64,000 bases of DNA from Chloroflexota bacterium (GCA_964291655.2 OZ219802.1:1696001-1760000); one strand, 5' to 3'; shown: positions 1 through 64,000, counted from the first letter of the stretch. Notes: a model not told the origin generated them from the letters alone. Made by a program: numbers and translations.

Positions 1-1164
1 CGGGTCGGCGGCGAACGCCTGCTTGATGGGCTCGAGCAGCAGTGAACGAATGATGCAGCCGCCCTTCCATATGCGCGCCACAGTGGCGAAGTCCAGGTTG
101 TAGTCGCGTTCAGCCGAGGCTGCGGTGAGAAGATGCATGCCCTGGGCGTAGGCGGAAACCGCCGCCAGGTAGACGGCATCTTGGAGCGCGGGCAGCAACT
201 CCTCCCGCGCGCCGGCGAATGCAGGCGACGCGCCGTGCAGGATACCGTCGGCCCGCTCGCGGATCTCCTTGAAGCTGGAGAGAATCCGCGCTTCGGTTGC
301 GGCGGTAATGGTGGGAATGGGAATGCCGTGGTCGAGGGCGCTCTGGGACGTCCACTTGCCCGTGCCCTTCTGCGCCGCGCTGTCCTGGATGATTTCGACG
401 ACAAACTTGTCGGTCTCGGTGTCCTTGCGGGTCAGGATGTCGGCGGTGATCTCCACGAGGAACGACTGCAGTTCGCCGGCATTCCAACCGGCCACGACTT
501 CTTGTATTTCAGGCACGGTCATGCCCAGGCCGCGCTGCATCACGTCATAGGCTTCCGCCAGCACCTGCATGATGCCGTACTCGATACCGTTGTGGACCAT
601 TTTCACGTAGTGTCCGGCGGATCCCGGGCCTAAGTAGGCGCAGCAGGGGCCGTCGTCCACCTGTGCCGCGATCTTGGTGAAGATGGGTTCCACCGCCGCA
701 TACGCCGTCTCTGTGCCGCCGGGCATGATGGAAGGTCCGTGCAGCGCGCCGTACTCGCCGCCGCTCACGCCGGTGCCGATGTAGCCGCGCCCCTGCGCTT
801 CTACGGCCGCGGCCCTGCGCTCGGTATCGTCATAAAACGAGTTGCCGCCGTCGATTATGAGGTCGCCGGGATCGAGCAGCGGCAGCAAGGCATCAATTAC
901 CGCATCCGTTCCCGCGCCCGCCTGCACCATGAGCATTGCCTTGCGCGGGGGCTTGAGGGCGGCAACGAAATCTTCCAGCGTCAGGGCGCCAACCACGTTC
1001 TTGCCCTGTCCCCGCTCTTTGACGAACGCCTCAGTACGCGAGGTCGTACGGTTGAAAACCGCCACCGTAAAACCCTTGCTCTCAATGTTCAAGGCAAGGT
1101 TCTGTCCCATAACCGCCATGCCGATGACACCAATGTCACAGGTGCCTGCGTTCTGCTCTGCCAT
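1..1164 (-). CDS. gndA: NADP-dependent 6-phosphogluconate dehydrogenase, decarboxylating (3' part runs off window)
   Basis: Manual translation from ATG 1164: MAEQNAGTCDIGVIGMAVMGQNLALNIESKGFTVAVFNRT...IIDGGNS...GVSGGEYGALHGPSIMPGG...GHYVKMVHNGIEYG, classic 6PGDH motifs. Confidence 0.95.
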   Translation of the reverse strand, partial: MAEQNAGTCDIGVIGMAVMGQNLALNIESKGFTVAVFNRTTSRTEAFVKERGQGKNVVGALTLEDFVAALKPPRKAMLMVQAGAGTDAVIDALLPLLDPGDLIIDGGNSFYDDTERRAAAVEAQGRGYIGTGVSGGEYGALHGPSIMPGGTETAYAAVEPIFTKIAAQVDDGPCCAYLGPGSAGHYVKMVHNGIEYGIMQVLAEAYDVMQRGLGMTVPEIQEVVAGWNAGELQSFLVEITADILTRKDTETDKFVVEIIQDSAAQKGTGKWTSQSALDHGIPIPTITAATEARILSSFKEIRERADGILHGASPAFAGAREELLPALQDAVYLAAVSAYAQGMHLLTAASAERDYNLDFATVARIWKGGCIIRSLLLEPIKQAFAADP

Positions 1165-1447
1165 GTAGTCGCTTTCTCCCTAAATACATACTTGTCGATA
1201 GTGCTCTCAGCCTGGTATCGTCAGGAGCGGAGCACGAACTGCCAATGCCGCTGCGAGCGGCCCTGTATGCCTCTGCGCTAGATTGTAGCAGGTAAGACGG
1301 GCATCGCGCCCACCGCGCCTCAGCCTCATTGCAGAAGTGCTAATCCGAGAGTGGAGAGCAGCGACAGTGGCGAGTTGTGTATAATCCACGCGTGGTTGCG
1401 TTGTTTAGTTTCAGCCTATTAATGGCTTTGAAGGAGAGATTTGGGGC

Positions 1448-2236
1448 ATGACGCACATCATGGTGCCGGACGGCGTTTTTCCGGTCTGGCTGTGGGGCCT
1501 TGGCTGGGTGGTTACGATTGCTATGGTCGGACTGATCGTTCTGCGCACGGACCGTGAAGCCATGGTGCGCATGGTGCCATTGATTGGCGTGATGGCCGCG
1601 CTGATGACGGTTGCCATGTCGTTTGCGCTCGTTCCTATCGCCTATGAGCCGCACCTGACCGTGGTAGCCGGTATCTTGCTCGGGCCAGTCTACGGCTTCA
1701 TTGCGGGCCTCATCTTCATGATTCTCCGCTGGCTCATGGGCGACGGGGCGGTTACCCTCATCGGGATCAACACCCTGCTCATGGGGGCAGAGGTCACCAT
1801 AGGATACCTGCTCTTCCGGGGTTTCTTGAGATTGCTAAGGGAGCGCGCAGCCCTCACAGCGGGGATTAGCGCATTCATTGCGCTTGCGTTGACGACCGGG
1901 TTGTTTCTCGGCGTTGTCGCGGCTGGCAACATCAACCCATTTCAAGGCGAGATGGGGGAACTGGGCGCGTATAGCATTGAAACAGGCACAATCCAGGATC
2001 CCTTTGCCGAGGGCGTGGTGGCATTGCACGTTTTCGAGGGTGATCATGAGGAGCATGAGGAAGCGCCCACTATCGTTGGAGAGTCCCCGTTCTTGGTCTA
2101 TGCCCGTGCGGTGTTAATCCTCGGTCTGATCGGATGGGTGTTGGAAGGCGTCTTGGTAAGCTTGATCATCGGTTTCTTGGCGCGCGTACGGCGCGACTTG
2201 GTGATACCGACGCGTGTCCCGACAGCCCAAGAATAG
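1448..2236 (+). CDS. cbiM: ECF transporter S component, CbiM/NikM family (Co/Ni)
   Basis: N-terminal (T)HIMVPDG metal-binding motif, multiple TM helices, GILLGP and GDGAVTLIGIN motifs; GAAGGAG RBS. Confidence 0.85.
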   Translation: MTHIMVPDGVFPVWLWGLGWVVTIAMVGLIVLRTDREAMVRMVPLIGVMAALMTVAMSFALVPIAYEPHLTVVAGILLGPVYGFIAGLIFMILRWLMGDGAVTLIGINTLLMGAEVTIGYLLFRGFLRLLRERAALTAGISAFIALALTTGLFLGVVAAGNINPFQGEMGELGAYSIETGTIQDPFAEGVVALHVFEGDHEEHEEAPTIVGESPFLVYARAVLILGLIGWVLEGVLVSLIIGFLARVRRDLVIPTRVPTAQE

Positions 2237-2267
2237 AAGGCGCTCGTAATCGCGTCAGCCCATGTAG

Positions 2268-2501
2268 GAGACCTTTGCATAACCCCACTTTCAAGCAGGG
2301 CACTCCCTCTCCTGGGGGAGAGGGTTGGGGTGAGGGGGTCTTTTTGCTACAATGGCCCTTTACGCTGGGAAGTGTCAAGACGTATCAGGGCAGATTCGGT
2401 GTGCATGTGGATAGCTTTCAGGAGATTCACCCTCACCCTAGCCCTCTCCCGTCGAGGGAGAGGGAACTATTTCGCTACCGCTTGAGTTGCGCAAAGGTCT
2501 C
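2268..2501. mobile_element. Non-autonomous ~234-bp MITE-like shell (copy A), termini GAGACCTTTGC...GCAAAGGTCTC, internal REP hairpins
   Basis: Terminal inverted repeat; flanked by direct repeat CATGTAG (2261-2267 / 2502-2508); related copies at 14166, 46649, 56969. Confidence 0.8.
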
Positions 2502-2504
2502 CAT

Positions 2505-2530
2505 GTAGGGGCACGACATGTCGTGCCCCT
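2505..2530 (+). repeat. GTAG-tagged REP hairpin
   Basis: GTAGGGGCACGACATGTCGTGCCCCT, palindrome preceded by GTAG tag. Confidence 0.75.
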
Positions 2531-2552
2531 CCGGTATGAGGAACAGACCCTA

Positions 2553-3401
2553 ATGGATATCGGCACGGTTGATCTCTGGGCAACGCATTACCGCAGTTGG
2601 CTGCATAATGCCACGCTGTCGGCCAAAGTATTGCTCGTGGTGGCGGTACTTGTGACCGTGATGCTGGCAGACCACGTCGTGCTCTTGCTGGCAACGTACG
2701 GCCTGGTGCTGGCCTTGCTCCTCACTACACCGCTGCCGGTGCTGACACTTGGCGCAACCTCGCTCTACACGGTGTTTTTTGTGGCTATCTTCGCCATCTC
2801 GCGCTGGGACGGCACCTGGCTCACGGTCCTCACCATCATCGCCAAGGCGCCTACAATGGCGCTGGTTGTCCTGCTGCTCGTTGCCTCCACACCCTATCCG
2901 CGCATCTTTGCGCCGCTGAGCCGGTTTCTGCCCGCGTTGGTGGCTGAGAGCCTTCTCATGGCCTATCGCGCGGTGTTTGTCCTGTTGGAACTCACCCGGC
3001 GCTTGCTGCTCTCGCTGCGACTGCGGGGCGGGCTCGGCGGCGGTTCGCCGTGGCAACGGGTTAAGAACCTCAGCATCGGCCTGGGGCTGGTCTTTGTGCA
3101 CAGCATGGACTATGTGCAACGGCTGTATACGGTCATGCGGTTACGGGGCTACGCTGGTCAATTGGCCGGCACGCCGCGTGCTGGGACCGTATCCCGACAT
3201 TCCGGCGGCAGACGGCATCTCTCTGCTCTACTCCGGCGTGATGACGCGGCCCTATGCGGCGTAGCGTTCGTTACTGTTGGCAGCGCGCTCATGGGTCGCG
3301 CCAGCGGGACTGCCTGGCCGATGTACGGTTTGGCAGTGGTGAGTGTTGTCGTTCTGATTGGCGCCCAGCTTTTCCGCATGTTCCGCCGGCCCGCCGGATA
3401 G
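2553..3401 (+). CDS. cbiQ: ECF transporter T component, CbiQ family
   Basis: TM protein with SWLH..AK start, YR motif and LRG...MRLRGY coupling motifs; follows cbiM; ATG 2553 after GAGG. Confidence 0.85.
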   Translation: MDIGTVDLWATHYRSWLHNATLSAKVLLVVAVLVTVMLADHVVLLLATYGLVLALLLTTPLPVLTLGATSLYTVFFVAIFAISRWDGTWLTVLTIIAKAPTMALVVLLLVASTPYPRIFAPLSRFLPALVAESLLMAYRAVFVLLELTRRLLLSLRLRGGLGGGSPWQRVKNLSIGLGLVFVHSMDYVQRLYTVMRLRGYAGQLAGTPRAGTVSRHSGGRRHLSALLRRDDAALCGVAFVTVGSALMGRASGTAWPMYGLAVVSVVVLIGAQLFRMFRRPAG

Positions 3402-3528
3402 GACAGAAGGCACGGCTGTTCCGCATACTGTCACCCATACGCGCGGCCGGCGAGTGAGTAAGCGGTACACGAAAAGCGCGCGCAAGGGTGAAGTGACGGC
3501 AAATGCGGCTCTGGAAGGATAGGGGATT

Positions 3529-4593
3529 ATGATGCGTTCAGTGGTGTCCTACGTACGCGCTTTGGGACTGCTGGTAACCGTGCTTGTGTTGGCTGGCTGC
3601 GCAATGCAGGAACCCTATGCGCAAGAGCCCAATCTGATAGATGGTGAACCGGCGCCGCTCACAGTCGAAGTTCTTAAGAATGCTACATATAAGTCTGACT
3701 TTGTGAAGGGTGGACAGGCGCAGTTGCAGGACGGCGTGTACGAGGAGCAGGTTGCGCCGGACTCCGCCAGTGAGAACACTCTCGCGTTGACCGAACACAT
3801 GGCCTTTGGCGATGTAAACGGTGACAGACTCGAGGATGCTGCCGTCGTGCTGGTGGCAAGTGGGGGCGGCAGCGGCTCGTTCCACACGCTGGCTATCGTC
3901 ATCAACAGAATGGGCAACCCGTTCCATTTTCACTCCGCCGCGCTCGGGGACCGTGTGCAAATCGACTCAGTCGAGATCGAGAATGCCGTCATCACGGTGC
4001 GGATGGTGACACATGGTGAGGGAGATGCCATGTGTTGTCCCACGCAGGCGGAAGTGCGCCGCTACAACTTGGGCTTTGGCGTGCTCAGGTTGCTTGAACG
4101 CATCACGCCGGCCGGCAAACTAACGGAGGAAGCGCTGCGCAACGCCACCTATCAGCATGAGTTTGCCCAGGACGGCCAGGCGCAGTTGCAGGACGGCACG
4201 TACGAAGAGGCAATCGAGGGTTCAGCGAGCAAGATTCACATCGCAATGACGGACGCGGTAGCCTTTGGCGACATCAATGGCGACGGCATATGGGATGCCG
4301 CAGTGGTGCTGGAAGCTAGCGGCGGCGGCAGCGGCACGTTCCGTTCGCTGGAAGCCGTCATCAACGACGAGGGCGCACCGGTGCACGTGGCTTCCGCTTT
4401 GCTGGGCGACCGGGTGAAGGTCGAGGAGATCATAGTTGCGGATCAATACATCAGGGTGCAAATGGTGATCCACGGCGAAGGCGACGGGATGTGCTGTCCC
4501 ACGCTGCGTGTGGTGCACCTGTATCAGTTGAGCGAGGACGGTTTGGTATTGCGCCATCAGGAAGAGAAGGGGCGAGTCGGCGATTCTGAATAG
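3529..4593 (+). CDS. Lipoprotein with two tandem LppP/LprE-like domains
   Basis: Lipobox VLAGC; internal duplication, each half with FGDxNGD, GGGSG(S/T)F, LGDRV and GDxMCCP. Confidence 0.7.
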   Translation: MMRSVVSYVRALGLLVTVLVLAGCAMQEPYAQEPNLIDGEPAPLTVEVLKNATYKSDFVKGGQAQLQDGVYEEQVAPDSASENTLALTEHMAFGDVNGDRLEDAAVVLVASGGGSGSFHTLAIVINRMGNPFHFHSAALGDRVQIDSVEIENAVITVRMVTHGEGDAMCCPTQAEVRRYNLGFGVLRLLERITPAGKLTEEALRNATYQHEFAQDGQAQLQDGTYEEAIEGSASKIHIAMTDAVAFGDINGDGIWDAAVVLEASGGGSGTFRSLEAVINDEGAPVHVASALLGDRVKVEEIIVADQYIRVQMVIHGEGDGMCCPTLRVVHLYQLSEDGLVLRHQEEKGRVGDSE

Positions 4594-4616
4594 CCGGCCA
4601 CAGGCGTACAACCCGA

Positions 4617-4660
4617 CAGCGCAGCCCAGTAAATACTGGGCTGCGCTGCTTTCTTTTTTT
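4617..4660 (+). terminator. Rho-independent terminator
   Basis: 14-bp stem CAGCGCAGCCCAGT/ACTGGGCTGCGCTG followed by T-run. Confidence 0.85.
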
Positions 4661-4790
4661 GACGAGGGGATGTCAGACCGGCGCAAACCGTTCTGGCATA
4701 TTGAGGCATAGAGCCCCTGCCCAAGTTGGCAGGCCCCGATTGCTTCTTGCGTGGGACGAATTTACGTGCAGCCGAGGACTGCAGCCCGCA

Positions 4791-5044
4791 AGCGCTCCTT
4801 GCTTTCGACGACTGCGAGCGCTACTTGAGCTCGACGACTGCGAGCGCTACTTGAGCTCGACGACTGCGAGCGCTACTTGAGCTCGACGACTGCGAGCGCT
4901 ACTTGAGCTCGACGACTGCGAGCGCTACTTGAGCTCGACGACTGCGAGCGCTACTTGAGCTCGACGACTGCGAGCGCTACTTGAGCTCGACGACTGCGAG
5001 CGCTACTTGAGCTCGACGACTGCGAACTCTACTTGAGTTCGACG
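4791..5044. repeat. 26-bp tandem repeat (8 full units plus degenerate ends) reiterating the rplL 3' end
   Basis: CTACTTGAGCTCGACGACTGCGAGCG at 4821, 4847, 4873, 4899, 4925, 4951, 4977, 5003; in register with the rplL stop at 5029. Confidence 0.95.
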
Positions 5045-5415
5045 GTGGCCCCCACCTCTTCCAACTTGCCCTTGACCTCTTCGCCCTCTTCCTTGCTCAC
5101 GCCTTCCTTGATCGGATTCGGCGCCGCTTCCACGGCCGCCTTGGCTTCACGCAGACCCAGGCCGGTGATCTCGCGCACGGCCTTGATGACCTGGATTTTC
5201 TTGTCGCCAATGTCCGTGAGCACGACGTCGAACGAATCCTTCTCCTCTTCAGCCGCGGCGCCGTCGCCATCGCCCGATGCCGCTGCCACCGCGACCGGTG
5301 CGGCAGCCGAAACGCCGAACTTCTCTTCCAAAGCCTTTACAAGCTCTGAGACTTCGAGCAACGTCATGTTCTCGATAGCCCCAATAATGTCCTCAGTCGA
5401 AATCGTCTGTGCCAT
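5029..5415 (-). CDS. rplL: 50S ribosomal protein L7/L12
   Basis: [39 protein letters not shown]. Confidence 0.98.
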
Positions 5416-5516
5416 GTCTTTCTTTCCTTCCGGTAGAATCACATTCGTTCAATAGATTCGATATAGTGTGCAAATCGTCTTCGCCCGGTGAATAGTAGGC
5501 GAGAATGCAGTGACAG

Positions 5517-6050
5517 CTAGGCGCCTTCCGATTGCTGCAACTGATCCGCCCGTGCTTGCAGCACGAGCGCCAGACTTCTTGCCACGGCGCTGAGCACGCC
5601 CACCAAGTTCGTCGCGGGGGACTGCATGCTCCCCAGCATCTTGGCCAGCAGCTCCTCGCGTGACGGCAGCGACGCCAGTGCGCGGACCTCATCGGCGCTA
5701 ATGGCCTGTCCGTTCATTAGGGCACCGCGTACTTCGAGGGCATCCACGCTTTTGGCGAAAGTTGTTAGGGCTTTAGCTACCGTCACCATGTCGCCGTCGG
5801 CAAATGCGATGCCGCTTGGGCCATCCAGCAGTTGGGTGAGGCCAGCCTGGTCTTCCCGCTCCGCAGCCAAGCGCAGCAACGTGTTCTTCGCCACTTTGAA
5901 CTGGCCGCCGGCAGCCCTGAGTTCGCGGCGAAGCGTTTGCATCTGTCCTACGGTGAGACCCCGGTAGTCGGCAACGATGGCCAGATCTGTGCCCCGCAGC
6001 CGCTCGCGCAAGTCTTCGATGATTGCGGCCTTTTCCTCACGAGTTCCCAA
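5517..6050 (-). CDS. rplJ: 50S ribosomal protein L10
   Basis: DYRGLTV, KVAKNTL, LASLPSREELLA; TTG start with AGGAGGTG RBS. Confidence 0.97.
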   Translation of the reverse strand: MGTREEKAAIIEDLRERLRGTDLAIVADYRGLTVGQMQTLRRELRAAGGQFKVAKNTLLRLAAEREDQAGLTQLLDGPSGIAFADGDMVTVAKALTTFAKSVDALEVRGALMNGQAISADEVRALASLPSREELLAKMLGSMQSPATNLVGVLSAVARSLALVLQARADQLQQSEGA

Positions 6051-6071
6051 AGCGCATCACCTCCTCTCTTA

Positions 6072-6250
6072 AAGTAAAAGAACCTTGGCGTCGACCAAGG
6101 TTCTGCGCAGCTTTCTCACGCCCACCACGCTCCGCAATGCGGTGAAGCGCGGCAATCGTCCGTGTGCTGCGGTCTTACCTATACAGGCTTGCCTCGCGCT
6201 TTGAGGATTATACTCCCCCACCGGGAGTGCCTGTGGTCAACGGCATATTT
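6072..6250 (-). promoter_or_regulatory. L10 leader (autoregulatory RNA) with attenuator-like hairpin
   Basis: Minus strand CCGTTGACCACAGG...ATAA...CCTGTATAGG resembles the L10-leader core; hairpin 6079-6104 followed by U-run just upstream of rplJ. Confidence 0.7.
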
Positions 6251-6570
6251 GGGTATTTTCCTCGTGCTCGTGCACGCTTATACCAGCATAGCAGGTGCCG
6301 TGCCGCCCATGCAATCTCCAGTCGCGGCGAAGCTTCAGCCTTCTCCTGGACTCCCCGGCAATGTGCTCCCCTATCGGGTTGAAGATAGGGGAATGGCAGA
6401 AATGGCAACCCAGCAACCGGGGGCAAGCGGAAAGCTGTGTCGACAAGACAGAGACCCTCGCACCGGCCTGCGCCTCGTAATCCTGGCGACAGGGACTCTG
6501 GCATGCAGCCTTCGCTACATGTGGGACACCCTCGGCACGTCCCAACTGAAAACATCCAGCTTAATTGAAT

Positions 6571-6601
6571 GATGGCTGCGGGCAATATGCCCGCAGCCAT
6601 C
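6571..6601 (-). terminator. Probable terminator hairpin
   Basis: GATGGCTGCGGGCA/TGCCCGCAGCCATC stem downstream of the 6667 ORF. Confidence 0.55.
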
Positions 6602-6666
6602 GTCACGCTCTTATCTCATATCCCTGCAAGGAAGCAGGGCTTGCGACGCAAGATCGAGAGCAAGCG

Positions 6667-7965
6667 TTATTCTATATTCACAACGATGTCAACCGCCATC
6701 TCGTTACGTCGTGAGAGGAAGGGCGCCACCGAATTCAGCATGTCTCCTGCCTCGTCACCGGCAAAAGCTGCTGCAACCGTAGCCAGGTTTTGCAGGGCCT
6801 CATCGTCTCCCAAGAAAACGGTCATAGCATACACGTCATCCAGGTAGATATCAAGGCCTTGCGGGACCAGCTTGACAGTAATCGTGCTCAAGCCGCCTTC
6901 CTTCAAGCCTGCCACTGTGTCAGCCGGAAGCATACCAGGCATGCTCAGATTCAAGCCAATGGCTTCGAGCAACGGCGCGGTATTTTCCAGTATGACAACC
7001 TCAGGCACCAGCAGGTCTCCGTTGGCGTTCAGGACCGTGCCGACCAACAGCGGGTATTGGTTTTCCGCAGCGCCGGGAACGTCGGGAGGCTGCGATGTTT
7101 CGCCGGTGAACTTGTCTACCGCTGCCGCGCCGTCCGCCGTGGGGAAATCCACAGCAACGGTGCCAATCATCGCCAGTGCCAGGGGCACCGCGAGATCAGG
7201 CAGGACCACGTCATAGCCAAGTCCTTTGACAAGCGAAATTACTTTATCCAATGCGGCTGCATCATAATTTACGGAAACGCGTACAGCAAAGCCGCCATTG
7301 ACGTAGACGTCAATATCGCCGCCCGGCCCTTTGATGAGTTGGATGTGTTGAAGATTGGCCGTCTTTAGCGATTCGATGGCTGAGGCCGATAGGACTTCAC
7401 CAATACCGAGCTGGCTCAGTTCGCCTTCAGAAAGACTAAGGTTGAACTGTTGCCCGGCAAGGTGCATCCCGACCTCTATGCCGCTGACACTGCCGTCTTC
7501 ACCGAACTGAACGGCTGCCTGGGGCAAGCCATACACTTCGATTGATTCTTCAGCGCGCTCCGGAGGTGCGCCTGGACCGGAAACCGGGGCTACCTCTGAG
7601 AGACGCGCTGGCGCAAACGGTGTAGAAAGCCCGTGGCTGACAAAGCCGGTCGAAACGATCAAGAGTGAAGCCAGCAGGCCTACTATTCCGCCGATGATCA
7701 AGCCGACAATGCCCACGGCCTGACCTGTACCGGTACCACCACCTAGTTGGTGCCCTGCCTTGTAGCCAAGCCCCGCGCCTAGGTAGAGCAGTGAGAAGAG
7801 CAAACCAAAACTCACCAAGAACAGAATAGCTGCGAACTTAGTGAGTCCCCCACCGACCGCTACCAGAACAATTAGAGCGATGATGACAAGGACCAACCAC
7901 AGAATTGGTACGGGCACCCACCAGTGTCTCCAGGTGGTCATAGCCTTCCCTCTCTGTGCTTGCAT
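6667..7965 (-). CDS. Uncharacterised membrane-anchored protein (3 N-terminal TM helices plus repeated acidic domain)
   Basis: 432-aa ORF, hydrophobic N-terminus, domain shared with the 8121 ORF (HIQLIKGPGGDIDVYVNG). Confidence 0.75.
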   Translation of the reverse strand: MQAQRGKAMTTWRHWWVPVPILWLVLVIIALIVLVAVGGGLTKFAAILFLVSFGLLFSLLYLGAGLGYKAGHQLGGGTGTGQAVGIVGLIIGGIVGLLASLLIVSTGFVSHGLSTPFAPARLSEVAPVSGPGAPPERAEESIEVYGLPQAAVQFGEDGSVSGIEVGMHLAGQQFNLSLSEGELSQLGIGEVLSASAIESLKTANLQHIQLIKGPGGDIDVYVNGGFAVRVSVNYDAAALDKVISLVKGLGYDVVLPDLAVPLALAMIGTVAVDFPTADGAAAVDKFTGETSQPPDVPGAAENQYPLLVGTVLNANGDLLVPEVVILENTAPLLEAIGLNLSMPGMLPADTVAGLKEGGLSTITVKLVPQGLDIYLDDVYAMTVFLGDDEALQNLATVAAAFAGDEAGDMLNSVAPFLSRRNEMAVDIVVNIE

Positions 7966-8023
7966 GCATTCATGGTTTCAAGTCTAACGATCATGCAAAG
8001 ATACTGTCTGTCTTTCTAAGCAA

Positions 8024-8059
8024 TGAGGGATACCCTTGGGGCGCGTAGGGTATCCCTCA
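8024..8059 (-). terminator. Intergenic hairpin (terminator or RNA-stability element)
   Basis: TGAGGGATACCCT...AGGGTATCCCTCA inverted repeat. Confidence 0.55.
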
Positions 8060-8120
8060 CATCACCTGCGTATGACGGGGAGCGTAGTGCTTTTCCTGAT
8101 TTGCACTACTGCAACCCTTC

Positions 8121-9113
8121 TTACGGCAGGCTCACCGTCAGGTCAACGTCAATGCGGTCACGCAAGTGCAGGTAATCCAGCGCCAAGCCGGCCTGGGGTG
8201 CGAACGCAGTGAGAATACCCAGTGCGTCGGCGTTCCCAAGGCGAACGTCAGCCAGCATCTCGCCGTTGCTGCCCAGTGAGAGCCCGTCATTGTTAATCTT
8301 GACGTTCAACTCGCTGATGCCGTTGGACGCCATGAGGGCAACGATATCAGCTGTAAGATTAGCAACTGTACCGAGGCCAAGCTCTGCTGCGGACATACCC
8401 AACACCGAGAGATTGCCATCAGCATCGTAACTAACGTTGGCTTTCGCCATCAACTCAATCTCTTGTTGCTCGGTACCCACGTAGCCGGAAGGTGCGCCTT
8501 CTTCACGGACCGGGATGTCCGAATCACCAATGGTAATGACCACGTCACCGCCAGAAGCGATCACCACGGGAACCACGACGTCCTTCAAGGGGATACCGAA
8601 ACCGGTGAAACCTTCCACCAGAGCCAATACCCGCTCGTAGTTCGCCGCATCCTCACCCAAGTTTACACCGATGGTGTAGGCGCCGTTGACGTAGATGTCA
8701 ATCAAGCCGTCCACGCCCTTAACAATCTGTAGGTGCTCGACACCAGCGGCCGTAAGCAAGCCTAAGGTCATGGCATCGAGACCCAGCGCCGGCACAGGAA
8801 TACCGAACGCGCCCAGCGCGGCTAGGTCTTTCGCTGAAATACTCACCGGCGTAGCCGTGCCGCCAATAAATACGCTAGTCGTTACCGACTGCAGCGAACC
8901 ATCGTCACCAAGGGCGATGGTAATTCGAGGCGGCACGATCACAACTTCCATCTGCCCCGCAGATGCGCTGGATTGAGCCGCTGAAGCGATGCGCGCGGGC
9001 AGCGATACTGCCAGCAGCGCAACTATTACCGCAATCACGAGAGCGACCTGGACAAGGGAACTGTACAGGAACGTCCTATCGAGTGATTGGGTAGGGTATC
9101 TGGTAATACGCAT
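8121..9113 (-). CDS. Uncharacterised exported protein, paralogue of the 6667 ORF
   Basis: Signal/TM segment; HLQIVKGVDGLIDIYVNG; AGGAGG RBS. Confidence 0.75.
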   Translation of the reverse strand: MRITRYPTQSLDRTFLYSSLVQVALVIAVIVALLAVSLPARIASAAQSSASAGQMEVVIVPPRITIALGDDGSLQSVTTSVFIGGTATPVSISAKDLAALGAFGIPVPALGLDAMTLGLLTAAGVEHLQIVKGVDGLIDIYVNGAYTIGVNLGEDAANYERVLALVEGFTGFGIPLKDVVVPVVIASGGDVVITIGDSDIPVREEGAPSGYVGTEQQEIELMAKANVSYDADGNLSVLGMSAAELGLGTVANLTADIVALMASNGISELNVKINNDGLSLGSNGEMLADVRLGNADALGILTAFAPQAGLALDYLHLRDRIDVDLTVSLP

Positions 9114-9228
9114 TGATCCCTCCTCCTGAAGATCCGTTCGGGTTCGGTACGCCCCTTCACCGAACGCTACCTATAAAGATACTTTCTGCTCACCACGATT
9201 TTGATACCCACGGTGTGGTGCTGCTGAC

Positions 9229-9257
9229 ATTATGGGGAACGCACAAATACCTGTCAA
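9229..9257 (-). promoter_or_regulatory. Sigma70-type promoter
   Basis: Minus strand TTGACA (9257-9252), 17 bp, CATAAT (9234-9229). Confidence 0.7.
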
Positions 9258-9863
9258 GGACAAAGCCCAAATTCAGCCTAAAAATTGGCAAGAATCAGGG
9301 AAAAACCTGCATATGACCTACAACAATGATGTGTCAATGCTATAAATGGCTGCTAAAGACGCTCCTTGTTCCATTGACAAGACCATTTTGCATAGAATTG
9401 TCGGATGAAAAAGCTTGACAGCATTTTTGAAGTGGGATCAGCAAGAAAGAGTGTATTCCTCCGATTCTTCGGATTCCTGCGACACAGCATGGGGTTTCAG
9501 TGACGAATCCTCAGGCTTTGGAGATGCTTCCTCCTGTCCTGGGCCGCTCCCAGTCTGGAGGAGTCTAGGCGCTTGCACCCCAAAGTAACGGCTCCCGGCG
9601 CTGCGGCGCCCTGGCACGCACTGGAACTAATGGAAAACCGCGTTAGTGAAATTGCACGCCGGTTGGAGGTGAAGTCGACGCGGGCTAGGGACCAATTCAG
9701 TGTGGTAGCTGCCGCGGCAGCTCCTCAAAGCCGCTTGCTCGGAGGCGCGCGGCGTCCCTGTATATGACGGTGACGTAGCTGCGGCGCAGTGTCCCAAGGC
9801 TTCGGTTTGGAGGACTTCTCCACAAGCAAGCGGCCGGACACAGCCGTGTGCGGGCGCAACAGC

Positions 9864-10340
9864 CTAAAAGGCGGGGCGGGTCGCCGGCATTTCGAGAACG
9901 TTCTGCGCGCGTTCGAGAAAGTCATCGTCCGTGGTGGTAATGACCCGCGTAGAGACGTTGCCGCGCGGGTTGAACTCCATCATGAGCAGCGCGCCCCGCG
10001 GCTTCAGCCCTGCCAGCAATTCGTCGAACAGTTCGTTGGTGATGCGCTCGTGGGAGAAGTACTTGTCGCGGAAGCTATTAAAGTAAAGCTTCAACGTCTT
10101 TAGGTCCACAATGCGCGCGTCGGGCACGTACACCATGGTGGCGACGGCGAAGTCCGGGTACCCGGAAACGGGGTCTTTGAACGTCAACTCCGGCAGGCGA
10201 ATCTGCACGTAGTAGTCACGCTTGGGTTCAGGATTTGGGAAGTAGCGAATCTCTACGGATTCAATCTCTTCTTCGCCATAGCGCGCCTGGCGTCTTCTCC
10301 GCTTCCCGCTCGGCCTCTTGTCTGATTCCGGATTGCTCAT
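9864..10340 (-). CDS. queF: QueF (preQ1 synthase)-like T-fold protein lacking the catalytic Cys
   Basis: FPNP, PELTFKDPVSGYPDFA, DLKTLKLYFNSFR, SHE, FNPRG; Asp at the canonical Cys position. Confidence 0.8.
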   Translation of the reverse strand: MSNPESDKRPSGKRRRRQARYGEEEIESVEIRYFPNPEPKRDYYVQIRLPELTFKDPVSGYPDFAVATMVYVPDARIVDLKTLKLYFNSFRDKYFSHERITNELFDELLAGLKPRGALLMMEFNPRGNVSTRVITTTDDDFLERAQNVLEMPATRPAF

Positions 10341-10544
10341 CCTGTGGGTCCTAAATGCGGTCAAATGAAGGCGTGTATGATTGGAAAGTAGCATGCGTGC
10401 GCATGCTGCAAAACCTATGAATATGACCGTACTATGTTGCTTTGCGAAACGTCAACTCACTACCGGCGCGCAGGCGCTAGGCCAGTGATCCTCCGCCAGC
10501 GCCGAGGGACAACCTGCACAACCCGTACCGGCAGGCGAGAAGAT

Positions 10545-11062
10545 TTCCCTCTCCCCGGGGGAAGACCAACGTATATAATCGCGCCTGCAAGCGGGATTGC
10601 CGCCTCTCCCTCGGAAGACCCACATGAACCCCACGTGAGCAGGCGGCAACTCTCCCTCTCCCCGGGGAGAACTTCGCATAACCCACACCGGCGAGGGAAA
10701 GTCCCCTCTCCCGGTGGAGACCTTTGCGTAACTCCGTCATTCCGGCGAAAGCCGGAATCCAGAGTGCTTTTACAACGAAAGAAAGCATGATGTCAAGTCG
10801 TTTCACCCCCATCCCAACCATCCCCCAAAGGCGAAGGGCTATGAAACGGTCTCCGGCGGGAGAGAGTTAGAGCCTGCCCCGTACTCGGTACGGGGTATCG
10901 AGTACGGGGGTGAGGGGAGTCCCCTCTCCCGGCGGGAGAGGGTTAGGGTGAGGGGGAGATTCCCGCATTCTGGGAGTTGCTTTTACCGTTATTGCATTCT
11001 TGCGTATCGGTCTTGTTGGTGAAGAGGATGGGTTATGCAGAAATCCCCTCACCCCGGCCCTC
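10545..11062. repeat. Cluster of CCCTCTCCC/GGGAGAGGG REPs with a GAGACC-ended shell (10717-10853) carrying a CGTC REP
   Basis: Multiple palindromes; CCGTCATTCCGGCGAAAGCCGGAATCCAG at 10734-10762; block partly repeated at 14060-14160. Confidence 0.75.
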
Positions 11063-12349
11063 TGTATAGACCAGAGAGATACTTAACGGGTGTGCGCAGA
11101 CATACTTTACACAGTATGGCACTCTTTCTGAGTAAAGAAGGAGGTGCCTCATGCCTTGGAAGGAGAGTACTGCTGTGGATGCTAAGCGCGAATTCGTCGC
11201 TTTGGCGCGAGCGCCGGGGGCGAACATACGCGCGTTGTGTCGACGCTTTGCGATCTCGCCGCCCACTGGCTATGCCTTGCTGCATCGTTACGCCGAAGAG
11301 GGGGAAGAGGCCTTCACGTCCCGCTCGCGTCGGCCGCACCACTCGCCGCGGCGCACGCCATCTGCGGTGGAGGCGGTCGTGGTAGAACTGCGCAAGCGCC
11401 ACCCGGCGTGGGGCGGTCGCAAGCTCCACCACGCACTGCTGAACGCCGGTCACACGGTGGTTCCCAGCCCCAGCGCCATCACCAACATCCTCCATCGGCA
11501 CGATCTCATCGACCCGGTGGAGCGAACGCACCGGGACTGGCAGCGCTTTGAACACCCGTATCCCAACGACCTGTGGCAGATGGACTACAAGGGTCACTTC
11601 GCCGTGGACGCCGGGCGCTGCCACCCGCTCACCGTCTTGGACGACCACTCCCGCTTCGCCGTGGGTCTGTGGGCCTGTGGGGACGAGCGGGCAGACACGG
11701 TGCGGGCATGTCTGACGAGTGCCTTTCGCCGCTACGGACTGCCGGCGCGTATGCTGATGGACAACGGGTCGCCGTGGGGCAGCAATGCCGCGCACCCGTA
11801 CACCAGGCTTACCGTCTGGCTGCTGCGGCTGGGCGTGTCGGTGAGCCATGGTCGCCCCTACCATCCGCAGACCCAGGGCAAAGAGGAGCGGTTCCACCGC
11901 ACCTTGCAGGCTGAGGCGCTGCAAGGCAGGCGGTTCGCCGACCTCGCGACCTGCCAAGCGGCCCTGGACCGCTGGCGGGACGTCTACAACCTGGAACGAC
12001 CGCACCAGGCCCTCCACATGGCAACGCCCCTGAGCCGCTACGCGCCGAGCCGCCGCTCCTTCCCCGAGGAACTCCCCCCGATCACGTATGGCGACGGCGA
12101 CGAGACGCGCAAGGTGATGGCGGAAGGTTGGGTCAACTTTCAGGGACGAGAGTTCCGCGTCGGCAAGGCGTTTGTGGGTTGCCACATCGGCCTGAGACCA
12201 ACCACCAGTGACGGCGTGTGGAGTGTGTGGTTCATGACCCACCACATAGCAGAGCTGAACCTGCGCGGACCTCTGCCCCGTGTAGAAATACCAACTCATG
12301 TGTAAAGTATGTCCTCGTACACCTGTAAACTATGTGTCAGGTCTATACA
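11063..12349 (+). mobile_element. IS481-family element, copy 1 (1287 bp)
   Basis: Ends TGTATAGACC...GGTCTATACA; 5-bp target duplication CCCTC (11058-11062 / 12350-12354). Confidence 0.95.
11151..12305 (+). CDS. IS481-family DDE transposase
   Basis: MPWKE start, HTH, WQMDYKG / MDNG / GKEERF catalytic triad, YNLERPHQAL. Confidence 0.95.
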   Translation: MPWKESTAVDAKREFVALARAPGANIRALCRRFAISPPTGYALLHRYAEEGEEAFTSRSRRPHHSPRRTPSAVEAVVVELRKRHPAWGGRKLHHALLNAGHTVVPSPSAITNILHRHDLIDPVERTHRDWQRFEHPYPNDLWQMDYKGHFAVDAGRCHPLTVLDDHSRFAVGLWACGDERADTVRACLTSAFRRYGLPARMLMDNGSPWGSNAAHPYTRLTVWLLRLGVSVSHGRPYHPQTQGKEERFHRTLQAEALQGRRFADLATCQAALDRWRDVYNLERPHQALHMATPLSRYAPSRRSFPEELPPITYGDGDETRKVMAEGWVNFQGREFRVGKAFVGCHIGLRPTTSDGVWSVWFMTHHIAELNLRGPLPRVEIPTHV

Positions 12350-12361
12350 CCCTCTCCCCAA

Positions 12362-14005
12362 GAGGGTGTCTCAAAAATAGATCTACTGGATATATACTGG
12401 TGTGAAGAGAAGCAAGGTGAGGTGGTGGGATAGTTTGTAGAGAGGTAGTGACGATGCCGTTGAGACCGTTTAGTCGTGAACAGGCCTGGCTGTTGCCGCC
12501 GACGCTGGACGAACTGATCCCGGACGACCATCCTGTCAGGTTTGCGGCAGCGTTCGTGGACAGCCTCGATGCTGCGGCCTGGGAGGCGATGGAGATTGAC
12601 CTGCAAGGCGATCCGCGTGGCGCCGGGGCCTACCATCCGCGCGCGCTGCTGGGCGTATGGGTCTACGGCTTCATGACCGGCGTGCGCTCGAGCCGCAAGC
12701 TGGAGGCAGCCTGCCGGGATCAGGTACCGTACCTGTGGCTGGTGGGGATGCAGCAGCCGGACCACAACACGCTGTGGCGCTTCTACAAGGCGCACCGCGA
12801 CCGGATGCGGACGCTGCTCAAGCGCACGGTGCGCACGGCGGTGCGAGCCGGCCTGGTGGAGTTGGCAATCCAGGCGGTGGACGGCACCAGGATCGCGGCC
12901 AACGCCGGGACGCGGCATACCCACGACGCGCAGGGGCTGCAGCGGCTGTTGTCCCGCACCGAGCAAGCGATCGCGGACCTGGAGGCGCAGAACGCCACGG
13001 GGGGCGACGCGCCGCCAGCGACTTTGCCGCAGGAACTTGCCGATGCCCAGGCCCTGCGGCGGCGGGTGGACGACGCGCTCGCCCGCGTCGCGGCTGAGGA
13101 CGGGCCGCGCTACACGAACCTGACTGATGCGGACGCGGCCCTGCTCAAGACTGGCATGGGTGGCTTCATCACCGGCTACAACGCCCAGGCGCTGGTCTCC
13201 CCTCTTGCGTCCCCGGACGAGGGCGCAGGGGGGAGGTTGATCACAGCCGTGGACGTGAGCGCCAGTGCCGACGACCATCCCCACCTGGCGCCGCTGATCG
13301 AGGCGGCGCAGGAGAACATCGACGCCGCGCGGGACGTGGTGACCGTTGCGGACGCCGGCTACCATTCGGGGGCCAACCTCGCCACGTGCCACGCCGGCGG
13401 CCACACGGTATTGATGCCCACGACCCACGAGCGCAGACGCCGCAACCCCTACCATAAAGACCACTTCACCTACCGTCCAGAGACCGACACCTACCTGTGT
13501 CCCCAGCAAAAGGTGCTCACCTACACGCACCGCTTGACCCACAGCAACGGCTACCGGGTCAAGCGGTACCAAGCCAACGGCCGGGACTGCAGAACCTGTC
13601 CGGCCTTCGGCGTCTGCACCTCCTCCCAGAGGGGCCGCTCCATAAAGATCAGCGCCTACGAGCCAATACTGCAACGGCACAGGCAGTTGATGGCCACCGC
13701 GCCTGCCAAGCAGGTGTACCGCCGCCGGAGTACCATCGTCGAGCCGGTCTTTGGCCTGCTCAAGGAGTGGCACAGTGCCAGGCGCTTCCTGCTCAGAGGC
13801 CGCAGCCACGTGACGTCCGAATGGCACCTGCTGGCCACCGCGTTCAATCTCAAGAGCCTCCACGCCCTGTGGCGGTCTGGGTGTAGTCCAGCGTCGCCCC
13901 GGGGACGAGTCTCTCACTGGCACCGTCTTGTTCATACCACCCGCCATCTGTCTGTCCTTCTCACCCCATTCACCGTGCCCCGCACCAAAATATTGAGACA
14001 GCCTC
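12362..14005 (+). mobile_element. IS1182-family element
   Basis: IRL GAGGGTGTCTCAAAAAT, IRR (rc) GAGGCTGTCTCAATATT; 4-bp target duplication CCAA (12358-12361 / 14006-14009). Confidence 0.9.
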
Positions 14006-14076
14006 CCAAGGAGAGGGGGCAGTTCTTGCGCCTCCGGCCGGGGTTACGCAAAGTTCTCCGGGGAAGATCCACATGA
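12448..14076 (+). CDS. IS1182-family transposase (ORF runs past the right IR)
   Basis: QAWLLPP, SSRKLE, AVDGT, GYNAQ, ADAGY, CxxCP, RRxxIVEPVFG motifs. Confidence 0.92.
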   Translation: MTMPLRPFSREQAWLLPPTLDELIPDDHPVRFAAAFVDSLDAAAWEAMEIDLQGDPRGAGAYHPRALLGVWVYGFMTGVRSSRKLEAACRDQVPYLWLVGMQQPDHNTLWRFYKAHRDRMRTLLKRTVRTAVRAGLVELAIQAVDGTRIAANAGTRHTHDAQGLQRLLSRTEQAIADLEAQNATGGDAPPATLPQELADAQALRRRVDDALARVAAEDGPRYTNLTDADAALLKTGMGGFITGYNAQALVSPLASPDEGAGGRLITAVDVSASADDHPHLAPLIEAAQENIDAARDVVTVADAGYHSGANLATCHAGGHTVLMPTTHERRRRNPYHKDHFTYRPETDTYLCPQQKVLTYTHRLTHSNGYRVKRYQANGRDCRTCPAFGVCTSSQRGRSIKISAYEPILQRHRQLMATAPAKQVYRRRSTIVEPVFGLLKEWHSARRFLLRGRSHVTSEWHLLATAFNLKSLHALWRSGCSPASPRGRVSHWHRLVHTTRHLSVLLTPFTVPRTKILRQPPKERGQFLRLRPGLRKVLRGRST

Positions 14077-14165
14077 ACCCCGCGTGAGCGAGCGGCAATT
14101 CCACCTCTCCCTAGGAAGACCAACGTAATACCCGCCGGCAAGGGGGATTACTCCCTCTCCCCAGG

Positions 14166-14400
14166 GAGACCTTTGCATAACCCCACTTTCAAGCAGGGGC
14201 ACTCCCTCTCCTGGGATGTATAGACCGGGTTGAGGGGGTCTTTTTGCTACGATGGCCCTTTACGCTGGGCGTGTCAAGACATATCAGGGCAGATTCGGTG
14301 TGCATATGGAGAGATTTCAGGAGATCCACCCTCACCCTAGCCCTCTCCCGTCGAGGGAGAGGGGACATCTGCGCTGTGGCGAGGGTTATGTAAAGGTCTC
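14166..14400. mobile_element. GAGACC-ended MITE-like shell (copy B) with a 17-bp IS481-MITE scar at 14217-14233
   Basis: Near-identical to 2268-2501; internal TGTATAGACCGGGTTGA. Confidence 0.8.
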
Positions 14401-14701
14401 CCCGGGGGAGAGGGTCGGGGTGAGGGGGAAGCAGTGCCGGCCAAGTTCAACATCAGTTGTCTCGCACAGTTTCACAAGACCTTTTAAGGGGTGTCTTCGT
14501 TTATTTCAGTAGCGCGAGACGTGCTCCCGGCATCTGCGTACGGCCGGTTGCAGGCGCTGCATTGACGCAGGAGCCAAGCATGCACGCAAGCGCTTGCACT
14601 GCCAAGGAGATTCTCCACGTAAGTAGGCATGGAACGGCGCGTTAGACGATAATAGAGAAGCTCTGCATTCAGATACTGCTAACGAGAAAGGTGAGAGACT
14701 G

Positions 14702-15685
14702 GTGGCAAAGGTATTCATCGGCGCACGTTCCATCCTTGATCTTCCCGGGCCGCACTGGGACACGCTGCGCAATGCCGGCGTGGAGCTAGCTCCACCGCTC
14801 GACGTGTTTCGCCCGCTTACCGAACAGGAGCTCATCGACAACCTTGACGGCGTCGTGGCTTTCGTTGCCGGCTCGGACCACTTTACCGAGCGCGTCTTTG
14901 CCGCCCATCCGCAGCTCAAGATCGTGGCCCGCGTCGGCGTAGGCTACGACCAGATCGACGTGGACGCCGCCACCAGACATGGTGTCTGGATCACCATCAC
15001 CCCCGGAGCCAACAACGATACAGTTGCCGACTATGCCTTTGCTATGATCTTGGCGGTGGCGCGGCAGCTTGTGGAGCATGCGGCTATTGCCCGTGACGGC
15101 GGGTTTCACCGCGTACAGGGCGTGGACGTGTGCAATAAGACCCTGGGCATTCTGGGTCTCGGCCGCATCGGCAAGTCGGTGGCCCGGCGCGCCAGCGGCT
15201 TTAACATGCGAGTGCTGGCGTACGACGTAATGTGGGATGAAGCCACGGCGGCGGAACTCGGCGTGGAGTTTGCGGAACCCGAAGCGCTCTTTGCGGAAGC
15301 GGACTTCATCTCGGTCCACCTGCCGAGCACGCCGGACACCGTCAAATTCATCAACGCCGACCGGCTGGCGCGCATGAAACCCAGCGCCTACATTGTTAAT
15401 ACCGCCCGCGGCAGCCTGGTGGACGAGGAAGCGCTGGTGGCCGCCATTGACGCGGGTCAACTGGCCGGCGCCGCCTCAGACGTCTTCTCCGTCGAACCTC
15501 CACCCGCAGACCACCCCTTCTTAACCCACCCCAAAATCCTGCCCTTCCCCCACGTGGCCGGCGTCACCCAAGAATCCGTCCACGCCATGGTGGTCATGGC
15601 CTTCGAGTGCCTCATTGACGTCATCCAAGGCAGACGCCCGCCGTATCCGGTAGACGAACAGGCGGAGTACGAAACTCTACCCTAG
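14702..15685 (+). CDS. D-isomer-specific 2-hydroxyacid dehydrogenase (SerA-like)
   Basis: RVGVGYD, GLGRIG, NTARG, DVF..EP, PHVAG. Confidence 0.9.
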   Translation: MAKVFIGARSILDLPGPHWDTLRNAGVELAPPLDVFRPLTEQELIDNLDGVVAFVAGSDHFTERVFAAHPQLKIVARVGVGYDQIDVDAATRHGVWITITPGANNDTVADYAFAMILAVARQLVEHAAIARDGGFHRVQGVDVCNKTLGILGLGRIGKSVARRASGFNMRVLAYDVMWDEATAAELGVEFAEPEALFAEADFISVHLPSTPDTVKFINADRLARMKPSAYIVNTARGSLVDEEALVAAIDAGQLAGAASDVFSVEPPPADHPFLTHPKILPFPHVAGVTQESVHAMVVMAFECLIDVIQGRRPPYPVDEQAEYETLP

Positions 15686-15838
15686 GTACCACTGACGTTT
15701 GTCTGAAAGGCAACGGCATAGACGCTCGACAGGCATCGAGTGTGGCACCGAAACGTCGAATAGCGGTGGCTCCGCAATTTGGCACCGATAGCGCTCACTT
15801 CGCGATCTGTCGTCGTGTGAATGGAGCGGTGGCCCGCT

Positions 15839-15895
15839 CCGTCATTCCGGCGCAAGCCGATTGTTCCGTCATTCCGGCGAAAGCCGGAATCCAGG
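15839..15895 (+). repeat. Two tandem CGTC-type REPs (first truncated) upstream of the GIY-YIG gene
   Basis: CCGTCATTCCGGCGCAAGCCG and CCGTCATTCCGGCGAAAGCCGGAATCCAGG. Confidence 0.85.
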
Positions 15896-15904
15896 GGATC
15901 GCTA

Positions 15905-16192
15905 ATGAAACCAGGCTATGTCTATCTCCTAGCAAGTAAGCGCAACGGCACCCTCTACGCGGGCGTAACTTCCGATCTCGTACAACGGGTGTGGCAGCAC
16001 AAGAGTGACCAGGTTGAAGGATTCACCAAGCGCTACGGTGTGCACACATTGGTTTGGTACGAAATGCATGAAACTATGGAGAGTGCGATTAGGCGGGAGA
16101 AGGCCATCAAAGAGTGGAAGCCGACCTGGAAACTCGAGCTGATTGAAAAGGAAAATCCCACATGGCGGGATCTGTACGAGGAAATTGTCTGA
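15905..16192 (+). CDS. Stand-alone GIY-YIG nuclease
   Basis: GYVYLLAS..NGTLYAGVT..L..R...H, AIRREKAIK, NPTWRDL. Confidence 0.9.
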   Translation: MKPGYVYLLASKRNGTLYAGVTSDLVQRVWQHKSDQVEGFTKRYGVHTLVWYEMHETMESAIRREKAIKEWKPTWKLELIEKENPTWRDLYEEIV

Positions 16193-16260
16193 AATGCGAC
16201 CTTGGAACAGATTCATACGTGGATGGGCGAATCCTGGAGGTCGAGTTCCCTCCCCCGGCT

Positions 16261-16376
16261 CCTGGACTCCGGCTTGCGCCGGAGTGACGGCGCGGGATGT
16301 CACGTTCGACGGTGGCAGACTCAATTTATGCACGCCGTACCATCCCCCTGGACTCCGGCTTTCGCCGGAGTGACGG
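16261..16376 (-). repeat. Two inverted CGTC-type REPs downstream of the GIY-YIG gene
   Basis: CCTGGACTCCGGCTT(G/T)CGCCGGAGTGACGG at 16261-16290 and 16347-16376. Confidence 0.85.
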
Positions 16377-16578
16377 AACAGGATATCCCTCTCCTAGCGG
16401 TGAAGTTGGTGGATTGAGTGGCCTACGTAGCACGGGAAGTTACCAACATTCTCGTTAGGTTCGACGGTCCGTTCGTGGTGTCTCTTGAGGGATTTCATTG
16501 ACTGTGGTTGACTACCTGTTCTCTCCACGGTCTGTCCGATGATGTACGAGGCTGTTCCGGTTGATTTGTGCGAATACC

Positions 16579-16899
16579 CTAACGGGGTGAGGTTGGTGGG
16601 CACCCGCACTTCGGGACGATAGACTCCTGCTCCCGGTTTCCCGCCAGTGTCATGCGATAGTCGGCCTCGAGCGCGTTCCAGAATTGGGGGCTGATGCCAA
16701 GCACTTCCCCCAGACCGATCGCAGTATCCGGCGTGATGGCCTTCTTGCCTTTGATGATTTCGTCTACCGCCTCTGCCGGTTTGCCGAGCCTTGCCGCAAG
16801 CTCTTTCTGGGTCATGCCGCGAGCATCAAGTTCCTCCTCTAGAACTTCGCCCGGCGGGATCGGCAGATCAGAGAAGACACGCGCAGAATCAGACTTCAT
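16579..16899 (-). CDS. higA: HigA/VapI-family antitoxin (orphan)
   Basis: PPGEVLEEEL, MTQKELA HTH, IIKGKKAITPDTA, FWNALEADY. Confidence 0.85.
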   Translation of the reverse strand: MKSDSARVFSDLPIPPGEVLEEELDARGMTQKELAARLGKPAEAVDEIIKGKKAITPDTAIGLGEVLGISPQFWNALEADYRMTLAGNREQESIVPKCGCPPTSPR

Positions 16900-16927
16900 A
16901 GTGGTTTCTCACGTACTCGATCATCAC
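16889..16927 (-). pseudogene. Possible 3' remnant of a higB toxin gene
   Basis: Reads VMIEYVRNHYEV* overlapping the higA start, resembling HigB C-termini; no room for a full toxin gene. Confidence 0.4.
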
Positions 16928-16944
16928 CTATTCTTCACAAAATC

Positions 16945-16980
16945 CAACAGGTCTGGGACGAAACCGTCCCAGACCTGTTG
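16945..16980 (-). terminator. Terminator hairpin
   Basis: 16-bp perfect stem CAACAGGTCTGGGACG/CGTCCCAGACCTGTTG. Confidence 0.75.
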
Positions 16981-17017
16981 TTTCTCAGACCAATTATAGT
17001 CTGTGAGCGATCCAGTC

Positions 17018-18403
17018 TTACTGTACGACGGAGTTGGCTTCCCACTCGTCCATCAGTTGCTGGGTCTTTTGCTCGGCCTCTTTGATGGCCTCGGGAATGG
17101 TCTTCAGGTGCTGCCAGGCATCCCGGCTGAGCTGGATGTGCGCGCCGAGAATGTCGGGGCCGCCGGCTGCGGTGACCACCCAGTGCGCGCCCGGCATCTC
17201 GTCGATGGCGTGTGCGCGGTCGGGGTCACCCTGGATGAACTCTTCGCTCCGGCCAACGGACTTGCGCACCGGAATGCGGTCCCAGCGATCGGCCCAGCGG
17301 CGGTCCTGCGGCTCCATGAAGAGGAACTCGAGGAACTTGAATGCGCCCTCAGCGGACTTCGCGCCGGTAGGAATGACGTTGGACCAGCCACCGCCGTAGG
17401 TCGCGGGCTCGCCGTCGTCCGGATACGGCTCAAATACTACGCTGTAGTTAATCTTGGCGTATTCCTCAGCGAACGCCGTATTCTTGGGCGTGCTGTAGGT
17501 ATCAAAGAACATGCCGACGCCACCGCCGGTAAACACGAGTGCTGGCGAGATATCGCCGCGGAAGGCCTGCACGGCGTCCCAGCCGCCCTGCGCGTCGTAG
17601 AAGCGGGTGCTGTGCTCCAGCGCCGCAACCATCTCCGCATTGTCCATGGTGGCCTTGCTCTCGTCAGCGCTGGTGAGATCCATGCCTTGCTGCCAATAGG
17701 GAATCATCCAACCGGCAATGATACCGGCGCTGCCCCAGTTTGGCACAAAGCCCAGGCGGGTAATGTTCTCACCTTCTAGCGTGTGGATCCTGCTCGACGC
17801 GTTGTGAAAGTCCTCCCAGTTCCCGATCGGTTCTTCCGGATCGAGGCCGACCTCAATCAGAATGTCGTGGTTCAGGAAGAGCGTGCGGGTGTCCGGGCCC
17901 CACGGCCAACCAAAGTGGCGGCCTTTATACGTCACGTCATTGAGGATTCGCTCCCAAATGTCGTCCGGCTGCATCACGCTGGAGGCCTTCACGAACGGCG
18001 TGATGTCCATAGTCGCGCCTACTGCGGCGTGCGACTTCGTGATGTAGCGGTCGAGGAACGAGATATCAGGGGCGCTGCCCGCCGCGACCACGGTGGGAAG
18101 CTTGCTCTTGGTATCGCCGTACGCGGTACCGACGGCAAATACCTCGACCTCATCCTGTGACGCGTTGAACTCAGCGACCATCTCGGCGCCAATGTCCTCA
18201 TGGAAAGGCTGCGTCGTGTGGGACCAATAGAGCACCTTCTGCTTGTCCATCATGGTGTCTTTGGCTTCCATCTCTTCGGACTCTGCCGGCGTGTCGCCAG
18301 CCGGAGCCATGCCTGCGCCTGCGCCGCAGGCGGCCGCAATTGCGGCAGTGATCCCGACGCCCATGCCGCCGAGGATGGTTCGTCTCGAAAAACGAGATTT
18401 CAT
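17018..18403 (-). CDS. Carbohydrate ABC-type solute-binding lipoprotein (Tat signal)
   Basis: SRRTILG twin-Arg, AAAC lipobox, SBP family 1 motifs (APDI, YGGGW, AFKFLEFL); no permease adjacent. Confidence 0.85.
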   Translation of the reverse strand: MKSRFSRRTILGGMGVGITAAIAAACGAGAGMAPAGDTPAESEEMEAKDTMMDKQKVLYWSHTTQPFHEDIGAEMVAEFNASQDEVEVFAVGTAYGDTKSKLPTVVAAGSAPDISFLDRYITKSHAAVGATMDITPFVKASSVMQPDDIWERILNDVTYKGRHFGWPWGPDTRTLFLNHDILIEVGLDPEEPIGNWEDFHNASSRIHTLEGENITRLGFVPNWGSAGIIAGWMIPYWQQGMDLTSADESKATMDNAEMVAALEHSTRFYDAQGGWDAVQAFRGDISPALVFTGGGVGMFFDTYSTPKNTAFAEEYAKINYSVVFEPYPDDGEPATYGGGWSNVIPTGAKSAEGAFKFLEFLFMEPQDRRWADRWDRIPVRKSVGRSEEFIQGDPDRAHAIDEMPGAHWVVTAAGGPDILGAHIQLSRDAWQHLKTIPEAIKEAEQKTQQLMDEWEANSVVQ

Positions 18404-18687
18404 TCTTGCTGTCTCCTTACCAATACCTATACACTTCGTGCAACGTACTCAAATGCGCATTGAGCGCAGTGTGGCTTGGGTAGGCCCGAATCCCCGTGTT
18501 TCGCACCTCCTCTATGTGCGGCAGGTGTACAACACTCTTTGAAATGCAGTCGCCGCAACACGGTCAGGCTTCCATGCTACCAATAAAATTAGGCTAGTGT
18601 GCTGGCTTTGTCAACAGTAATCGTGAGCGAGAGACCACTTTCGTTTGAAGAGCGGCTGAACTCCCACGGGCAAACGGTAGACTGTCC

Positions 18688-20556
18688 CTATGTGTCCCGC
18701 AGATGACGATCAAACCATGCCAGCATGCGTCGCATGTAGTCGGCTTGGTTCTCCGGCTGGCGGAACTTGTGCCCTTCACCCGCATAGTGCACGTAATCCA
18801 CTTCCACACCGGCCACCTCCAGTGCGTCGCAGAAGGGCTTGCCCTGCTGCATGCGCGCCATGTGTTCTCCCTCACAGAGTAGGAGCGGCGTGCGCGCCTG
18901 GGCGGCGTATGTTAGCGGCGAAAACGCGCGGTAGTTCTCCGGCACCTCATCAACAGAGCCCCCGAATGCCAGCTCGGCACCGCTGTTGGGCGACGTCGCG
19001 TTGGTTGCGGAGACAAAATCAGTGAGCCCTTCAACGCTAACGGCGGCTGCAAAGCGGTTCGTCTGGGTGATAAGCCAGTTGGTGAGTATAGCACCGGCAC
19101 TATGTCCGCGCAGTCCCAGCCGTGCGGGATCGGCAAGTCCTGTTGCAACGACATAGTCTACACCGGCCATGATGTCTGCAACATCAGGTCGCAAATTGAA
19201 GTCGTGTCCGGTATCGATCATGCGCTGAAAGTGCCGCCAGCCGTAGACACCGCTGGAGCGGTAGTCGGATGCGAAGCAGAGGTAGCCGTGCGCAGCCAGC
19301 CAATGCAGCCCTGTAAAGAACAGTGGGTCATCGCCCAGCAGCCTGTTCGGCGTCCTGCCTGTCGGACCGCCGTGGAGATCAACGATAGTAGGCAGGGGGG
19401 TTTGCGGTGGTCGGTCGGGGCCACAGCCCGGAGGATAGAACAACAAGCCCTCCACTTCCAGACCGTCGAAAGAGCGCCAACAGATGGCTTCCACTTCAAG
19501 TTGGTCTACTCCCGCGATGGTGTCGAGTTGGCAATTCGCTTGCGTCAGCGGGCGAGCCTCAGAACCGTCGGTGGCAACGAGACTAATTTCGGTTAGCCGG
19601 TCCGGCGCCTCCATCGTACAGGCGAGCCAGCGCCCGCCATTGGAAATCATCGGTGTCTTGTGGTTGCTGAGGCCGTGGGTGAGCGCTCTAGCCGCGCCGT
19701 CCTTGAGTGAGACTGCAAAGAGATGTCGCGTGATTGTGCCGTTGTTGCCGGATACGTAGATAGTCTGTCCATCCGAGGACCAGACCGGAGGACTCCCACC
19801 ACGCAGCAGCGTAAAGGGTTCATGAGTGCGGTAGCGAACGCTGGTGTCTTTCAGATTCCAGGTGGCGAGGTTAAAGAGCGCGTTGAAACCATACGGATGG
19901 GGTGTGGCCGCAAATGCCAGCGCCTGCCCGTCGCCGCGCCACGCAGGCCGAGACGTCTGACAGGCGCCGACCGGTATCACACTCTGTATGGCATCTTCAC
20001 CGAGACGCAGCATGCGAACCTCATGGCGATCCAACCAGTCGCCGGGTGCCGAGACAGCCGAACTCCATACGATCCGTTGACTGTCAGGCGACCAAACCGG
20101 TCCACTCAGTAGCAGTTGCGGTTCAGGCGGTGGGTCTATACGTTGCATCGTCTCGCCACTTTCGGCTTCAAGCAGCCAAATAGCGCCGGGCCTGGCGACT
20201 TGCGGGCGCTGCAGGACGCGGCCCTCAAATACGGCCAACCTGAGTCCGTCCGGCGACCAGGCGTACGCTCCTACCGACAAGTCGGCAGGTGGCAGTGGTT
20301 TTGGCCCCGCCTCTGACGTCACATCGTATCGCCAAACGCGCGTGACACCCTCCTGCTCACGCAAGAACGAGAGCCAGCCGTCGGGATGCCATTGCGGATT
20401 GGCGCCGCGACCGACCTTCACGGCCACGCCGCCGGCGGCCACGGTCGTTACCCAGACGCTGCCGTTCTCGACGTAGGCAATGAGCGCAACGTCCGGCGAA
20501 AACTGCGGCTGACCTGCGCCCTGCGGCAAGTTCAGCAAGGTATTAGGTTGAATCAT
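18688..20556 (-). CDS. S9-family prolyl oligopeptidase/acylaminoacyl peptidase
   Basis: TolB-like WSPD repeats, HGGP, GHSAG nucleophile, EGH; AAGGAGG RBS. Confidence 0.9.
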   Translation of the reverse strand: MIQPNTLLNLPQGAGQPQFSPDVALIAYVENGSVWVTTVAAGGVAVKVGRGANPQWHPDGWLSFLREQEGVTRVWRYDVTSEAGPKPLPPADLSVGAYAWSPDGLRLAVFEGRVLQRPQVARPGAIWLLEAESGETMQRIDPPPEPQLLLSGPVWSPDSQRIVWSSAVSAPGDWLDRHEVRMLRLGEDAIQSVIPVGACQTSRPAWRGDGQALAFAATPHPYGFNALFNLATWNLKDTSVRYRTHEPFTLLRGGSPPVWSSDGQTIYVSGNNGTITRHLFAVSLKDGAARALTHGLSNHKTPMISNGGRWLACTMEAPDRLTEISLVATDGSEARPLTQANCQLDTIAGVDQLEVEAICWRSFDGLEVEGLLFYPPGCGPDRPPQTPLPTIVDLHGGPTGRTPNRLLGDDPLFFTGLHWLAAHGYLCFASDYRSSGVYGWRHFQRMIDTGHDFNLRPDVADIMAGVDYVVATGLADPARLGLRGHSAGAILTNWLITQTNRFAAAVSVEGLTDFVSATNATSPNSGAELAFGGSVDEVPENYRAFSPLTYAAQARTPLLLCEGEHMARMQQGKPFCDALEVAGVEVDYVHYAGEGHKFRQPENQADYMRRMLAWFDRHLRDT

Positions 20557-20796
20557 GGTACGAACCTCCTTACGTTTTTGAGCACCACCCCATTGGGATC
20601 CGCCTACGCCGCTTGCCCCCCGTGAGTCTTTCGCGACTCCAAATCTAAAGCGCACGTCAGGAATGTATCCCTAAAGAGGAAAGATAATAGCAGGATTGAA
20701 GCACGGAATTATGGGGTTAGTCCGAGAAAGTGCCGCTACAAGCAGCAATTTCGGACGACCCTATGCGCCTCCCAATGCGAACCAGGGCAAGTTTCT

Positions 20797-22299
20797 TTAC
20801 GTAGTGACCCAGACCGGCGTCGTCCAGGCGAGCTGGCCGTTGCGGGCGGCGAGGCGGACGTAGTAGTAGTCGGTGTCTCGCTCCGGCTCGGTGTCCACGA
20901 CGGTAGTAGCAAAGGTGTAGTCCTGTGCGGGCACGGCGCGGTGAATGCGCACAGCGGGACTGCGAAAGCCGTCCGTGTGGTGGGCGCGTGTGGCGCTGAG
21001 CAGGTCTGCCAGCGTATGTTCCGCCGTGTAGCCGTTGGCCGTGAGGGTAAGGGTTGCGCCGACCGGCATCTCCAGGTGGAGGATGAGTCCCTGGGTGGTG
21101 GGGTGACGGGTGGTCATGTTGCCGCGCGTCACCGAGCGCCAGGCTATGTATTGCGCGGACTGTTCCTCCACGGCGTGGGGAATCGTCTCGGCGACGCCCT
21201 CGACTTGCTCATGGCGCAGCACCGGATCGCCGCGGAAGCACGTTTCGCAATCCAGAATGACGCCGTCGTTCAAGCGCACCGCCATCTCCCAATCAGCGTC
21301 CTGGTCAACCGCGGACCACCCCCACTCGATGTGCACTTTGGCGCGCAGGCGGCGGCTCTCCTCCGGTACCACATAGCTCGGCAGCGGCGCCCACCGCCGC
21401 CAGACCCTACTATTCTTAACGACCTCGATTGTGTCCCAGAAGTCGGACCCCTCCGCGCTGATGCTGAGCTGCCGCTTGCTGCCGTGGGTCTCGCCGCCCA
21501 GCATGGCTTCATTAATATGGAAACCAACCGCCATTTTGTCGCCAGTGACGGCATACGTGCGGCGCTGCCAGAGCGCGTCCCAGATGGCGTCGCGGGAAAG
21601 CTCCGTGGCGTAGACCGCCAACCGGCCGTCGCCGTACGATCCCGGGTAGCCGGAGTGCTGGTCGGTGGAGGCCACAATGCCGAAACGATGCCCCCGCTCT
21701 AGTCCGGCCTGAATGGTGCTGTTGTGGTCGCGCGGCCCCATGGTGTTCAGCATGGGGTACGGCGCTTCGTCACTCTCGGAGCAGCCGTGCATGGAGAAGG
21801 TCTCAACGATGGGCGAATAGGTGGAGTCGTAGGCGTCCCAGTTGATGCCGCGCCCGCCGAGCGGATAGCCGATGTGGTGGGGTTCGAGAATGAACGGCTG
21901 TCCGGTTTGGATAAGGCTCTCGCGCAGGTCTGCCACCGTATCGCCGCCCAGCAGCGGCCCATGCGTACCCTTGTAGAGCACGTGGTGGTCGCCGTAGCCC
22001 CGCGAGTGCCACTCATAGCTGAGATACGGAACGAAGCCCTGCCCATCGTCGAATGACGCGAACGTATCCTGCACCGTGTCCCAGTTCCTGTGCAGCTTGG
22101 CAAAGCCTTCCTGGTGGTAATCAATGATGGCACCGAACGTTTCGCGGTCGGTCGGTATATCCGGCCAGAAGGCGTGTCCGGTCACGGAGGCAAAATCAAG
22201 CTGCTGCCGCGCCAGCGTCAGCGCCCGCTCCAAGCTGCCGTGCCCGTAGCTGATTCCGCAGTGGTTGTGAATGTCACCCCAGAAGAGTTGGTATGGCAT
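20797..22299 (-). CDS. PHP-like metallohydrolase (DUF3604/CehA-McbA-like)
   Basis: FWGDIHNH, LDF...TGH, YEW, PHH, STDQH, RRTYAVTG, YYYVR. Confidence 0.75.
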   Translation of the reverse strand: MPYQLFWGDIHNHCGISYGHGSLERALTLARQQLDFASVTGHAFWPDIPTDRETFGAIIDYHQEGFAKLHRNWDTVQDTFASFDDGQGFVPYLSYEWHSRGYGDHHVLYKGTHGPLLGGDTVADLRESLIQTGQPFILEPHHIGYPLGGRGINWDAYDSTYSPIVETFSMHGCSESDEAPYPMLNTMGPRDHNSTIQAGLERGHRFGIVASTDQHSGYPGSYGDGRLAVYATELSRDAIWDALWQRRTYAVTGDKMAVGFHINEAMLGGETHGSKRQLSISAEGSDFWDTIEVVKNSRVWRRWAPLPSYVVPEESRRLRAKVHIEWGWSAVDQDADWEMAVRLNDGVILDCETCFRGDPVLRHEQVEGVAETIPHAVEEQSAQYIAWRSVTRGNMTTRHPTTQGLILHLEMPVGATLTLTANGYTAEHTLADLLSATRAHHTDGFRSPAVRIHRAVPAQDYTFATTVVDTEPERDTDYYYVRLAARNGQLAWTTPVWVTT

Positions 22300-22527
22300 A
22301 CAGGACTCCTAGTTCATGCTTTGGTTTCTTGCCTCATGCCAGCAGGCGGTTGTGGCCTTGGCGCTTCCAGCCGTCTGGCGACCGAAACGTAGTGTAGATA
22401 ACCGTTGCCTAGTATGTAACCACAGGAAAGGCGGAAAGAGAAACCGGCAGAGCGGTTGAAAGTGCCATTCTTTGGAGTAGACTGCAAGTAAGAGCGCTTG
22501 GCCAGTGGCACCGAAAGGAGCCGGGCG

Positions 22528-23865
22528 ATGCTTTCACGGCGGTCGTTATTCGTAACCACGGCAGCACTTGTCGCAGGTTGCGGCAATCCATTGTCCGCGC
22601 CTAGCGTACCCCAAGAGGTCGAGCTTAAGGTGGCGGCGTCCACGAGGCGGTTTGCTTCGTCTGCCTTTCCGCCTTCCGATTGGCTTGAGGGCAAGTATCT
22701 GCGAGCCGTCGCGGCGCTTGAGGCGGATAAAGAGAACCAATTCGGACCAACGCGGGGCGGTTACCGCATTGCGCTGCGCTTCTTCGATGAGATTTATCCG
22801 CGGCCCGACACGCCGCCACAGTCTCCTGAAGAGGTCGAGAAGGATCAAGAGAAAGCGCTCAAAGCGGCGGCGGGATTGCTGGAAGACCTCGAAGCGGATA
22901 TTGTGACCGTCCTGCCGCACGACGCCAATTGGCTGGGGCGGGAAGGACTCTTGCTGCCCTTGGACCGCTTCAGCGGCCCGGGCGAGGCTGCGCTCGACCG
23001 GGAGTTCTACCCAAGTGTCGTAAGCGCACTCCGTAGAGACGGTGCGCTGTATGCGCTGCCTATCGCCGCTCGTCCGCTGATGCTCCACTATGACGAGTAC
23101 TACTTTGCTGCGCAGGGCGTGCCGCCGGTGGATGCAAGCTGGGATTGGAACGACCTAGTGGAGTATGCCGCGAGACTGACGACGTACAAAGAGGATGGCA
23201 CCGTACAGCGCTGGGGGCTAATTGCTCATTTGGAAGGGATCCTGTGGGCGCTATGGCAGAATGAAGCGGCCGCAGTTGACTTGGACAGCCTGCAATGTAG
23301 TCTGCGGGAACCGGCGGCAACGGAGGCTCTGCAGTTCGTGCGAGACCTCATGCACAAGCGGCGCGTCTCTCCACCGGCAACTGGCTTTGAATTGTGGGAG
23401 ATGATCGTTGTTGGGGGTTCCTCGCCCGCGATGCTCTATGATTACTCCCCGTCCTTCTTCGACCGAGGGTCTTTTGTCATGGCCCCGCTGCCCCAGGGAA
23501 AGGTGCGTGCAGTGCCGATGAGAGCTGACATTGGGCTTGCAATTCCCGCGCGGACCCAGAACACGGAGGCGGCGTACGCAGCGTTGATGGCACTTACCCT
23601 CGCCATGCAGAAGGAGGTGATCATACCCGCCGGTAGAGAGGCGGTGGCACGGCTGGCGGAATCCCGCACCAACCTCCGTCCGGCAGAGGTATCGGCGATA
23701 CAGCACTCACTGGAACATGGGCGGGCGGAGCCGGAACCGGGCCTGCAATTCGGCGTGATGTATGAAGTAATGGGACGCATTGTGCGGGGCGAGGACGTAG
23801 CGGCAGCGGTTAACGGCGCGTGCGATCTCGTTCACAAGTATCGGGAGAGGCAACCGAGTCCTTGA
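22528..23865 (+). CDS. Extracellular solute-binding lipoprotein (Tat signal)
   Basis: SRRSLF, VAGC lipobox, LLLPLD, DGALYALP, WDWNDL. Confidence 0.8.
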   Translation: MLSRRSLFVTTAALVAGCGNPLSAPSVPQEVELKVAASTRRFASSAFPPSDWLEGKYLRAVAALEADKENQFGPTRGGYRIALRFFDEIYPRPDTPPQSPEEVEKDQEKALKAAAGLLEDLEADIVTVLPHDANWLGREGLLLPLDRFSGPGEAALDREFYPSVVSALRRDGALYALPIAARPLMLHYDEYYFAAQGVPPVDASWDWNDLVEYAARLTTYKEDGTVQRWGLIAHLEGILWALWQNEAAAVDLDSLQCSLREPAATEALQFVRDLMHKRRVSPPATGFELWEMIVVGGSSPAMLYDYSPSFFDRGSFVMAPLPQGKVRAVPMRADIGLAIPARTQNTEAAYAALMALTLAMQKEVIIPAGREAVARLAESRTNLRPAEVSAIQHSLEHGRAEPEPGLQFGVMYEVMGRIVRGEDVAAAVNGACDLVHKYRERQPSP

Positions 23866-23901
23866 CGAAAGCGGTTGCGGCGCATGCGGGACGAGTACCG
23901 G

Positions 23902-24246
23902 TTATGCAAGAGGCTTGGGACCTCCATGCTGGGTACCTGCTCTACTCAGGTCTATCCAAATTATGTCCCTCTCGATGGCTTGGCGAAACCTTGGCCGCAG
24001 TGTGTCGAGCATGAGCACGTCTACGTGGCTGCCGAACTGTACCTCCAGGTAATCGACAATGGCGAAGTATTCCCGCAGAGTTTGATGTTCTGGGGGCAAG
24101 TCAATAACGACGTCCAGGTCGCTGCCATCTTGGGATTCACCGCGTGCGACTGAGCCAATCAGCCCAATGGCGGCAACGCCAAGTTCAGCGATGTCGTCGC
24201 GGTGTTGGAAAATAGTCTGAACTACGTCTTCTCTCGTAAGTGGCAT
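23902..24246 (-). CDS. Minimal nucleotidyltransferase (MntA-like antitoxin), orphan
   Basis: GSVARGE...SDLDVV motif, VDVL, LRPRFRQAIERD. Confidence 0.85.
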   Translation of the reverse strand: MPLTREDVVQTIFQHRDDIAELGVAAIGLIGSVARGESQDGSDLDVVIDLPPEHQTLREYFAIVDYLEVQFGSHVDVLMLDTLRPRFRQAIERDIIWIDLSRAGTQHGGPKPLA

Positions 24247-24325
24247 GACAGACCGTTCTGACGCTGTGATGCACAGTCTTGCGTACTGATAACCGCCATT
24301 CCCTATTATTCGTAATCTATTCTTC

Positions 24326-25459
24326 TCACACCTCGACCGGAACTCTGGCGTTTTGAAAGATCTCCTGCAGCCGCGCTATCACGGTCGGCACCTCGCTCAG
24401 GCGCAATTCGACGGGGTCTATATAGAAGAAACCTTCGTCGACGTGGTGGGCACGGGGGTGGATAGACGGCGTGCCGGCTTTCAGCGCTTCGCAGACTGCC
24501 TCGGCCGTCGTGCCCGCAATCTGGGGATCTACGATGATCTTTGCTCTGGCCTGCGGGTTGCCGGTGATGTCCGGTTCCGACATGGCCGTAACGCCGGGGA
24601 TGTCCGCCATGGCTGCAACCACGGGGTCTGTTTTTGCATCCATGTCTGCGAAATAGGCGTCGCGGTCGAACGTGCGCAGCCACTCCATGGTGGCGATGAC
24701 GCTGACGATGCCCTCTTTCGTCGGCTTCATGGCGCGTCCCAGGCCCATGGTCTGGCGGGCTGTGGCGTCAATGAGCTCGCGGTTGCCGGCAACCACACCG
24801 GCCGTAAAGCCATTGAGGTGCTTCTGGTCGCTGAAGACCACCGCAGCCGCGCCCTGTTCCAGCAGCTCGCGCGCCAGAAACGCCTCCGCCGCGCCGTCCA
24901 CGATCACGGGCACGCCGTGAGCGTCCGCAATCGCCACAAACTCCGCGAACGAAAGCTGGTTGTGCTGCACGGTATGGTGGGAGAGCACGAAGACAGCAGC
25001 CGTCGTATTGGCATTGATGGCGCGGGCCATATGCTCGGGCAGGGCGCGATTGGCCTCGCCAAACTCCACGGCGGTCGCGCCGCTCATGCGGATCATCTGG
25101 GTGACGGGCGCGCCGAAGTTGACGGCATGGCCCTTCTGGATAATGACTTCGTCTTTCAGGCCGCTCGTATCGGGCAGGGAAAGCACGTTGCCGAGATCGT
25201 CGCCGGTCATGGCCCCGGCGCAGGTCACGGTGATGCCCGCCGCAGCGCAATGGGTTACCGTGCCGGCCTCGGCCCCGGTGGCAGCGGCGATGGCCGCATC
25301 CGCCACCTTTAGGAATTCCGGCATGTCGACGAACTCCGACATGACCTCCATCACGCGGCTCGTCACCTCCGGCGGCACCGCCGCCGCCCCCAGATGCGTC
25401 ATCTTGCCGCAGGCATTGATGATGGGCGTTAGCCCGTAGCGCTCATGAAACTGGGACAT
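24326..25459 (-). CDS. SelA-like PLP-dependent enzyme (DgaE-type ammonia-lyase/transferase)
   Basis: INACGKMTHLG, IIQKGH, VIVDGAAE, FSDQK PLP Lys, GRAMK. Confidence 0.85.
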   Translation of the reverse strand: MSQFHERYGLTPIINACGKMTHLGAAAVPPEVTSRVMEVMSEFVDMPEFLKVADAAIAAATGAEAGTVTHCAAAGITVTCAGAMTGDDLGNVLSLPDTSGLKDEVIIQKGHAVNFGAPVTQMIRMSGATAVEFGEANRALPEHMARAINANTTAAVFVLSHHTVQHNQLSFAEFVAIADAHGVPVIVDGAAEAFLARELLEQGAAAVVFSDQKHLNGFTAGVVAGNRELIDATARQTMGLGRAMKPTKEGIVSVIATMEWLRTFDRDAYFADMDAKTDPVVAAMADIPGVTAMSEPDITGNPQARAKIIVDPQIAGTTAEAVCEALKAGTPSIHPRAHHVDEGFFYIDPVELRLSEVPTVIARLQEIFQNARVPVEV

Positions 25460-25749
25460 GGTTGCCTCTTTCTTGTCAGTTCACCGCAATTGCGTTCGAG
25501 CTAATTCTTCAGTTCTCACACGTCACGCTTATTGTAAAGAATAGCACTCGACTCAAAGGCATGCGCAGTGGAAGTGCCGCATAGGCAGGTGTTTTGACTT
25601 CCAGGCACGTTTACCCGTCGTTAGGACGAGAGGTCGGCAGTTTCGCGGGGCTCTCGTTCGCAAGTCTGCCGGCCACTTGGGCCATCGGCTCTGCAGGAAC
25701 TTTACCTCACTCTCAACGGAAGGCGGGGCTAGGTTGATTTTGCAAAGAT

Positions 25750-25925
25750 TCCCCCTCACCCCGGCCCTCTCCCCCAGGAGACCTTTGCACAACTCCGTCA
25801 TTCCGGCGAAAGCCGGAATCCAGAAGGTTGAGGGTAGCTTGCGATCACTCGCTATGAAGCCAAATTTCGCCCTGCACCACCCGGACTTCCCCATCACGGG
25901 GAATGGCTTTTCCAGAAGTCTCCAA
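25750..25925. repeat. REP cluster: CCCCTCACC-type REP with a GAGACC-ended shell in its loop carrying a CGTC REP
   Basis: CCCCTCACCCCGGCCCTCTCCCCCAG|GAGACCTTTGCACAACTCCGTCATTCCGGCGAAAGCCGGAATCCAG. Confidence 0.75.
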
Positions 25926-26149
25926 AGGCAGAGGATTTCGCAAGGGAAAGGGAGGTCTCGCACGAGGGAGTGGCTCTTTGAGTACTAGAGTGATGAGTTT
26001 TCTCAAATGGTTCCGGCGAGGGTGATGCCAGAATCTGCTGCGGAGTAGGGGGGCCCGATGAACGGTCGTGAGACTGCACTGGATGCAAGTCCCTGCAACA
26101 GCTTGCCGTATATGAGCGAGCCGACAATGCCAAGAGCGTGTCAACCGAG

Positions 26150-26980
26150 TTAAGGCGTTTCGCGTTCCTCAGCGCGAACGCTCTGATACTGGCAGCCTTG
26201 GGAAAAGTGCTGCACGGGCACGCCGGGGAAGTGTCCCTTTAAGTATTCCGCCAGGGAGCGCATGCCCCACTCCTCGGCGGTAGCGTGGTTTACGACCAGC
26301 AGCGGCAGGTCGCGGTCCAGCGCCCAACTCCCGTCTCGCCAGAAGCTCATGCCGTCATCGGTCACCAGCAGTGCGTCGGGCGGGTTGCCCTCCTTGTCGC
26401 GCAGTTGTGCCATATCCGGCACGCGGCAGGCGGCGCCCGTGCCGATGGCCAGGCGCTCCACCGTGCGCGTGAGGTCGCCGACCACCTGCACCTGATCCTG
26501 TCCAATGGCGCTGAGCCGCGCGGCCAGGCTCTGCGCCAAGGCCTGGGCAGTTTGGCTTGGCACCGCATAGAGCCCATACCAGCGGCGCTCGTCCTCGGCC
26601 AGCGGCGGCCCCTCCAGTCCGAGCCCCCGCGCCCAGCTATCGCGGATGCCGTGCGTCGGCATCACGTCCCACACGTCATGGCAGCGGTAGACGACCATGC
26701 CGGTCTCCGCCAGCCAGAGGCCCTTTGCTTCTGTGTAGGTATCGGCATATGCGCCGGGATCGTCATCGCGGTGCACGTAGAAGGTGGGTTCGTGGGTTAC
26801 GAAGAAGCTGAATCCCTGCGCATGCGCGGCTTTGAGCGTGGTAAACTGGCTCTGCCACGCCACGGCAATGCCGCGCACGTCCATGCCGGGATCGCCTGAC
26901 TTGAACGTATCTACGGTATGGCTCCAATCAACCCACGTGCCGACTTCCCGCATGTGCAAGTCGAGTTCAAGCGCGCGCAT
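26150..26980 (-). CDS. Nif3-like dinuclear metal centre protein
   Basis: TVDTFKSGDP, THEPTFY, YRCHD, NHATAEEWGM. Confidence 0.85.
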   Translation of the reverse strand: MRALELDLHMREVGTWVDWSHTVDTFKSGDPGMDVRGIAVAWQSQFTTLKAAHAQGFSFFVTHEPTFYVHRDDDPGAYADTYTEAKGLWLAETGMVVYRCHDVWDVMPTHGIRDSWARGLGLEGPPLAEDERRWYGLYAVPSQTAQALAQSLAARLSAIGQDQVQVVGDLTRTVERLAIGTGAACRVPDMAQLRDKEGNPPDALLVTDDGMSFWRDGSWALDRDLPLLVVNHATAEEWGMRSLAEYLKGHFPGVPVQHFSQGCQYQSVRAEERETP

Positions 26981-27253
26981 TGAATCCGCCTCTCCTTTAA
27001 ACTTGGCGACGGTTTATCAGAATTCAGTAGACCACTTAGGCACTCTAGCCTGCATTTTGCCGGTCCGTCAAAGGAGGGGAAACCGCATGGAATCGGATTG
27101 GCAGCGCGCACACGGTTCGCGTCAGACATCGTCAGCAGACGCCTGACTGGTAGGCAGCAGGATACTGGAACCCGGTTCGCTTGACCCGGACAGTCACGCG
27201 GTAGCCGATGCGGCCTCCCGGTATAATGAAGTCACCGACTCAAGTGATCTCTC

Positions 27254-29143
27254 GTGAAGAGCGCCATGGACCATCCCGATCCACTCACACAGCAGTATCG
27301 TTTCTCGCCCCGCCCGCACAGCGCGCACCTCATCCCCTGGCGCACGTGGTCGGAAGCGGCGTTTGCCGAGGCGCAAGCGCGCAACCGGCCTATCCTGCTC
27401 TGCATCACTACGGCGTGGAGCCAGTGGTCGCATCTCATGGACGAGCGGGCGTATTCCGATGACACGGTGCAGTATCTCATCAAAACCGAGTTCGTGCCGG
27501 TGCGGGTGGATGCCGCCGAACGTCCCGACATCGACCGGCGTTACAATCGCGGCGGCTGGCCCACCACAGCATTTCTCACGCCGGAAGGCGAGCTCATGGC
27601 GGGGGCTACCTACATTCCCGTGCAGGAGATGCGCGACTTTCTGGTGGAACTCGCCGAAGAGTACCGCAAGAATCGCGACACTATCCGCGAGAAGCTCGGC
27701 GCGTTGGAAGAGAAGCGGCGGGAGGCTGAGGCTGCTGAGAAGGCCACGGACGGCGTGCTTACGCCCGCAATCGCCGCCGAATCGGTCGCCTACATCACCG
27801 CCGCGTTTGACCGCGTGAACGGCGGCCTCGGCGACGCTCCCAAATTCACCCATACGGAAGCGCTGGGTCTTGCGCTGGAGTGGTGCCAGCATGCGCTGGA
27901 CTACGATCTGGCTGCTCTGGTCAAACACTCCCTCGACATCATGGCGCTGAGCAACCTCTTCGAGCGGGAGGACGGGGTATTCTTCCGGTTTGCCAACGAC
28001 GCCCAGTGGGAAGACCCGGAACGTGAATGCACGCTGGAAGAGAATGCGGCGCTGGCCTCGCTCTACATGGAAGCCGCACACGTCTTTCGTGAGGAAGGCT
28101 TCACACAGACCGGCGCGCGTGTGCTGCAGTTCTTGGTCGCGAAGCTGTGCGATCCCGCTACCGGAGCGTTCTACGCGGGTTTCTTTGCCCCGGACGCGTA
28201 CTACAACCTTCCTGCGGCACAACGGATCGCGTTCGGCGAAACATGCATCGATCCGGTAGTCCACGCCAAGGAGAACGCGCTGGCGGCGCAGGCTTTCCTG
28301 GATGCCTACCGCACGACGGAAGACTCCGCCTACTGCGACCACGCGGTTGCGATACTATCGCATCTCTGGCACGCGATGTGGGACCCGGAACGCGGCATGG
28401 CGCGCAATTGGAGCGGAGCCTGCGACCCTGTCGATAACGGCGACCCGATCGGAACCGCGTACGGCTGGGGGTGGCTGCCGGACCAAGCCGCCGCCGCCCG
28501 CGCCTTGGTGCAGGCTTACGAAATCACAGGCGAACGAACGTATTTGGACCGAGCGCAAGCGGTAGCCAACCACATCCTGCGCGTCCATCATGATCCTGCG
28601 ACCGGCGGCTTTTGGGACAGCGTTCCTAGACTCGCCGCTGCTTGGGGTGACGAAGAGTCGGAGGCGCCGCTGGGGCTCCTGGCCCAGCGTCAGGAGGTGA
28701 TGGCAGATACGGCGGCAGTGGCTGAGCTCCTGATTCGCCTGTGGCGTCTGACCACCAGGGAAGACTATCGCTCGAGCGCCCAGACGGCGCTCGCAAACTA
28801 TGCAGATTCGTTTCGGTACTTTGGGCATTTCGGCGCGCCCTACGGACAGGCGGTAGACCGTCTGCTGCGCGAGCCGACGCATATACTCGTGGTCGGCGCG
28901 CGCGCCGCGCCAGCGGCACACGCCCTGTTTCAACAGGCGCTGCGCATCCATACGCCGGGGCAAATCGTGCAATGGCTTGATCCGGAGCAAGACGCGGACC
29001 TGCTAGCTGCGCGAGGAATGGCAGTAGCAGACAGTACACCGGTGGCACGGGTCTATAGTGGTGCGGATGAGGTGGCACAGGCCGCCACGGCTGCAGAGCT
29101 TGCGGCTCGCTTCGAGCACGTGGAGCAGCAGGAAGAGAATTGA
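27254..29143 (+). CDS. DUF255/YyaL-like thioredoxin-fold plus six-hairpin glycosidase-like protein
   Basis: IPW, FVPVRVD..ERPDID, GGWPTTAFLTP, GGLGDAPKF; WSQWSH in place of WCHWCH. Confidence 0.85.
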   Translation: MKSAMDHPDPLTQQYRFSPRPHSAHLIPWRTWSEAAFAEAQARNRPILLCITTAWSQWSHLMDERAYSDDTVQYLIKTEFVPVRVDAAERPDIDRRYNRGGWPTTAFLTPEGELMAGATYIPVQEMRDFLVELAEEYRKNRDTIREKLGALEEKRREAEAAEKATDGVLTPAIAAESVAYITAAFDRVNGGLGDAPKFTHTEALGLALEWCQHALDYDLAALVKHSLDIMALSNLFEREDGVFFRFANDAQWEDPERECTLEENAALASLYMEAAHVFREEGFTQTGARVLQFLVAKLCDPATGAFYAGFFAPDAYYNLPAAQRIAFGETCIDPVVHAKENALAAQAFLDAYRTTEDSAYCDHAVAILSHLWHAMWDPERGMARNWSGACDPVDNGDPIGTAYGWGWLPDQAAAARALVQAYEITGERTYLDRAQAVANHILRVHHDPATGGFWDSVPRLAAAWGDEESEAPLGLLAQRQEVMADTAAVAELLIRLWRLTTREDYRSSAQTALANYADSFRYFGHFGAPYGQAVDRLLREPTHILVVGARAAPAAHALFQQALRIHTPGQIVQWLDPEQDADLLAARGMAVADSTPVARVYSGADEVAQAATAAELAARFEHVEQQEEN

Positions 29144-29188
29144 GTTGTGTGTGCCGCGCCGGTCGTCAATGAGGACTCACTAGAACGC

Positions 29189-29665
29189 TTAGGCGCGGTC
29201 CGGCGCGTCCGCTGCCGCCTGCGCTTCCGTGAGTTTTACTGCGGTGCTCCCCTCTTTTTTGAGAATCATCGTCGCGGTATCAAGGTCGGTGCACCGCACG
29301 ACCACAAGGGCTTGGACGCTGGTATCTTGCACTTCTATCGGGAGCGCCTTTTGACTGGTTAGGCGAATGTTAAGAAGCGCGCCGGCCGCGCCGCACAAAA
29401 CCATGACTGGCAGTAAGAATTCGCTCGGCACGACGAAGACCGTGCCGAGACCCAGCGCCCCGCCGATAACGCCCCCTTGCGCGCCGCGTAAGACAAGGCG
29501 GATCAACGCAGCCCGAGAGCCTTCGTGCTCGACTTTGACCATCTCCACTTCGAAGCCAAGCACCGCCAGCTCCTCTACCGCAAGGAGCGCCGCACTCCGC
29601 GTGTGGAACGATCCGATGAGTTGGCTTGCCATCACGCACCCCATTCGGTTTGAAAGAGCCGCCAT
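29189..29665 (-). CDS. Hypothetical membrane protein
   Basis: Gly-rich double TM segment (GGVIGGALGLG); start uncertain. Confidence 0.55.
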   Translation of the reverse strand: MAALSNRMGCVMASQLIGSFHTRSAALLAVEELAVLGFEVEMVKVEHEGSRAALIRLVLRGAQGGVIGGALGLGTVFVVPSEFLLPVMVLCGAAGALLNIRLTSQKALPIEVQDTSVQALVVVRCTDLDTATMILKKEGSTAVKLTEAQAAADAPDRA

Positions 29666-29787
29666 TTAGCACCAGGGCCGCTGAATTCAGAGACTTCTCT
29701 TCGAAGCCGTTTCAACAGGCTTCTCACATTGCTCCATAGCATGCGGTATGGCGGCAGCAAGAGGATCAAATAACTATGGTTTGTGCA

Positions 29788-30153
29788 CTACTCGGCGCGG
29801 CGGGTGAGCAACGTCACCGCGTAGATCAGGCCGAGGAGCGGGACCACCGAAAAGACCAGTGCCAGCCACCAGTCGCCTTTCATGTTTCCTGACAGGATGG
29901 AGAGCGCCAGCGAGGCATCGGCAAGCATGTTTACCAAAATGAGTGCCGACCCAATCATCAGCAGCCTGCGAGACGGTTCACGCAGTATAACCATATACAG
30001 GAGCACAGCAGCCGTGACGGGGTGGACCAGCATGAGCGTGAGGCGCGACCAGAGGTCTCCGCCGTCCGCGAAGCCGCCCGTTAAGGCTGTCAATGCGGCG
30101 AGAAGCGCGTGAATTACTCCCAGCGCCAGTACTACGACCCGAAGAGTCTTCAT
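29788..30153 (-). CDS. Hypothetical 4-TM membrane protein
   Basis: Four hydrophobic helices; AGGAG RBS. Confidence 0.7.
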   Translation of the reverse strand: MKTLRVVVLALGVIHALLAALTALTGGFADGGDLWSRLTLMLVHPVTAAVLLYMVILREPSRRLLMIGSALILVNMLADASLALSILSGNMKGDWWLALVFSVVPLLGLIYAVTLLTRRAE

Positions 30154-30414
30154 GTCTGCTCCTAGACCTCGCTTACTCTCTCCCGGAAACGCACTACGGA
30201 CAAGACATGCGTGTACTTCATTCCCGCTGCATGTAGAATTGGCCGCCGCTACCTGAAACTGTAATCCAACGGGGCGGGTATCAATTGGGAGGAATTGTGT
30301 CGCCAGTCGCGTAGCGAGCCGTGGATCGACAAAGAGTCAGGGCATTCAACGCTATGAAGGAACTACAATCCGGCAAATCTACCAAGGGCTCCCGGCACCA
30401 GCGACAAAGACGCT

Positions 30415-30444
30415 TTGATGCGTTGCTACGCTCTAGTATATAAT
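30415..30444 (+). promoter_or_regulatory. Putative sigma70 promoter of the EF-G paralogue
   Basis: TTGATG, 18 bp, TATAAT. Confidence 0.5.
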
Positions 30445-30494
30445 GCCAGACTTAAGTGCACTATACCTCTTTCTCCAGTAAGGGTACAAACCGT

Positions 30495-32576
30495 ATGAAG
30501 GCGTATGCAACGGACACGATTCGTAATGTTGGGCTCTATTCCCACGTGGGCGCAGGCAAAACTTCTCTCGCAGAAGCAATGCTCTTCGCGACCGGTGCGA
30601 TCAATCGTCTTGGCTCCGTAGACAATGGCAGCACGGTCTCGGACTACGATCCGGACGAGGTCAAGCGCCAGATCTCTCTCAATCTTTCGCTTGTGCCGGT
30701 AGAGTGGAGCGATTCCAAGATCAATCTACTCGACACGCCAGGTTACGCCGACTTCTCCGGAGAGGTAGCCAGCGCTCTCCACGTTTCGGACGGCGCGGTG
30801 CTGGTCGTCGACGTGGCCAGCGGCGTGCAGGTCGGAACCGAAGAGTCCTGGGAGCGGATTACCGCCCATGAACTCCCGCGCTTGATCTTCGTCAATCGCA
30901 TGGACCGTGAGAATGCCGACTACGACAGCACTGTGGAAAGCCTCCGCGAGTTCTTTGGCAACAGTGTCGCGCCGCTGCATGTTCCCATTGGCGCCGAGGA
31001 TGACTTCAAGGGCGTGGTGGATATTTTGTCAAACACGGCCTACCTGTATGCCGATAACGCAGTGACCGAAGCCGCCGTGCCCGACGATCTTGAAGATACG
31101 GTGGAAGAGTTCCGTATGACTCTCATCGAGAATGTGGTGGAACTCGACGACGGTCTGACGGAGAAGTACTTGGAAGGCGAGGACATTACCGCCGATGAGC
31201 TGCAGGCCGCGCTCCACGAAGGCGTGCGGACCGGTCAAGTGACGCCGGTGCTGTGCGGCTCCGCAACGCGCAATGTCGGCGTGCACGCCCTTATGGACGC
31301 TATCGTCCGCTACCTTCCCTCACCTGCCGAGACCGCTGCCGCTAAGGCGACGCTGGAGGGCGAGGAGCAAGAGCTTGCCGCAGAATCCGATGGTCCGCTT
31401 GCCGCTTTCGTTTTCAAGACCCTGGCGGATCCCTACGTCGGCAAACTGTCTTTCATCCGTGTCTACTCAGGCACGCTTAGCTCAGATTCCCGCGTTTGGA
31501 ACGCAAATGCTGGATCTGAGGAACGCATCGGTCAGTTGCTCACGGTGCGCGGCCGCGAGCAGGAACCGGCAGACCACATTGCCGCCGGTGATATGGGCAC
31601 GGTTGCCAAGCTGGCAGAGACCCTTACCAGCCACACGCTGACTGAACGCAAGCAACCGCTGGTGCTGCCGGCCGTAACGTTCCCCCAGTGGCTCTTCACC
31701 GCCGCGATCGAGCCGACGTCGAAAGAAGACCTGGAAAAATTGAGTAGCGCGCTTGCGCGCGTCACGGAAGAAGACCCCAGCCTGCACGTGGAACGCCAAC
31801 CAATTACGGGTCAGACGCTCCTCTCCGGCATCGGGGAGACACACATCAACGTCGCGCTGGAACGCATGAAGCGCAAGTTTGGCGCAGACGTAAAGACCAT
31901 ACCGGTGAAAGTTCCGTATAAAGAGACGATCATGGGCACCGCCGCGGCCGAAGGACGCTTTGTACGGCAGACCGGCGGCCACGGCCAATACGCCGTCTGC
32001 AATATCGAGATTGAGCCCACGGGGAGAGGCGAGGGCTTCGAATTTGTGGATAAGATCTTCGGCGGCGCAATTTCAGCCCCATTCCGCGAGGCGGTGCACA
32101 AGGGGGTGCGCGAAGCCATGAAAGAGGGCACGCTCGCCAGCGGCGAAGTGGTAGACGTCCGCGTAAGGCTTGTAGATGGCAAAGAACACACGGTCGATTC
32201 TTCCGATCTGGCGTTTCAGATTGCCGGGTCCATGGCACTTGGTGAAGCCATGGATAGGGCCAAACCCGTCCTCCTGGAGCCGGTCTTGCAGATGAAGGTG
32301 CGCGTGCCGGAAGACCGCATGGGCGACGTGATTGGCGATCTCACAAGCCGCCGCGCCAGGGTGCACAACATGGACATGGTGTCACCCGGAACTATGGAAG
32401 TGGAGGCGGAAGTGCCCCAGGCAGAAGTGCTGCGCTACGCTACCGACCTGCGCTCGCTCACGCAAGGGCGCGCCACCTTTTTTTCTGAATTCATAGGATA
32501 CGAGCAAGTGCCCGCCAGCACCCAGGAACAGGTGGTAGAGGCGCACAAACGCGAAAAGGAAGAAGCCTCGGCGTAA
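30495..32576 (+). CDS. fusA: Elongation factor G paralogue (EF-G2 type, outside the str operon)
   Basis: HVGAGKTS, DTPG, NRMD, RQTGGHGQY, H.VDSS, LLEP, LRSLTQGRA. Confidence 0.92.
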   Translation: MKAYATDTIRNVGLYSHVGAGKTSLAEAMLFATGAINRLGSVDNGSTVSDYDPDEVKRQISLNLSLVPVEWSDSKINLLDTPGYADFSGEVASALHVSDGAVLVVDVASGVQVGTEESWERITAHELPRLIFVNRMDRENADYDSTVESLREFFGNSVAPLHVPIGAEDDFKGVVDILSNTAYLYADNAVTEAAVPDDLEDTVEEFRMTLIENVVELDDGLTEKYLEGEDITADELQAALHEGVRTGQVTPVLCGSATRNVGVHALMDAIVRYLPSPAETAAAKATLEGEEQELAAESDGPLAAFVFKTLADPYVGKLSFIRVYSGTLSSDSRVWNANAGSEERIGQLLTVRGREQEPADHIAAGDMGTVAKLAETLTSHTLTERKQPLVLPAVTFPQWLFTAAIEPTSKEDLEKLSSALARVTEEDPSLHVERQPITGQTLLSGIGETHINVALERMKRKFGADVKTIPVKVPYKETIMGTAAAEGRFVRQTGGHGQYAVCNIEIEPTGRGEGFEFVDKIFGGAISAPFREAVHKGVREAMKEGTLASGEVVDVRVRLVDGKEHTVDSSDLAFQIAGSMALGEAMDRAKPVLLEPVLQMKVRVPEDRMGDVIGDLTSRRARVHNMDMVSPGTMEVEAEVPQAEVLRYATDLRSLTQGRATFFSEFIGYEQVPASTQEQVVEAHKREKEEASA

Positions 32577-32666
32577 CACCGGCAACTCACACGCACTTTG
32601 CCTGCAGGGCGCAAAAGACATGCGCAGCCTGTGGGAAGAGCGTAGCCAGAGTTAATCCGTCATTCC

Positions 32667-32934
32667 TGTAAATGTCAGGTGATTCGTTGACAGATTTGAG
32701 AACAAAAGCAACTGAACGCAGTACTCTACATGAACAGTAAAGATGTCATTCCGAAAGGAGCGCAGCGAAGAGTCGCTCGGAGCGCGGAATCTAAGATGTT
32801 GAGCCTATTGGGCGACACGTTGCATAGGCCCTAGATTCCGCGAACAAGGTTCGACGCTCCGCTCGGAATGACATGATCTGTCAACACTGCCAGTTTGGGA
32901 GAGAATTCTGTCAACGAATTACTCAACACTTACA
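32667..32934. mobile_element. TGT..ACA MITE (family 2, copy 1) inserted in a CGTC REP
   Basis: IRs TGTAAATGTCAGGTGATTCGTTGACAGA / TCTGTCAACGAATTACTCAACACTTACA; duplication ATTCC (32662-32666 / 32935-32939). Confidence 0.85.
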
Positions 32935-33238
32935 ATTCCGGCGAAAGCCGCAATCCAGCGCCCGGCACAGCGAGCACATCCTGAATTCCTGCCTTCGCGG
33001 GGAGGCCGGTCCGGTAGCGTAGGTTTGCAACCTGCGCGCGTGTGAATTCCTACCCTGTATCGTGCACGCGGCGTACGTTGCGCTATCCAGGCCAGCAGGT
33101 ACAATACCGCGCATCCCTCCAAGAGACTCACTCTCCCTGAGTAGAGGGGAATTCTTCGCCGCACCAGTCTTACCCCACGTGTTCATCCGACTTACGCTAA
33201 GATCTACCTAAACGTTGTCACTCTCGCGGAGGTAGGGT

Positions 33239-33559
33239 ATGAAACCGTTTAACGTCGCGCCGATTCTCGCAGAAGACTCGCTCTTTCGCATTGTTGCCGG
33301 CACGGCACAGAGTCAAGTCGGCATTCTGATACTCGGGCCCGGCGAGAAGACCGGCGGCCTCCATGCCAGCGACCACCCGGATTCCGATCAAGTGGTCTAC
33401 GTCGTCTCCGGTCACGGCGAAGCTACCGTGGGTGACGAAACCGCCCCCCTTGCCCCCGGCGACGTGCTCATCATCGACGCCGGCGACCCCCACGAACTCC
33501 GCTGCACCGGCGATGAACCCCTCCGCACGCTGAACGTGTATGCTCCAGCCGCGTATTGA
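33239..33559 (+). CDS. Cupin domain protein
   Basis: HPDSDQVVYVVSG, PGD.LII.AG.PH. Confidence 0.85.
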   Translation: MKPFNVAPILAEDSLFRIVAGTAQSQVGILILGPGEKTGGLHASDHPDSDQVVYVVSGHGEATVGDETAPLAPGDVLIIDAGDPHELRCTGDEPLRTLNVYAPAAY

Positions 33560-33627
33560 AAGATGATACCTTAATCGTCCGCTGTTTGAGGTTGCCGTGA
33601 AGTGTGGTTCAGTTAAGGGGAAGTGTT

Positions 33628-35217
33628 ATGCGGGACACGTCAGCAATTATGCGACGGGTAAAGTCGCGTGACACTGCGCCCGAAATGGCCGTCAGACGAG
33701 CGCTTTGGAAACAAGGGGTACGCTACCGTCTCCATATCCACAACCTGCCCGGGAAACCGGATTTGGCGCTGCTCAAGAAGCGGATTGCTATCTTTATTGA
33801 CGGTGACTTCTGGCATGGTGGACAATGGCGGAAGCGAAAGCTCAGGGGGCTGCAAGAGCAATTTCGCGCCACTCCGTCGAAAGGCTATTGGATGAGCAAG
33901 ATCCGGCGCAACATGGAACGAGACGCCAAGAACACAGCCGCTCTCTTGGAGGAGGGATGGACCGTTTTGCGACTATGGGAGAGCGACATTGAAAACGACC
34001 TAGCGCAATCAGTCCGGACAACCGTGGATCTATCTCGGAACGGCGTTGAGCCGTCGAGCATAGCGCTTCTGCCGCAGCGCACTGTCGCGGAGTTTTTTGC
34101 GGGCATTGGGTTAGTACGCTTAGGTCTTGAGCGTCAAGGATGGTCCGTCAAGTACGCAAATGATATTGACCCTGACAAGGTAAAGATGTATGCAACACAC
34201 TTTGCAGAAGATGCTGACTGTCTACACATGGGCGATGTCCATGAGATTGACCCAGAGACTCTGCCGTCAGTAACGCTTGCCACCGCCTCCTTCCCATGCA
34301 ACGACCTGTCGTTAGCGGGCGCGAGAAAGGGCCTTGCGGGCAAGCAGTCATCAGCATTTTGGGGGTTCGTGCGCGTCCTGGAGTACATGGGGGAGCGGAA
34401 GCCGCCGTTGGTTTTGATTGAGAATGTGCCCGGCTTCCTCACGTCCCGGCAAGGCGAGGACTTTAGGCAGGCGCTCACGGCGCTCAATGAACTAGGCTAC
34501 GCTGTAGACCCGTTCATCATAGACGCCGCGCATTTTGTGCCTCAAAGCCGTGCGCGGCTCTTCATAGTCGGCCAGTTGTGGGAGAGAAACCGGACTCAGG
34601 AATCCAATATCCTCCAGGAAGGGGCTATTGCCGCTACACGGCCAGATCGGTTGCTCTCCTTTATCGCGGCGCATCCTGAAATCACGTGGCGTATTCGTCC
34701 TCTGCCGCCGTTGCCGCAGCGGACGCAAAACCTCGATGCGGTCTTAGAGGATTTGCCCGATGATGCGCCGGAATGGTGGAGCGAAGAAAGAGCGGCGTAC
34801 TTGCTCAACCAGATGAGCGAGCGTCACCGCGCAGTAGCGGACCGCATGATTGATGGCTCCTGTTGGTCGTACGGAACCGTGTTCCGCCGTGTGCGCTATG
34901 GCCGATCAATGGCGGAACTACGCGTCGATGGGATCGCTGGCTGCCTGCGCACGCCACTAGGCGGCAGTGGTCGGCAAATCCTCTTCAAGGCCGGCAATGG
35001 GCGATATTACGCCCGGTTGTTGACGCCGCGGGAGTGCGCTCGCCTCATGGGAGCGGGTGATTTCATCATCGATGCGCCACTCAATCAAGCGCTCTACGCC
35101 TTTGGGGACGCGGTGTGTGTGCCGGTGATTGACTGGATTGCGGAGCACTACCTAAATCCAGTCGTAAATGAGCGGATGCGCGGCTATCCGTTGCGGCTTA
35201 CGCCGGAGCCACGATGA
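33628..35217 (+). CDS. Fusion of Vsr very-short-patch endonuclease and DNA cytosine-C5 methyltransferase
   Basis: N-terminal SRDTAPE..LPGKPD..FIDGDFWHG (Vsr); then FFAGIG, FPCNDLS, ENV, QSRAR, RLLTPRECARL (C5 MTase motifs). Confidence 0.9.
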   Translation: MRDTSAIMRRVKSRDTAPEMAVRRALWKQGVRYRLHIHNLPGKPDLALLKKRIAIFIDGDFWHGGQWRKRKLRGLQEQFRATPSKGYWMSKIRRNMERDAKNTAALLEEGWTVLRLWESDIENDLAQSVRTTVDLSRNGVEPSSIALLPQRTVAEFFAGIGLVRLGLERQGWSVKYANDIDPDKVKMYATHFAEDADCLHMGDVHEIDPETLPSVTLATASFPCNDLSLAGARKGLAGKQSSAFWGFVRVLEYMGERKPPLVLIENVPGFLTSRQGEDFRQALTALNELGYAVDPFIIDAAHFVPQSRARLFIVGQLWERNRTQESNILQEGAIAATRPDRLLSFIAAHPEITWRIRPLPPLPQRTQNLDAVLEDLPDDAPEWWSEERAAYLLNQMSERHRAVADRMIDGSCWSYGTVFRRVRYGRSMAELRVDGIAGCLRTPLGGSGRQILFKAGNGRYYARLLTPRECARLMGAGDFIIDAPLNQALYAFGDAVCVPVIDWIAEHYLNPVVNERMRGYPLRLTPEPR

Positions 35218-36185
35218 GCGCCAGCGACGAGCAAACAGGCCTCACGGCGATCAAAGCATGGCACGACGCATTGCCCAATTATCAGGGCGGTAAAGCGCGT
35301 GGCAGCATCGCCGCCGCGCTGGTCGTGCTTGAACGCTTGAAAGATAGTTATGGTCTTGACGTAGACACCCATACCGCAAGAGGAGGAGCGCAGGTCAGTG
35401 GCCTTACGCCAGGACGAGTCGCGTCTATTCTCGCGAGGTTCGGCGAAGAGAGACCCTTCTTGCGTGAAGGGGGAAGAACTAATCGAGGCGCGCGCGGCGC
35501 CGTAGCGAGTCTCCTTGATGCGCTGCAGCCCTTAGCTCTGGAGAACCTGCCCCAAACGGAGCGTGACAGCATATTGGAAACTCTGCAAGGATTCTTGGCA
35601 GAGCGTGTTGTCGAGTATTTCAACCGACAGCGCTTAGATCCTCTCTACAACCCGGCCGCGAGTACCTGGCATGCTGTTCACGAGATACTGCTAAAGGCCG
35701 CTGAAGCGGGAAAATCCGGGCCAGTAGCACAGCATCTGGTGGGCGCGAAACTGCAATTGCGTTTTCCCGATATACCGGTGGAGAATAATCCCGCAAGCGC
35801 CGCTGACCAGCAAACCGGGCGCGCCGGTGACTTTCAGATTGGAGACACCGCGTTCCACGTCACCGTTGCTCCCACAAGAGACAATCTCTTCGAGAGGGTG
35901 AAGAAGAATATCCAGCAAGGGATCCGCGTCTATGTCTTGGTGCCTGACGAGAAAGTGACGACCGCGCGGGGATACGCGGAAGAACAGCTACTCGGCCAAG
36001 CGTCCCAAGTCGCGGTGTGTGCGATCGAGTCGTTTGTGGCGCATAACGTCGATGAACTATCCACGTTTGTCAAGGGCCGGCTGCTGCAGGGGTTTCGGGC
36101 GCTTCTCGATACGTATAACCGGCGCGCAGACGCGGTGGAAACGGATAAGTCCATACTGATTGAAATTCCGGCCACGCTTCTCTGA
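35214..36185 (+). CDS. DUF4928-like protein, putative restriction endonuclease partner
   Basis: ATGA overlap with the MTase; EGGRTNRG, AQHLVGAKL, AADQQTGRAGDF, FHVTVAP. Confidence 0.7.
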   Translation: MSASDEQTGLTAIKAWHDALPNYQGGKARGSIAAALVVLERLKDSYGLDVDTHTARGGAQVSGLTPGRVASILARFGEERPFLREGGRTNRGARGAVASLLDALQPLALENLPQTERDSILETLQGFLAERVVEYFNRQRLDPLYNPAASTWHAVHEILLKAAEAGKSGPVAQHLVGAKLQLRFPDIPVENNPASAADQQTGRAGDFQIGDTAFHVTVAPTRDNLFERVKKNIQQGIRVYVLVPDEKVTTARGYAEEQLLGQASQVAVCAIESFVAHNVDELSTFVKGRLLQGFRALLDTYNRRADAVETDKSILIEIPATLL

Positions 36186-36233
36186 CAGCGAGACGATATG
36201 TCTGCGTCAGTCCATTCCGGCAGGCGGTGAACA

Positions 36234-36416
36234 ATGTCAACCGAGGAAGAAAGAACTACAGAAAAAGCGCCAACTCAAGACCGGAACGACATTCCTTTTG
36301 AGAAAGGTTATCAGCCGGAGAGGGGCAACTTAGACCCCCAGAATCCTCCTCAGGGCGGCTCCGGTGTTCCTCCAAAGGCGCAGACTGGCGCGGGCCAAGC
36401 TGAGAAAGACGATTAG
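36234..36416 (+). CDS. Small hypothetical protein
   Basis: 60 aa, low complexity, KGYQP...NPPQGGSGVP; in operon orientation. Confidence 0.5.
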   Translation: MSTEEERTTEKAPTQDRNDIPFEKGYQPERGNLDPQNPPQGGSGVPPKAQTGAGQAEKDD

Positions 36417-36537
36417 GCACACCGCCCTGCACATCGATCGTCAAGATCTTGCGGGTTTAGGGTCTATGTTGGGATTATCGAACCAACACAGTCATGAGTA
36501 GTCTGGCGGTGTCAAGTCCGCTTGACGGAGCAGGGCT

Positions 36538-37227
36538 ATGGAGACCTCCACCACAGTCAAGCGCATCGTGTGTCTCGCCAACTCGCGCAAAGAGGGAGAT
36601 CGGTGCATCGCGGGCAAGGAACTCTTGGCGGATGGCAGTCCCGGCCCTTGGGTACGGCCCGTCAGCGACCGCGAAGACGAGGCGGTGGATGAACGCGAAC
36701 GGCAGTACGCAGACGGCAGCGAGCCGCGTGTGCTCGATGTCATTGATGTGCCGGTACGTGAGCCGCGACCGAAAGGCTATCAGCAAGAGAATTGGCTGCT
36801 TGACCCGAATCGTCGCTGGAGAAAAGCAGAGCGCATTGGGCCGGACGCGCTCAAGGGTCTTGCCGAGCCAGCTGGGCCACTCTGGATAAATGGTTACCAC
36901 ACGCAGCACGGACGAAATGACCGGCTGCCCCTTGAGCGTGCAGTTTCCGTGAATAGTTCGTTGCAGCTCATCAAAGTTGGTAAGCTAGAGCTAGATGTCT
37001 TCGCCCCCGGGATAGAGCAGGGCGACTTCAAGCGGAGGATCAAAGGCCAATTCCGCTATGCCGGGGAAGACTATCGTCTCTGGGTTACCGATCCCGTTTA
37101 TGAGCAGACATACCTGAACCGGCCAAACGCCAGATACCAAATCGGTCAGCGCTTCCTTACCGTTAGTCTGGGCGAGCCGTATCAGGGTTACGCCTATAAG
37201 CTCATCGCAGCCATCATTGAACTCTAA
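36538..37227 (+). CDS. Dual OB-fold domain-like protein
   Basis: IVCLANSRK..RCIAG, WVRPVS, QQENW, VTDP, LTVSLGEP..YKLIAAII. Confidence 0.75.
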   Translation: METSTTVKRIVCLANSRKEGDRCIAGKELLADGSPGPWVRPVSDREDEAVDERERQYADGSEPRVLDVIDVPVREPRPKGYQQENWLLDPNRRWRKAERIGPDALKGLAEPAGPLWINGYHTQHGRNDRLPLERAVSVNSSLQLIKVGKLELDVFAPGIEQGDFKRRIKGQFRYAGEDYRLWVTDPVYEQTYLNRPNARYQIGQRFLTVSLGEPYQGYAYKLIAAIIEL

Positions 37228-37241
37228 CGGAGACTTCTTAC

Positions 37242-37919
37242 GTGACAGAAACGCGGAATCCAGTATTCACCATCGGACACTCCAATCACGAGCCAAAGGA
37301 GTTCGTGACGCTGCTGCAGAGGCACGGCGTCGACGTGGTAGTTGACGTGCGTTCAGCGCCATACAGCCGCTACCTGCCGCACTTCAATAAAGAGCACCTG
37401 GCAGAGACCTTGAAGCAAGCTGCTATTCGCTATTCCTTTAGAGGCCAGGAACTGGGCGGCCAACCGGCGGATCGTGCGTACTACGACGATGAGGGGCGGG
37501 TTGTCTATGACAGGCTGGCGGCAACTGCTGCGTTCAAGGGCGGTATCGAGTACATCATGGACACCGCAGCCGTTCATCCTTCGACACGCTCAGGACGAAC
37601 GGCTGCTTCGCCAGCGCAGCGCCTGGCCCTGATGTGCAGCGAGAAAGAGCCGTTGGACTGTCACCGCACGCTGATGGTCGCCCAATCGTTGGCAGCGCGC
37701 GGTGTGGACGTGGCGCACATTCACGCCGACGGCAATCTGGAAACTCACACCGATGCCGTGAATCGTCTGCTGGATAAGTTCAAATTGCCGCATAACGGCG
37801 ATCTCTTTCGCTCGCGGGAGGCGGTGATTGACGACGCAGTGGAACGCCAGACGCAGCGCGTCGGCGCCCGCTGGCAGGATCAAGCCGCCGGCCGGGCCGA
37901 GTGGGAGCGTGTGACCTGA
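37242..37919 (+). CDS. DUF488 family protein (with in-frame REP insertion)
   Basis: TIGHS, DVRSAPYSR, LGG, MCSEKEPLDCHR. Confidence 0.85.
   Translation: MTETRNPVFTIGHSNHEPKEFVTLLQRHGVDVVVDVRSAPYSRYLPHFNKEHLAETLKQAAIRYSFRGQELGGQPADRAYYDDEGRVVYDRLAATAAFKGGIEYIMDTAAVHPSTRSGRTAASPAQRLALMCSEKEPLDCHRTLMVAQSLAARGVDVAHIHADGNLETHTDAVNRLLDKFKLPHNGDLFRSREAVIDDAVERQTQRVGARWQDQAAGRAEWERVT
37566..37606. repeat. TCGAC..GCTCAG-type REP hairpin inside the DUF488 CDS
   Basis: GCAGCCGTTCATCCT-TCGACACGCTC-AGGACGAACGGCTGC; same family as 53302-53348. Confidence 0.8.
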
Positions 37920-38395
37920 AGCTCTATACCATCGGCTTCACCAAGAAATCAGCGTCTACATTCTTCGAACTGCTGCGGGGATCTGGCGCCGAGCGCCTCG
38001 TGGATGTGCGGTTGCATAACGCCTCGCAACTAGCCGGCTTCGCCAGGGGCGGCAAAGAGAACCTCGCGTACCTGCTGCAAGAAATTTGCCGGATGGAATA
38101 TGTCCACGCACCGGACCTCGCGCCTACAAAGGAACTGCTGGATTCCTACCGTAAGGGAGAGTGTGACTGGGACTCCTACGAGCGTGAATTCGTTGCCCTG
38201 TTGAACGAACGGCGCATATTTACAGAGGGCGTGCAACCCACCGAGGGAATTCGCATCGTTAAGCGATTGAAAGCAACCATCGCCAATAGTTGCCTCCTGT
38301 GCAGCGAGCACGAGCCTGATCACTGCCACCGCCGGCTGGTGGCGGAGTACTTCCAACGGCACTGGGGTGACGTTGAAATCGAGCATCTCATCTAA
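37901..38395 (+). CDS. Second DUF488 family protein
   Basis: LYTIGFTKK, DVRL..SQLAGF, LAPT, LLCSEHEPDHCHRR; start uncertain (GTG 37901 or CTG 37916). Confidence 0.85.
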   Translation: MGACDLKLYTIGFTKKSASTFFELLRGSGAERLVDVRLHNASQLAGFARGGKENLAYLLQEICRMEYVHAPDLAPTKELLDSYRKGECDWDSYEREFVALLNERRIFTEGVQPTEGIRIVKRLKATIANSCLLCSEHEPDHCHRRLVAEYFQRHWGDVEIEHLI

Positions 38396-38412
38396 GTCAA
38401 AGGGCCTAGACT

Positions 38413-39048
38413 CTGTTCGACCTTCTTCACGACCTCGTAGACTGGGTACTGGCCTGGGCGGAATCGCCGTATGGTGGGTTAGCGCTCTTTCTGCTGTCGG
38501 CGGCGGAGTCGATCATCTTCCCGGTGCCGCCGGACCCCTTACTGATTGCGTTGGGCGTGGGAAAGCCCAGCTTTGCCCTAGTCTTTGCCGCGATCTGCCT
38601 CCTCGGCTCTCTTGTTGGCGCGAGCTTCGGCTACTTGATCGGCATGTGGGGCGGTCGACCGGTGGTAGACCGCCTCTTTTCGCAAGACAAGATAGCGTTC
38701 GTTGAGCAGAAATACCAGCGCTATGACGTGTGGGCGATCCTCATTGCCGCCCTCACGCCGATTCCCTATAAGGTGTTTACGGTGACGGCGGGCATGTTTC
38801 GGCTGCATTTCGGCCGCTTCATGCTGGCGTCGCTGGTCGGACGGGGGGCACGCTTCTTCGCCGTGGGCTTCTTAATTGCTCTCTTTGGCGAGCCGATTGC
38901 GGCCTTCATCGACCAATATCTTGACATCTTGTTTATAGTCTTTATGATATTGCTTGTCGGCGGATTCTTTGTCATCCGGATTCTGACACGCTTGGGAAAG
39001 CCGCCAGATTCCAGTGAGGTGAAGATTTCGGAAGAGACCGCGCCGTAG
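38413..39048 (+). CDS. YqaA/DedA (VTT domain) membrane protein, probable CTG start
   Basis: In-frame upstream extension of the 38524 ORF (WAESPY..LFLLSAAESIIFPVPPD); TPIPYKVF, GRGARFF; in-frame TAG at 38407. Confidence 0.8.
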   Translation: MFDLLHDLVDWVLAWAESPYGGLALFLLSAAESIIFPVPPDPLLIALGVGKPSFALVFAAICLLGSLVGASFGYLIGMWGGRPVVDRLFSQDKIAFVEQKYQRYDVWAILIAALTPIPYKVFTVTAGMFRLHFGRFMLASLVGRGARFFAVGFLIALFGEPIAAFIDQYLDILFIVFMILLVGGFFVIRILTRLGKPPDSSEVKISEETAP

Positions 39049-39288
39049 CTGAGGAACAATAGGCGTCATGCGGCTACGGTTGGGAGTATGATGGTGGTAA
39101 GCGCCGATGTCCTTTCCCAATACCGAACGAGTGGGAAAAAGGTGAAGCAGGGCTTCTCGCCGGAGTCCAGGGCGCGGGAGATGGAGTGATTCCTGCCCCT
39201 TATCAAGTACGAGGCAGGCAATTAGCTGGAAACACTATGGCCTTGCCTAGGCACACAACAGTGTGTAAATGAGAGGGCGACTTCTTGA

Positions 39289-39361
39289 CGTCATTCCCGC
39301 GCACGCGGGAATCCATCATCTCTGCGCACACGCTGGATTCCGGCTTTCGCCGGAATGACGG
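39289..39361. repeat. Inverted pair of CGTC REPs (REPIN-like)
   Basis: CGTCATTCCCGCGCACGCGGGAATCCA ... TGGATTCCGGCTTTCGCCGGAATGACG. Confidence 0.8.
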
Positions 39362-39447
39362 AGGTTTGGCAGTCTATTTTCATGGTGATGACGGAACTGG
39401 ATACCCGCGACGTGACTAACGTGCGATAAGCAACGAGCACTCTTGCC

Positions 39448-39858
39448 ATGCAAAGTTACTATGACGTTCTCGGTGTCGCTGAGGATGCCGAAGCCGACGA
39501 GATCGAAGCGGCGTTTCGGCGCGCTCTCGCGTCCGCGCAGGCGGAAGCAGAAAGTGACGCTACCGCAGACGTGGCCGCGCGCATGCGGACGTTGGCGGAA
39601 GCCTACGAGATCCTGTCTAATCCTACGTACCGGACTGCCTACGACCTCAAGCGAGCGCAGAAGGAGCCGTTTCCGGTACCCAAGCCAATCGCCGGCTCCA
39701 AGCTCTTTCGCGCGCTCAAAGCCAGCGGCTCCACCCTCGTCAAGGATGTGAAGGAACAATACGACAAAGACCCCTCCATCAGAGAAGACTTCGACCGTTC
39801 CATTCAGCTTGGCCGCAAGGTCGCCCGCGCCGCGCGGTTTCTCCGTTTCTTGCGGTAG
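39448..39858 (+). CDS. J-domain-like protein lacking HPD
   Basis: YYDVLGV..A...EI..AFR ... EAYEILSNP..R.AYD. Confidence 0.8.
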   Translation: MQSYYDVLGVAEDAEADEIEAAFRRALASAQAEAESDATADVAARMRTLAEAYEILSNPTYRTAYDLKRAQKEPFPVPKPIAGSKLFRALKASGSTLVKDVKEQYDKDPSIREDFDRSIQLGRKVARAARFLRFLR

Positions 39859-40143
39859 GGGAGCGCAGCTCTCACCTCGTGTAGCTGCACGATCTTCCCA
39901 AATCGCCGCTGCTCCTAGACGGCATACACCCGCACCTACCTAGCCGTGGCTATTCCTACATTCCAATCCTGCCCGGGTCGGTGTAGGACTTTGGCGCCAA
40001 AGAGCGGGAGACAAGCCCCCGCTCACCTGCTGATCAACGAGACTCGTAAATGCACGAGCAACGGAACAGAAGTCGCTTTCAGGTGCTTGGTCGTCCTGCA
40101 ACCCGTACAGAACAAAAAGCGAGAGTGGGTGGCGCTCGCCAGG

Positions 40144-41013
40144 CTACGGGGCGTCTTCAGTGATTTCCGGCGGTCCGTTGCCGTCGCGTATGAGCGCCAT
40201 GAGGTTTTCGGCGGCTTGGGAGACGGTGACCGGCGTCTTGGTGTCTACGCCGCGCTGGCGTAACTCGCCAAACAGTTCGCTCAGGATCGGCGGCGAAACA
40301 TTGGCTTCGCGCAGCATCTCGTCCTGCTCGAAGAGGTCTTCCACGCAGTAGCGGCACACGATGCCGCGCTGGCCGTCCAGCACATAGACACCGTCGGAAA
40401 TCGCCGGGATCAGGTCCAGGTGATGGGTGGAGATGATGAGCGTGGTGCCGCGCTCGCGATTGAGGGTGTTGAGTAGAGCGATGAGGTCGTCACGGGAAGC
40501 GGGATCGAGGCCCTCGAACGGCTCGTCGAGCACCAGCAACTCCGGTTGCATCACCAATGCGCCCGCCAACGCCACGCGGCGCTTTTCGCCGGCCGAGAGG
40601 TAGTGGGGGACTTTGTCCTTGAGGTGCGCAATGCGCAGGGTTTCCATGACGGCGTCCGTGAGGCGCGCGACGTCTTCCGCTGGCATCCCGTAGTTTCGAG
40701 GTGAGAACGAAATATCTTCCCAGACGGTTGGGGCCAGAATCTGGTACTCCACGTTCTGTAAAACTACGCCGATGCGCTGGCGGATTTTGATGAAGTCCCT
40801 GCCGGGATCGTGCCCCAACACCTGCACCACGCCCTCGCTGGGCCGCAGCATGCCGAGCAGCAGAAGGAAGAGGGTGCTCTTGCCCGCGCCGTTCGCGCCC
40901 ACCACCGCCACGCGGTCGCCCGGCCAGATGGCCAGATCGCATCCGGCCAGATCCACTTCCGTGCCGTCGGCATAGGAGTGGCGAAGATTGTGGGTCTTTA
41001 CGAGCGGCTGCAC
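40144..41013 (-). CDS. cbiO: ECF transporter ATPase, CbiO family
   Basis: GANGAGKS, PTVWEDI, PHYLSAGEKRRVALAG, LDEP. Confidence 0.85.
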   Translation of the reverse strand: MQPLVKTHNLRHSYADGTEVDLAGCDLAIWPGDRVAVVGANGAGKSTLFLLLLGMLRPSEGVVQVLGHDPGRDFIKIRQRIGVVLQNVEYQILAPTVWEDISFSPRNYGMPAEDVARLTDAVMETLRIAHLKDKVPHYLSAGEKRRVALAGALVMQPELLVLDEPFEGLDPASRDDLIALLNTLNRERGTTLIISTHHLDLIPAISDGVYVLDGQRGIVCRYCVEDLFEQDEMLREANVSPPILSELFGELRQRGVDTKTPVTVSQAAENLMALIRDGNGPPEITEDAP

Positions 41014-41435
41014 GATGTGTTCTACCTCAATACAATAACCAGCGTTCCTGTCATTATAGTACGTGGAAAACGCGTTTGGAAACGCGACCTACGCGGGAGT
41101 TCTCAGTTCTCTCTGCAATTCTAAGTGGAGTGTCGTGGCAAAGGGACTCCACACCACGGTGCATGCGAGTTCTCCGAACAGGTATTCTGAATTGGAGAAG
41201 CCGTAACAGACCCCTTAGAGGATGTTCCGACTCGCTTAGAGTAACTTCAACACCTCCGGTAGAACATCGCAAGAGCAGCAGGCAATGTACGCACTCCTTG
41301 AAGGACCTTGCGATTGATTAGCCGGTAGCGCTAAGTGACTCCCTCTCCCTGGGGAGAGGGAGTCTATTCGCCTGGTGGCCCGTGTTGTGTGGAGGCCCCC
41401 CGGGATGAATGGGCAGCCGCTTAGGAGGTGAGCGT

Positions 41436-41993
41436 TCAGTTGCGCACAATCACGCCGCACGCTACACGACCGCCGGCCCCGGCATCTTCACCGTACGTAT
41501 CCGGCTTCTCATGGATGATGATTGCTGAGCCGTCCTCGTCGAATAGCGAATGGGCGAGGCCCGCCGTCAGGGTCACGTCGCTCGTGAAGACATCAACGCG
41601 CGCCGTGCCGTCGGCTGCCGCGTAGATGTTTGGCAAGTCACCGGCGTGGAAGCCGCCTTCATGCGCGTAGCCGTGGCCACGTCCTTTGGGCGTGAAGTGA
41701 TCACCGGCCGCCGCGAAATCGGGCGTGCAGCTACCCGTCTCATGGATGTGGAAGCCGTGGCCGCCCGGCGTCAAACCGCGTACGTCTGCCGCGATGATTA
41801 CGCCATGCGGCCCCTGGGTCAGCGATACCGTGCCCATTGCGGTACCGTCCGGCGCAGCCATCTGTGCCGTGGCCGTCGCGCCCACCGCCAGCGGTGCGGC
41901 CGGTACTTCCCGAACTTGCACCGCACAACCGGCTAAGACGAGCAGCGCCGCGACGGCGAATAGTAGAAGTATGGCCCTTACAAAGTGACGCAT
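41436..41993 (-). CDS. sodC: Cu/Zn superoxide dismutase, lipoprotein
   Basis: LAGC lipobox, HGFHIH, HAGDLPN, IIIHE, GGRVACG. Confidence 0.92.
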   Translation of the reverse strand: MRHFVRAILLLFAVAALLVLAGCAVQVREVPAAPLAVGATATAQMAAPDGTAMGTVSLTQGPHGVIIAADVRGLTPGGHGFHIHETGSCTPDFAAAGDHFTPKGRGHGYAHEGGFHAGDLPNIYAAADGTARVDVFTSDVTLTAGLAHSLFDEDGSAIIIHEKPDTYGEDAGAGGRVACGVIVRN

Positions 41994-42235
41994 TGTCCTC
42001 TCCTTTCAAACATTGCACACGCCGGTACCTATGATACAAGATAGAGTGTGAAGCAATCCTGCCAGCTTCGCATATGTCCAAACACGAGAAGCGCCTTTGC
42101 CGGGATCAGTTGCAGGTGTGGGCCGGTGCCGGAGATACAGGAGCGGGCGCAAGTTTCCAACCTGCGCTACCGGCGCGTCTACCCCTCATTACCGGCTCGT
42201 CGGGCCACCTTTGACAAAAAGGGACGCCACAATAC

Positions 42236-43567
42236 ATGACACAGAGCAGAGTCCAGCGATCCCTCGACCTCTACCAAAAGGCGGAGCAGCTTATCCCCGG
42301 TAGGACGCAACTCATCAGCCGCCGGGCGAGTAGCTTTGCCCACCCCATCAGCCCGATCTATGCCGCTCACGCTAAGGGCTCGCGTTTCACGGACGTTGAC
42401 GGCAACGAGTACATCGACTGGGTAAACGCCGTGACGGCCATCATCCTCGGTCACGCCGACGACGTGGTGGACTCCGCCGTGAAGGCGCAGATCGACAAAG
42501 GCAGCCTCTATAGCCTGAACAGCCCCCTGGAAGTGGAGCTAGCGGAGATCCTGGTGGACACCATCCCCAGCGCGGAGATGGTGCGCTACACCAAGGGCGG
42601 CGGCGAGGCGTGCGCCGTAGCCGTCCGCATTGCCCGCGGCACTACCGGCAAAGACAAGATTCTCTTCTCCGGTTATCACGGCTGGCACGACTGGTACCAA
42701 TCGGCCAACTACCTCGCCGATCCGGCAACCGATGAATTCCCCTTCGCGGGCATCGAGCCCATCGGCGTGCCCCGGGCGCTGGCAGGCACCGCGGTCCCCT
42801 TCACCTATGGCGATCTTGCGAGCCTGCAAAGTGCCTTTGCGGAACACACAGGCGAGGTAGCGGCGGTAATGATGGAAGCGATGCGCTCCGAGCCGCCGGA
42901 ACCGGGCTATCTGGAAGCGGTCAAGTCCATGTGTCACGCCAACGACGCGCTCTTCATTCTCGACGAAGTGTCATCAGGCTGGCGCTTGTCCCTTGGCGGC
43001 GCGCAGGAGTGGCTCGGTGTCACGCCCGATATGGCCACCTTTGCCAAGTCCATGTCGAACGGCTACGCCATGGGCTGCGTAGTGGGTTCCCGCGCGGCGA
43101 TGGAACCCGCCGGTCGCATGTTCGTTTCAAGTTCGTACTGGAGCGAGCCCGTGGGTCTCGCGGCGTCGATTGCGACCATCGGCGAGCTCAAGCGGCGCGA
43201 CGGGCCCGCGCGCTTCAAGGAAATCGGCGAGAAGGTGCGGGCGGCGCTGCAGGACGCCATAGCATCGGTGGGCATTGCGGCTTCCGTAACCGGCGTCCAC
43301 ACGCTGCCGACGCTGGTATTCGACCTGCCGGATACCGACTTGAAGAAGCCGGTTGAGACGCTCTTCATCCAGGAAATGGTGAAGCGCGGCATCTTTTGTC
43401 CGATGACGTTCACGGCCACACTGGCGCACACTGAAGAGGACATTGCACGGACTGCCGCGGCCGCGGCGGAGTCTTTGGAGATCGTGAAACATGCACTCGC
43501 CGGGGAGCTAGACACGCTGCTGGAAGCCGAGACGAAACGGGAGCCGTTTCGCCGTCTCGTGCGGTAA
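42236..43567 (+). CDS. Class III aminotransferase (GSA-aminomutase-like)
   Basis: DVDGNEYID, GYHGWHDW, ILDEV..GWR, FAKSMSNG. Confidence 0.85.
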   Translation: MTQSRVQRSLDLYQKAEQLIPGRTQLISRRASSFAHPISPIYAAHAKGSRFTDVDGNEYIDWVNAVTAIILGHADDVVDSAVKAQIDKGSLYSLNSPLEVELAEILVDTIPSAEMVRYTKGGGEACAVAVRIARGTTGKDKILFSGYHGWHDWYQSANYLADPATDEFPFAGIEPIGVPRALAGTAVPFTYGDLASLQSAFAEHTGEVAAVMMEAMRSEPPEPGYLEAVKSMCHANDALFILDEVSSGWRLSLGGAQEWLGVTPDMATFAKSMSNGYAMGCVVGSRAAMEPAGRMFVSSSYWSEPVGLAASIATIGELKRRDGPARFKEIGEKVRAALQDAIASVGIAASVTGVHTLPTLVFDLPDTDLKKPVETLFIQEMVKRGIFCPMTFTATLAHTEEDIARTAAAAAESLEIVKHALAGELDTLLEAETKREPFRRLVR

Positions 43568-43670
43568 AGCCCAGAGCTAAGGTTCTGAGCGGACGGGCAT
43601 GCGGCGCGGCTCCTCATGCGCAGGAGCGCAAGTTCGCCCTTAATTCTAGAAAGAGGAGTCACGCGGCGGC

Positions 43671-44606
43671 ATGGAAGCGGGCCGGATTAGTCTTTCGGTA
43701 ATCGTCGTCTCGTACAACACGCGGGAACTCTTAGCGCGTTGCCTCGCGTCCATTGCCGCGGAGCCGCGACCACCTGATGAGGTTATTGTGGTGGACAATG
43801 CGTCCGCCGACGACAGCGTGGCAATGGTGCGCGAGCAATTTCCCCACGTCCAGGTGATTGCCAATGCGGAGAACCGGGGCTTTGCTGCAGCGACCAACCA
43901 GGGCTTGCAGGCCGCGACCGGCGACTTTCTCTGCCTGCTCAACCCGGACACTGAGCTCTTCCCCGGCGCTCTGTCTGCGCTCGCTTCCTACCTTGCAGCG
44001 CACCCGGAGGTTGGCGTGGCGGGGCCGACGTTGCTCAACTCCGACGGCACCTATCAACACGCAGCCTTCCGCTTTCCCACACTGCCTATGGCGTTAATTG
44101 ACTTCTTTCCCCTCAACCATCGCCTGCTAAACTCGCGTTTGAACGGGCGGTACCCGTTCAGGCTCTACGAGCACCCGTTCGCTATGGACCATCCCCTCGG
44201 GGCATGCATGATGGTGCGGCGCGAGGCGTGCGCCGACGTGGGCCTGCTGGATGAACGGTTCTTCATGTACTGCGAGGAGATCGACTGGTGCCGCCGCATC
44301 AAGCGGGCGGATTGGGAAGTCATGCACGTGCCCGGCGCGCGCGTAGTGCACCACGGCGGTCAGAGCACCAAGCAGACCGCCGGACGCATGTTCGTGGAGT
44401 TGCATCGCAGCCGCTTCCGTCTCTTCGCCAAGCACCATGGGAGGGGCTATCAATGGGCAGCCCGAGCAATCGTGACGGTCGGCATGCTATGGCAACTCAT
44501 CGGCCTGCTGCCGCAAAGGGCGCGTCACTTCCGCGACCAATTCCTCCAAGATCGCTGGCGAAGCCGCCTGCAGGTACTGGCGCTCGCGCTCAAGGGCGAA
44601 AACTAG
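43671..44606 (+). CDS. GT2 glycosyltransferase
   Basis: IVVSYN, VVDNAS.D, LLNPD, GACMMVR, FFMYCEEID. Confidence 0.9.
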   Translation: MEAGRISLSVIVVSYNTRELLARCLASIAAEPRPPDEVIVVDNASADDSVAMVREQFPHVQVIANAENRGFAAATNQGLQAATGDFLCLLNPDTELFPGALSALASYLAAHPEVGVAGPTLLNSDGTYQHAAFRFPTLPMALIDFFPLNHRLLNSRLNGRYPFRLYEHPFAMDHPLGACMMVRREACADVGLLDERFFMYCEEIDWCRRIKRADWEVMHVPGARVVHHGGQSTKQTAGRMFVELHRSRFRLFAKHHGRGYQWAARAIVTVGMLWQLIGLLPQRARHFRDQFLQDRWRSRLQVLALALKGEN

Positions 44607-44609
44607 CCG

Positions 44610-46535
44610 ATGCCACGCTCCCTAGGGACTGCGATGAGCACACTTCCCTATGCGTCCGCGACAGAGCCTACCGTACGCGCGATTCAAGGCAAGAAGCCGC
44701 CCGCAATGGGTTGTTCCGGCACAGAAGCAGTTCCATCTCCTTCCTGTCATTCGCCTGATAGCGGGAACCCATCTTCTGCAAGACCACGCACCGGCATCAC
44801 GGCCGTGGTACTTACCCGCAACGTGGAGTCCGTTATAGATGCGTGCCTTACTTGCCTAGTCTGGGCCGAAAACATCATAGTGGTGGATGATTTCAGCAAT
44901 GACAACACGCGCGCCATTTGCGAAAGAGCCGGCGCCCGCGTGTTTGAGCGCACCCTTGAGAGCTTTGCCGCGCAGCGCAACTTCGCGCTGACTCACGTGC
45001 AGACGCCGTGGGTGCTCTTTGTTGATTCAGACGAGCACGTCTCCCCCGCGCTGGCAACAGAAATCCAAGAAGCGGTGCGCGACGAGACCGTCGCAGGCTA
45101 CTGGATCCCGCGCAAAAACCTCTTCAACGGACGCTGGGTCAGACATGCGGGGTGGGGCCCTGACTATCAGCTCCGGCTGTTTCGCGTCGCGCAAGGACGC
45201 TATGATCCAACCCGCTTTGCTCACGAAACCGTGGTGCTCGACGGTCCTGACAAGCGCCTGACAGAACTCCTCACACATTACAATTACTCCTCAGTACGGC
45301 AATTCATCGCCAAGCAGCGGCGTTATGCGCAATTGGAAGCGCGCAGACTCTGGCTCGATGGGCAACGGGTGCGTTGGCGCAACTATATTCTGCAACCCTT
45401 GCGGGCGTTTAATCGTCGTTACTTTACGTGGCGAGGCTATGCCGATGGTTGGCTGGGGCTCGCGCTGAGCGCGGCGATGGTCTATTTTGAATGGCGCACG
45501 TATCGAAACCTCGCCGCTTTGGAACGGGACCCCACAACGCGGGTGTGGCAGGAATTTCGCGCCCTACCGGCGGCAACGTGCGATGTATCCGTAGTGATCG
45601 TCTCGTATAATGTGGCCGACTTGCTCGCAAGTTCCATCGCATCGGTTTTGGCCGACATGGAGCGCGCCGGCATCGATGGCGAAGCAATCGTAGTGGACAA
45701 TGCCTCACAGGATGATAGTGTGGCAACGGTAAGCGCGAGATTCCCCAACGTGCGCCTGATCGAAAACTCTACGAATGTGGGGTTCGGGTGCGCGGCAAAC
45801 CAGGGGATGCTCGCTGCCAGAGGTGAAATGGTGGTCGTCCTGAATCCCGATGCGAGCGTTCAGCACGGTTTCTTCGCAGCAGTCCGAGACCATCTGGCAC
45901 AGGAGCAGCATGTCGGGCTGTTGGGCCCACATATTGTCCAAGCAGATGGTACCACCCAGTCGACCTGCCGCCGATCTTATTCGCTTGTCACCGCACTCCT
46001 GGAAAGCACGCCGCTCCAGTGGTGGTTCGGCGAGTCACCCGCTCTCCAACGCTTTTACTGCCGTGACTTGGACGAGACCCAAGCGGCCAAGGTTGATTGG
46101 GTGGTGGGCGCTTGCCTCGTCGTGCGGCGGGAGGTGCTGAAAGCAGTAGGCGGCTTCGATCCACGCTTCTTCATGTACTTCGAAGAGACCGATTGGTGCC
46201 GCCGGATTAGAGAAGCGGGTTGGGACGTGGGCTATTTTCCCGGAGCGCACGCACTGCACCACGAGAGCCAGAGCGCCGACCAGGACCTCATAGCCCGCGC
46301 CCTGAATTTCCACCGCAGTCGTCATATGTTCGTAGCAAAAGAGCGCGGCCGCTTGGTTGCATTGCTATTGCGGGCCGTCATAGGAATCTTGTATGCCGTC
46401 TACACCGTCCAGCAGGCCGCGAAGGTGCCAATAAAACGATACAACCGAGAACTACGCAAGAACGTCGCCGTGCTCGCACACGTGACACTGTGGTACCTTA
46501 CCGGCATTTCCGGAGGGGGTAGACGTCACGCATAA
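44610..46535 (+). CDS. Two-domain GT2 glycosyltransferase
   Basis: VVDDFS.D/FAAQRN/VDSDE domain followed by IVSYN/LNPD/FFMYFEETD domain; start uncertain. Confidence 0.88.
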   Translation: MPRSLGTAMSTLPYASATEPTVRAIQGKKPPAMGCSGTEAVPSPSCHSPDSGNPSSARPRTGITAVVLTRNVESVIDACLTCLVWAENIIVVDDFSNDNTRAICERAGARVFERTLESFAAQRNFALTHVQTPWVLFVDSDEHVSPALATEIQEAVRDETVAGYWIPRKNLFNGRWVRHAGWGPDYQLRLFRVAQGRYDPTRFAHETVVLDGPDKRLTELLTHYNYSSVRQFIAKQRRYAQLEARRLWLDGQRVRWRNYILQPLRAFNRRYFTWRGYADGWLGLALSAAMVYFEWRTYRNLAALERDPTTRVWQEFRALPAATCDVSVVIVSYNVADLLASSIASVLADMERAGIDGEAIVVDNASQDDSVATVSARFPNVRLIENSTNVGFGCAANQGMLAARGEMVVVLNPDASVQHGFFAAVRDHLAQEQHVGLLGPHIVQADGTTQSTCRRSYSLVTALLESTPLQWWFGESPALQRFYCRDLDETQAAKVDWVVGACLVVRREVLKAVGGFDPRFFMYFEETDWCRRIREAGWDVGYFPGAHALHHESQSADQDLIARALNFHRSRHMFVAKERGRLVALLLRAVIGILYAVYTVQQAAKVPIKRYNRELRKNVAVLAHVTLWYLTGISGGGRRHA

Positions 46536-46648
46536 TGCAGGTGCGCACTCCGCTTGCGCGGGGCATTGGCAGTTTACGCTGCGGCCCTCGTGCCGCGTTA
46601 GATCGTGTCCGTCAAAGTGGTTAGTCTTGAGCCCGAGCTTTTCCCTGG

Positions 46649-46880
46649 GAGACCCTTGCGAAACTTGAGCGGTAGCGCGAGCGCTTCCTCTCCCTCGACG
46701 GAAGAGGGCTTGGGTGATGGTAAGTCTCCTTAAGTCTCTCGATACGCACACCGAATCTGCCCTGATATGTCCTGACACTGCCCAGTGTAAAGGGCCATTG
46801 CAGCAAAAGGCCCCCTCACCCCGTCCCTCTCCCCCAGGAGAGAGGTTTTCTCGCCTGCAGATGAGTTTCGCAGAGGTCTC
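46649..46880. mobile_element. GAGACC-ended MITE-like shell (copy C, inverted)
   Basis: Reverse-complement homologue of 2268-2501. Confidence 0.75.
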
Positions 46881-47069
46881 CAGCGGGAGAATGGGACTTT
46901 CTTGCCTTGGCAATGGTTATGCGGAGATATCCGACCGGGAGAATGCAAGAGCCTGCCCTGTTGTACGATACGGAGGCGAGAGTGCACCACCGGCACACGG
47001 TCAAGTTGACTGAGCAAACGACCAAGTAGACGCTGTCCGCGGCAAGCAAGTTCCAATTGCGATTACTCT

Positions 47070-48278
47070 ATGCGCATTCTCTTTGTCACAGGCGAATACC
47101 CTCCCCTACAGGGCGGCATTGCCGACTACACGGCGGCGCTGCGGGCGGAACTCCGCGCGCTGGACGTCACCAGCGAGGTGCTGACCGACTCCGCTTGCGC
47201 CAGTACGGAGCCTACCGTGCATCCCGTAGTGAGCACATGGAGCTTTCCCTTCTGGAGTATCGCCCAACAGATCATCAGCGAACGCCAGATTGACGTGGTG
47301 CACATTCAGTACCAGACCGCGGCCTTCGACCTGAATCCTGCCATCAACCTGTTGCCGTGGTATCTGCGGCGGCGCACGCCGCGCCCGGCCATAGTCACCA
47401 CGTTCCACGACCTTCATGAACCCTATCTCTTTCCAAAAGCGGGCCCCGTCCGCCGCTGGGTGACCCGCATGCTCGGTCGTCACAGCGACTCACTCATTTT
47501 CACAACGCAAGTTGACCGTGAAGCGTGGGGCGCAGCGGGGGGTGCGGGCGAGCCTCTTGCGCAGAAGACGCCAACCCACCAGATCGACATCGGGGCAAAC
47601 ATTGCCGAAGTCCCCATCACCGCGGAGCGGCGGCAAGCGCTCCGTGCCGAGTGCGGTGTCAAGCCCGATGCTTTCCTGGTGGGTTTCTTCGGCTTCGTTA
47701 ACCACACCAAAGGGCTCGATACGCTCTTTAGGGCGGTGCGCTTGCTGCGCGACCGGCAGATTCCTGTGCAAGTGCTCATCGTTGGCGGCAGCCTGGGCGA
47801 CAGCGATCCGACCAATGCCGTCTACAAGGAGCACTTGGAGCGCATAATTCGCAGGCTGGACTTGGACATGGGAGATATTCTGCTCAGCACAGGCTACTTG
47901 GAAGCAGCGGATGCGTCGCGTGCGCTGGCCACCTGCGACGCGTTGGCCCTGCCCTTCACGGACGGGGTATCCTTGCGCCGCGGAAGCCTGCTGGCGGCGC
48001 TTGACCATGGCCTGCCGGTGGTGAGCACCCATCCCAAACCACCGTCGCCGGAGATACAAGAGAGCGGAGCCATGTTGCTCGTGCCTGCCGACGACCCACC
48101 GGCCCTCAGTGACGCGCTCCACCGCCTCTACGAAAACCCAGCGCTGGGCGAGACCCTAGCCGCCGCCGCCCGGCAGTTTGCCCAACGCTTCTCATGGCAC
48201 CGCATCGCCGAACACAACCTGGCTGTGTACACCGCGGCCTGCAAACGCAGAACGCGTGTCATAGGCAAAACCAAATGA
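47070..48278 (+). CDS. GT4 glycosyltransferase
   Basis: EYPP..GGIADY, FFGF...KG, GLPVV, FSW. Confidence 0.88.
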   Translation: MRILFVTGEYPPLQGGIADYTAALRAELRALDVTSEVLTDSACASTEPTVHPVVSTWSFPFWSIAQQIISERQIDVVHIQYQTAAFDLNPAINLLPWYLRRRTPRPAIVTTFHDLHEPYLFPKAGPVRRWVTRMLGRHSDSLIFTTQVDREAWGAAGGAGEPLAQKTPTHQIDIGANIAEVPITAERRQALRAECGVKPDAFLVGFFGFVNHTKGLDTLFRAVRLLRDRQIPVQVLIVGGSLGDSDPTNAVYKEHLERIIRRLDLDMGDILLSTGYLEAADASRALATCDALALPFTDGVSLRRGSLLAALDHGLPVVSTHPKPPSPEIQESGAMLLVPADDPPALSDALHRLYENPALGETLAAAARQFAQRFSWHRIAEHNLAVYTAACKRRTRVIGKTK

Positions 48279-48279
48279 A

Positions 48280-48858
48280 CTAAACCGTGGCGCGTCTCAT
48301 TCTTCGGCGAGCTTGGTTCTGCCTCAAAACACCTGTCACATTTAATCTGTAACGCACCATTTTTTCGCTTACGCTACACTTCTTTGCGATTTCGGCAGGG
48401 CTCGAATTCTTACGGACTTCTGCCAAGAGCAACGCCCGGGGTAACAGAAGGCATCCCGACAACCATGCAGCTTCCTCCTCCTGAATTGCGTCACACGTTA
48501 GAAAGGTAAGGTCGCCGAGCCTCTCAATCCGGCTTAACTTGTGGTTGAGGAGGATGTGAGCAAGTTCATGCGCTAGATCGCTGTTTCGGCGTGACTTGGC
48601 AGACAGTGGATTGTACACAACCACGACGCGATTAGAGGTAGGCCGAAGCGTGCATGCTGAAAAGGCTCCTGGTTGAATCCTGTCAAGTTCGTCAAATCGG
48701 TGGCGTGGGATCAAGGCATCGCCAGCCAATATCTCAACACTTAAGAATTTTGCGAGCGACTGGGGTGAAACAACTTGAGCAGCAGTCAGACCTAGTTCTA
48801 CTCGAACGCCTGCAGCGATCCTTTCCGCCTCTGATTTAAAGCCTCTGCGGAGAGTCAT
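48280..48858 (-). CDS. ImmA/IrrE (CapP-like) Zn metallopeptidase
   Basis: R.NSDLAHELAH HExxH, QEEEA..L...LLLP, C-terminal HTH. Confidence 0.9.
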   Translation of the reverse strand: MTLRRGFKSEAERIAAGVRVELGLTAAQVVSPQSLAKFLSVEILAGDALIPRHRFDELDRIQPGAFSACTLRPTSNRVVVVYNPLSAKSRRNSDLAHELAHILLNHKLSRIERLGDLTFLTCDAIQEEEAAWLSGCLLLPRALLLAEVRKNSSPAEIAKKCSVSEKMVRYRLNVTGVLRQNQARRRMRRATV

Positions 48859-49315
48859 GTTCAGGTTCCTTTTCGAGCGCCTTATTCAAGTCCTTAAGGA
48901 GTGATCCAAGAGCCCGCGCAAATTCTGGCTTAAAGGTGGTTGCTGCTCGAAGATGTGCTGCAGATGCCTCTTCGCGATTCGCCAAAGCTTGGTAAAGCTC
49001 CTTTACAATCGTTGCGATGTGCTCAGCCGCGCCTTCAGGAAGACTCGGATCAGATCGAAGGTGCTCAGCAATAGTGTCTGTGGTTGACACGCTCTTTTCT
49101 TGCAACTCGAAGAACTGGTTTACGTCCGCACCACACCAATCGACGAGCCTCTTGAACTTCGGAAGATCAGGCATATGTCCCCTCTCCACTCGTGCGAGTG
49201 TATTGAAGGGAATTCCAATATCGCTTGCGGCTTCTCGAAGGCTCATACCTCGTCGATTTCGCTCCTCCGCGACGAGGCGACCGAGGTCACCAAGCTCTAA
49301 AACACCTGTAGCCAT
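48836..49315 (-). CDS. XRE-family HTH regulator (CapH-like)
   Basis: MSLREAASDIGIPFNTLARVERG; overlaps the peptidase gene. Confidence 0.88.
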   Translation of the reverse strand: MATGVLELGDLGRLVAEERNRRGMSLREAASDIGIPFNTLARVERGHMPDLPKFKRLVDWCGADVNQFFELQEKSVSTTDTIAEHLRSDPSLPEGAAEHIATIVKELYQALANREEASAAHLRAATTFKPEFARALGSLLKDLNKALEKEPEHDSPQRL

Positions 49316-49325
49316 AGGGCCTCCT

Positions 49326-49419
49326 GTACTATTTGTGGTACAAGTACCACCAAAGGGTTGACACAGGCAGCACGCACATGTTACGGTTTGATTGTATCAC
49401 AAATGGTACTGCATATACT
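49326..49419. promoter_or_regulatory. Divergent promoter region with paired operator-like inverted repeats
   Basis: GTACTATTTGTGGTACAA (49326-43) vs TTGTATCACAAATGGTAC (49392-409), 16/18 inverted match; TTGACA 49358, TATACT 49414. Confidence 0.65.
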
Positions 49420-49442
49420 TTTGCAACAATCTATGGAGTTTT

Positions 49443-49697
49443 ATGATGGCTAACGACAAGGACAAAGTACGTATCACAGTGAACGGCCGCAAGAAGGTGG
49501 TTTCTTCGGATGAACTCACCTACGACGAAGTCGTCTTGCTCGCTTACAATCCAGTGCCTTCGGGCCCAGAAATCATACTTACTGTAACGTACCGGGATGG
49601 TGCGGGACGACCTCCGGAAGGTAGGCTCTTGCCTGGCCAAGACGTAAAGATCCGAGATGGGACGGTCTTCAATGTCACAGTCACTGATAAATCGTAG
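49443..49697 (+). CDS. Multiubiquitin-domain-type ubiquitin-like (beta-grasp) protein
   Basis: ITVNGR..V....LTYDEVV.LA...TVTY....L.PG..VKI.DG..FNVT.TDKS. Confidence 0.8.
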   Translation: MMANDKDKVRITVNGRKKVVSSDELTYDEVVLLAYNPVPSGPEIILTVTYRDGAGRPPEGRLLPGQDVKIRDGTVFNVTVTDKS

Positions 49698-50847
49698 CCC
49701 GGACCTCAGTCGGCTTCAAGTGGAAGGGTACGAAATTGAAGTCCGATCAGGCTACCTTCTATTGAAAGGCATACCTTACGTTACAAGCAATCGCAACACA
49801 TCTCGTGGCACTTTGGTTTCAGAACTGTCACTTGCGGGAAATGTTACAGCCAAGCCTAGTACTCATGTTGTGATGTTCGTCGGAGACATGCCTTGCGATG
49901 AAGGAGGGCGTCCCCTTATGCAGATCCACAACTCCAGTACGCCCGCAGAACTCGCAAGAGGGCTCGCAATTGACCATACATTCTCAAGTAAGCCCAGTGA
50001 AGGCTACAGAGACTATTACGACAAGATGAGCACTTACGCGCATATAGTTTCCGGGCCCGCCCTATCCATCAACCCTAACTTGAAAGTCCAAACCTTCACC
50101 GTTGATGAGCCTCAAGATGAAGGCTCAACGTTTAAGTACATTGATACAGCGTCGAGCCGTGCCGGAATTGTTGCTGCGACCGAAAAACTCGCAACAGGCA
50201 CGGTTGCGATTGTTGGACTTGGGGGTACTGGCTCATACATTCTTGACTTTATAGCCAAAACGCCCGTAAAAGAGATCTATCTATTCGACGGCGACAGGTT
50301 CGGGCAGCATAACGCGTTTCGCTCCCCAGGCGCGCCGACTTTGGATACCCTGAAGAGGGCACCACAGAAGGCTGAATATTTTTGCAGTGTTTATTCCAAG
50401 ATGCGGAACCGAATTATCTTCGAGAATGAATACCTTGAGGAATCGACAATTGATCGTCTCCGCAAAATGGACTTTGCCTTCTTGGCGGTCGATAGGGGAT
50501 CTAGCAGGAGACTCGTGGTTGAGAAACTCCGCGAGTTCGGTGTGCCATTCATCGATGCAGGGATGGGTGTGAGCCAAGTAGACGGTTCCCTACTGGGCCA
50601 GCTAAGGGTGACAACGAGCTCTTCAGATCAAAGCGATCACATTGACTCAACCGTGCCATTTTCAGATGGCAACAATGAAGATGAATACACGAGCAACATA
50701 CAAATTGCTGAACTAAACGCGCTAAGCGCAGCCTTGGCTGTGATCAAATGGAAAAAGCTAATGGGATTCTATGCTGATCTAGAGAACGAGCACTCATCGT
50801 ATTATCAGATCGATGGCAATTTTCTAATTAATGAGAACAAAGCGTGA
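49672..50847 (+). CDS. E2-like (DUF6791-type)-ThiF/E1 adenylyltransferase fusion
   Basis: N-terminal IPYV..G.LVS, FSSKP..Y.DYY.K; ThiF GLGGTG, DGD, HNAFR, IDAGMG, NIQIAELN. Confidence 0.85.
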   Translation: MSQSLINRSPDLSRLQVEGYEIEVRSGYLLLKGIPYVTSNRNTSRGTLVSELSLAGNVTAKPSTHVVMFVGDMPCDEGGRPLMQIHNSSTPAELARGLAIDHTFSSKPSEGYRDYYDKMSTYAHIVSGPALSINPNLKVQTFTVDEPQDEGSTFKYIDTASSRAGIVAATEKLATGTVAIVGLGGTGSYILDFIAKTPVKEIYLFDGDRFGQHNAFRSPGAPTLDTLKRAPQKAEYFCSVYSKMRNRIIFENEYLEESTIDRLRKMDFAFLAVDRGSSRRLVVEKLREFGVPFIDAGMGVSQVDGSLLGQLRVTTSSSDQSDHIDSTVPFSDGNNEDEYTSNIQIAELNALSAALAVIKWKKLMGFYADLENEHSSYYQIDGNFLINENKA

Positions 50848-51287
50848 CTCGATTTAGCTCTCTCACGCACAAATTCGTCAGCTACATTCCGGATTCACTA
50901 TGCGAGGGTGTACTTTATGTATCTATACCTTTCGCTACGGTCGTACACAAGTGTTGCTGCGGTTGCGGAAATGAAGTTGTTACGCCACTAGACCCATCAG
51001 ATTGGCAAATGACCTTCGACGGTAAGTCGATTTCTCTTCAACCGTCGATTGGTAATTGGGGACTTGCATGCCAATCTCACTATTGGATCAAAAGCAATCA
51101 AGTAGTGTGGGCATCGCGTATGTCTGAAGAGCAAATTGCTTGGGTTAGAATCAAAGACCGCTTAGCTAAAGCCAAGCAGTATGGCGGATCAAGTGGCTTT
51201 TGCGCATGCATATTGAAAGAAGCGAAGTCACCTAAATTTTGGAAGTACCTTTGGCGCTCCTGCAGTGAGAGCCTGCGGCGAAATTAG
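50844..51287 (+). CDS. DUF6527-like Cys/His-rich protein
   Basis: GTGA overlap; HKCCCGCG..VVTPL, SLQPSIGNW...CQSHYWI. Confidence 0.75.
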   Translation: MTRFSSLTHKFVSYIPDSLCEGVLYVSIPFATVVHKCCCGCGNEVVTPLDPSDWQMTFDGKSISLQPSIGNWGLACQSHYWIKSNQVVWASRMSEEQIAWVRIKDRLAKAKQYGGSSGFCACILKEAKSPKFWKYLWRSCSESLRRN

Positions 51288-51364
51288 CTCTTTTGGCCGA
51301 CTCCGCGCACTGAAATCGCTTTAGGTAAAGGTCGAACCTCTTTGGTTGAAACGGCAAGTTCATT

Positions 51365-52255
51365 CTATCGAGACTGCGGAATTGCCGTGATGCGCCGCAG
51401 GGCTTCCTGGTACTTGGCGCTGGTTTTTTGGATGATGTCGTCGGGGAGCGTGGGGGCGGGGGGTTCCATGTTCCAGCCGCTTTGGCGCAGCCACTCGCGG
51501 ACGAATTCCTTATCGTAGCTGGGCTGGGGATGGCCGGGTTCGTAGATGTCGGTATCCCAGTAGCGTGACGAATCCGGCGTGAACGCCTCGTCGATGAGCA
51601 TGAGTTCGCCCTCGTACAGACCGAACTCGAACTTCGTATCGGCCACGATCAGACCGGCCTTTTGGGCCTCGGCGCGCCCGAAGTTGTAGATTTCAATCGA
51701 AGTGGATTCGAGTTGCGCCGCGAGTTCCGTGCCGATACGCGAGGCCAATTCCGCCCGAGAGATGTTCTCATCGTGACCGGATTCAGCCTTGGTCGCAGGC
51801 GTAAAGATGGGCTCAGGAAATTCCTGGCTCTCCACCATTCCCGGCGGCAGTTTGTGACCGCAGACCTCGCCGGTGCGCACATAGTCGCGCCAACCGGAAC
51901 CGGCCAGATACCCGCGCACGACGCACTCGGCGTCAATGCGTTCCGCCTTGTGCACCAGCATGCTGCGCCCCGCAAGCATCTCGCTTTCGGCCTGCAGTTC
52001 CGCGGGATACGCCGTCACGTCGGTGGTGATGAGGTGGTTGGGAACCAGGTGCCCCATGCGCCGGAACCAGAAGGCGGAAAGTTGATTGAGCACCCGCCCT
52101 TTTTCCGGGATGCCCATAGGCAAGACGACGTCGAACGCTGAAATGCGGTCGGTGGTGACGATGAGCAGGTGCTCGCCCAGATCGTAGATGTCGCGCACCT
52201 TGCCCCGCGCAAAACGGGGCACGGGAAGCGCCGTTTCCAGAATCACGTCAGCCAT
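51365..52255 (-). CDS. purC: SAICAR synthetase
   Basis: GKVRD, DRISAFD, ECVVRGY, DTKFEFG, DSSRYW. Confidence 0.97.
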   Translation of the reverse strand: MADVILETALPVPRFARGKVRDIYDLGEHLLIVTTDRISAFDVVLPMGIPEKGRVLNQLSAFWFRRMGHLVPNHLITTDVTAYPAELQAESEMLAGRSMLVHKAERIDAECVVRGYLAGSGWRDYVRTGEVCGHKLPPGMVESQEFPEPIFTPATKAESGHDENISRAELASRIGTELAAQLESTSIEIYNFGRAEAQKAGLIVADTKFEFGLYEGELMLIDEAFTPDSSRYWDTDIYEPGHPQPSYDKEFVREWLRQSGWNMEPPAPTLPDDIIQKTSAKYQEALRRITAIPQSR

Positions 52256-52367
52256 CGTCAGCTATCTTCTCCAGCCTCATTGCCCGTCCTGATCCTCACC
52301 CTCTATCATATACTGTGGAGGCCAAATGGGCTTCCAGGGCGACTCAAGCAACCACACAGAGGTGACA

Positions 52368-53162
52368 ATGGAAATAACGAAACACCAACCCGGCATGTTC
52401 AGCTTTGCGGATCTGGGCACACCCGATCTCGTAGCCTCCAAGCAATTCTATACGGCGTTTCTGGACCTGGAATTGTTCGAAATGCCGCTTCCCGACGGCA
52501 CGGAGTTTTGCATGCTCCGCAAGCGGGGCAAGAGCGCGTTTTCGCTGTACGCAATGCCGGACGAAATGAAGCAAATGACCGGCGGCCGGCCGGTGTGGCA
52601 GAGCTATTTCACGGTCGTGAGTGCCGACGAAACATCAGCAAGAATCAAGGAATTGGGCGGCACCGTGGCGCAGGAGCCAATTGACGTCATGGACGCGGGA
52701 CGCCTGCTCGTCGCCCAGGACCCCACGGGCGCCCCATTCTCCGTCTGGCAACCTGGCACCCAGATCGGCGCCGAGGTCTTCGGCGAGCACGGCGCGCTGG
52801 CGTGGAACGAACTCTATACCCGCGATACGGCAGCCGCTGGGGATTTCTACACGGGCCTTTTCGGCTGGTCGGTGGAGAAAACGCAGAGTGGCGACGGCGG
52901 CGAGTACAACCTGTTTAGTATTGGCGACCAACCGGCAGCCGGCATGATGGCAATTCGGGAGGAATGGGGTCCAATGCCCCCGAACTGGTCCATCTACCTC
53001 GCCGTTGCCAATCTGGACGCATCGCTCGAGAAGCTGCAGAGCCTCGGCGGGCAGCAGATTTCCCCTGCCATGGCGGTGGAGGGCGTGGGACGCTTTGCCT
53101 TTATTTGCGATCCCCAAGGCGCCTATTGCACCATCATCGAGCCCGTGCCTCACGACGATTAG
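52368..53162 (+). CDS. Two-domain VOC/glyoxalase protein
   Basis: Repeated FY..LFGW / W..Y..V / DPxGA modules. Confidence 0.88.
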   Translation: MEITKHQPGMFSFADLGTPDLVASKQFYTAFLDLELFEMPLPDGTEFCMLRKRGKSAFSLYAMPDEMKQMTGGRPVWQSYFTVVSADETSARIKELGGTVAQEPIDVMDAGRLLVAQDPTGAPFSVWQPGTQIGAEVFGEHGALAWNELYTRDTAAAGDFYTGLFGWSVEKTQSGDGGEYNLFSIGDQPAAGMMAIREEWGPMPPNWSIYLAVANLDASLEKLQSLGGQQISPAMAVEGVGRFAFICDPQGAYCTIIEPVPHDD

Positions 53163-53209
53163 GCTCGACGTCAATCCCGGGAACGCTGCACCCAACTTGC
53201 CTCTTGGCC

Positions 53210-53348
53210 CCGTTTATCATTCGTCCTGAGTATCGTCTATTGTTCGACCTGAATACCGTTTGCCGTTCGTGCTGAACATCGCTTACCGTTCCTGCTGAAT
53301 ACCGCTTACCGTTCGTGCTGAGCTTGTCGAAGCATGAACGGTAAACGG
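53210..53348. repeat. Five degenerate 23-bp tandem units ending in a full REP hairpin
   Basis: Units at 53210, 53233, 53256, 53279, 53302; the last continues into CTGAGCTTGTCGAAGCATGAACGG. Confidence 0.8.
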
Positions 53349-53389
53349 AGATTGCGCGCTCGAACGATCACCGGTGTCGGCCTGACCTC

Positions 53390-54685
53390 TCACGCCAGCC
53401 CCATGCGCTTGTACGACGCATCGATGTTGCGCACGTGGTGGCGCACGTCAAAGAGCGCGTCAATCTCGCCTTCATCCAGATGTTCGCGCACCCGCGAGTC
53501 GTCCTTGAGGAGGGTGCCGAAGTCCGCGCCCGTTTCCCACGCGGCGGTGGCGTGCTCCTGGACGATGGCGTAGGCATCCTGTCGCGTGAGCCCGCAATTG
53601 ACCAGGGCTAAGAGCACTGACTCGCTGTAGACGAGGCCGCGTGTTTGGTTGAGGTTGCGCAGCATTTTGTCGGGGTACACCTGCAAATCGGCCATGACGC
53701 GGGTAAACAGCGCGAGCATGTAGTCAAGGACAATGCACGAATCGGGGAGAATGACGCGTTCGGGCGCGGAGTTGGTGATGTCGCGTTCATGCCAGAGGGC
53801 CACGTTTTCCAGCGCCGTTTGCGCGTAGGACCGCATCAGGCGGGCCAGGCCCGAAACTCGCTCACATCTGGCGGGATTTCGTTTGTGGGGCATGGCGGAA
53901 GAACCCACTCGACCGCGCTCGAAGGGTTCTTCCACTTCCAAGACCTCGGTGCGTTGGAGATTGCGGACTTCGGTCGCGAATTTATCCAGCGAAGAGCCAA
54001 TTACGGCCAACGTAGTTACAAAATCGGCGTGGCGGTCACGCTGGATGATTTGCGTCGAGGTGGGCGCTACGTCAAGGCCCAAACCGGCACACACGCGGTC
54101 CTCGATGGCGGGCGGCACGTTGGCGTGAGTGCCCACCGCACCGGATATCTTGCCCACGGCTACCTGTGCTCGCGCCGCCTCCAAGCGTTGCCGGTTGCGG
54201 CGCATCTCGTCCACCCAGACGAGCAGCTTGTACCCAAACGTGATCGGTTCCGCCTGCACGCCGTGGGTGCGGCCGATCTGCGGTACATCCTTGTACGTGA
54301 CCGCCGCTGCCTCGAGCACGCCGCTGAGTTCATCGATGCCGTCCAGCAGCACGTCCGCAGCGTCCCGCAGCCGGATGCCGGTTGCCGTGTCCTCCACGTC
54401 GTAGGAGGTCAACCCAAGGTGGAGAAAGCGGCTTTCGTCTCCCAGTTGTTCCGCCACCGCCATGAGGAAGGCGTTGAGGTCGTGGTCGATCTCGCGCTCT
54501 ATCTCCGCGATGCGTTCCAGGGACGGGGTCCGCGCGTGGCGCAGCTTAGCCATGTCTTCTGCGGGGACCGTTCCGTGCTCAGTCCACGCATCGCACACGG
54601 CAAGTTCTACCTGCAGCCAACTGGCGAACTTGCGGTCCTCAGACCAAATCATGCCCATTTTGGGTCGCGTGTAGCGGGGAAGCAT
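53390..54685 (-). CDS. purB: Adenylosuccinate lyase
   Basis: HLGLTS, GRTHG, SGAVG, GSSAMPHKRNP, LWHERD. Confidence 0.97.
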   Translation of the reverse strand: MLPRYTRPKMGMIWSEDRKFASWLQVELAVCDAWTEHGTVPAEDMAKLRHARTPSLERIAEIEREIDHDLNAFLMAVAEQLGDESRFLHLGLTSYDVEDTATGIRLRDAADVLLDGIDELSGVLEAAAVTYKDVPQIGRTHGVQAEPITFGYKLLVWVDEMRRNRQRLEAARAQVAVGKISGAVGTHANVPPAIEDRVCAGLGLDVAPTSTQIIQRDRHADFVTTLAVIGSSLDKFATEVRNLQRTEVLEVEEPFERGRVGSSAMPHKRNPARCERVSGLARLMRSYAQTALENVALWHERDITNSAPERVILPDSCIVLDYMLALFTRVMADLQVYPDKMLRNLNQTRGLVYSESVLLALVNCGLTRQDAYAIVQEHATAAWETGADFGTLLKDDSRVREHLDEGEIDALFDVRHHVRNIDASYKRMGLA

Positions 54686-54956
54686 GGGGATTTCTCTCGA
54701 ATCTAAAAGCCGTCGCACGAGCGATTGGGAATTTGCAGTCCACTTGCCATTCTAGGAGAAGGGCCTGGCTCTGTCCAACAGTGGAAAACGGGAACCGGCC
54801 GTGCTGCGCAAACAACTGCCGGCGAGGTCAATCTTGAACAGTGAAACGAGAGGAACAGTGGTGACCCAGATAAACCAGGCAAGGGGCGATGGGCAGACAG
54901 TGCTGAGTCGGCGGCGCGGCGGGTTAGGAAGGCGAGATAGGAGGTCGGCGCGGTTG

Positions 54957-55250
54957 CACTTCGACAAGCTCAGTGTGAACGGATGGGAGAATTGAATGGA
55001 AGTTCCATTGCGAATCGACAAGTCCAGTGTGAATGGATTAGGAAGTTGTCGGCGGGTGGGACCGAAATTCGACTGGCTCAGTATGAACGGAACTTGGGGC
55101 TGGCGGTTGATAGACCGGCACTTCGACAGGTTCAGCGCGAACGGGAACTGGGGTTTGCGATGGATCGGACAGCACATCGACAAGCTCAGTGCGAACGGGT
55201 CTTAGAGCCGGTGCCCAACGAGACTGGACTCTGGAAAGCTCAGCACAATC
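54957..55250. repeat. Degenerate array with exact 54-bp period built on a TCGACAAGCTCAG core
   Basis: Core at 54961, 55015, 55069, 55123, 55177, 55231. Confidence 0.8.
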
Positions 55251-55267
55251 AGAGAAAACACGACGCG

Positions 55268-55546
55268 CTATAGACCGCCCGCCATGGCGGGGATCACTGA
55301 GATCTCGTCGCCGTCGGAGAGCGCGGTGTCTTTGCCCTGGAGCGTGCGTACTTCTTCTGAGTTTACGTAGACGTTGAGGTAGCCGGGGATATCACCGTTT
55401 TCGTCTGCGATCTGCGCGCCGATGCCGGGGAACTGGCGCTCCAGTTCCTGCAGAAGCTGCGCAACGTTTGCCGCTTCGAGCTCCACCCGGGACTGATTGC
55501 CGGTGAAACGACGATACGGTGTCGGAATGTAGACTTTTACTCCCAT
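55268..55546 (-). CDS. MoaD/ThiS/CysO-like sulfur carrier with masked C-terminus
   Basis: IPT..R, NVYVN, L.DGDEISVIPAMAGGL. Confidence 0.9.
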   Translation of the reverse strand: MGVKVYIPTPYRRFTGNQSRVELEAANVAQLLQELERQFPGIGAQIADENGDIPGYLNVYVNSEEVRTLQGKDTALSDGDEISVIPAMAGGL

Positions 55547-55975
55547 CGCGATGGGTCCTTAGCTTTATTTTCGTTAGCTTGCGTACCAACTCTTACTATA
55601 AGCTATCTCGATGCTGCGGCTCAACGTGGCAACTCGTATCGGGGCTATCTTGGCTATCCTGGGGAAGACGCCAAAGAAACGCCCGTACTTTGCCGGCGCA
55701 GCTTTGAGTGTCCGCACTGCTCTCATTGCGTCGTTTGCCGCTAGGCAAGCGGCCGGTAGCAACGGTAAGATGTAATCGGATGTGGGCGCGTGTGTTCTCG
55801 CTTCGAATAACTTGCAGTGTACACGTCAAGCAGGTCGGCCAGTTCCCAGCAGGTATGACTGCGCACATGCGGAATTGACCCGGCATACACGTACCGCGTG
55901 ACCTTGAGCGGCACGCGCCCAGGACTCCGACTACGCAAGAAACAATCTTCCACTACAAGACAGGAGACTCGAGCT

Positions 55976-56758
55976 ATGGCGGAAGGTAACGGGCGACCCG
56001 AACTCTTCGATGTCAACGTCTCACTTGGCCCATTGCCGCAGCGGCCGCCGGGGTCGCCCGTCGATGCCGCGAGCTTGCTGGAGCTGCTGGATGCGTATGA
56101 CATTTCACGGGCACTGGTGACGCATACCTATGCCAAGTGGCACGATCCCACAGACGGCAATGAACGTCTCTTACAGGCCATTGCCGGCGAGCCGCGACTT
56201 TCCCCGTGTTGGGTGGTAATGCCTGCTGCCACGCGTGAAGTGCCGCCGGAAACGGAGCAAGTCGATCAACTGCTGGCGGCAGGTGCGCGCGCCGCGCGAC
56301 TCTGTCCCAAGACCCATATCCTTGTGCTCGAACCGTGGGTGATCGAGCCGCTCGCGCAAGCCCTCGCCGACAAACGGGTGCCGGTTCTGCTCGACTTCGA
56401 CAACGCCCACTACAGCGAGCCGCGGCACTGGGACTTCATCGCGTGGCTGCTGGAGGCGTTTCCCGATTTGCCGGTGATTCTCTTGCGGCAGTCCCACGCC
56501 GACTTTCGCGTGCTCTTCCCGCTGCTCGAACGCTCACCGAACCTCTATGTGGAAACTTCCTATCTGGGCGGGCACAGCGCCCTCATTGAGCTGGCAGAAC
56601 GGTGGGGAGCCGAGCGCTTCATCTTTGGCACCGGCCTGCCGCTTTTCGAACCGGCCCTGCCCATCACCACGCTGTCTTACGGCGGATTGGAGCCCGCAGC
56701 GCGCGCGGAAATCGCGGGGGCAAGCCTGCAGCGTCTCCTCGACGGCTGCAAGGTGTAG
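55976..56758 (+). CDS. Amidohydrolase-superfamily protein
   Basis: FDVN..LG, GNE.L, FPDLPVIL, NLYVETS, FIFGTGLP; AGGAG RBS. Confidence 0.8.
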   Translation: MAEGNGRPELFDVNVSLGPLPQRPPGSPVDAASLLELLDAYDISRALVTHTYAKWHDPTDGNERLLQAIAGEPRLSPCWVVMPAATREVPPETEQVDQLLAAGARAARLCPKTHILVLEPWVIEPLAQALADKRVPVLLDFDNAHYSEPRHWDFIAWLLEAFPDLPVILLRQSHADFRVLFPLLERSPNLYVETSYLGGHSALIELAERWGAERFIFGTGLPLFEPALPITTLSYGGLEPAARAEIAGASLQRLLDGCKV

Positions 56759-56968
56759 GAACTGCATGCGTGGCCGCGACGCTATTTCATCGGCCGAGCT
56801 TTGCTTCCTCAAGGAGACGATTGCGAAATCTCTCTTGGGCGCAATTTCGATTCCTCTACCTCATGAGAACCGTCCGTAACCTTTGCCAATACGAGGAAGT
56901 CCCCTCTCCCAACAGAAACCATGGCGTATCTAGATCTTGAGGAAATTGTGCTACCCCCTCTCCCTGGG

Positions 56969-57519
56969 GAGACCTCTGCAAAACCCTTCTTTCAAGCAGG
57001 GGCACTCCCTCTCCTGGGGGAGTGTATAGACCGGGTTGATGGGTAACACATGTTCGGGTTGATAGGTTACACCATCGAATATGGGAGTTTTCGTTGTATG
57101 CAGTGTCCATGCCATGGAAGTTAGACCAACTCAATACCCTTATGGATACGGTTTTTCCCCTGGCACCAGCTCACGAACTGAACATGAGTATGTCGTGGTG
57201 CCTGGAACGTCTATTTCTCTGCCCAACCTAAAGCGCCCGAAGGTGTCAATCAGTACAATGTGTAACCTATCAACCCGAACACCTGTTACCTATCAGCCCA
57301 GTCTGTACAGGGAGAGGGTTGGGGTGAGGGGGTTTTCTTGCTACAATGGCCCTTTACGCTGTGCAGTGTCAAGACGTATCAGGGCAGAATCGGTGTGCAT
57401 ATGGAGAGATTTCAGGAGATTCACCCTCACCCCCGTATCACGTACGGGGCAGGCTCTAACCCTCTCCCGTCGAGGGAGAGGGATCACTCTCGCTTCCGCT
57501 TAGGTTTCGCAACGTTCTC
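56969..57519. mobile_element. GAGACC-ended shell (copy D) interrupted by an IS481-type MITE
   Basis: Homologous to 2268-2501; flanked by CTGGG direct repeat within a REP loop. Confidence 0.75.
57023..57309 (+). mobile_element. IS481-type non-autonomous element (287 bp)
   Basis: ~50-bp IRs TGTATAGACCGGGTTGATGGGTAAC.. / ..GTTACCTATCAGCCCAGTCTGTACA; duplication GGGAG; retains ATGCCATGGAAG (MPWK) at 57109. Confidence 0.85.
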
Positions 57520-57678
57520 CTGGGGGAGAGGGCCGGGGTGAGGGGAAACCTCGCCAATTCAACCGTCATCTCCCTCCCACGATCGTATAGGCAGCGGACT
57601 CCAGTACGTGTGGCGGGGCACGCGAGCCTCCGCCGCGCACATGAGAAAAATCTACTCAATCGATTAAGGAGCATCCAA

Positions 57679-58365
57679 GTGTCCACCTTCGCAAAACTCA
57701 CACCCGCGCAGCTTGCTGCCCTGCGGGCGATAGACAGTCCTACCATTGCCAACGCCATCGAAGAATTCGACGTGCGCGACCGCCGCGCCGGGTACATGGA
57801 TGGATCCATCCACTGTATATACCCAGATCTCGGCGAAATCGTGGGCTATGCCTTCACTGTCACCTTCAAGAACCGCGAACCGGGCGACCCGCCCATGCGC
57901 CAGGAGAGGGTCAGGGCGCTGGAACACGCGGCGGCTGTGCCGGCGCCGCGCATCTTGGTGGCCCACGACGCCACGCCGGAGGTGCCGGCGGCGCTCTTTG
58001 GCGAGATTATGTGCACGCTGCTCACGCGCCTCGACTTCGTGGGCGTCATCACCGACGGTACCGTGCGCGACCTCAATGAGGTGCGGGAGCTCGGCCTGCA
58101 GTATTTCGCGTCCGGCGCGATCGTCTCTCACGGGCAAGTCACGGTAGAATCTTTTGCCACGCCCGTGACCGTTGCGGGACTCTCCGTCGAGACTGGCGAC
58201 CTGCTGCATGCCGACTGCAACGGCGTCGTCCAGATTCCTGCCGAAATCGCGCCCGAGGTCGCCGCCAAAGCCGAGGAAGTGCGCCGGGACGAGGCAAAAC
58301 TCCTCGACGCTCTCGCCGATCCGGCGTTTACGCTAGAGGAATTTAAGAAGGTCATGTTGGGGTAA
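57679..58365 (+). CDS. RraA/HMG-CHA aldolase family protein
   Basis: SPTIANAIE, GYAFT, GEIM, TDGTVRD, GDLLHAD.NGVV; AAGGAG RBS, GTG start. Confidence 0.88.
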   Translation: MSTFAKLTPAQLAALRAIDSPTIANAIEEFDVRDRRAGYMDGSIHCIYPDLGEIVGYAFTVTFKNREPGDPPMRQERVRALEHAAAVPAPRILVAHDATPEVPAALFGEIMCTLLTRLDFVGVITDGTVRDLNEVRELGLQYFASGAIVSHGQVTVESFATPVTVAGLSVETGDLLHADCNGVVQIPAEIAPEVAAKAEEVRRDEAKLLDALADPAFTLEEFKKVMLG

Positions 58366-58369
58366 GCAC

Positions 58370-59026
58370 ATGGCTCATGCAGAGCAGAACAAAACTCGTG
58401 AAGAAATGCAGGACATTGCCGATCAGTTGCGGGCGATTGGGCAAACCGGGCTCTTCTATGCCCGGCGGGAGGATGACGAGTACGACATTGCCCGTTACGA
58501 GCGCGCGTTGGCGCTGGCGGCGCGGCTCTTTGCGCTCACGGATACGCGATCGGTAGAAAAGATCTTGGCGTTGTACAACAGTGACATCAACTATCAAACG
58601 CCAAAAATAGCGGCGTTCGGCGCTATCTTCGACCCGCAGGGCCGCGTGCTGCTCATACAACGGTCCGATAATCGCCTCTGGGCCATGCCGGGCGGCATGG
58701 TTGAGGTCGGCGAGACCGCGGCACAGGCGGCGGAACGGGAAATCTGGGAGGAGACCGGCGTGCGCGTGCGGGCTGAGCAGCTCATCGGTATTTACGACAA
58801 CCGGGCTCACGGCGGTCGGGCGCCGTTTCAGACTTATATGGTTGGGTTCCTGTGCGCGCATGTTTCCGGTACGCCGCACCCGACGAGCGAAGCCCTGGAC
58901 GTAGGCTACTTTACCGAAGATGCGCTACCGTCGCTCACGCCCGGCGCCCGCGACCGCGTGCCTCAGGCCTTCGCCTGGCAGCGCGGCGAACGCACGGAGC
59001 CGCACTTCGAGCGCGAGCTTGCGTGA
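58370..59026 (+). CDS. Nudix hydrolase with N-terminal extension domain
   Basis: GG.VEVGETAAQAAEREIWEETG Nudix box; YQTPK. Confidence 0.9.
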   Translation: MAHAEQNKTREEMQDIADQLRAIGQTGLFYARREDDEYDIARYERALALAARLFALTDTRSVEKILALYNSDINYQTPKIAAFGAIFDPQGRVLLIQRSDNRLWAMPGGMVEVGETAAQAAEREIWEETGVRVRAEQLIGIYDNRAHGGRAPFQTYMVGFLCAHVSGTPHPTSEALDVGYFTEDALPSLTPGARDRVPQAFAWQRGERTEPHFERELA

Positions 59027-59173
59027 ATTCCTGTCCCGCGAAAGCAATCACACGGATCGCGCCATTGCATCGGGAAGCCAAGCACGTCGCGCGGGGGCTT
59101 GTCCCCCGCTTGGAGAGCTTTGCCTAGCCCTCATCGTACGCGCGGGAATTACCCCCTCTCCCTGGGGAGAGGG

Positions 59174-60460
59174 TGTATAGACCAGAGAGATACTTAACGG
59201 GTGTGCGCAGACATACTTTACACAGTATGGCACTCTTTCTGAGTAAAGAAGGAGGTGCCTCATGCCTTGGAAGGAGAGTACTGCTGTGGATGCTAAGCGC
59301 GAATTCGTCGCTTTGGCGCGAGCGCCGGGGGCGAACATACGCGCGTTGTGTCGACGCTTTGCGATCTCGCCGCCCACTGGCTATGCCTTGCTGCATCGTT
59401 ACGCCGAAGAGGGGGAAGAGGCCTTCACGTCCCGCTCGCGTCGGCCGCACCACTCGCCGCGGCGCACGCCATCTGCGGTGGAGGCGGTCGTGGTAGAACT
59501 GCGCAAGCGCCACCCGGCGTGGGGCGGTCGCAAGCTCCACCACGCACTGCTGAACGCCGGTCACACGGTGGTTCCCAGCCCCAGCGCCATCACCAACATC
59601 CTCCATCGGCACGATCTCATCGACCCGGTGGAGCGAACGCACCGGGACTGGCAGCGCTTTGAACACCCGTATCCCAACGACCTGTGGCAGATGGACTACA
59701 AGGGTCACTTCGCCGTGGACGCCGGGCGCTGCCACCCGCTCACCGTCTTGGACGACCACTCCCGCTTCGCCGTGGGTCTGTGGGCCTGTGGGGACGAGCG
59801 GGCAGACACGGTGCGGGCATGTCTGACGAGTGCCTTTCGCCGCTACGGACTGCCGGCGCGTATGCTGATGGACAACGGGTCGCCGTGGGGCAGCAATGCC
59901 GCGCACCCGTACACCAGGCTTACCGTCTGGCTGCTGCGGCTGGGCGTGTCGGTGAGCCATGGTCGCCCCTACCATCCGCAGACCCAGGGCAAAGAGGAGC
60001 GGTTCCACCGCACCTTGCAGGCTGAGGCGCTGCAAGGCAGGCGGTTCGCCGACCTCGCGACCTGCCAAGCGGCCCTGGACCGCTGGCGGGACGTCTACAA
60101 CCTGGAACGACCGCACCAGGCCCTCCACATGGCAACGCCCCTGAGCCGCTACGCGCCGAGCCGCCGCTCCTTCCCCGAGGAACTCCCCCCGATCACGTAT
60201 GGCGACGGCGACGAGACGCGCAAGGTGATGGCGGAAGGTTGGGTCAACTTTCAGGGACGAGAGTTCCGCGTCGGCAAGGCGTTTGTGGGTTGCCACATCG
60301 GCCTGAGACCAACCACCAGTGACGGCGTGTGGAGTGTGTGGTTCATGACCCACCACATAGCAGAGCTGAACCTGCGCGGACCTCTGCCCCGTGTAGAAAT
60401 ACCAACTCATGTGTAAAGTATGTCCTCGTACACCTGTAAACTATGTGTCAGGTCTATACA
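59174..60460 (+). mobile_element. IS481-family element, copy 2 (1287 bp)
   Basis: Same ends and same protein as copy 1; 5-bp duplication GAGGG (59169-59173 / 60461-60465). Confidence 0.95.
59262..60416 (+). CDS. IS481-family DDE transposase
   Basis: Identical translation to 11151..12305. Confidence 0.95.
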   Translation: MPWKESTAVDAKREFVALARAPGANIRALCRRFAISPPTGYALLHRYAEEGEEAFTSRSRRPHHSPRRTPSAVEAVVVELRKRHPAWGGRKLHHALLNAGHTVVPSPSAITNILHRHDLIDPVERTHRDWQRFEHPYPNDLWQMDYKGHFAVDAGRCHPLTVLDDHSRFAVGLWACGDERADTVRACLTSAFRRYGLPARMLMDNGSPWGSNAAHPYTRLTVWLLRLGVSVSHGRPYHPQTQGKEERFHRTLQAEALQGRRFADLATCQAALDRWRDVYNLERPHQALHMATPLSRYAPSRRSFPEELPPITYGDGDETRKVMAEGWVNFQGREFRVGKAFVGCHIGLRPTTSDGVWSVWFMTHHIAELNLRGPLPRVEIPTHV

Positions 60461-60620
60461 GAGGGTCGGGGTGAGGGGAAACCGGCGCCGATCCGGTTGA
60501 ATTCTGCTGGGTTTGCAGAGCTACGCAAGGCTCTTCGCATGGGCTAGAGTGCACACGGCGCGGAGAAGATGGATTCCCGCGTTCGCGGGAATGACGGATT
60601 GCGGAAACTTGCGTGGGAAT

Positions 60621-60862
60621 TGTAAGTGTTGAGTAATTCGTTGACAGAATTCGCTTTCCCGTAGAAAGCGCTACAAGGCCTTGTCATTCCGAGCGTAGCG
60701 AGGAATCTAGGGTCCCTGCTCAACACACTTTCACGGCCTCAGCACTCTAGATTCCTCACTCCGCTGCGCTTCGTTCGGAATGACATGTGTACTGTTCATG
60801 TAGAGTACTGCGTTCAGCTGCTTTTGTTCTCAAATCTGTCAACGAATTACCTGACATTAACA
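60621..60862. mobile_element. TGT..ACA MITE (family 2, copy 2, inverted) inserted in a CGTC-type REP
   Basis: Reverse-complement homologue of 32667-32934; duplication GGAAT (60616-60620 / 60863-60867). Confidence 0.85.
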
Positions 60863-61048
60863 GGAATGACAGCTCGGGAGCGTAGGTTTGCAACCTGCGC
60901 ACGTGTGGATTCCTGCGCAGTGGTAATGACGGAAGGCTGCAAGAGCTACAACCATCGGAATTGCAAACGCTCTGTTTTGCGTCCCGGGGTGTCTTGTCCG
61001 TCGCCGCGAGCCGGTGCTACAATGCAGGCAAGCCCACAATGCACGCAC

Positions 61049-61123
61049 GGCCCGCTAGCTCAATGGCAGAGCAACTGACTCTTAATCAGTGGGTTCGGGG
61101 TTCGAGTCCCTGGCGGGTCACCA
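61049..61123 (+). tRNA. tRNA-Lys (CTT)
   Basis: Acceptor GGCCCGC/GCGGGTC, TAGCTCAATGGCAGAGC D arm, CTGA-CT CTT AA-TCAG anticodon arm, GTTCGAGTC T loop, encoded CCA. Confidence 0.97.
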
Positions 61124-61470
61124 AGCATTGCCTCACCTGCGGCTAAACACGCCGCAGTTCCCTGTGTGCTCTTGTCAGCGTTTCTCGTATTTGCAGCCGG
61201 GGTTCAAGCGGCTACACGCAACCCCGCCACAGCATCCCCTCTCGTCCCGTGAGCGCCCGCAATGGCGATTTCGTACGACACGTTCATTCCCCAATTACAG
61301 CAGGACGTATGCAGTGTATACTCTCACTAACGTACCTCACATGCCCTGGGAGAGCGTAAAGCAGGCGACCAAGGCATCCTTGCCGGCTCGGCCCAGCGCT
61401 TCCCTAACGGACCTTATGCCAGCCTGAGGAGCCTCTCGGTGCACGAAACACAATGTGAGCGAGCGTACCG

Positions 61471-62253
61471 TTGCTCATAGACACCCACACGTACATCGGC
61501 CATTGGGGCTTTCGTGCCTTGCCGTGGCGCGATGCGAGCGGCTTGTTGCGCGCCATGGACCGGCACGGCATCGACCAGGCGTGGGTTTCGTCTGCCAGCG
61601 CCATCCTCTACCGCAATTCCCACGCAGCCAACGAGGAACTCCACGCCGAGGTCAGCCAGCATCGAGACCGCCTGGTGCCGTTTGCCGTCATCAACCCGAC
61701 GTATGCCGACTGGGAACACGACCTGGCGGTCTGCCGGGAGGAATTCGGATGCCGGGGCGTGCGGCTCTACCCGCCCTATCACCGCTACACCTTGCGCGAC
61801 CAGTCTTGCCGTGAACTGGTTGAGGCGGCCATTGCCAGCGACCTAATGATCTCCGTGCCCCACTGGGTGGAGGATGATCGCGAGCGGTCGTGGCTGCTGG
61901 CGCAACCCGGCATCGTGCCGGTGGCGGATATGGCAGCGCTGGCTGAAGCGCATCCGAATGGGCGCTTCGTCTTTCACTACGGCTTGGGCTTTACGGGGAC
62001 TCCCCTGGGTCAACGCGGCGCGGTGCAGGCCGCTTACGGGCTGGATATTGCGCGCCTTCCGGTGTTCGTGAAAGAGGAATTGCCCACGCTCCTCGCAACC
62101 ATCGGCCCGGAGCGGTTGGTCTTTGGCAGCGGCATGCCGCTCACGTCGGCGGAGGTGCCGCTTTATAAGCTGGAGGTCCTCGACGTTGCGGCGGAGGTCC
62201 TGGAACAAATCCGCTGGCAGAACGCGCAGCGCCTGCTAGGGCTGCAGACCTAA
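61471..62253 (+). CDS. Amidohydrolase-superfamily protein
   Basis: IDTH.Y.G, ANEEL, GVRLYP.YH, LVFGSGMP. Confidence 0.85.
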   Translation: MLIDTHTYIGHWGFRALPWRDASGLLRAMDRHGIDQAWVSSASAILYRNSHAANEELHAEVSQHRDRLVPFAVINPTYADWEHDLAVCREEFGCRGVRLYPPYHRYTLRDQSCRELVEAAIASDLMISVPHWVEDDRERSWLLAQPGIVPVADMAALAEAHPNGRFVFHYGLGFTGTPLGQRGAVQAAYGLDIARLPVFVKEELPTLLATIGPERLVFGSGMPLTSAEVPLYKLEVLDVAAEVLEQIRWQNAQRLLGLQT

Positions 62254-62291
62254 CGCTGGGTACCGGCAATTGCTGGTGGACTATGCCTGGA

Positions 62292-62530
62292 GGAGACCTC
62301 TGCGAATCAATTGCAGGCACCTTTTAATTGGGTTCTTACCGTGTGGATTTTCCCCTCACCCCGGCCCTCTCCCCGAGGAGAGGGAGTAATTCCCGCGCCT
62401 ACGGTTGAAGTTTGGCAGAGTTCTTCCGAGGAGAGGGAGAAACACCTGAACCTCCGGCTGAAGTCTCGCAGAATTCTTGCGGAGAGAGGGAGTAATTCTT
62501 GCGCCTCGGGCTAAATTTATGCAAAGTTCT
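62292..62530. repeat. Degenerate REP / GAGACC-shell cluster
   Basis: GGAGACCTCTGCG.., CCCCTCACCCCGGCCTCTCCCCGAGGAGAGGGAG. Confidence 0.6.
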
Positions 62531-62598
62531 TTTCGAAGTGGGAACCTCTTACTTTGCCGGACCTAGCGGCGCGGATGACTCCTAGTAGGTCTACATAG

Positions 62599-63996
62599 AT
62601 GGAACCTCTTGAAGCGCTCGTATCCTTCGTCGCTGATCTGCGCTATGAAGACCTGCCGCCGAACGCGGTCGCAGCCGTCAAAGTGCAAATTGCCGATGCG
62701 CTGGCGTGCGCCCTGGCCGGGTCGGCAGCGCCTTTGACCCCGGAGATCGTTGCGCGCCACGCCCGCTGGGGCGGCGCGCCGGAAGCGACGGTCCTTGTCT
62801 ATGGGCATCGCCTGCCGGCACCCACGGCGGCATGGCTCAATGCGGCCATGGTCCACGCCCACGACTTCGACGATTCGCATCGCGCCTCCAATCAACACGT
62901 TTTCGTGACGCTCCTGCCCGCGGCGCTGGCCGCTGCCGAGAGTCTGGGCACACCGATCGCGGGGCGGGACCTCATCACCGCTCTCGCCGGTGCGGCGGAA
63001 TTTCAGATTCGCCTGGGACTCTCCGTTCTGCCCCACATGCACGTGGGCTGGCTGCCGACGGCGGTCTTCGGCGGGCTGGGCTCGGCGGCGGTGAGTGGCA
63101 AACTGCTCGGTTTGCCAACCGAGGGTATAGCCAACGCCATCGGGCTGGCCTACGCGCAAGCGCAAGGAAACCGCCAGGGGCTCTTGGAAGGAAATGTCGC
63201 CAAGCGCCTGACACCGGCATTCAGTGCACGGGCGGGGGTGCATGCGGCGGTGCTGGCCGAAGTCGGCGTCACCGGCCCTCATGCGCTCGCGAAGGGCGCA
63301 TACGGACTCTTTGGACTCTTTGGCGGCGGCAACGGTGACGCAACCGTCCTCACGGCAGGTCTCGGCGCACACTTCGCCGTAGAAGACATCGCCCTGAAGC
63401 CCTATCCGTGCTGCCGCGCGGCGCACCGGCCGATAGACATGGCCCTGGAGGCCAAGGATCAGCTACAACCGTCCGACGTAACAGACATTGCCGCCGTGGA
63501 CGTGTGGCTACATCCGCGCGGGCATGCTCTGATCGGTCAGCCTTTCCAGATACGGCAGAACCCGCAGGTGGACGCGCAGTTCAGCGCGCAGTGGACGGTG
63601 GCTTTTGCGCTGGTGCACGGTGCGCCCGGACTTGCGGACTTCGCGCCGGAGGCGGTGCGCGCAGCCACAGGCGTACACAGGCTGGCGCAGATGATTAAGG
63701 TGCACCGCTTGCCCGACGCTGGACTCGCCACGTTGGAGCGTCTCACGGTGACACTCAAAGACGGACGCCGGGCAGCAATCAGCCATGCCGATGTCAAGGG
63801 CGAGCCCAGCCTCCCGTTGACGCGGTCGGAGCGCCGAGGAAAGTTCCTCGCGTGCGCCGGGTACGCCCACCATCCACTGGACATCAGACAAGCAGAAGCC
63901 GTCTTCACCGGCATTGAACGCCTGGAGGAGAGCAACGACATCCGTCCGCTCATCGCGCAACTCGCAGCTCCTCCCGGTCATGCGGGCTCGCGGTAG
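62599..63996 (+). CDS. MmgE/PrpD family protein
   Basis: AAWLNA..HAHDFDDSH, LKPYPCCR..H, AQFS. Confidence 0.9.
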   Translation: MEPLEALVSFVADLRYEDLPPNAVAAVKVQIADALACALAGSAAPLTPEIVARHARWGGAPEATVLVYGHRLPAPTAAWLNAAMVHAHDFDDSHRASNQHVFVTLLPAALAAAESLGTPIAGRDLITALAGAAEFQIRLGLSVLPHMHVGWLPTAVFGGLGSAAVSGKLLGLPTEGIANAIGLAYAQAQGNRQGLLEGNVAKRLTPAFSARAGVHAAVLAEVGVTGPHALAKGAYGLFGLFGGGNGDATVLTAGLGAHFAVEDIALKPYPCCRAAHRPIDMALEAKDQLQPSDVTDIAAVDVWLHPRGHALIGQPFQIRQNPQVDAQFSAQWTVAFALVHGAPGLADFAPEAVRAATGVHRLAQMIKVHRLPDAGLATLERLTVTLKDGRRAAISHADVKGEPSLPLTRSERRGKFLACAGYAHHPLDIRQAEAVFTGIERLEESNDIRPLIAQLAAPPGHAGSR

Positions 63997-64000
63997 GTAA

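Follow-up and report, generated by a model that had tools for sequence, protein, structure and literature searches.

To our knowledge, every characterised member of the QueF lineage, whether QueF itself or QueF-L, works through a cysteine thioimide. In B. subtilis QueF, as described in a review (PMC13740343), Cys55 is the covalent nucleophile and its replacement by alanine or serine (C55A, C55S) inactivates the enzyme, Asp62 is the proton donor, Glu97 and the backbone of His96 grip the 2-amino-4-oxo face of the ligand, and Glu78 contacts N9 of preQ0 and, together with the cysteine, lines the entry channel for the nicotinamide. The same review has the second hydride delivered to a free imine after C-S cleavage, and reports that cysteine mutants continue to bind preQ0 non-covalently with NADPH binding unimpaired, and that E. 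coli QueF altered at the Glu78 position (E89A, E89L) leaks 7-formyl-7-deazaguanine (PMC13740343). The oxidation-prone Cys55 is shielded through a disulfide with a backdoor cysteine, Cys53 (PMC5372742). In section 3.4 of the latter paper, family membership requires Cys55, Asp62, Glu97 and the motif E(S/L)K(S/A)hK(L/Y)(Y/F/W), which includes Glu78, and any sequence missing one of these features is excluded as 'non-QueF' (PMC5372742).

In searches of open-access PMC and bioRxiv, we found no description of a natural QueF with aspartate in place of the cysteine. The nearest precedent, as presented in PMC10516641, is DpdL, a QueD paralogue whose catalytic cysteine has been replaced. Here we describe a QueF paralogue with aspartate at this position, termed Asp-QueF, which is the product of an open reading frame on the minus strand (9864..10340) of a 64,000-nucleotide stretch of Chloroflexota DNA (GCA_964291655.2, OZ219802.1:1696001-1760000), referred to throughout as the window.

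Family assignment, active site and predicted assembly

The coding sequence (9864..10340, minus strand, stop codon at 9864-9866 included) specifies 158 amino acids; the longest possible open reading frame starts at 10394, and the start at 10340 (MS..) is the one common to all 17 orthologues of the genus. On sequence grounds, Asp-QueF is clearly assigned as a unimodular QueF homologue, with 81 bits against the Pfam QueF profile PF14489 (cut-off 27.3) and 110.8 bits against the NCBIfam preQ(1) synthase profile TIGR03139 (cut-off 86.9). Because both scores exceed the curated cut-offs, the database name of the protein is preQ(1) synthase. The FolE profile PF01227 scored 18.6 bits, under its cut-off of 27. 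In a phmmer comparison with the PDB, residues 31-132 aligned ungapped with residues 31-132 of B. subtilis QueF (4f8b_A, E 1.6e-18), and the AlphaFold2 model (mean pLDDT 88.9, 108-row input alignment) had B. subtilis QueF (4f8b/4fgc) as its top structural matches (E ~1e-11, TMq 0.68), followed by FolE as the second-best group (E ~2e-7). QueF-L was weaker than QueF both in fold (TMq 0.57) and in sequence (E 0.23), and a search of the ESM Atlas returned QueF clusters only.

The active-site loop E51-F64 (10149..10190, minus strand), which has the canonical form EFTxxCPxxGxPDF, is translated from the reverse complement as ELTFKDPVSGYPDF, encoded by GAG TTG ACG TTC AAA GAC CCC GTT TCC GGG TAC CCG GAC TTC. 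Within it, codon GAC (10173..10175) places Asp56 directly on the thioimide-forming Cys55 of B. subtilis QueF in the ungapped alignment, in agreement with the first-pass annotation, which had proposed a QueF homologue with aspartate at the catalytic cysteine. Two base changes separate TGY from GAY, as had also been stated there. The same alignment maps Asp63 to Asp62, Asp79 to Glu78, His97-Glu98 to His96-Glu97 and Phe34 to the stacking Phe33. The QueF (NADPH) motif reads DLKTLKLY (residues 79-86; 10083..10106, minus strand), with Asp79 for Glu78 and with K81, K84 and Y86 kept; the His97-Glu98 pair that anchors the 2-amino-4-oxo face of the ligand is kept at 10047..10052 on the same strand, and P125-R126-G127 (PRG) is present. 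The other features originally listed, namely a protein with no cysteine, the DLKTLKLY motif, the aspartate of PDF (D63), the HE pair (H97-E98), PRG and an intact frame, are likewise all found in the translation.

The 158 residues of Asp-QueF include no cysteine. Nine conserved neighbouring genes have a cysteine content of 0.59%, at which usage a protein of this length would lack cysteine with a probability of ~0.39, and the absence of cysteine per se is therefore unremarkable. The notable features are the residue that occupies the catalytic position and the conservation of that residue. Across 13 sequences of the Asp clade, compared with 137 relatives that were picked for bearing the cysteine, Asp79 was universal (13/13; Glu in 99% of the relatives), Phe52 was replaced by Leu (Phe in 93%) and position 54 was Phe (Cys in 65% and Ser in 26%). 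All of the family-typical cysteines are thus gone from Asp-QueF, including that of the backdoor Cys53 site at position 54, a loss that, judged from sequence, fits the abandonment of thiol chemistry. Basic residues new to the clade appear at R32, K55 and R99, and in total about twenty further clade-specific changes accompany Asp56 and Asp79. Alongside these, E51, P57, P62, D63, K84 and E98 are invariant in the Asp clade and its Cys-bearing relatives alike (E98 across all 108 aligned sequences), and the clade also keeps T53, G60, F64, K81, Y86, R91, H97, N102, R126 and G127. Set against the family definition in section 3.4 of PMC5372742, two of the four features are replaced (Cys55, and Glu78 in the motif) and two are retained (Asp62 as D63, Glu97 as E98), with the remainder of the motif, Glu78 apart, matched by DLKTLKLY. 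This pattern reads as an active site that has been remodelled, not eroded.

Outside the catalytic core, comparison of orthologues and the AlphaFold2 model delineate two clade-specific extensions. The first is a basic N-terminal tail, KRPSGKRRRRQAR (10281..10319, minus strand), which is predicted to be disordered; a tail with at least six Lys/Arg per ten residues was found in 12 of 12 genus-level Asp forms and in 1 of 144 Cys-bearing relatives, and two Asp-bearing proteins, P0013 and P0072, are without it. The second is a C-terminal extension (9867..9932, minus strand) whose helix, residues 139-149, joins the predicted subunit interface. The predicted homotrimer of residues 18-158 scored an ipSAE of 0.72 against 0.00 for the best control, and its runs had at least 78% of contacts in common with pLDDT values of at least 81; in calibration, the ipSAE mark was attained by 20 of the 30 proteins with a structure solved as pairs and, among the 23 solved as single chains, by one. 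As a QueF decamer is already solved, this pass indicates likeness and is not proof of assembly. E98, R99 and N102 of one copy would face N36-E38, Y43-I47 and I77 of its neighbour, the anchor E98 being opposite I77, N36 and Y43, in an interface that includes the C-terminal helix. Asp-QueF is accordingly modelled here as a unimodular T-fold protein with a predicted oligomeric active site between subunits.

Conservation, distribution and origin

Among 61 genomes searched (the window's genome and 60 relatives), the Asp form was present in all 17 species genomes of the genus, at 86-100% identity and with an intact frame in each. Median pairwise dN was 0.042, dS 0.884 and dN/dS 0.048 (range 0.023-0.096; Nei-Gojobori on 139 gap-free codons, 135 of 136 pairs usable), compared with a dN/dS of 0.136 for the canonical Cys-bearing paralogue from the same genus. 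The Asp56 codon is GAC in 16 of the 17 species and GAT in the remaining one, and the codons flanking it vary synonymously. Asp-QueF is therefore a fixed, selected state. The two outcomes that the first-pass annotation had named as fatal to its proposal, close relatives that all keep the cysteine and relaxed selection, were both looked for, and the aspartate was found in 17/17 species genomes with strong constraint; its view of a selected variant with new chemistry stands for selection over decay, and new chemistry, for which nitrile hydration or hydrolysis and deazapurine/pterin binding had been put forward, is carried forward here as a proposal only.

Gene decay, sequencing error or private mutation would account for the loss of the catalytic cysteine and for nothing else. 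Such an origin is excluded by the 17 intact genomes and the dN/dS of 0.048, and a further 12 protein clusters and an independent metagenome contig carry the same motif, leaving this explanation with a negligible share of the probability.

The homologue search suggested at the outset did recover a conserved Asp clade, with gene order kept within the genus. A word-indexed protein search returned 11 clusters at 85-96% identity and P0013 at 69%, all with the loop given above, and five more distant matches that carry Cys. From 1.84 billion 50%-identity representatives, 2190 matched at E <= 0.001, of which just one (P0006) fell within the Asp clade, and the nearest representative outside it was 49% identical to Asp-QueF. 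When the motif was applied as a pattern to 166 proteins, 146 matched (132 Cys, 13 Asp, all of the Asp clade, and 1 Arg), and the 20 that it missed include P0072 (Asp) as well as P0152 and P0165 (no Cys, shorter loop). A scan of one genome per GTDB species gave 37 loci, 15 of them Asp-type (86-95% identity), all from MAGs titled Chloroflexota or Chloroflexi. The other 22 loci, at 41-51% identity, came from Prochlorococcus, relatives of Campylobacter and Helicobacter, a Hydrothermarchaeota MAG and others; five of these were read, four having Cys and one lacking the motif by pattern. Among JGI metagenome contigs, three loci were recovered, one Asp-type at 99% identity and two Cys-type. A viral origin was considered and set aside, with no relative of Asp-QueF among viral contigs. 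Overall, the Asp clade is very narrow, being confined to one genus of uncultured Chloroflexota. A wider Asp family was also rejected: P0072, the sole other Asp homologue found, is a singleton cluster that joins at an SH-aLRT of 83-86 on a long branch.

Phylogenetic analysis recovered the Asp clade as monophyletic (SH-aLRT 99 in a tree of 38 rows hand-picked from 84, and 92 in the tree of all 84), placed among QueFs of the 'SGYPDF / FNPRGNV / SHE' type. A branch with SH-aLRT 99 in the 38-row tree splits the Asp clade from the genus's canonical paralogue and from the QueFs found in the class's other families. A recent duplication within the genus is disfavoured by this split; joining the paralogues costs 33.9 lnL with a p-AU of 0.076, so that it is not formally rejected. 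The clade is young, its members being at least 67% identical, and it sits on a long stem (0.85) with short internal branches, which suggests rapid change at first and constraint thereafter. Either route from TGY to GAY crosses a residue with no activity, which would fit a change in a copy made redundant by the other QueF.

The canonical paralogue, queuosine salvage and the gene neighbourhood

A second queF in the window's genome (TIGR03139, 114.8 bits) keeps the cysteine, Asp62, Glu78 and Glu97 and is 33% identical to Asp-QueF. Canonical Cys-bearing QueF was found in 16 of the 17 genus genomes, the exception being a genome that is 69% complete, and the canonical queF adjoins a Vut_1/YhhQ-family transporter gene in the window's genome and in 10 of 10 other genus genomes examined. 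The search for further que genes that had been recommended on first inspection was productive in part: beyond canonical queF, the window's genome has tgt, queA and queG above cut-offs, and queC and queD/PTPS were not found in it (97.6% complete). The earlier observation that no que genes lie nearby holds for the window, which has no other, with tgt and queA on one contig (C1) and queG and the second queF elsewhere on another (C2). One Vut_1 gene and one TGT-family gene are present in the genome. With tgt, queA and queG present and queC and queD not found, the genome therefore fits a queuosine-precursor salvager, and it agrees with the 'preQ0 salvage' configuration that PMC5372724 describes for bacteria with YhhQ. 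QueC exceeded its cut-off in 3 of 61 sampled genomes of the class; salvage is therefore widespread in the group and no peculiarity of this genus.

The presence of an active paralogue in 16 of 17 genomes gives weight to the view that Asp-QueF is a non-catalytic pseudoenzyme, serving as a buffer or trap for preQ0 or preQ1, as a regulatory subunit of canonical QueF or Tgt, or as an RNA binder acting through its tail. Loss of the nucleophile normally kills QueF while non-covalent preQ0 binding stays, as the review reports for C55A and C55S (PMC13740343), the Lys/Arg-rich tail is specific to the clade (12/12 versus 1/144), Synechocystis QueF is described as a validated RNA binder in a PNK assay (PMC12475003), and strong purifying selection would suit a binder as well as an enzyme. 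The character of the replacement argues the other way: it is always aspartate, it is paired with Glu to Asp in the same pocket and Asp62 is kept, a combination that looks like a rebuilt active site. Mixed oligomers are made less likely by the 33% identity of the paralogues and the SH-aLRT 99 split of the 38-row tree, and P0013 and P0072 bear the aspartate without the basic tail. We consider a purely non-catalytic role unlikely.

The paralogue bears equally on the proposal of an oxidation-proof, Cys-independent nitrile reductase isozyme that would still convert preQ0 to preQ1, with Asp56 polarising or protonating the nitrile and no covalent adduct formed. Such an isozyme would stand beside a canonical QueF that is retained under selection in the same genomes (dN/dS 0.136), its Glu78 is changed at a position where alterations of E. 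coli QueF derail reduction (PMC13740343), and the TGY to GAY route crosses a dead intermediate. These points are countered by retention of the other catalytic and binding residues and of the NADPH motif, and by the loss of every family-typical cysteine from a lineage in which the oxidation-prone Cys55 normally needs a protective disulfide (PMC5372742). The review itself offers evidence on both sides, as the E. coli variants C190A and C190S are said to turn preQ0 into preQ1 without side products, a result that its section 6 ('The role of NADPH') takes as a possible bypass of the thioimide, and the C55A/S and C190A/S changes are elsewhere said to abolish activity (PMC13740343). We regard a thiol-free nitrile reductase isozyme as improbable.

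The gene order at the locus is rplL, rplJ, a 432-aa gene, a 330-aa gene, a spacer, the Asp-QueF gene and a divergent 2-hydroxyacid dehydrogenase gene. The dehydrogenase side was kept in 10 of 10 genus loci compared and both sides in nine, the tenth stopping at a contig end, and the window's genome alone carries an insertion of two transposase genes, at 11151-14076. A block ~80-115 nt upstream of the start (10420..10456, minus strand) is near-invariant in 17 species and contains TTGACG; it is probably the gene's own promoter or an operator. A terminator-like hairpin (9831..9846, minus strand), identified by consensus match where shuffled sequences gave a mean of 2.0 such sites, lies directly after the stop codon, and the Asp-QueF gene therefore appears monocistronic. 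An operon with the downstream membrane proteins was rejected on the basis of a poorly conserved spacer of ~750 nt and a promoter of the 330-aa gene's own, which matches the sigma-70 type at 11 of 12 positions. The neighbours are silent on function, being two uncharacterised membrane proteins under a promoter of their own and a divergently oriented dehydrogenase.

Rfam models gave nothing at gathering scores in positions 1-20000 of the window and chance-level matches only at E-value thresholds in positions 9000-11200 and at the canonical queF locus, and therefore no preQ1 riboswitch is found at either queF gene. A conserved leader RNA was likewise rejected, RNAalifold giving -1.18 kcal/mol on the 17 upstream regions with one pair showing a double change. 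Contigs assembled from four RNA runs cover positions 9000-9204 and short repeat pieces but no part of the Asp-QueF gene, and are uninformative on its expression. Runs labelled as sponge metagenome contain 27-39% of sampled words, from which no habitat inference is drawn.

Genome content and neighbourhood also weigh on a hydrolytic or metal-assisted 7-deazaguanine chemistry, in which a divalent metal would be bound, or water activated, by Asp56, Asp63 and His97 and perhaps Asp79 as well. Such a reaction could be the hydration of preQ0 to 7-amido-7-deazaguanine or the cleavage of a 7-deazaguanine nucleoside or nucleotide, the ribose fitting where Glu78 has been shortened. The sequence predicts a cluster of three carboxylates and a histidine near the 7-substituent and N9, the new cationic residues R32, K55 and R99 lie near the pocket, and the T-fold relative FolE holds a metal at the homologous cysteine, as is generally known and noted in PMC5699537; DpdL, with its Cys to Leu replacement, is a precedent for proposed new 7-deazaguanine chemistry (PMC10516641). 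This chemistry would leave the retention of the NADPH motif unexplained, no DpdA-type DNA-modification gene was found, the TGT family being represented by a single gene in the genome, and nothing in the neighbourhood points to nucleoside salvage. We therefore see little probability in a hydrolytic role.

A proposed role at the preQ1 level and comparison with known systems

Asp-QueF cannot form the thioimide that starts the reduction of preQ0, and so is no preQ1 synthase by the known mechanism. We tentatively favour, at somewhat less than an even chance, a Cys-independent enzyme or binder that acts at the level of preQ1 in a precursor-salvaging cell. Asp-QueF would then be a neofunctionalised unimodular QueF paralogue that has kept the T-fold, the self-association interface and the inter-subunit pocket and has given up cysteine chemistry. 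It would still bind a 7-substituted 7-deazaguanine base, and probably NADP(H) too. Three carboxylates around the 7-substituent and the N9 region would favour a positively charged substituent, for example the aminomethyl of preQ1 or the corresponding iminium, and this group of a preQ1-level species may be placed between Asp56 and Asp63. Hydride transfer to the free imine needs no cysteine and the ligand anchor is kept, which is why the best reading lies at the preQ1 level.

Two forms of this preQ1-level role can be envisaged. Asp-QueF may carry out only the Cys-independent second half of the QueF reaction, from imine to preQ1 (a reductive amination of 7-formyl-7-deazaguanine), or the reverse oxidation; alternatively, it may be a tight binder of preQ1. 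The host cell, making no preQ0 of its own, would depend on queuosine precursors obtained by salvage, and ordinary preQ0 reduction would fall to the canonical QueF, which is paired with a YhhQ-type transporter. Against an enzymatic form, the one source of 7-formyl-7-deazaguanine known to us is leakage from mutant QueF, and we know of no natural occurrence as a metabolite. A retained NADPH motif says little about its use in so young a clade (at least 67% identity), and the motif helix also supplies ligand and interface contacts. A preQ1-level role does not account for the basic tail.

A bolder and more doubtful possibility is a carboxylate-based enzyme, the first in nature with the QueF fold, in which Asp56, Asp63 and Asp79 replace thiol catalysis in a reaction assigned to no protein yet. 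Candidate reactions may include the conversion of 7-formyl-7-deazaguanine and ammonia to preQ1 with NADPH or its reverse, a thiol-free nitrile reduction, and the hydration of preQ0. If true, queuosine-precursor salvage would gain a new branch in symbiotic Chloroflexota, and the design of biocatalysts for nitriles or imines a new template.

What the present analysis adds to the first-pass annotation is the meaning of the Glu78 to Asp change, the canonical QueF paralogue, the basic tail and the narrow distribution. A Cys-free copy constrained more tightly than its canonical paralogue would show a second use of the QueF pocket in precursor salvagers, would amount to nature's own test of the two residues to which QueF engineers have given most attention, and would correct a systematic mis-annotation as preQ(1) synthase. 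Its weight is limited by a distribution restricted to one genus of uncultured bacteria and by an uninformative gene context.

Compared with known systems, Asp-QueF shares most with unimodular QueF of the B. subtilis type, namely the fold, the length class and the ungapped alignment over residues 31-132, with Asp62, His96/Glu97, Phe33, Val77, the K..K.Y of the QueF motif and PRG all retained, and with a predicted interface that, as in QueF, would put the anchor glutamate against the neighbouring subunit. It differs in the replacement of Cys55 and Glu78 by Asp, of Cys53 by Phe and of Phe52 by Leu, in the complete lack of cysteine, in the addition of a basic N-terminal tail and a distinctive C-terminal helix, and in coexisting with a canonical QueF. 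GTP cyclohydrolase I (FolE) has a homologous T-fold, but Asp-QueF remains under the PF01227 cut-off and carries the QueF-specific motif. DpdL, as described in PMC10516641, is likewise a T-fold paralogue of a 7-deazaguanine enzyme, in which CxxxHGH has become LxxxHRHxF, and is proposed to be a CDG decarboxylase; unlike Asp-QueF, which has no such context, this QueD paralogue belongs to the QueD/PTPS family and is encoded by phages within a DNA-modification cluster (PMC10516641).

Laboratory variants of QueF (B. subtilis C55A/S; E. coli C190A/S and E89A/L) alter the same two positions (PMC13740343), and slow NADPH hydratase activity is reported for the E89L and D197A variants (PMC7317782). Those are single changes to Ala, Ser or Leu, whereas the double aspartate of Asp-QueF is fixed in 17 species. 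QueF-L, the crenarchaeal archaeosine synthase (PDB 5jyx/5k0p), is another unimodular T-fold relative of QueF, one that took up a different reaction. Because QueF-L acts on preQ0-tRNA, a nucleic acid (PMC5485725), the basic tail of Asp-QueF deserves attention. The two proteins have diverged from QueF in opposite directions: QueF-L keeps its cysteine (Cys21) and the thioimide and has lost the NADPH site (PMC5699537, PMC5485725), whereas Asp-QueF has lost the cysteine and kept the NADPH motif (K81, K84, Y86).

Upstream region and gene neighbourhood of the Asp-type queF

Upstream of the Asp-type queF (window positions 9864..10340, minus strand) lies a 37-nt block containing TTGACG (10420..10456, minus strand) that is nearly invariant across 17 species. 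Because this conservation exceeds what a promoter alone needs, the block may serve as an operator. In the same 17 species, the sequence downstream of this block gave no conserved RNA structure. The variable part of the upstream intergenic region is occupied by a family of short palindromic repeats with CCCTCTCCCCGGGG.. units (10534..10946), pieces of which match many unrelated RNA-library contigs. Two transposase genes on the plus strand, one IS481-like (rve, 11151..12305) and one of the DDE_Tnp_1_6/DUF772 type (12448..14076), sit between the Asp-type queF and a 2-hydroxyacid dehydrogenase gene, and transposase genes were found at the corresponding position in none of the 10 other loci of the genus compared.

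Two minus-strand genes, encoding proteins of 330 aa (8121..9113) and 432 aa (6667..7965), keep their position between the Asp-type queF and rplJ across the genus, with 75-91% identity. The two proteins are paralogues of each other (28% identity, E 5e-22), neither was assigned to a Pfam family, and both appear to carry a hydrophobic stretch at the N-terminus. The 330-aa gene has a sigma-70-type promoter (9257-9229) matching the consensus at 11 of 12 positions, and RNA-library contigs end near position 9204.

Canonical queF paralogue and queuosine precursor supply

The canonical, Cys-bearing queF of the same genome lies elsewhere on contig C2 (positions 1474..1920 of locus L001, minus strand, from G000:C2). 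Across the genus a Vut_1 transporter gene flanks it, as do one or two Amidohydro_2 genes. This paralogue is itself unusual, reading PDT where the family has PDF, carrying Gln at the His96 position and standing on a long stem branch (1.4-1.6). Across the class, QueC scored above the curated cut-off in only 3 of the 61 genomes, whereas 38 of the 61 encoded a QueF-type gene; reliance on preQ0 salvage thus seems to be widespread among members of the class.

Other atypical QueF-family proteins

Further atypical sequences were present among QueF homologues from the 50%-identity protein representatives. In P0152 and P0165 the Cys is absent and the loop, E[IL]TF[LF]G..QPDF, is one residue shorter. P0051 keeps the Cys, with Lys replacing the following Pro and Asp in the QueF motif. 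P0072 is Asp-bearing, but a singleton, and P0053, with the loop ELTFKCP, represents the closest Cys-bearing version of the Asp-clade loop.

Follow-up and report, generated by a model that had tools for sequence, protein, structure and literature searches.

IS481-family elements and related MITEs occupy fixed positions within one tailed REP hairpin in a Chloroflexota genome

We analyzed a window of 64,000 nt from a Chloroflexota bacterium (GCA_964291655.2 OZ219802.1:1696001-1760000); all coordinates are counted from the start of this stretch. The window carries two copies of an IS481-family insertion sequence (ISA), a MITE (MITE1) and an IS1182-family element (ISX), each lodged in a copy of the same REP. 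In its strict form this REP consists of a tail (CCCCTCACCCC), 2-4 nt, CCCTCTCC, a loop and GGAGAGGG. Within the window, its copies are found between ORFs, clustered with other repeats. The features are given below, read from the sequence itself where no other evidence is named.

2300..2338, minus strand: uninterrupted paralogous REP (8-bp stem, 4-nt loop; -9 kcal/mol when folded as DNA) that serves as empty-site reference for both MITE and scar (alignment)
11045..11062, plus strand: REP tail CCCCTCACCCC (11045-11055), linker GG and left TSD CCCTC (11058-11062) of ISA copy 1, at offset +3 from the tail
11063..12349, plus strand: ISA copy 1, an IS481-family IS of 1287 bp with terminal IRs TGTATAGACC...GGTCTATACA; 4 identical genome copies
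11151..12305, plus strand: transposase of ISA copy 1, a single ORF of 384 aa (NCBIfam IS481 equivalog, 293 bits; Pfam rve, rve_3, HTH_32, HTH_28)
12350..12361, plus strand: right TSD CCCTC, remaining tail-side arm TCC and loop CCAA, the last being the left TSD of the nested IS1182 element
12362..14005, plus strand: nested IS1182-family IS, ISX, 1644 bp, with IRs GAGGGTGTCTC...GAGACAGCCTC, on the dyad of the same REP (IS1182 transposase model)
14006..14017, plus strand: loop CCAA in its second copy, and the genuine far arm GGAGAGGG of the REP struck by ISA copy 1
14217..14233, plus strand: 17-nt remnant of the MITE1/ISB left end inside a REP, an internal deletion scar (three-paralogue alignment)
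57007..57022, plus strand: far arm CCCTCTCC, loop and left TSD GGGAG of the MITE
57023..57309, plus strand: MITE1, 287 bp, with ends matching ISB; 11 genome copies (sequence comparison)
57310..57332, plus strand: right TSD GGGAG, remaining tail-side arm AGGG, linker TT and tail GGGGTGAGGGGG
59154..59173, plus strand: REP hairpin left of ISA copy 2 (CCCTCTCC, CTGG, GGAGAGGG), its last five bases being the TSD GAGGG (orthologous uninterrupted site in the sister species G008)
59174..60460, plus strand: ISA copy 2, identical to copy 1, with its transposase ORF at 59262-60416
60461..60478, plus strand: right TSD GAGGG, linker TC and tail GGGGTGAGGGG of ISA copy 2

The ISA transposase scored 293.3 bits against the NCBIfam IS481 model (NF033577; cut-off 224); the IS3 model reached 117, below its cut-off of 160. 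Pfam placed rve at 138-239 and rve_3 at 228-293, with HTH_32 and HTH_28 in the N-terminal part, and LZ_Tnp_IS481 scored 20.8, just under its cut-off of 22.2. The enzyme is encoded without an IS3-like programmed frameshift, and its rve-type DDE core is assigned from the Pfam profiles. Judged by these profiles, the ISA transposase is an IS481-family DDE enzyme. A preliminary description of this DNA had called it TnsB-related, which holds no further than the shared rve/retroviral-integrase superfamily (Pfam rve). The two ISA copies of the window are 100% identical over 1287 bp, and their IRs extend over 51 nt with 82% complementarity. Among the four genomic ISA copies the TSD is 5 bp long in three and 6 bp in one. 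The ends of MITE1 match those of ISB, a sister IS absent from the window, at 49 of 51 nt (96%) and 53 of 53 nt (100%), and a TSD of 5-6 bp flanks 10 of its 11 copies. By its ends, MITE1 is a non-autonomous derivative of ISB and was probably mobilized in trans by an autonomous IS. The MITE and the IS of the window had been described as related; they share an IS481-type clade, and the descent of the MITE runs from ISB.

ISA copy 1 is flanked by CCCTC at 11058-11062 and 12350-12354, and copy 2 by GAGGG at 59169-59173 and 60461-60465. As already described, these are the same five bases of the REP, and the two copies lie in opposite orientations relative to it. The MITE duplicates GGGAG (57018-57022 and 57310-57314), 4 bp deeper in the same arm. 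Coordinates and duplications of all three insertions were reproduced from the sequence, as was the identity of the 17 nt at 14217-14233 with the MITE/ISB left end. This scar lies where a paralogue has an intact REP: of three paralogous segments one (2251-2502) keeps the uninterrupted REP and thus a paralogous empty site within the window, one (56952-57520) holds the whole MITE and the third holds only the scar. Excision of either ISA copy with one duplication was previously thought to restore the REP. For copy 2 this is borne out by G008, which keeps an intact REP between the same unique flanks as the genome of the window (G000). A population-level search for an empty site of copy 2 covered short-read contigs, which break at repeats; none of those listed bridges 59173 to 60466, and the joints listed have short sides of at most 26 nt, in other repeats. 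Excision of copy 1 leaves no plain REP, because the GAGGG to its right, formerly read as the far arm, belongs to the nested IS1182 element (12362-14005), whose terminal repeat opens with these five bases; the loop copy and far arm of the REP itself, CCAA-GGAGAGGG, are found at 14006-14017.

Genome-wide, the strict REP occurs in 229 copies amounting to 7,490 bp or 0.22% of the genome (33-bp unit; elements excised), and the hairpin alone in 309 copies after element excision. With a short palindromic unit of 33 bp in high copy number, the repeat falls within the 20-40 bp that define a REP. It folds into an 8-bp stem and a 4-nt loop (-9 kcal/mol as DNA, z = -3.3). The genome of 3.47 Mb contains 72 full-length IS481-type elements (ISA 4, ISB 7, ISC 17, MITE1 11, MITE2 33), with a TSD of 5 bp in 46, of 6 bp in 16 and no clean TSD in 10. 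A majority of copies outside the REP had been named as the outcome that would speak against REP targeting. The opposite was observed: 66 of the 72 lie inside the strict REP and 68 inside the hairpin alone, including all 11 MITE1 copies. Since the strict REP is just 0.22% of the genome, only 0.16 such insertions are expected by chance (log10 P about -167). The six elements outside the strict REP sit in degenerate or recombined REPs, or in a different hairpin adjoining the same tail. These counts are taken from fixed insertions, and copies within one genome as well as loci of related genomes are partly non-independent.

Insertion offsets were anchored on the strict tail motif; a looser motif was rejected, as it also matched the arm CCCTCTCCC. 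In all four ISA copies CCCTC is duplicated, +3 from the tail and at the base of the stem. The ISB, ISC and MITE lineages duplicate CTCCC or TCCCC, 4-5 bp deeper in the stem than ISA. In tailed hairpins, 55 insertions of these lineages are tail-side, with a mode of -3.5 nt from the dyad, versus 5 at the mirror position of +3.5. Elements are oriented at random with respect to the REP (34:36, P 0.90), and no replichore or strand bias of the insertions was seen genome-wide. Occupancy depends on the tail: 66 of 226 tailed hairpins are occupied versus 2 of 83 tail-less ones (Fisher P 2e-8). It likewise depends on the palindrome. Where tail and near arm are present with at least seven of eight stem pairs, 70 of 225 sites are occupied, compared with 0 of 17 with six pairs and 1 of 55 with five or fewer (P 5e-7). 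Occupancy is thus about 30% for complete REPs and close to nil for tailed ones whose far arm is truncated (1/55). On these data, a target requires the tail beside the hairpin as well as the complete palindrome. The tail-less and truncated-arm REPs form distinct repeat subfamilies, and their low occupancy could have causes besides failed recognition. Furthermore, the REP struck by ISA copy 1 also holds the IS1182 element, whose end supplies GAGGG and keeps a 5-bp stem. If the IS1182 insertion came first, ISA copy 1 needed no intact 8-bp hairpin, which would count against the explanation that we favor.

One might argue that insertion is random and that purifying selection or recombination spares only copies in harmless REPs. 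REPs are indeed intergenic and probably neutral, and unmatched flanks in 10 of 72 IS481-type and 10 of 23 IS1182-type elements are signs of later recombination. Selection cannot, however, yield single-nucleotide registers, offsets that differ between lineages or the 55:5 choice of arm, and tail-less or truncated REPs are equally intergenic yet avoided. All four ISA copies and 7 of the 11 MITE1 copies are 100% identical and therefore so recent that filtering can have done little. With as little as 12% of the genome permissive, 1.33 strict-REP insertions would still be the expectation against the 66 observed (log10 P -106). This hardly credible alternative is effectively refuted by the positional data.

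Targeting is not confined to this genome. The IS481 clade is present in 12 of 16 genomes of the genus, and related elements of the 11 other genomes and of other phyla likewise lie in G/C-rich palindromes. Among 47 loci of the genus relatives with recognizable ends, the REP arm motif is found on both sides in 38, on one side in 4 and on neither in 5, and the tail lies within 40 nt in 43. Loci without a REP arm at the junction include L003, inside another IS; two or three insertions (L034, L035, L039) are in unrelated sequence. For more distant lineages, ends were located by an end-motif search, since a generic inverted-repeat finder often locked onto subterminal repeats, and 14 of 80 loci without a recognizable end pair or at a contig edge were dropped. 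A stem of at least 8 matches spans the insertion point in 38 of the 66 remaining sites, compared with 7% of 1,188 control sites from the same loci (Mann-Whitney P 5e-17). Three Acidobacteriota loci (L124, L137, L140) show the same tailed REP with the same insertion offset. REP or hairpin targeting is therefore conserved across the genus and beyond.

The need for a palindrome raises the question of whether the transposase senses only structure, an extruded cruciform or a single-strand hairpin, with the REP being merely the commonest stable hairpin of the genome. In line with this, the far arm is required even though it lies at least 12 nt from the duplicated bases, and the REP folds stably as DNA. 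Three independent insertions (G000 C2:1507574, L040 and L044) are found in a hairpin with an unrelated stem (CCCCGTA...TACGGGG) beside the same tail, and relatives in other phyla occupy palindromes of differing sequence. All targeted palindromes nevertheless share C-rich and G-rich arms, complete but tail-less hairpins are seldom struck, and the tail-side arm is strongly favored over the far arm. For a cruciform to extrude, a stem of 8 bp is short, and a lagging-strand hairpin predicts the replichore or strand bias that was not seen. We consider recognition of structure alone unlikely.

We regard it as highly probable that ISA, ISB, ISC and their mobilized MITEs transpose site-specifically into this one REP, and we infer that the transposase recognizes it directly. 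The target would be a composite of about 33 bp, made up of the 11-nt tail CCCCTCACCCC, a 2-3-nt linker and the complete 8-bp-stem palindrome (CCCTCTCC, loop, GGAGAGGG). An element-encoded transposase complex may capture it as duplex DNA, reading the sequence of the tail together with the two palindrome arms, the latter as a pair of half-sites or as DNA shape. Staggered joins of 5-6 bp would then be made at a register fixed per lineage: at the base of the tail-side arm for ISA (TSD CCCTC), and about 3.5 nt tail-side of the dyad for ISB, ISC and the MITEs (TSD CTCCC/TCCCC). The complex would be symmetric toward the two ends of the element, hence the random orientation.

How the tail is read might be explained by mimicry, the linker and tail resembling a transposase-binding site in the left end, such that a protomer would mistake the tail for an IS end and place the insertion next to it. 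Nucleotides 9-21 of the ISB/MITE1 left end (CCGGGTTGATGGG) match the REP (CCGGGGTGAGGGG) at 11 of 13 positions (shuffle p ~0.0005), MITE2 and ISC match at 10 and 9 of 13 from the same position 9, and this register places the tip of the IS where the tail-side arm starts, within 1-2 nt of the observed joining site. The corrected significance is marginal, however, because about 60 comparisons were made; both compared sequences are G-rich, the four matching elements are related and hence not independent, and ISA has no such match while depending on the same REP. We judge mimicry by itself distinctly improbable. A broader version holds that one surface of the transposase binds the tail as a mimic of the subterminal site of the element, that the complex senses the shape of the complete palindrome, and that the spacing of these two readings, which differs between lineages, sets the register (dyad, -3.5 or -7.5 nt). 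We offer this only tentatively and think it rather unlikely. If true, it would describe a natural DDE system with insertion site and register set by simple, swappable protein-DNA contacts, conserved together with the REP across at least Chloroflexota and Acidobacteriota.

The nested element shows that the REP also attracts a second transposase family. The ISX transposase (12448-14076) scored 364.8 bits against the IS1182 model NF033551 (cut-off 270) and matches Pfam DDE_Tnp_1_6, DUF772 and DDE_Tnp_1. Of 23 ISX-type copies in the genome, 13 have a perfect TSD of the 4-nt loop, and all 20 IS1182-family insertions in singly tailed hairpins are dyad-centered. ISX itself thus targets the loop of the REP used by the IS481 elements. 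This sharing of one REP by two unrelated DDE families, the second so regularly on the dyad, leaves room for a general transposase-attracting DNA structure or for a host factor. In the latter case transposition complexes of little specificity of their own would be recruited by a host protein bound to the REP, or by some state associated with it, for instance a site for gyrase or for a nucleoid protein. Each lineage keeps its own fixed register, however (0, about -3.5 and about -7.5 nt from the dyad), and hairpin targeting accompanies the IS481 clade into other phyla. The targeting of each family looks element-encoded, because hairpin targeting is already described for the IS1182-family IS1272 of staphylococci (PMC4923244). 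Host tethering therefore appears very improbable to us.

REP targeting has been published for the IS3, IS110, IS4, IS256 and IS5 families. IS1397, of the IS3 family, inserts into the loop, with a specificity determined by the transposase. IS1397, ISKpn1 and ISPsy8 belong to this sister family of IS481 and share with the elements described here an rve-type DDE domain, insertion in REP hairpins, a short TSD and the association of all copies with REPs. For ISPsy8, 5 of 5 copies are reported to lie in REPs, at one point on the hairpin symmetry axis and with a 3-bp TSD (Tobes and Pareja, 2006; PMC1525189). The IS481 clade differs from these IS3 elements in its single-ORF transposase without OrfA/OrfB frameshift, its 5-6-bp TSD, its off-dyad insertion toward a required flanking tail and the two MITE families that share the target. 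Every copy of the IS110 elements IS621, ISPpu9, ISPpu10 and ISPa11 is reported at a fixed REP point (PMC1525189, PMC12288879, PMC8450116). These are DEDD recombinases, described there as typically without terminal IRs (PMC1525189), unlike the present elements with their 50-nt IRs, TSDs and random orientation. Classical IS481, ISRe46 and ISLxc2 share the transposase family, the single ORF, IRs starting with TGT and a short TSD. For these classical members, however, the palindrome NCTAGN, with 6 bp duplicated, is the described target, whereas here the target is a hairpin-containing repeat of about 33 bp and none of CCCTC, CTCCC and TCCCC contains CTAG; NCTAGN is a property of some members rather than a family criterion (PMC6794481, PMC2516522). 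IS1272/TnSha1, like ISX a different family from the IS481 clade, insert in hairpins or terminator-like palindromes, as ISX does in the REP hairpin, but IS1272 reportedly lacks a TSD and deletes part of the hairpin (PMC4923244), while ISX duplicates the loop.

The literature searched (ISfinder/TnPedia and subscription journals lay outside its scope) yielded no description of an IS481-family element that targets REPs or hairpins; in PMC10433421, IS481 and REP terms appear only in the reference list, and other papers examined that contain both use them in connections of no relevance here. The finding extends a known behavior of other IS families to IS481 and would add this family to those that use REPs. 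The 66-68 of 72 insertions, together with the orthologous and paralogous uninterrupted sites, correspond to the type 1 association that defines REP-targeting IS (Tobes and Pareja, 2006). REP targeting is one of the few near-absolute site specificities among DDE insertion sequences, and its basis is poorly understood. The 72 insertions in this genome, 47 in sister species and 66 in distant genomes form a natural data set that comes with its own target mutants (tail missing, arm truncated, stem changed) and three element lineages using three registers in one hairpin. Because of these variants and registers, the question of sequence versus structure is testable with few constructs.

For Y1_Tnp (RAYT-type), one weak match (30.2 bits) is present in the genome, with no REP copy within about 1.2 kb. 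IS481-type and other REP-targeting elements add up to about 97 IS/MITE copies or about 2.5% of the DNA. As REPs are short intergenic repeats, insertions in them are probably near-neutral, which would let these elements fill about 37% of the REPs. It is reasonable to infer that the REP may serve as a safe harbor, as the preliminary description proposed. REP targeting explains how so many IS/MITE copies are tolerated in a small genome, and why breakpoints of rearrangements are now marked by a large share of them.

The window holds two copies of ISA, an insertion sequence of the IS481 family, together with a MITE and a short remnant of the same MITE. A preliminary description had claimed that these elements insert site-specifically into one arm of the hairpin of REP, a repeat of about 33 bp that consists of an 11-nt tail, a short linker, a near (tail-side) arm, a loop and a far arm, and folds with an 8-bp stem. 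The features concerned are listed here by window coordinates, with the target-site duplication (TSD) where there is one.

11063-12349, ISA copy 1, 1287 bp (by sequence comparison), TSD CCCTC on both flanks
12362-14005, ISX, an IS1182-family element, 1644 bp
14217-14233, 17-nt remnant equal to the left end of the 287-bp MITE
57023-57309, MITE, 287 bp, with 50-nt inverted ends, TSD GGGAG
59174-60460, ISA copy 2, 1287 bp and identical to copy 1 (by sequence comparison), TSD GAGGG on both flanks

ISA is bounded by 51-nt inverted repeats (TGTATAGACC...GGTCTATACA), and each copy carries one ORF of 384 aa. The product scored 293 bits against the NCBI IS481-family equivalog model (cut-off 224) and contains the Pfam domains rve/rve_3 as well as an N-terminal HTH. 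As had been claimed, both copies share a single position on the REP in opposite orientations, as their TSDs are one and the same set of five bases, located after CCCCTCACCCC and a 2-nt linker and seen from opposite strands. The GGGAG duplicated by the MITE lies in the same arm, 4 bp deeper. The proposed scar of the MITE left end proved genuine too, because a three-way alignment of paralogous units of about 250 bp contains the intact REP (2251-2502), the full MITE (56952-57520) and the 17-nt remnant (14149-14401). These units are composite repeats with 3 or 4 REPs of different types, resembling a BIME mosaic; another copy lies inverted at 46638-46815, and the copies are 68-93% identical to each other.

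One point of the preliminary description needs correction. The sequence to the right of ISA copy 1 (CCCTCTCC-CCAA-GAGGGTGTCTC...) is no degenerate REP: ISX begins at 12362, and the GAGGG that had been read as the far arm is the start of its terminal repeat. The REP that holds ISA copy 1 has its actual second loop copy and far arm (CCAA-GGAGAGGG) at 14006-14017. The ISX transposase, whose ORF (12448-14076) extends beyond the end of the IS, was assigned to the IS1182 family with 365 bits (cut-off 270). BLAST recovered 25 copies of ISX in the genome, two of them cut by contig ends. All 23 copies with both ends reside inside the REP hairpin, and in 20 of 20 singly tailed hairpins ISX is centred on the dyad, the symmetry centre of the hairpin. 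The 4-nt loop is perfectly duplicated in 13 of the 23 copies; the unmatched flanks of the other 10 suggest later recombination, and some of them hold inverted loop copies, suggesting IS-mediated inversions. Hairpin targeting has been reported for IS1272, a member of the IS1182 family (PMC4923244, in the part of the article available), and the behavior of ISX agrees with its family.

The assembly that contains the window (G000:C2:1696001-1760000) comprises 3.47 Mb in two contigs. A BLAST search of this genome revealed the following IS481-type elements.

ISA, 4 copies, all 100% identical
ISB, 1265 bp, 5 copies at 99.7% identity or more, and 2 ISB/ISC hybrids
ISC, 1265 bp, 17 copies
MITE1 (the type of the 287-bp MITE in the window), 11 copies, with ends that match ISB and not ISA
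MITE2, 288 bp, 33 copies, with ends close to those of ISC

The transposases of ISB and ISC share 53-55% identity with that of ISA. REP halves were found in the flanks of all 72 elements. To define intact targets, the 72 elements and ISX were excised computationally, and strict REPs were searched for as a tail and both arms with at most one substitution each, allowing 2-4 nt for the linker and 2-7 nt for the loop. This yielded 229 strict REPs, which amount to 7,490 bp (0.22% of the genome). The genome-wide BLAST comparison that the preliminary description had called for bore out its claim, since 66 of the 72 elements lie within strict REPs where 0.16 would be expected genome-wide (log10 P -167); when 12% of the genome is taken as permissive, 1.33 would be expected (log10 P -106). 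Within the hairpin alone (309 copies) we found 68 of the 72, and 85 of the 229 strict REPs hold at least one element. The elements that are not in strict REPs occupy degenerate or recombined REPs or a second hairpin type. Four further truncated ends adjoin REP halves at the expected register, that is, the insertion point on the REP (C2:921134, C2:1397818, the window scar and C2:1965576, an 80-bp right end of ISA). We conclude that REP targeting by the IS481 clade is genuine, has very strong statistical support and extends further than first seen. In an inverted pair of MITE2 copies outside the window (C2:1511277-1511564 and C2:1520257-1520544), one copy is flanked on either side by tail-side REP halves and the other by far-arm halves, as expected if the intervening segment of about 9 kb had been inverted; of the two REPs reconstructed in this way, one gives no clean match.

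The register differs between lineages. ISA joins at +3 from the tail in 4 of 4 copies, and the 99% identical ISA of the sister genome G008 (L002) duplicates GAGGG as well; a 92% identical relative in G015 shows a deeper insertion and an imperfect duplication. Most insertions of ISB, ISC and the MITEs are at +7 or +8. Measured from the dyad, the tail side has 55 events (27 at -3.5, 10 at -3.0, 8 at -2.5, 6 at -2.0 and 4 others), compared to 5 located precisely at the mirror position, +3.5. The TSD is 5 bp long in 46 of the 72 elements and 6 bp in 16, while 10 have 0-3 matching bases. Element and REP are oriented alike or oppositely at 34:36 (P 0.90), and no replichore pattern was seen among the occupied REPs of the genome.

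Natural variants of the REP allow a useful dissection of the target. Tailed hairpins are occupied in 66 of 226 cases, tail-less ones in only 2 of 83 (Fisher P 2e-8). For ISX no such tail dependence was seen (20 of 226 tailed versus 3 of 83 tail-less, P 0.15). At the 297 sites that have both the tail and the near arm, elements occupied 70/225 with at least 7 of 8 stem pairs, 0/17 with 6 and 1/55 with 5 or fewer (P 5e-7). The low-pairing class is mainly a subfamily ending in ...GGAGACCTTTGC, which equals the full REP across the tail, linker, near arm, loop and first five far-arm bases. Given the low occupancy of tail-less and low-pairing variants, tail and outer far arm both matter for targeting, although these variants are distinct repeat subfamilies that may differ otherwise; the far arm lies at least 12 nt away from the duplicated bases. 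Random insertion followed by selection fails to account for the single-nucleotide registers and the avoidance of equally intergenic REP variants.

Three independent events, namely MITE2 at C2:1507574, L040 (G005) and L044 (G015), hit a hairpin with another stem (CCCCGTA-loop-TACGGGG) adjoining the same tail, each with TSD ATACG/CGTAT. This hairpin family, often situated beside the GGGTGAGGGTG tail (window 57431-57449 and 10876-10895), is an occasional alternative target of MITE2/ISB-like elements; in one case it forms a 24-bp insertion when compared with the paralogous units.

The unique flanks of ISA copy 2 adjoin each other in G008 (about 90-94% identity), separated by one uninterrupted REP, ...CCCTCTCC-CGGG-GGAGAGGG-TC-GGGGTGAGGGG... 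This empty site is exactly colinear with the window minus ISA copy 2 and one GAGGG, and the sequence comparison provides independent confirmation that ISA inserted into an intact REP. At the orthologous locus (L052, G008:C61:121600-121840), G008 has a tandem array of about four 56-nt units that end in tail-less hairpins; the tail is confined to the last unit, and this is the REP into which ISA inserted in G000.

The clade is present in 12 of 16 other genomes of the genus (E <= 1e-30). We fetched 48 same-genus loci, 47 of them with recognisable ends. Both sides carry the REP arm motif at a distance of up to 22 nt in 38 of the 47, one side does in 4 and neither in 5, and the tail is at most 40 nt away in 43 of the 47. 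Exceptions include L034, L035 and L039, in unrelated or only REP-like sequence, and L003 (G015:C1:1201818-1205969), one of the few non-REP insertions, where an ISB-like element has inserted into an ISA-like one, about 70 nt from its left end. Scanning species-representative genomes gave 80 loci that encode relatives of 54-92% identity, in other Dehalococcoidia/Chloroflexota, in Acidobacteriota, in Alpha- and Deltaproteobacteria and in other groups. Of the 66 loci with both ends, 38 (58%) have a stem with at least 8 matches across the insertion point, compared to 7% among 1,188 control positions taken from these loci (Mann-Whitney P 5e-17). When two MAGs that give 40 copies are left out, 20 of 24 insertions outside the genus have such a stem. 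The Acidobacteriota loci L124, L137 and L140 show the same tailed REP with insertion at the same offset. Insertions in L139, L092 and L095 are dyad-centred with the loop as TSD (in L139, CACTG, the loop of a 15-bp stem). Since relatives in other lineages also lie in palindromes, palindrome targeting seems to characterise this IS481 subgroup, with a register that differs among lineages.

The IS481 clade has near-absolute specificity for a composite site of about 33 bp, with lineage-specific registers, random orientation and joins staggered by 5-6 bp, and targeting depends on the tail and the full palindrome. Target specificity is probably encoded by the transposase itself, because the lineages differ in the register that they use on one and the same REP and because the trait goes with the clade in other phyla too. 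The lack of orientation or replichore bias suggests that the target may be captured as duplex DNA by a complex that is symmetric toward both IS ends. The palindrome might be read either as two half-sites or as shape. A weak lead on target recognition comes from the left end of ISB/MITE1, whose nt 9-21 agree with the REP linker and tail at 11 of 13 positions (p about 0.0005, uncorrected for about 60 comparisons). In this alignment the tip of the IS falls 1-2 nt away from the site of joining. The ISA end, compared likewise with the linker and tail, showed no such match.

Classical IS481-family members duplicate NCTAGN (PMC6794481, PMC2516522, as far as the available parts of these articles go). 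REP-specific ISs have been listed in the IS3, IS110, IS4, IS256 and IS5 families, with 100% REP association for "type 1" elements, and the available part of that text holds no mention of IS481 (Tobes and Pareja, 2006; PMC1525189). A search of the open literature, a coverage that does not extend to ISfinder, TnPedia and non-open journals, gave no report of an IS481-family element that targets REPs or hairpins. IS481 is a new family among the already known REP-targeting insertion sequences.

The window contains further repeats. A third palindromic family, of the type GTCATTCCGGCGAAAGCCGGAATCC / GGATTCCCGCGTTCGCGGGAATGAC and unrelated to the REP studied here, occurs at these positions.

10733-10763, GTCATTCCGGCGAAAGCCGGAATCC / GGATTCCCGCGTTCGCGGGAATGAC palindrome
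15836-15895, same type
16261-16387, same type
25795-25824, same type
39332-39372, same type
60575-60600, same type

A dispersed repeat of about 255 bp (about 60616-60872 and, inverted, 32659-32947) has dozens of copies at 74-89% identity in this and sister genomes and is possibly another MITE-like family. At 4710-5096 a 26-bp unit forms a tandem array with at least 11 registers that are up to 96% identical.
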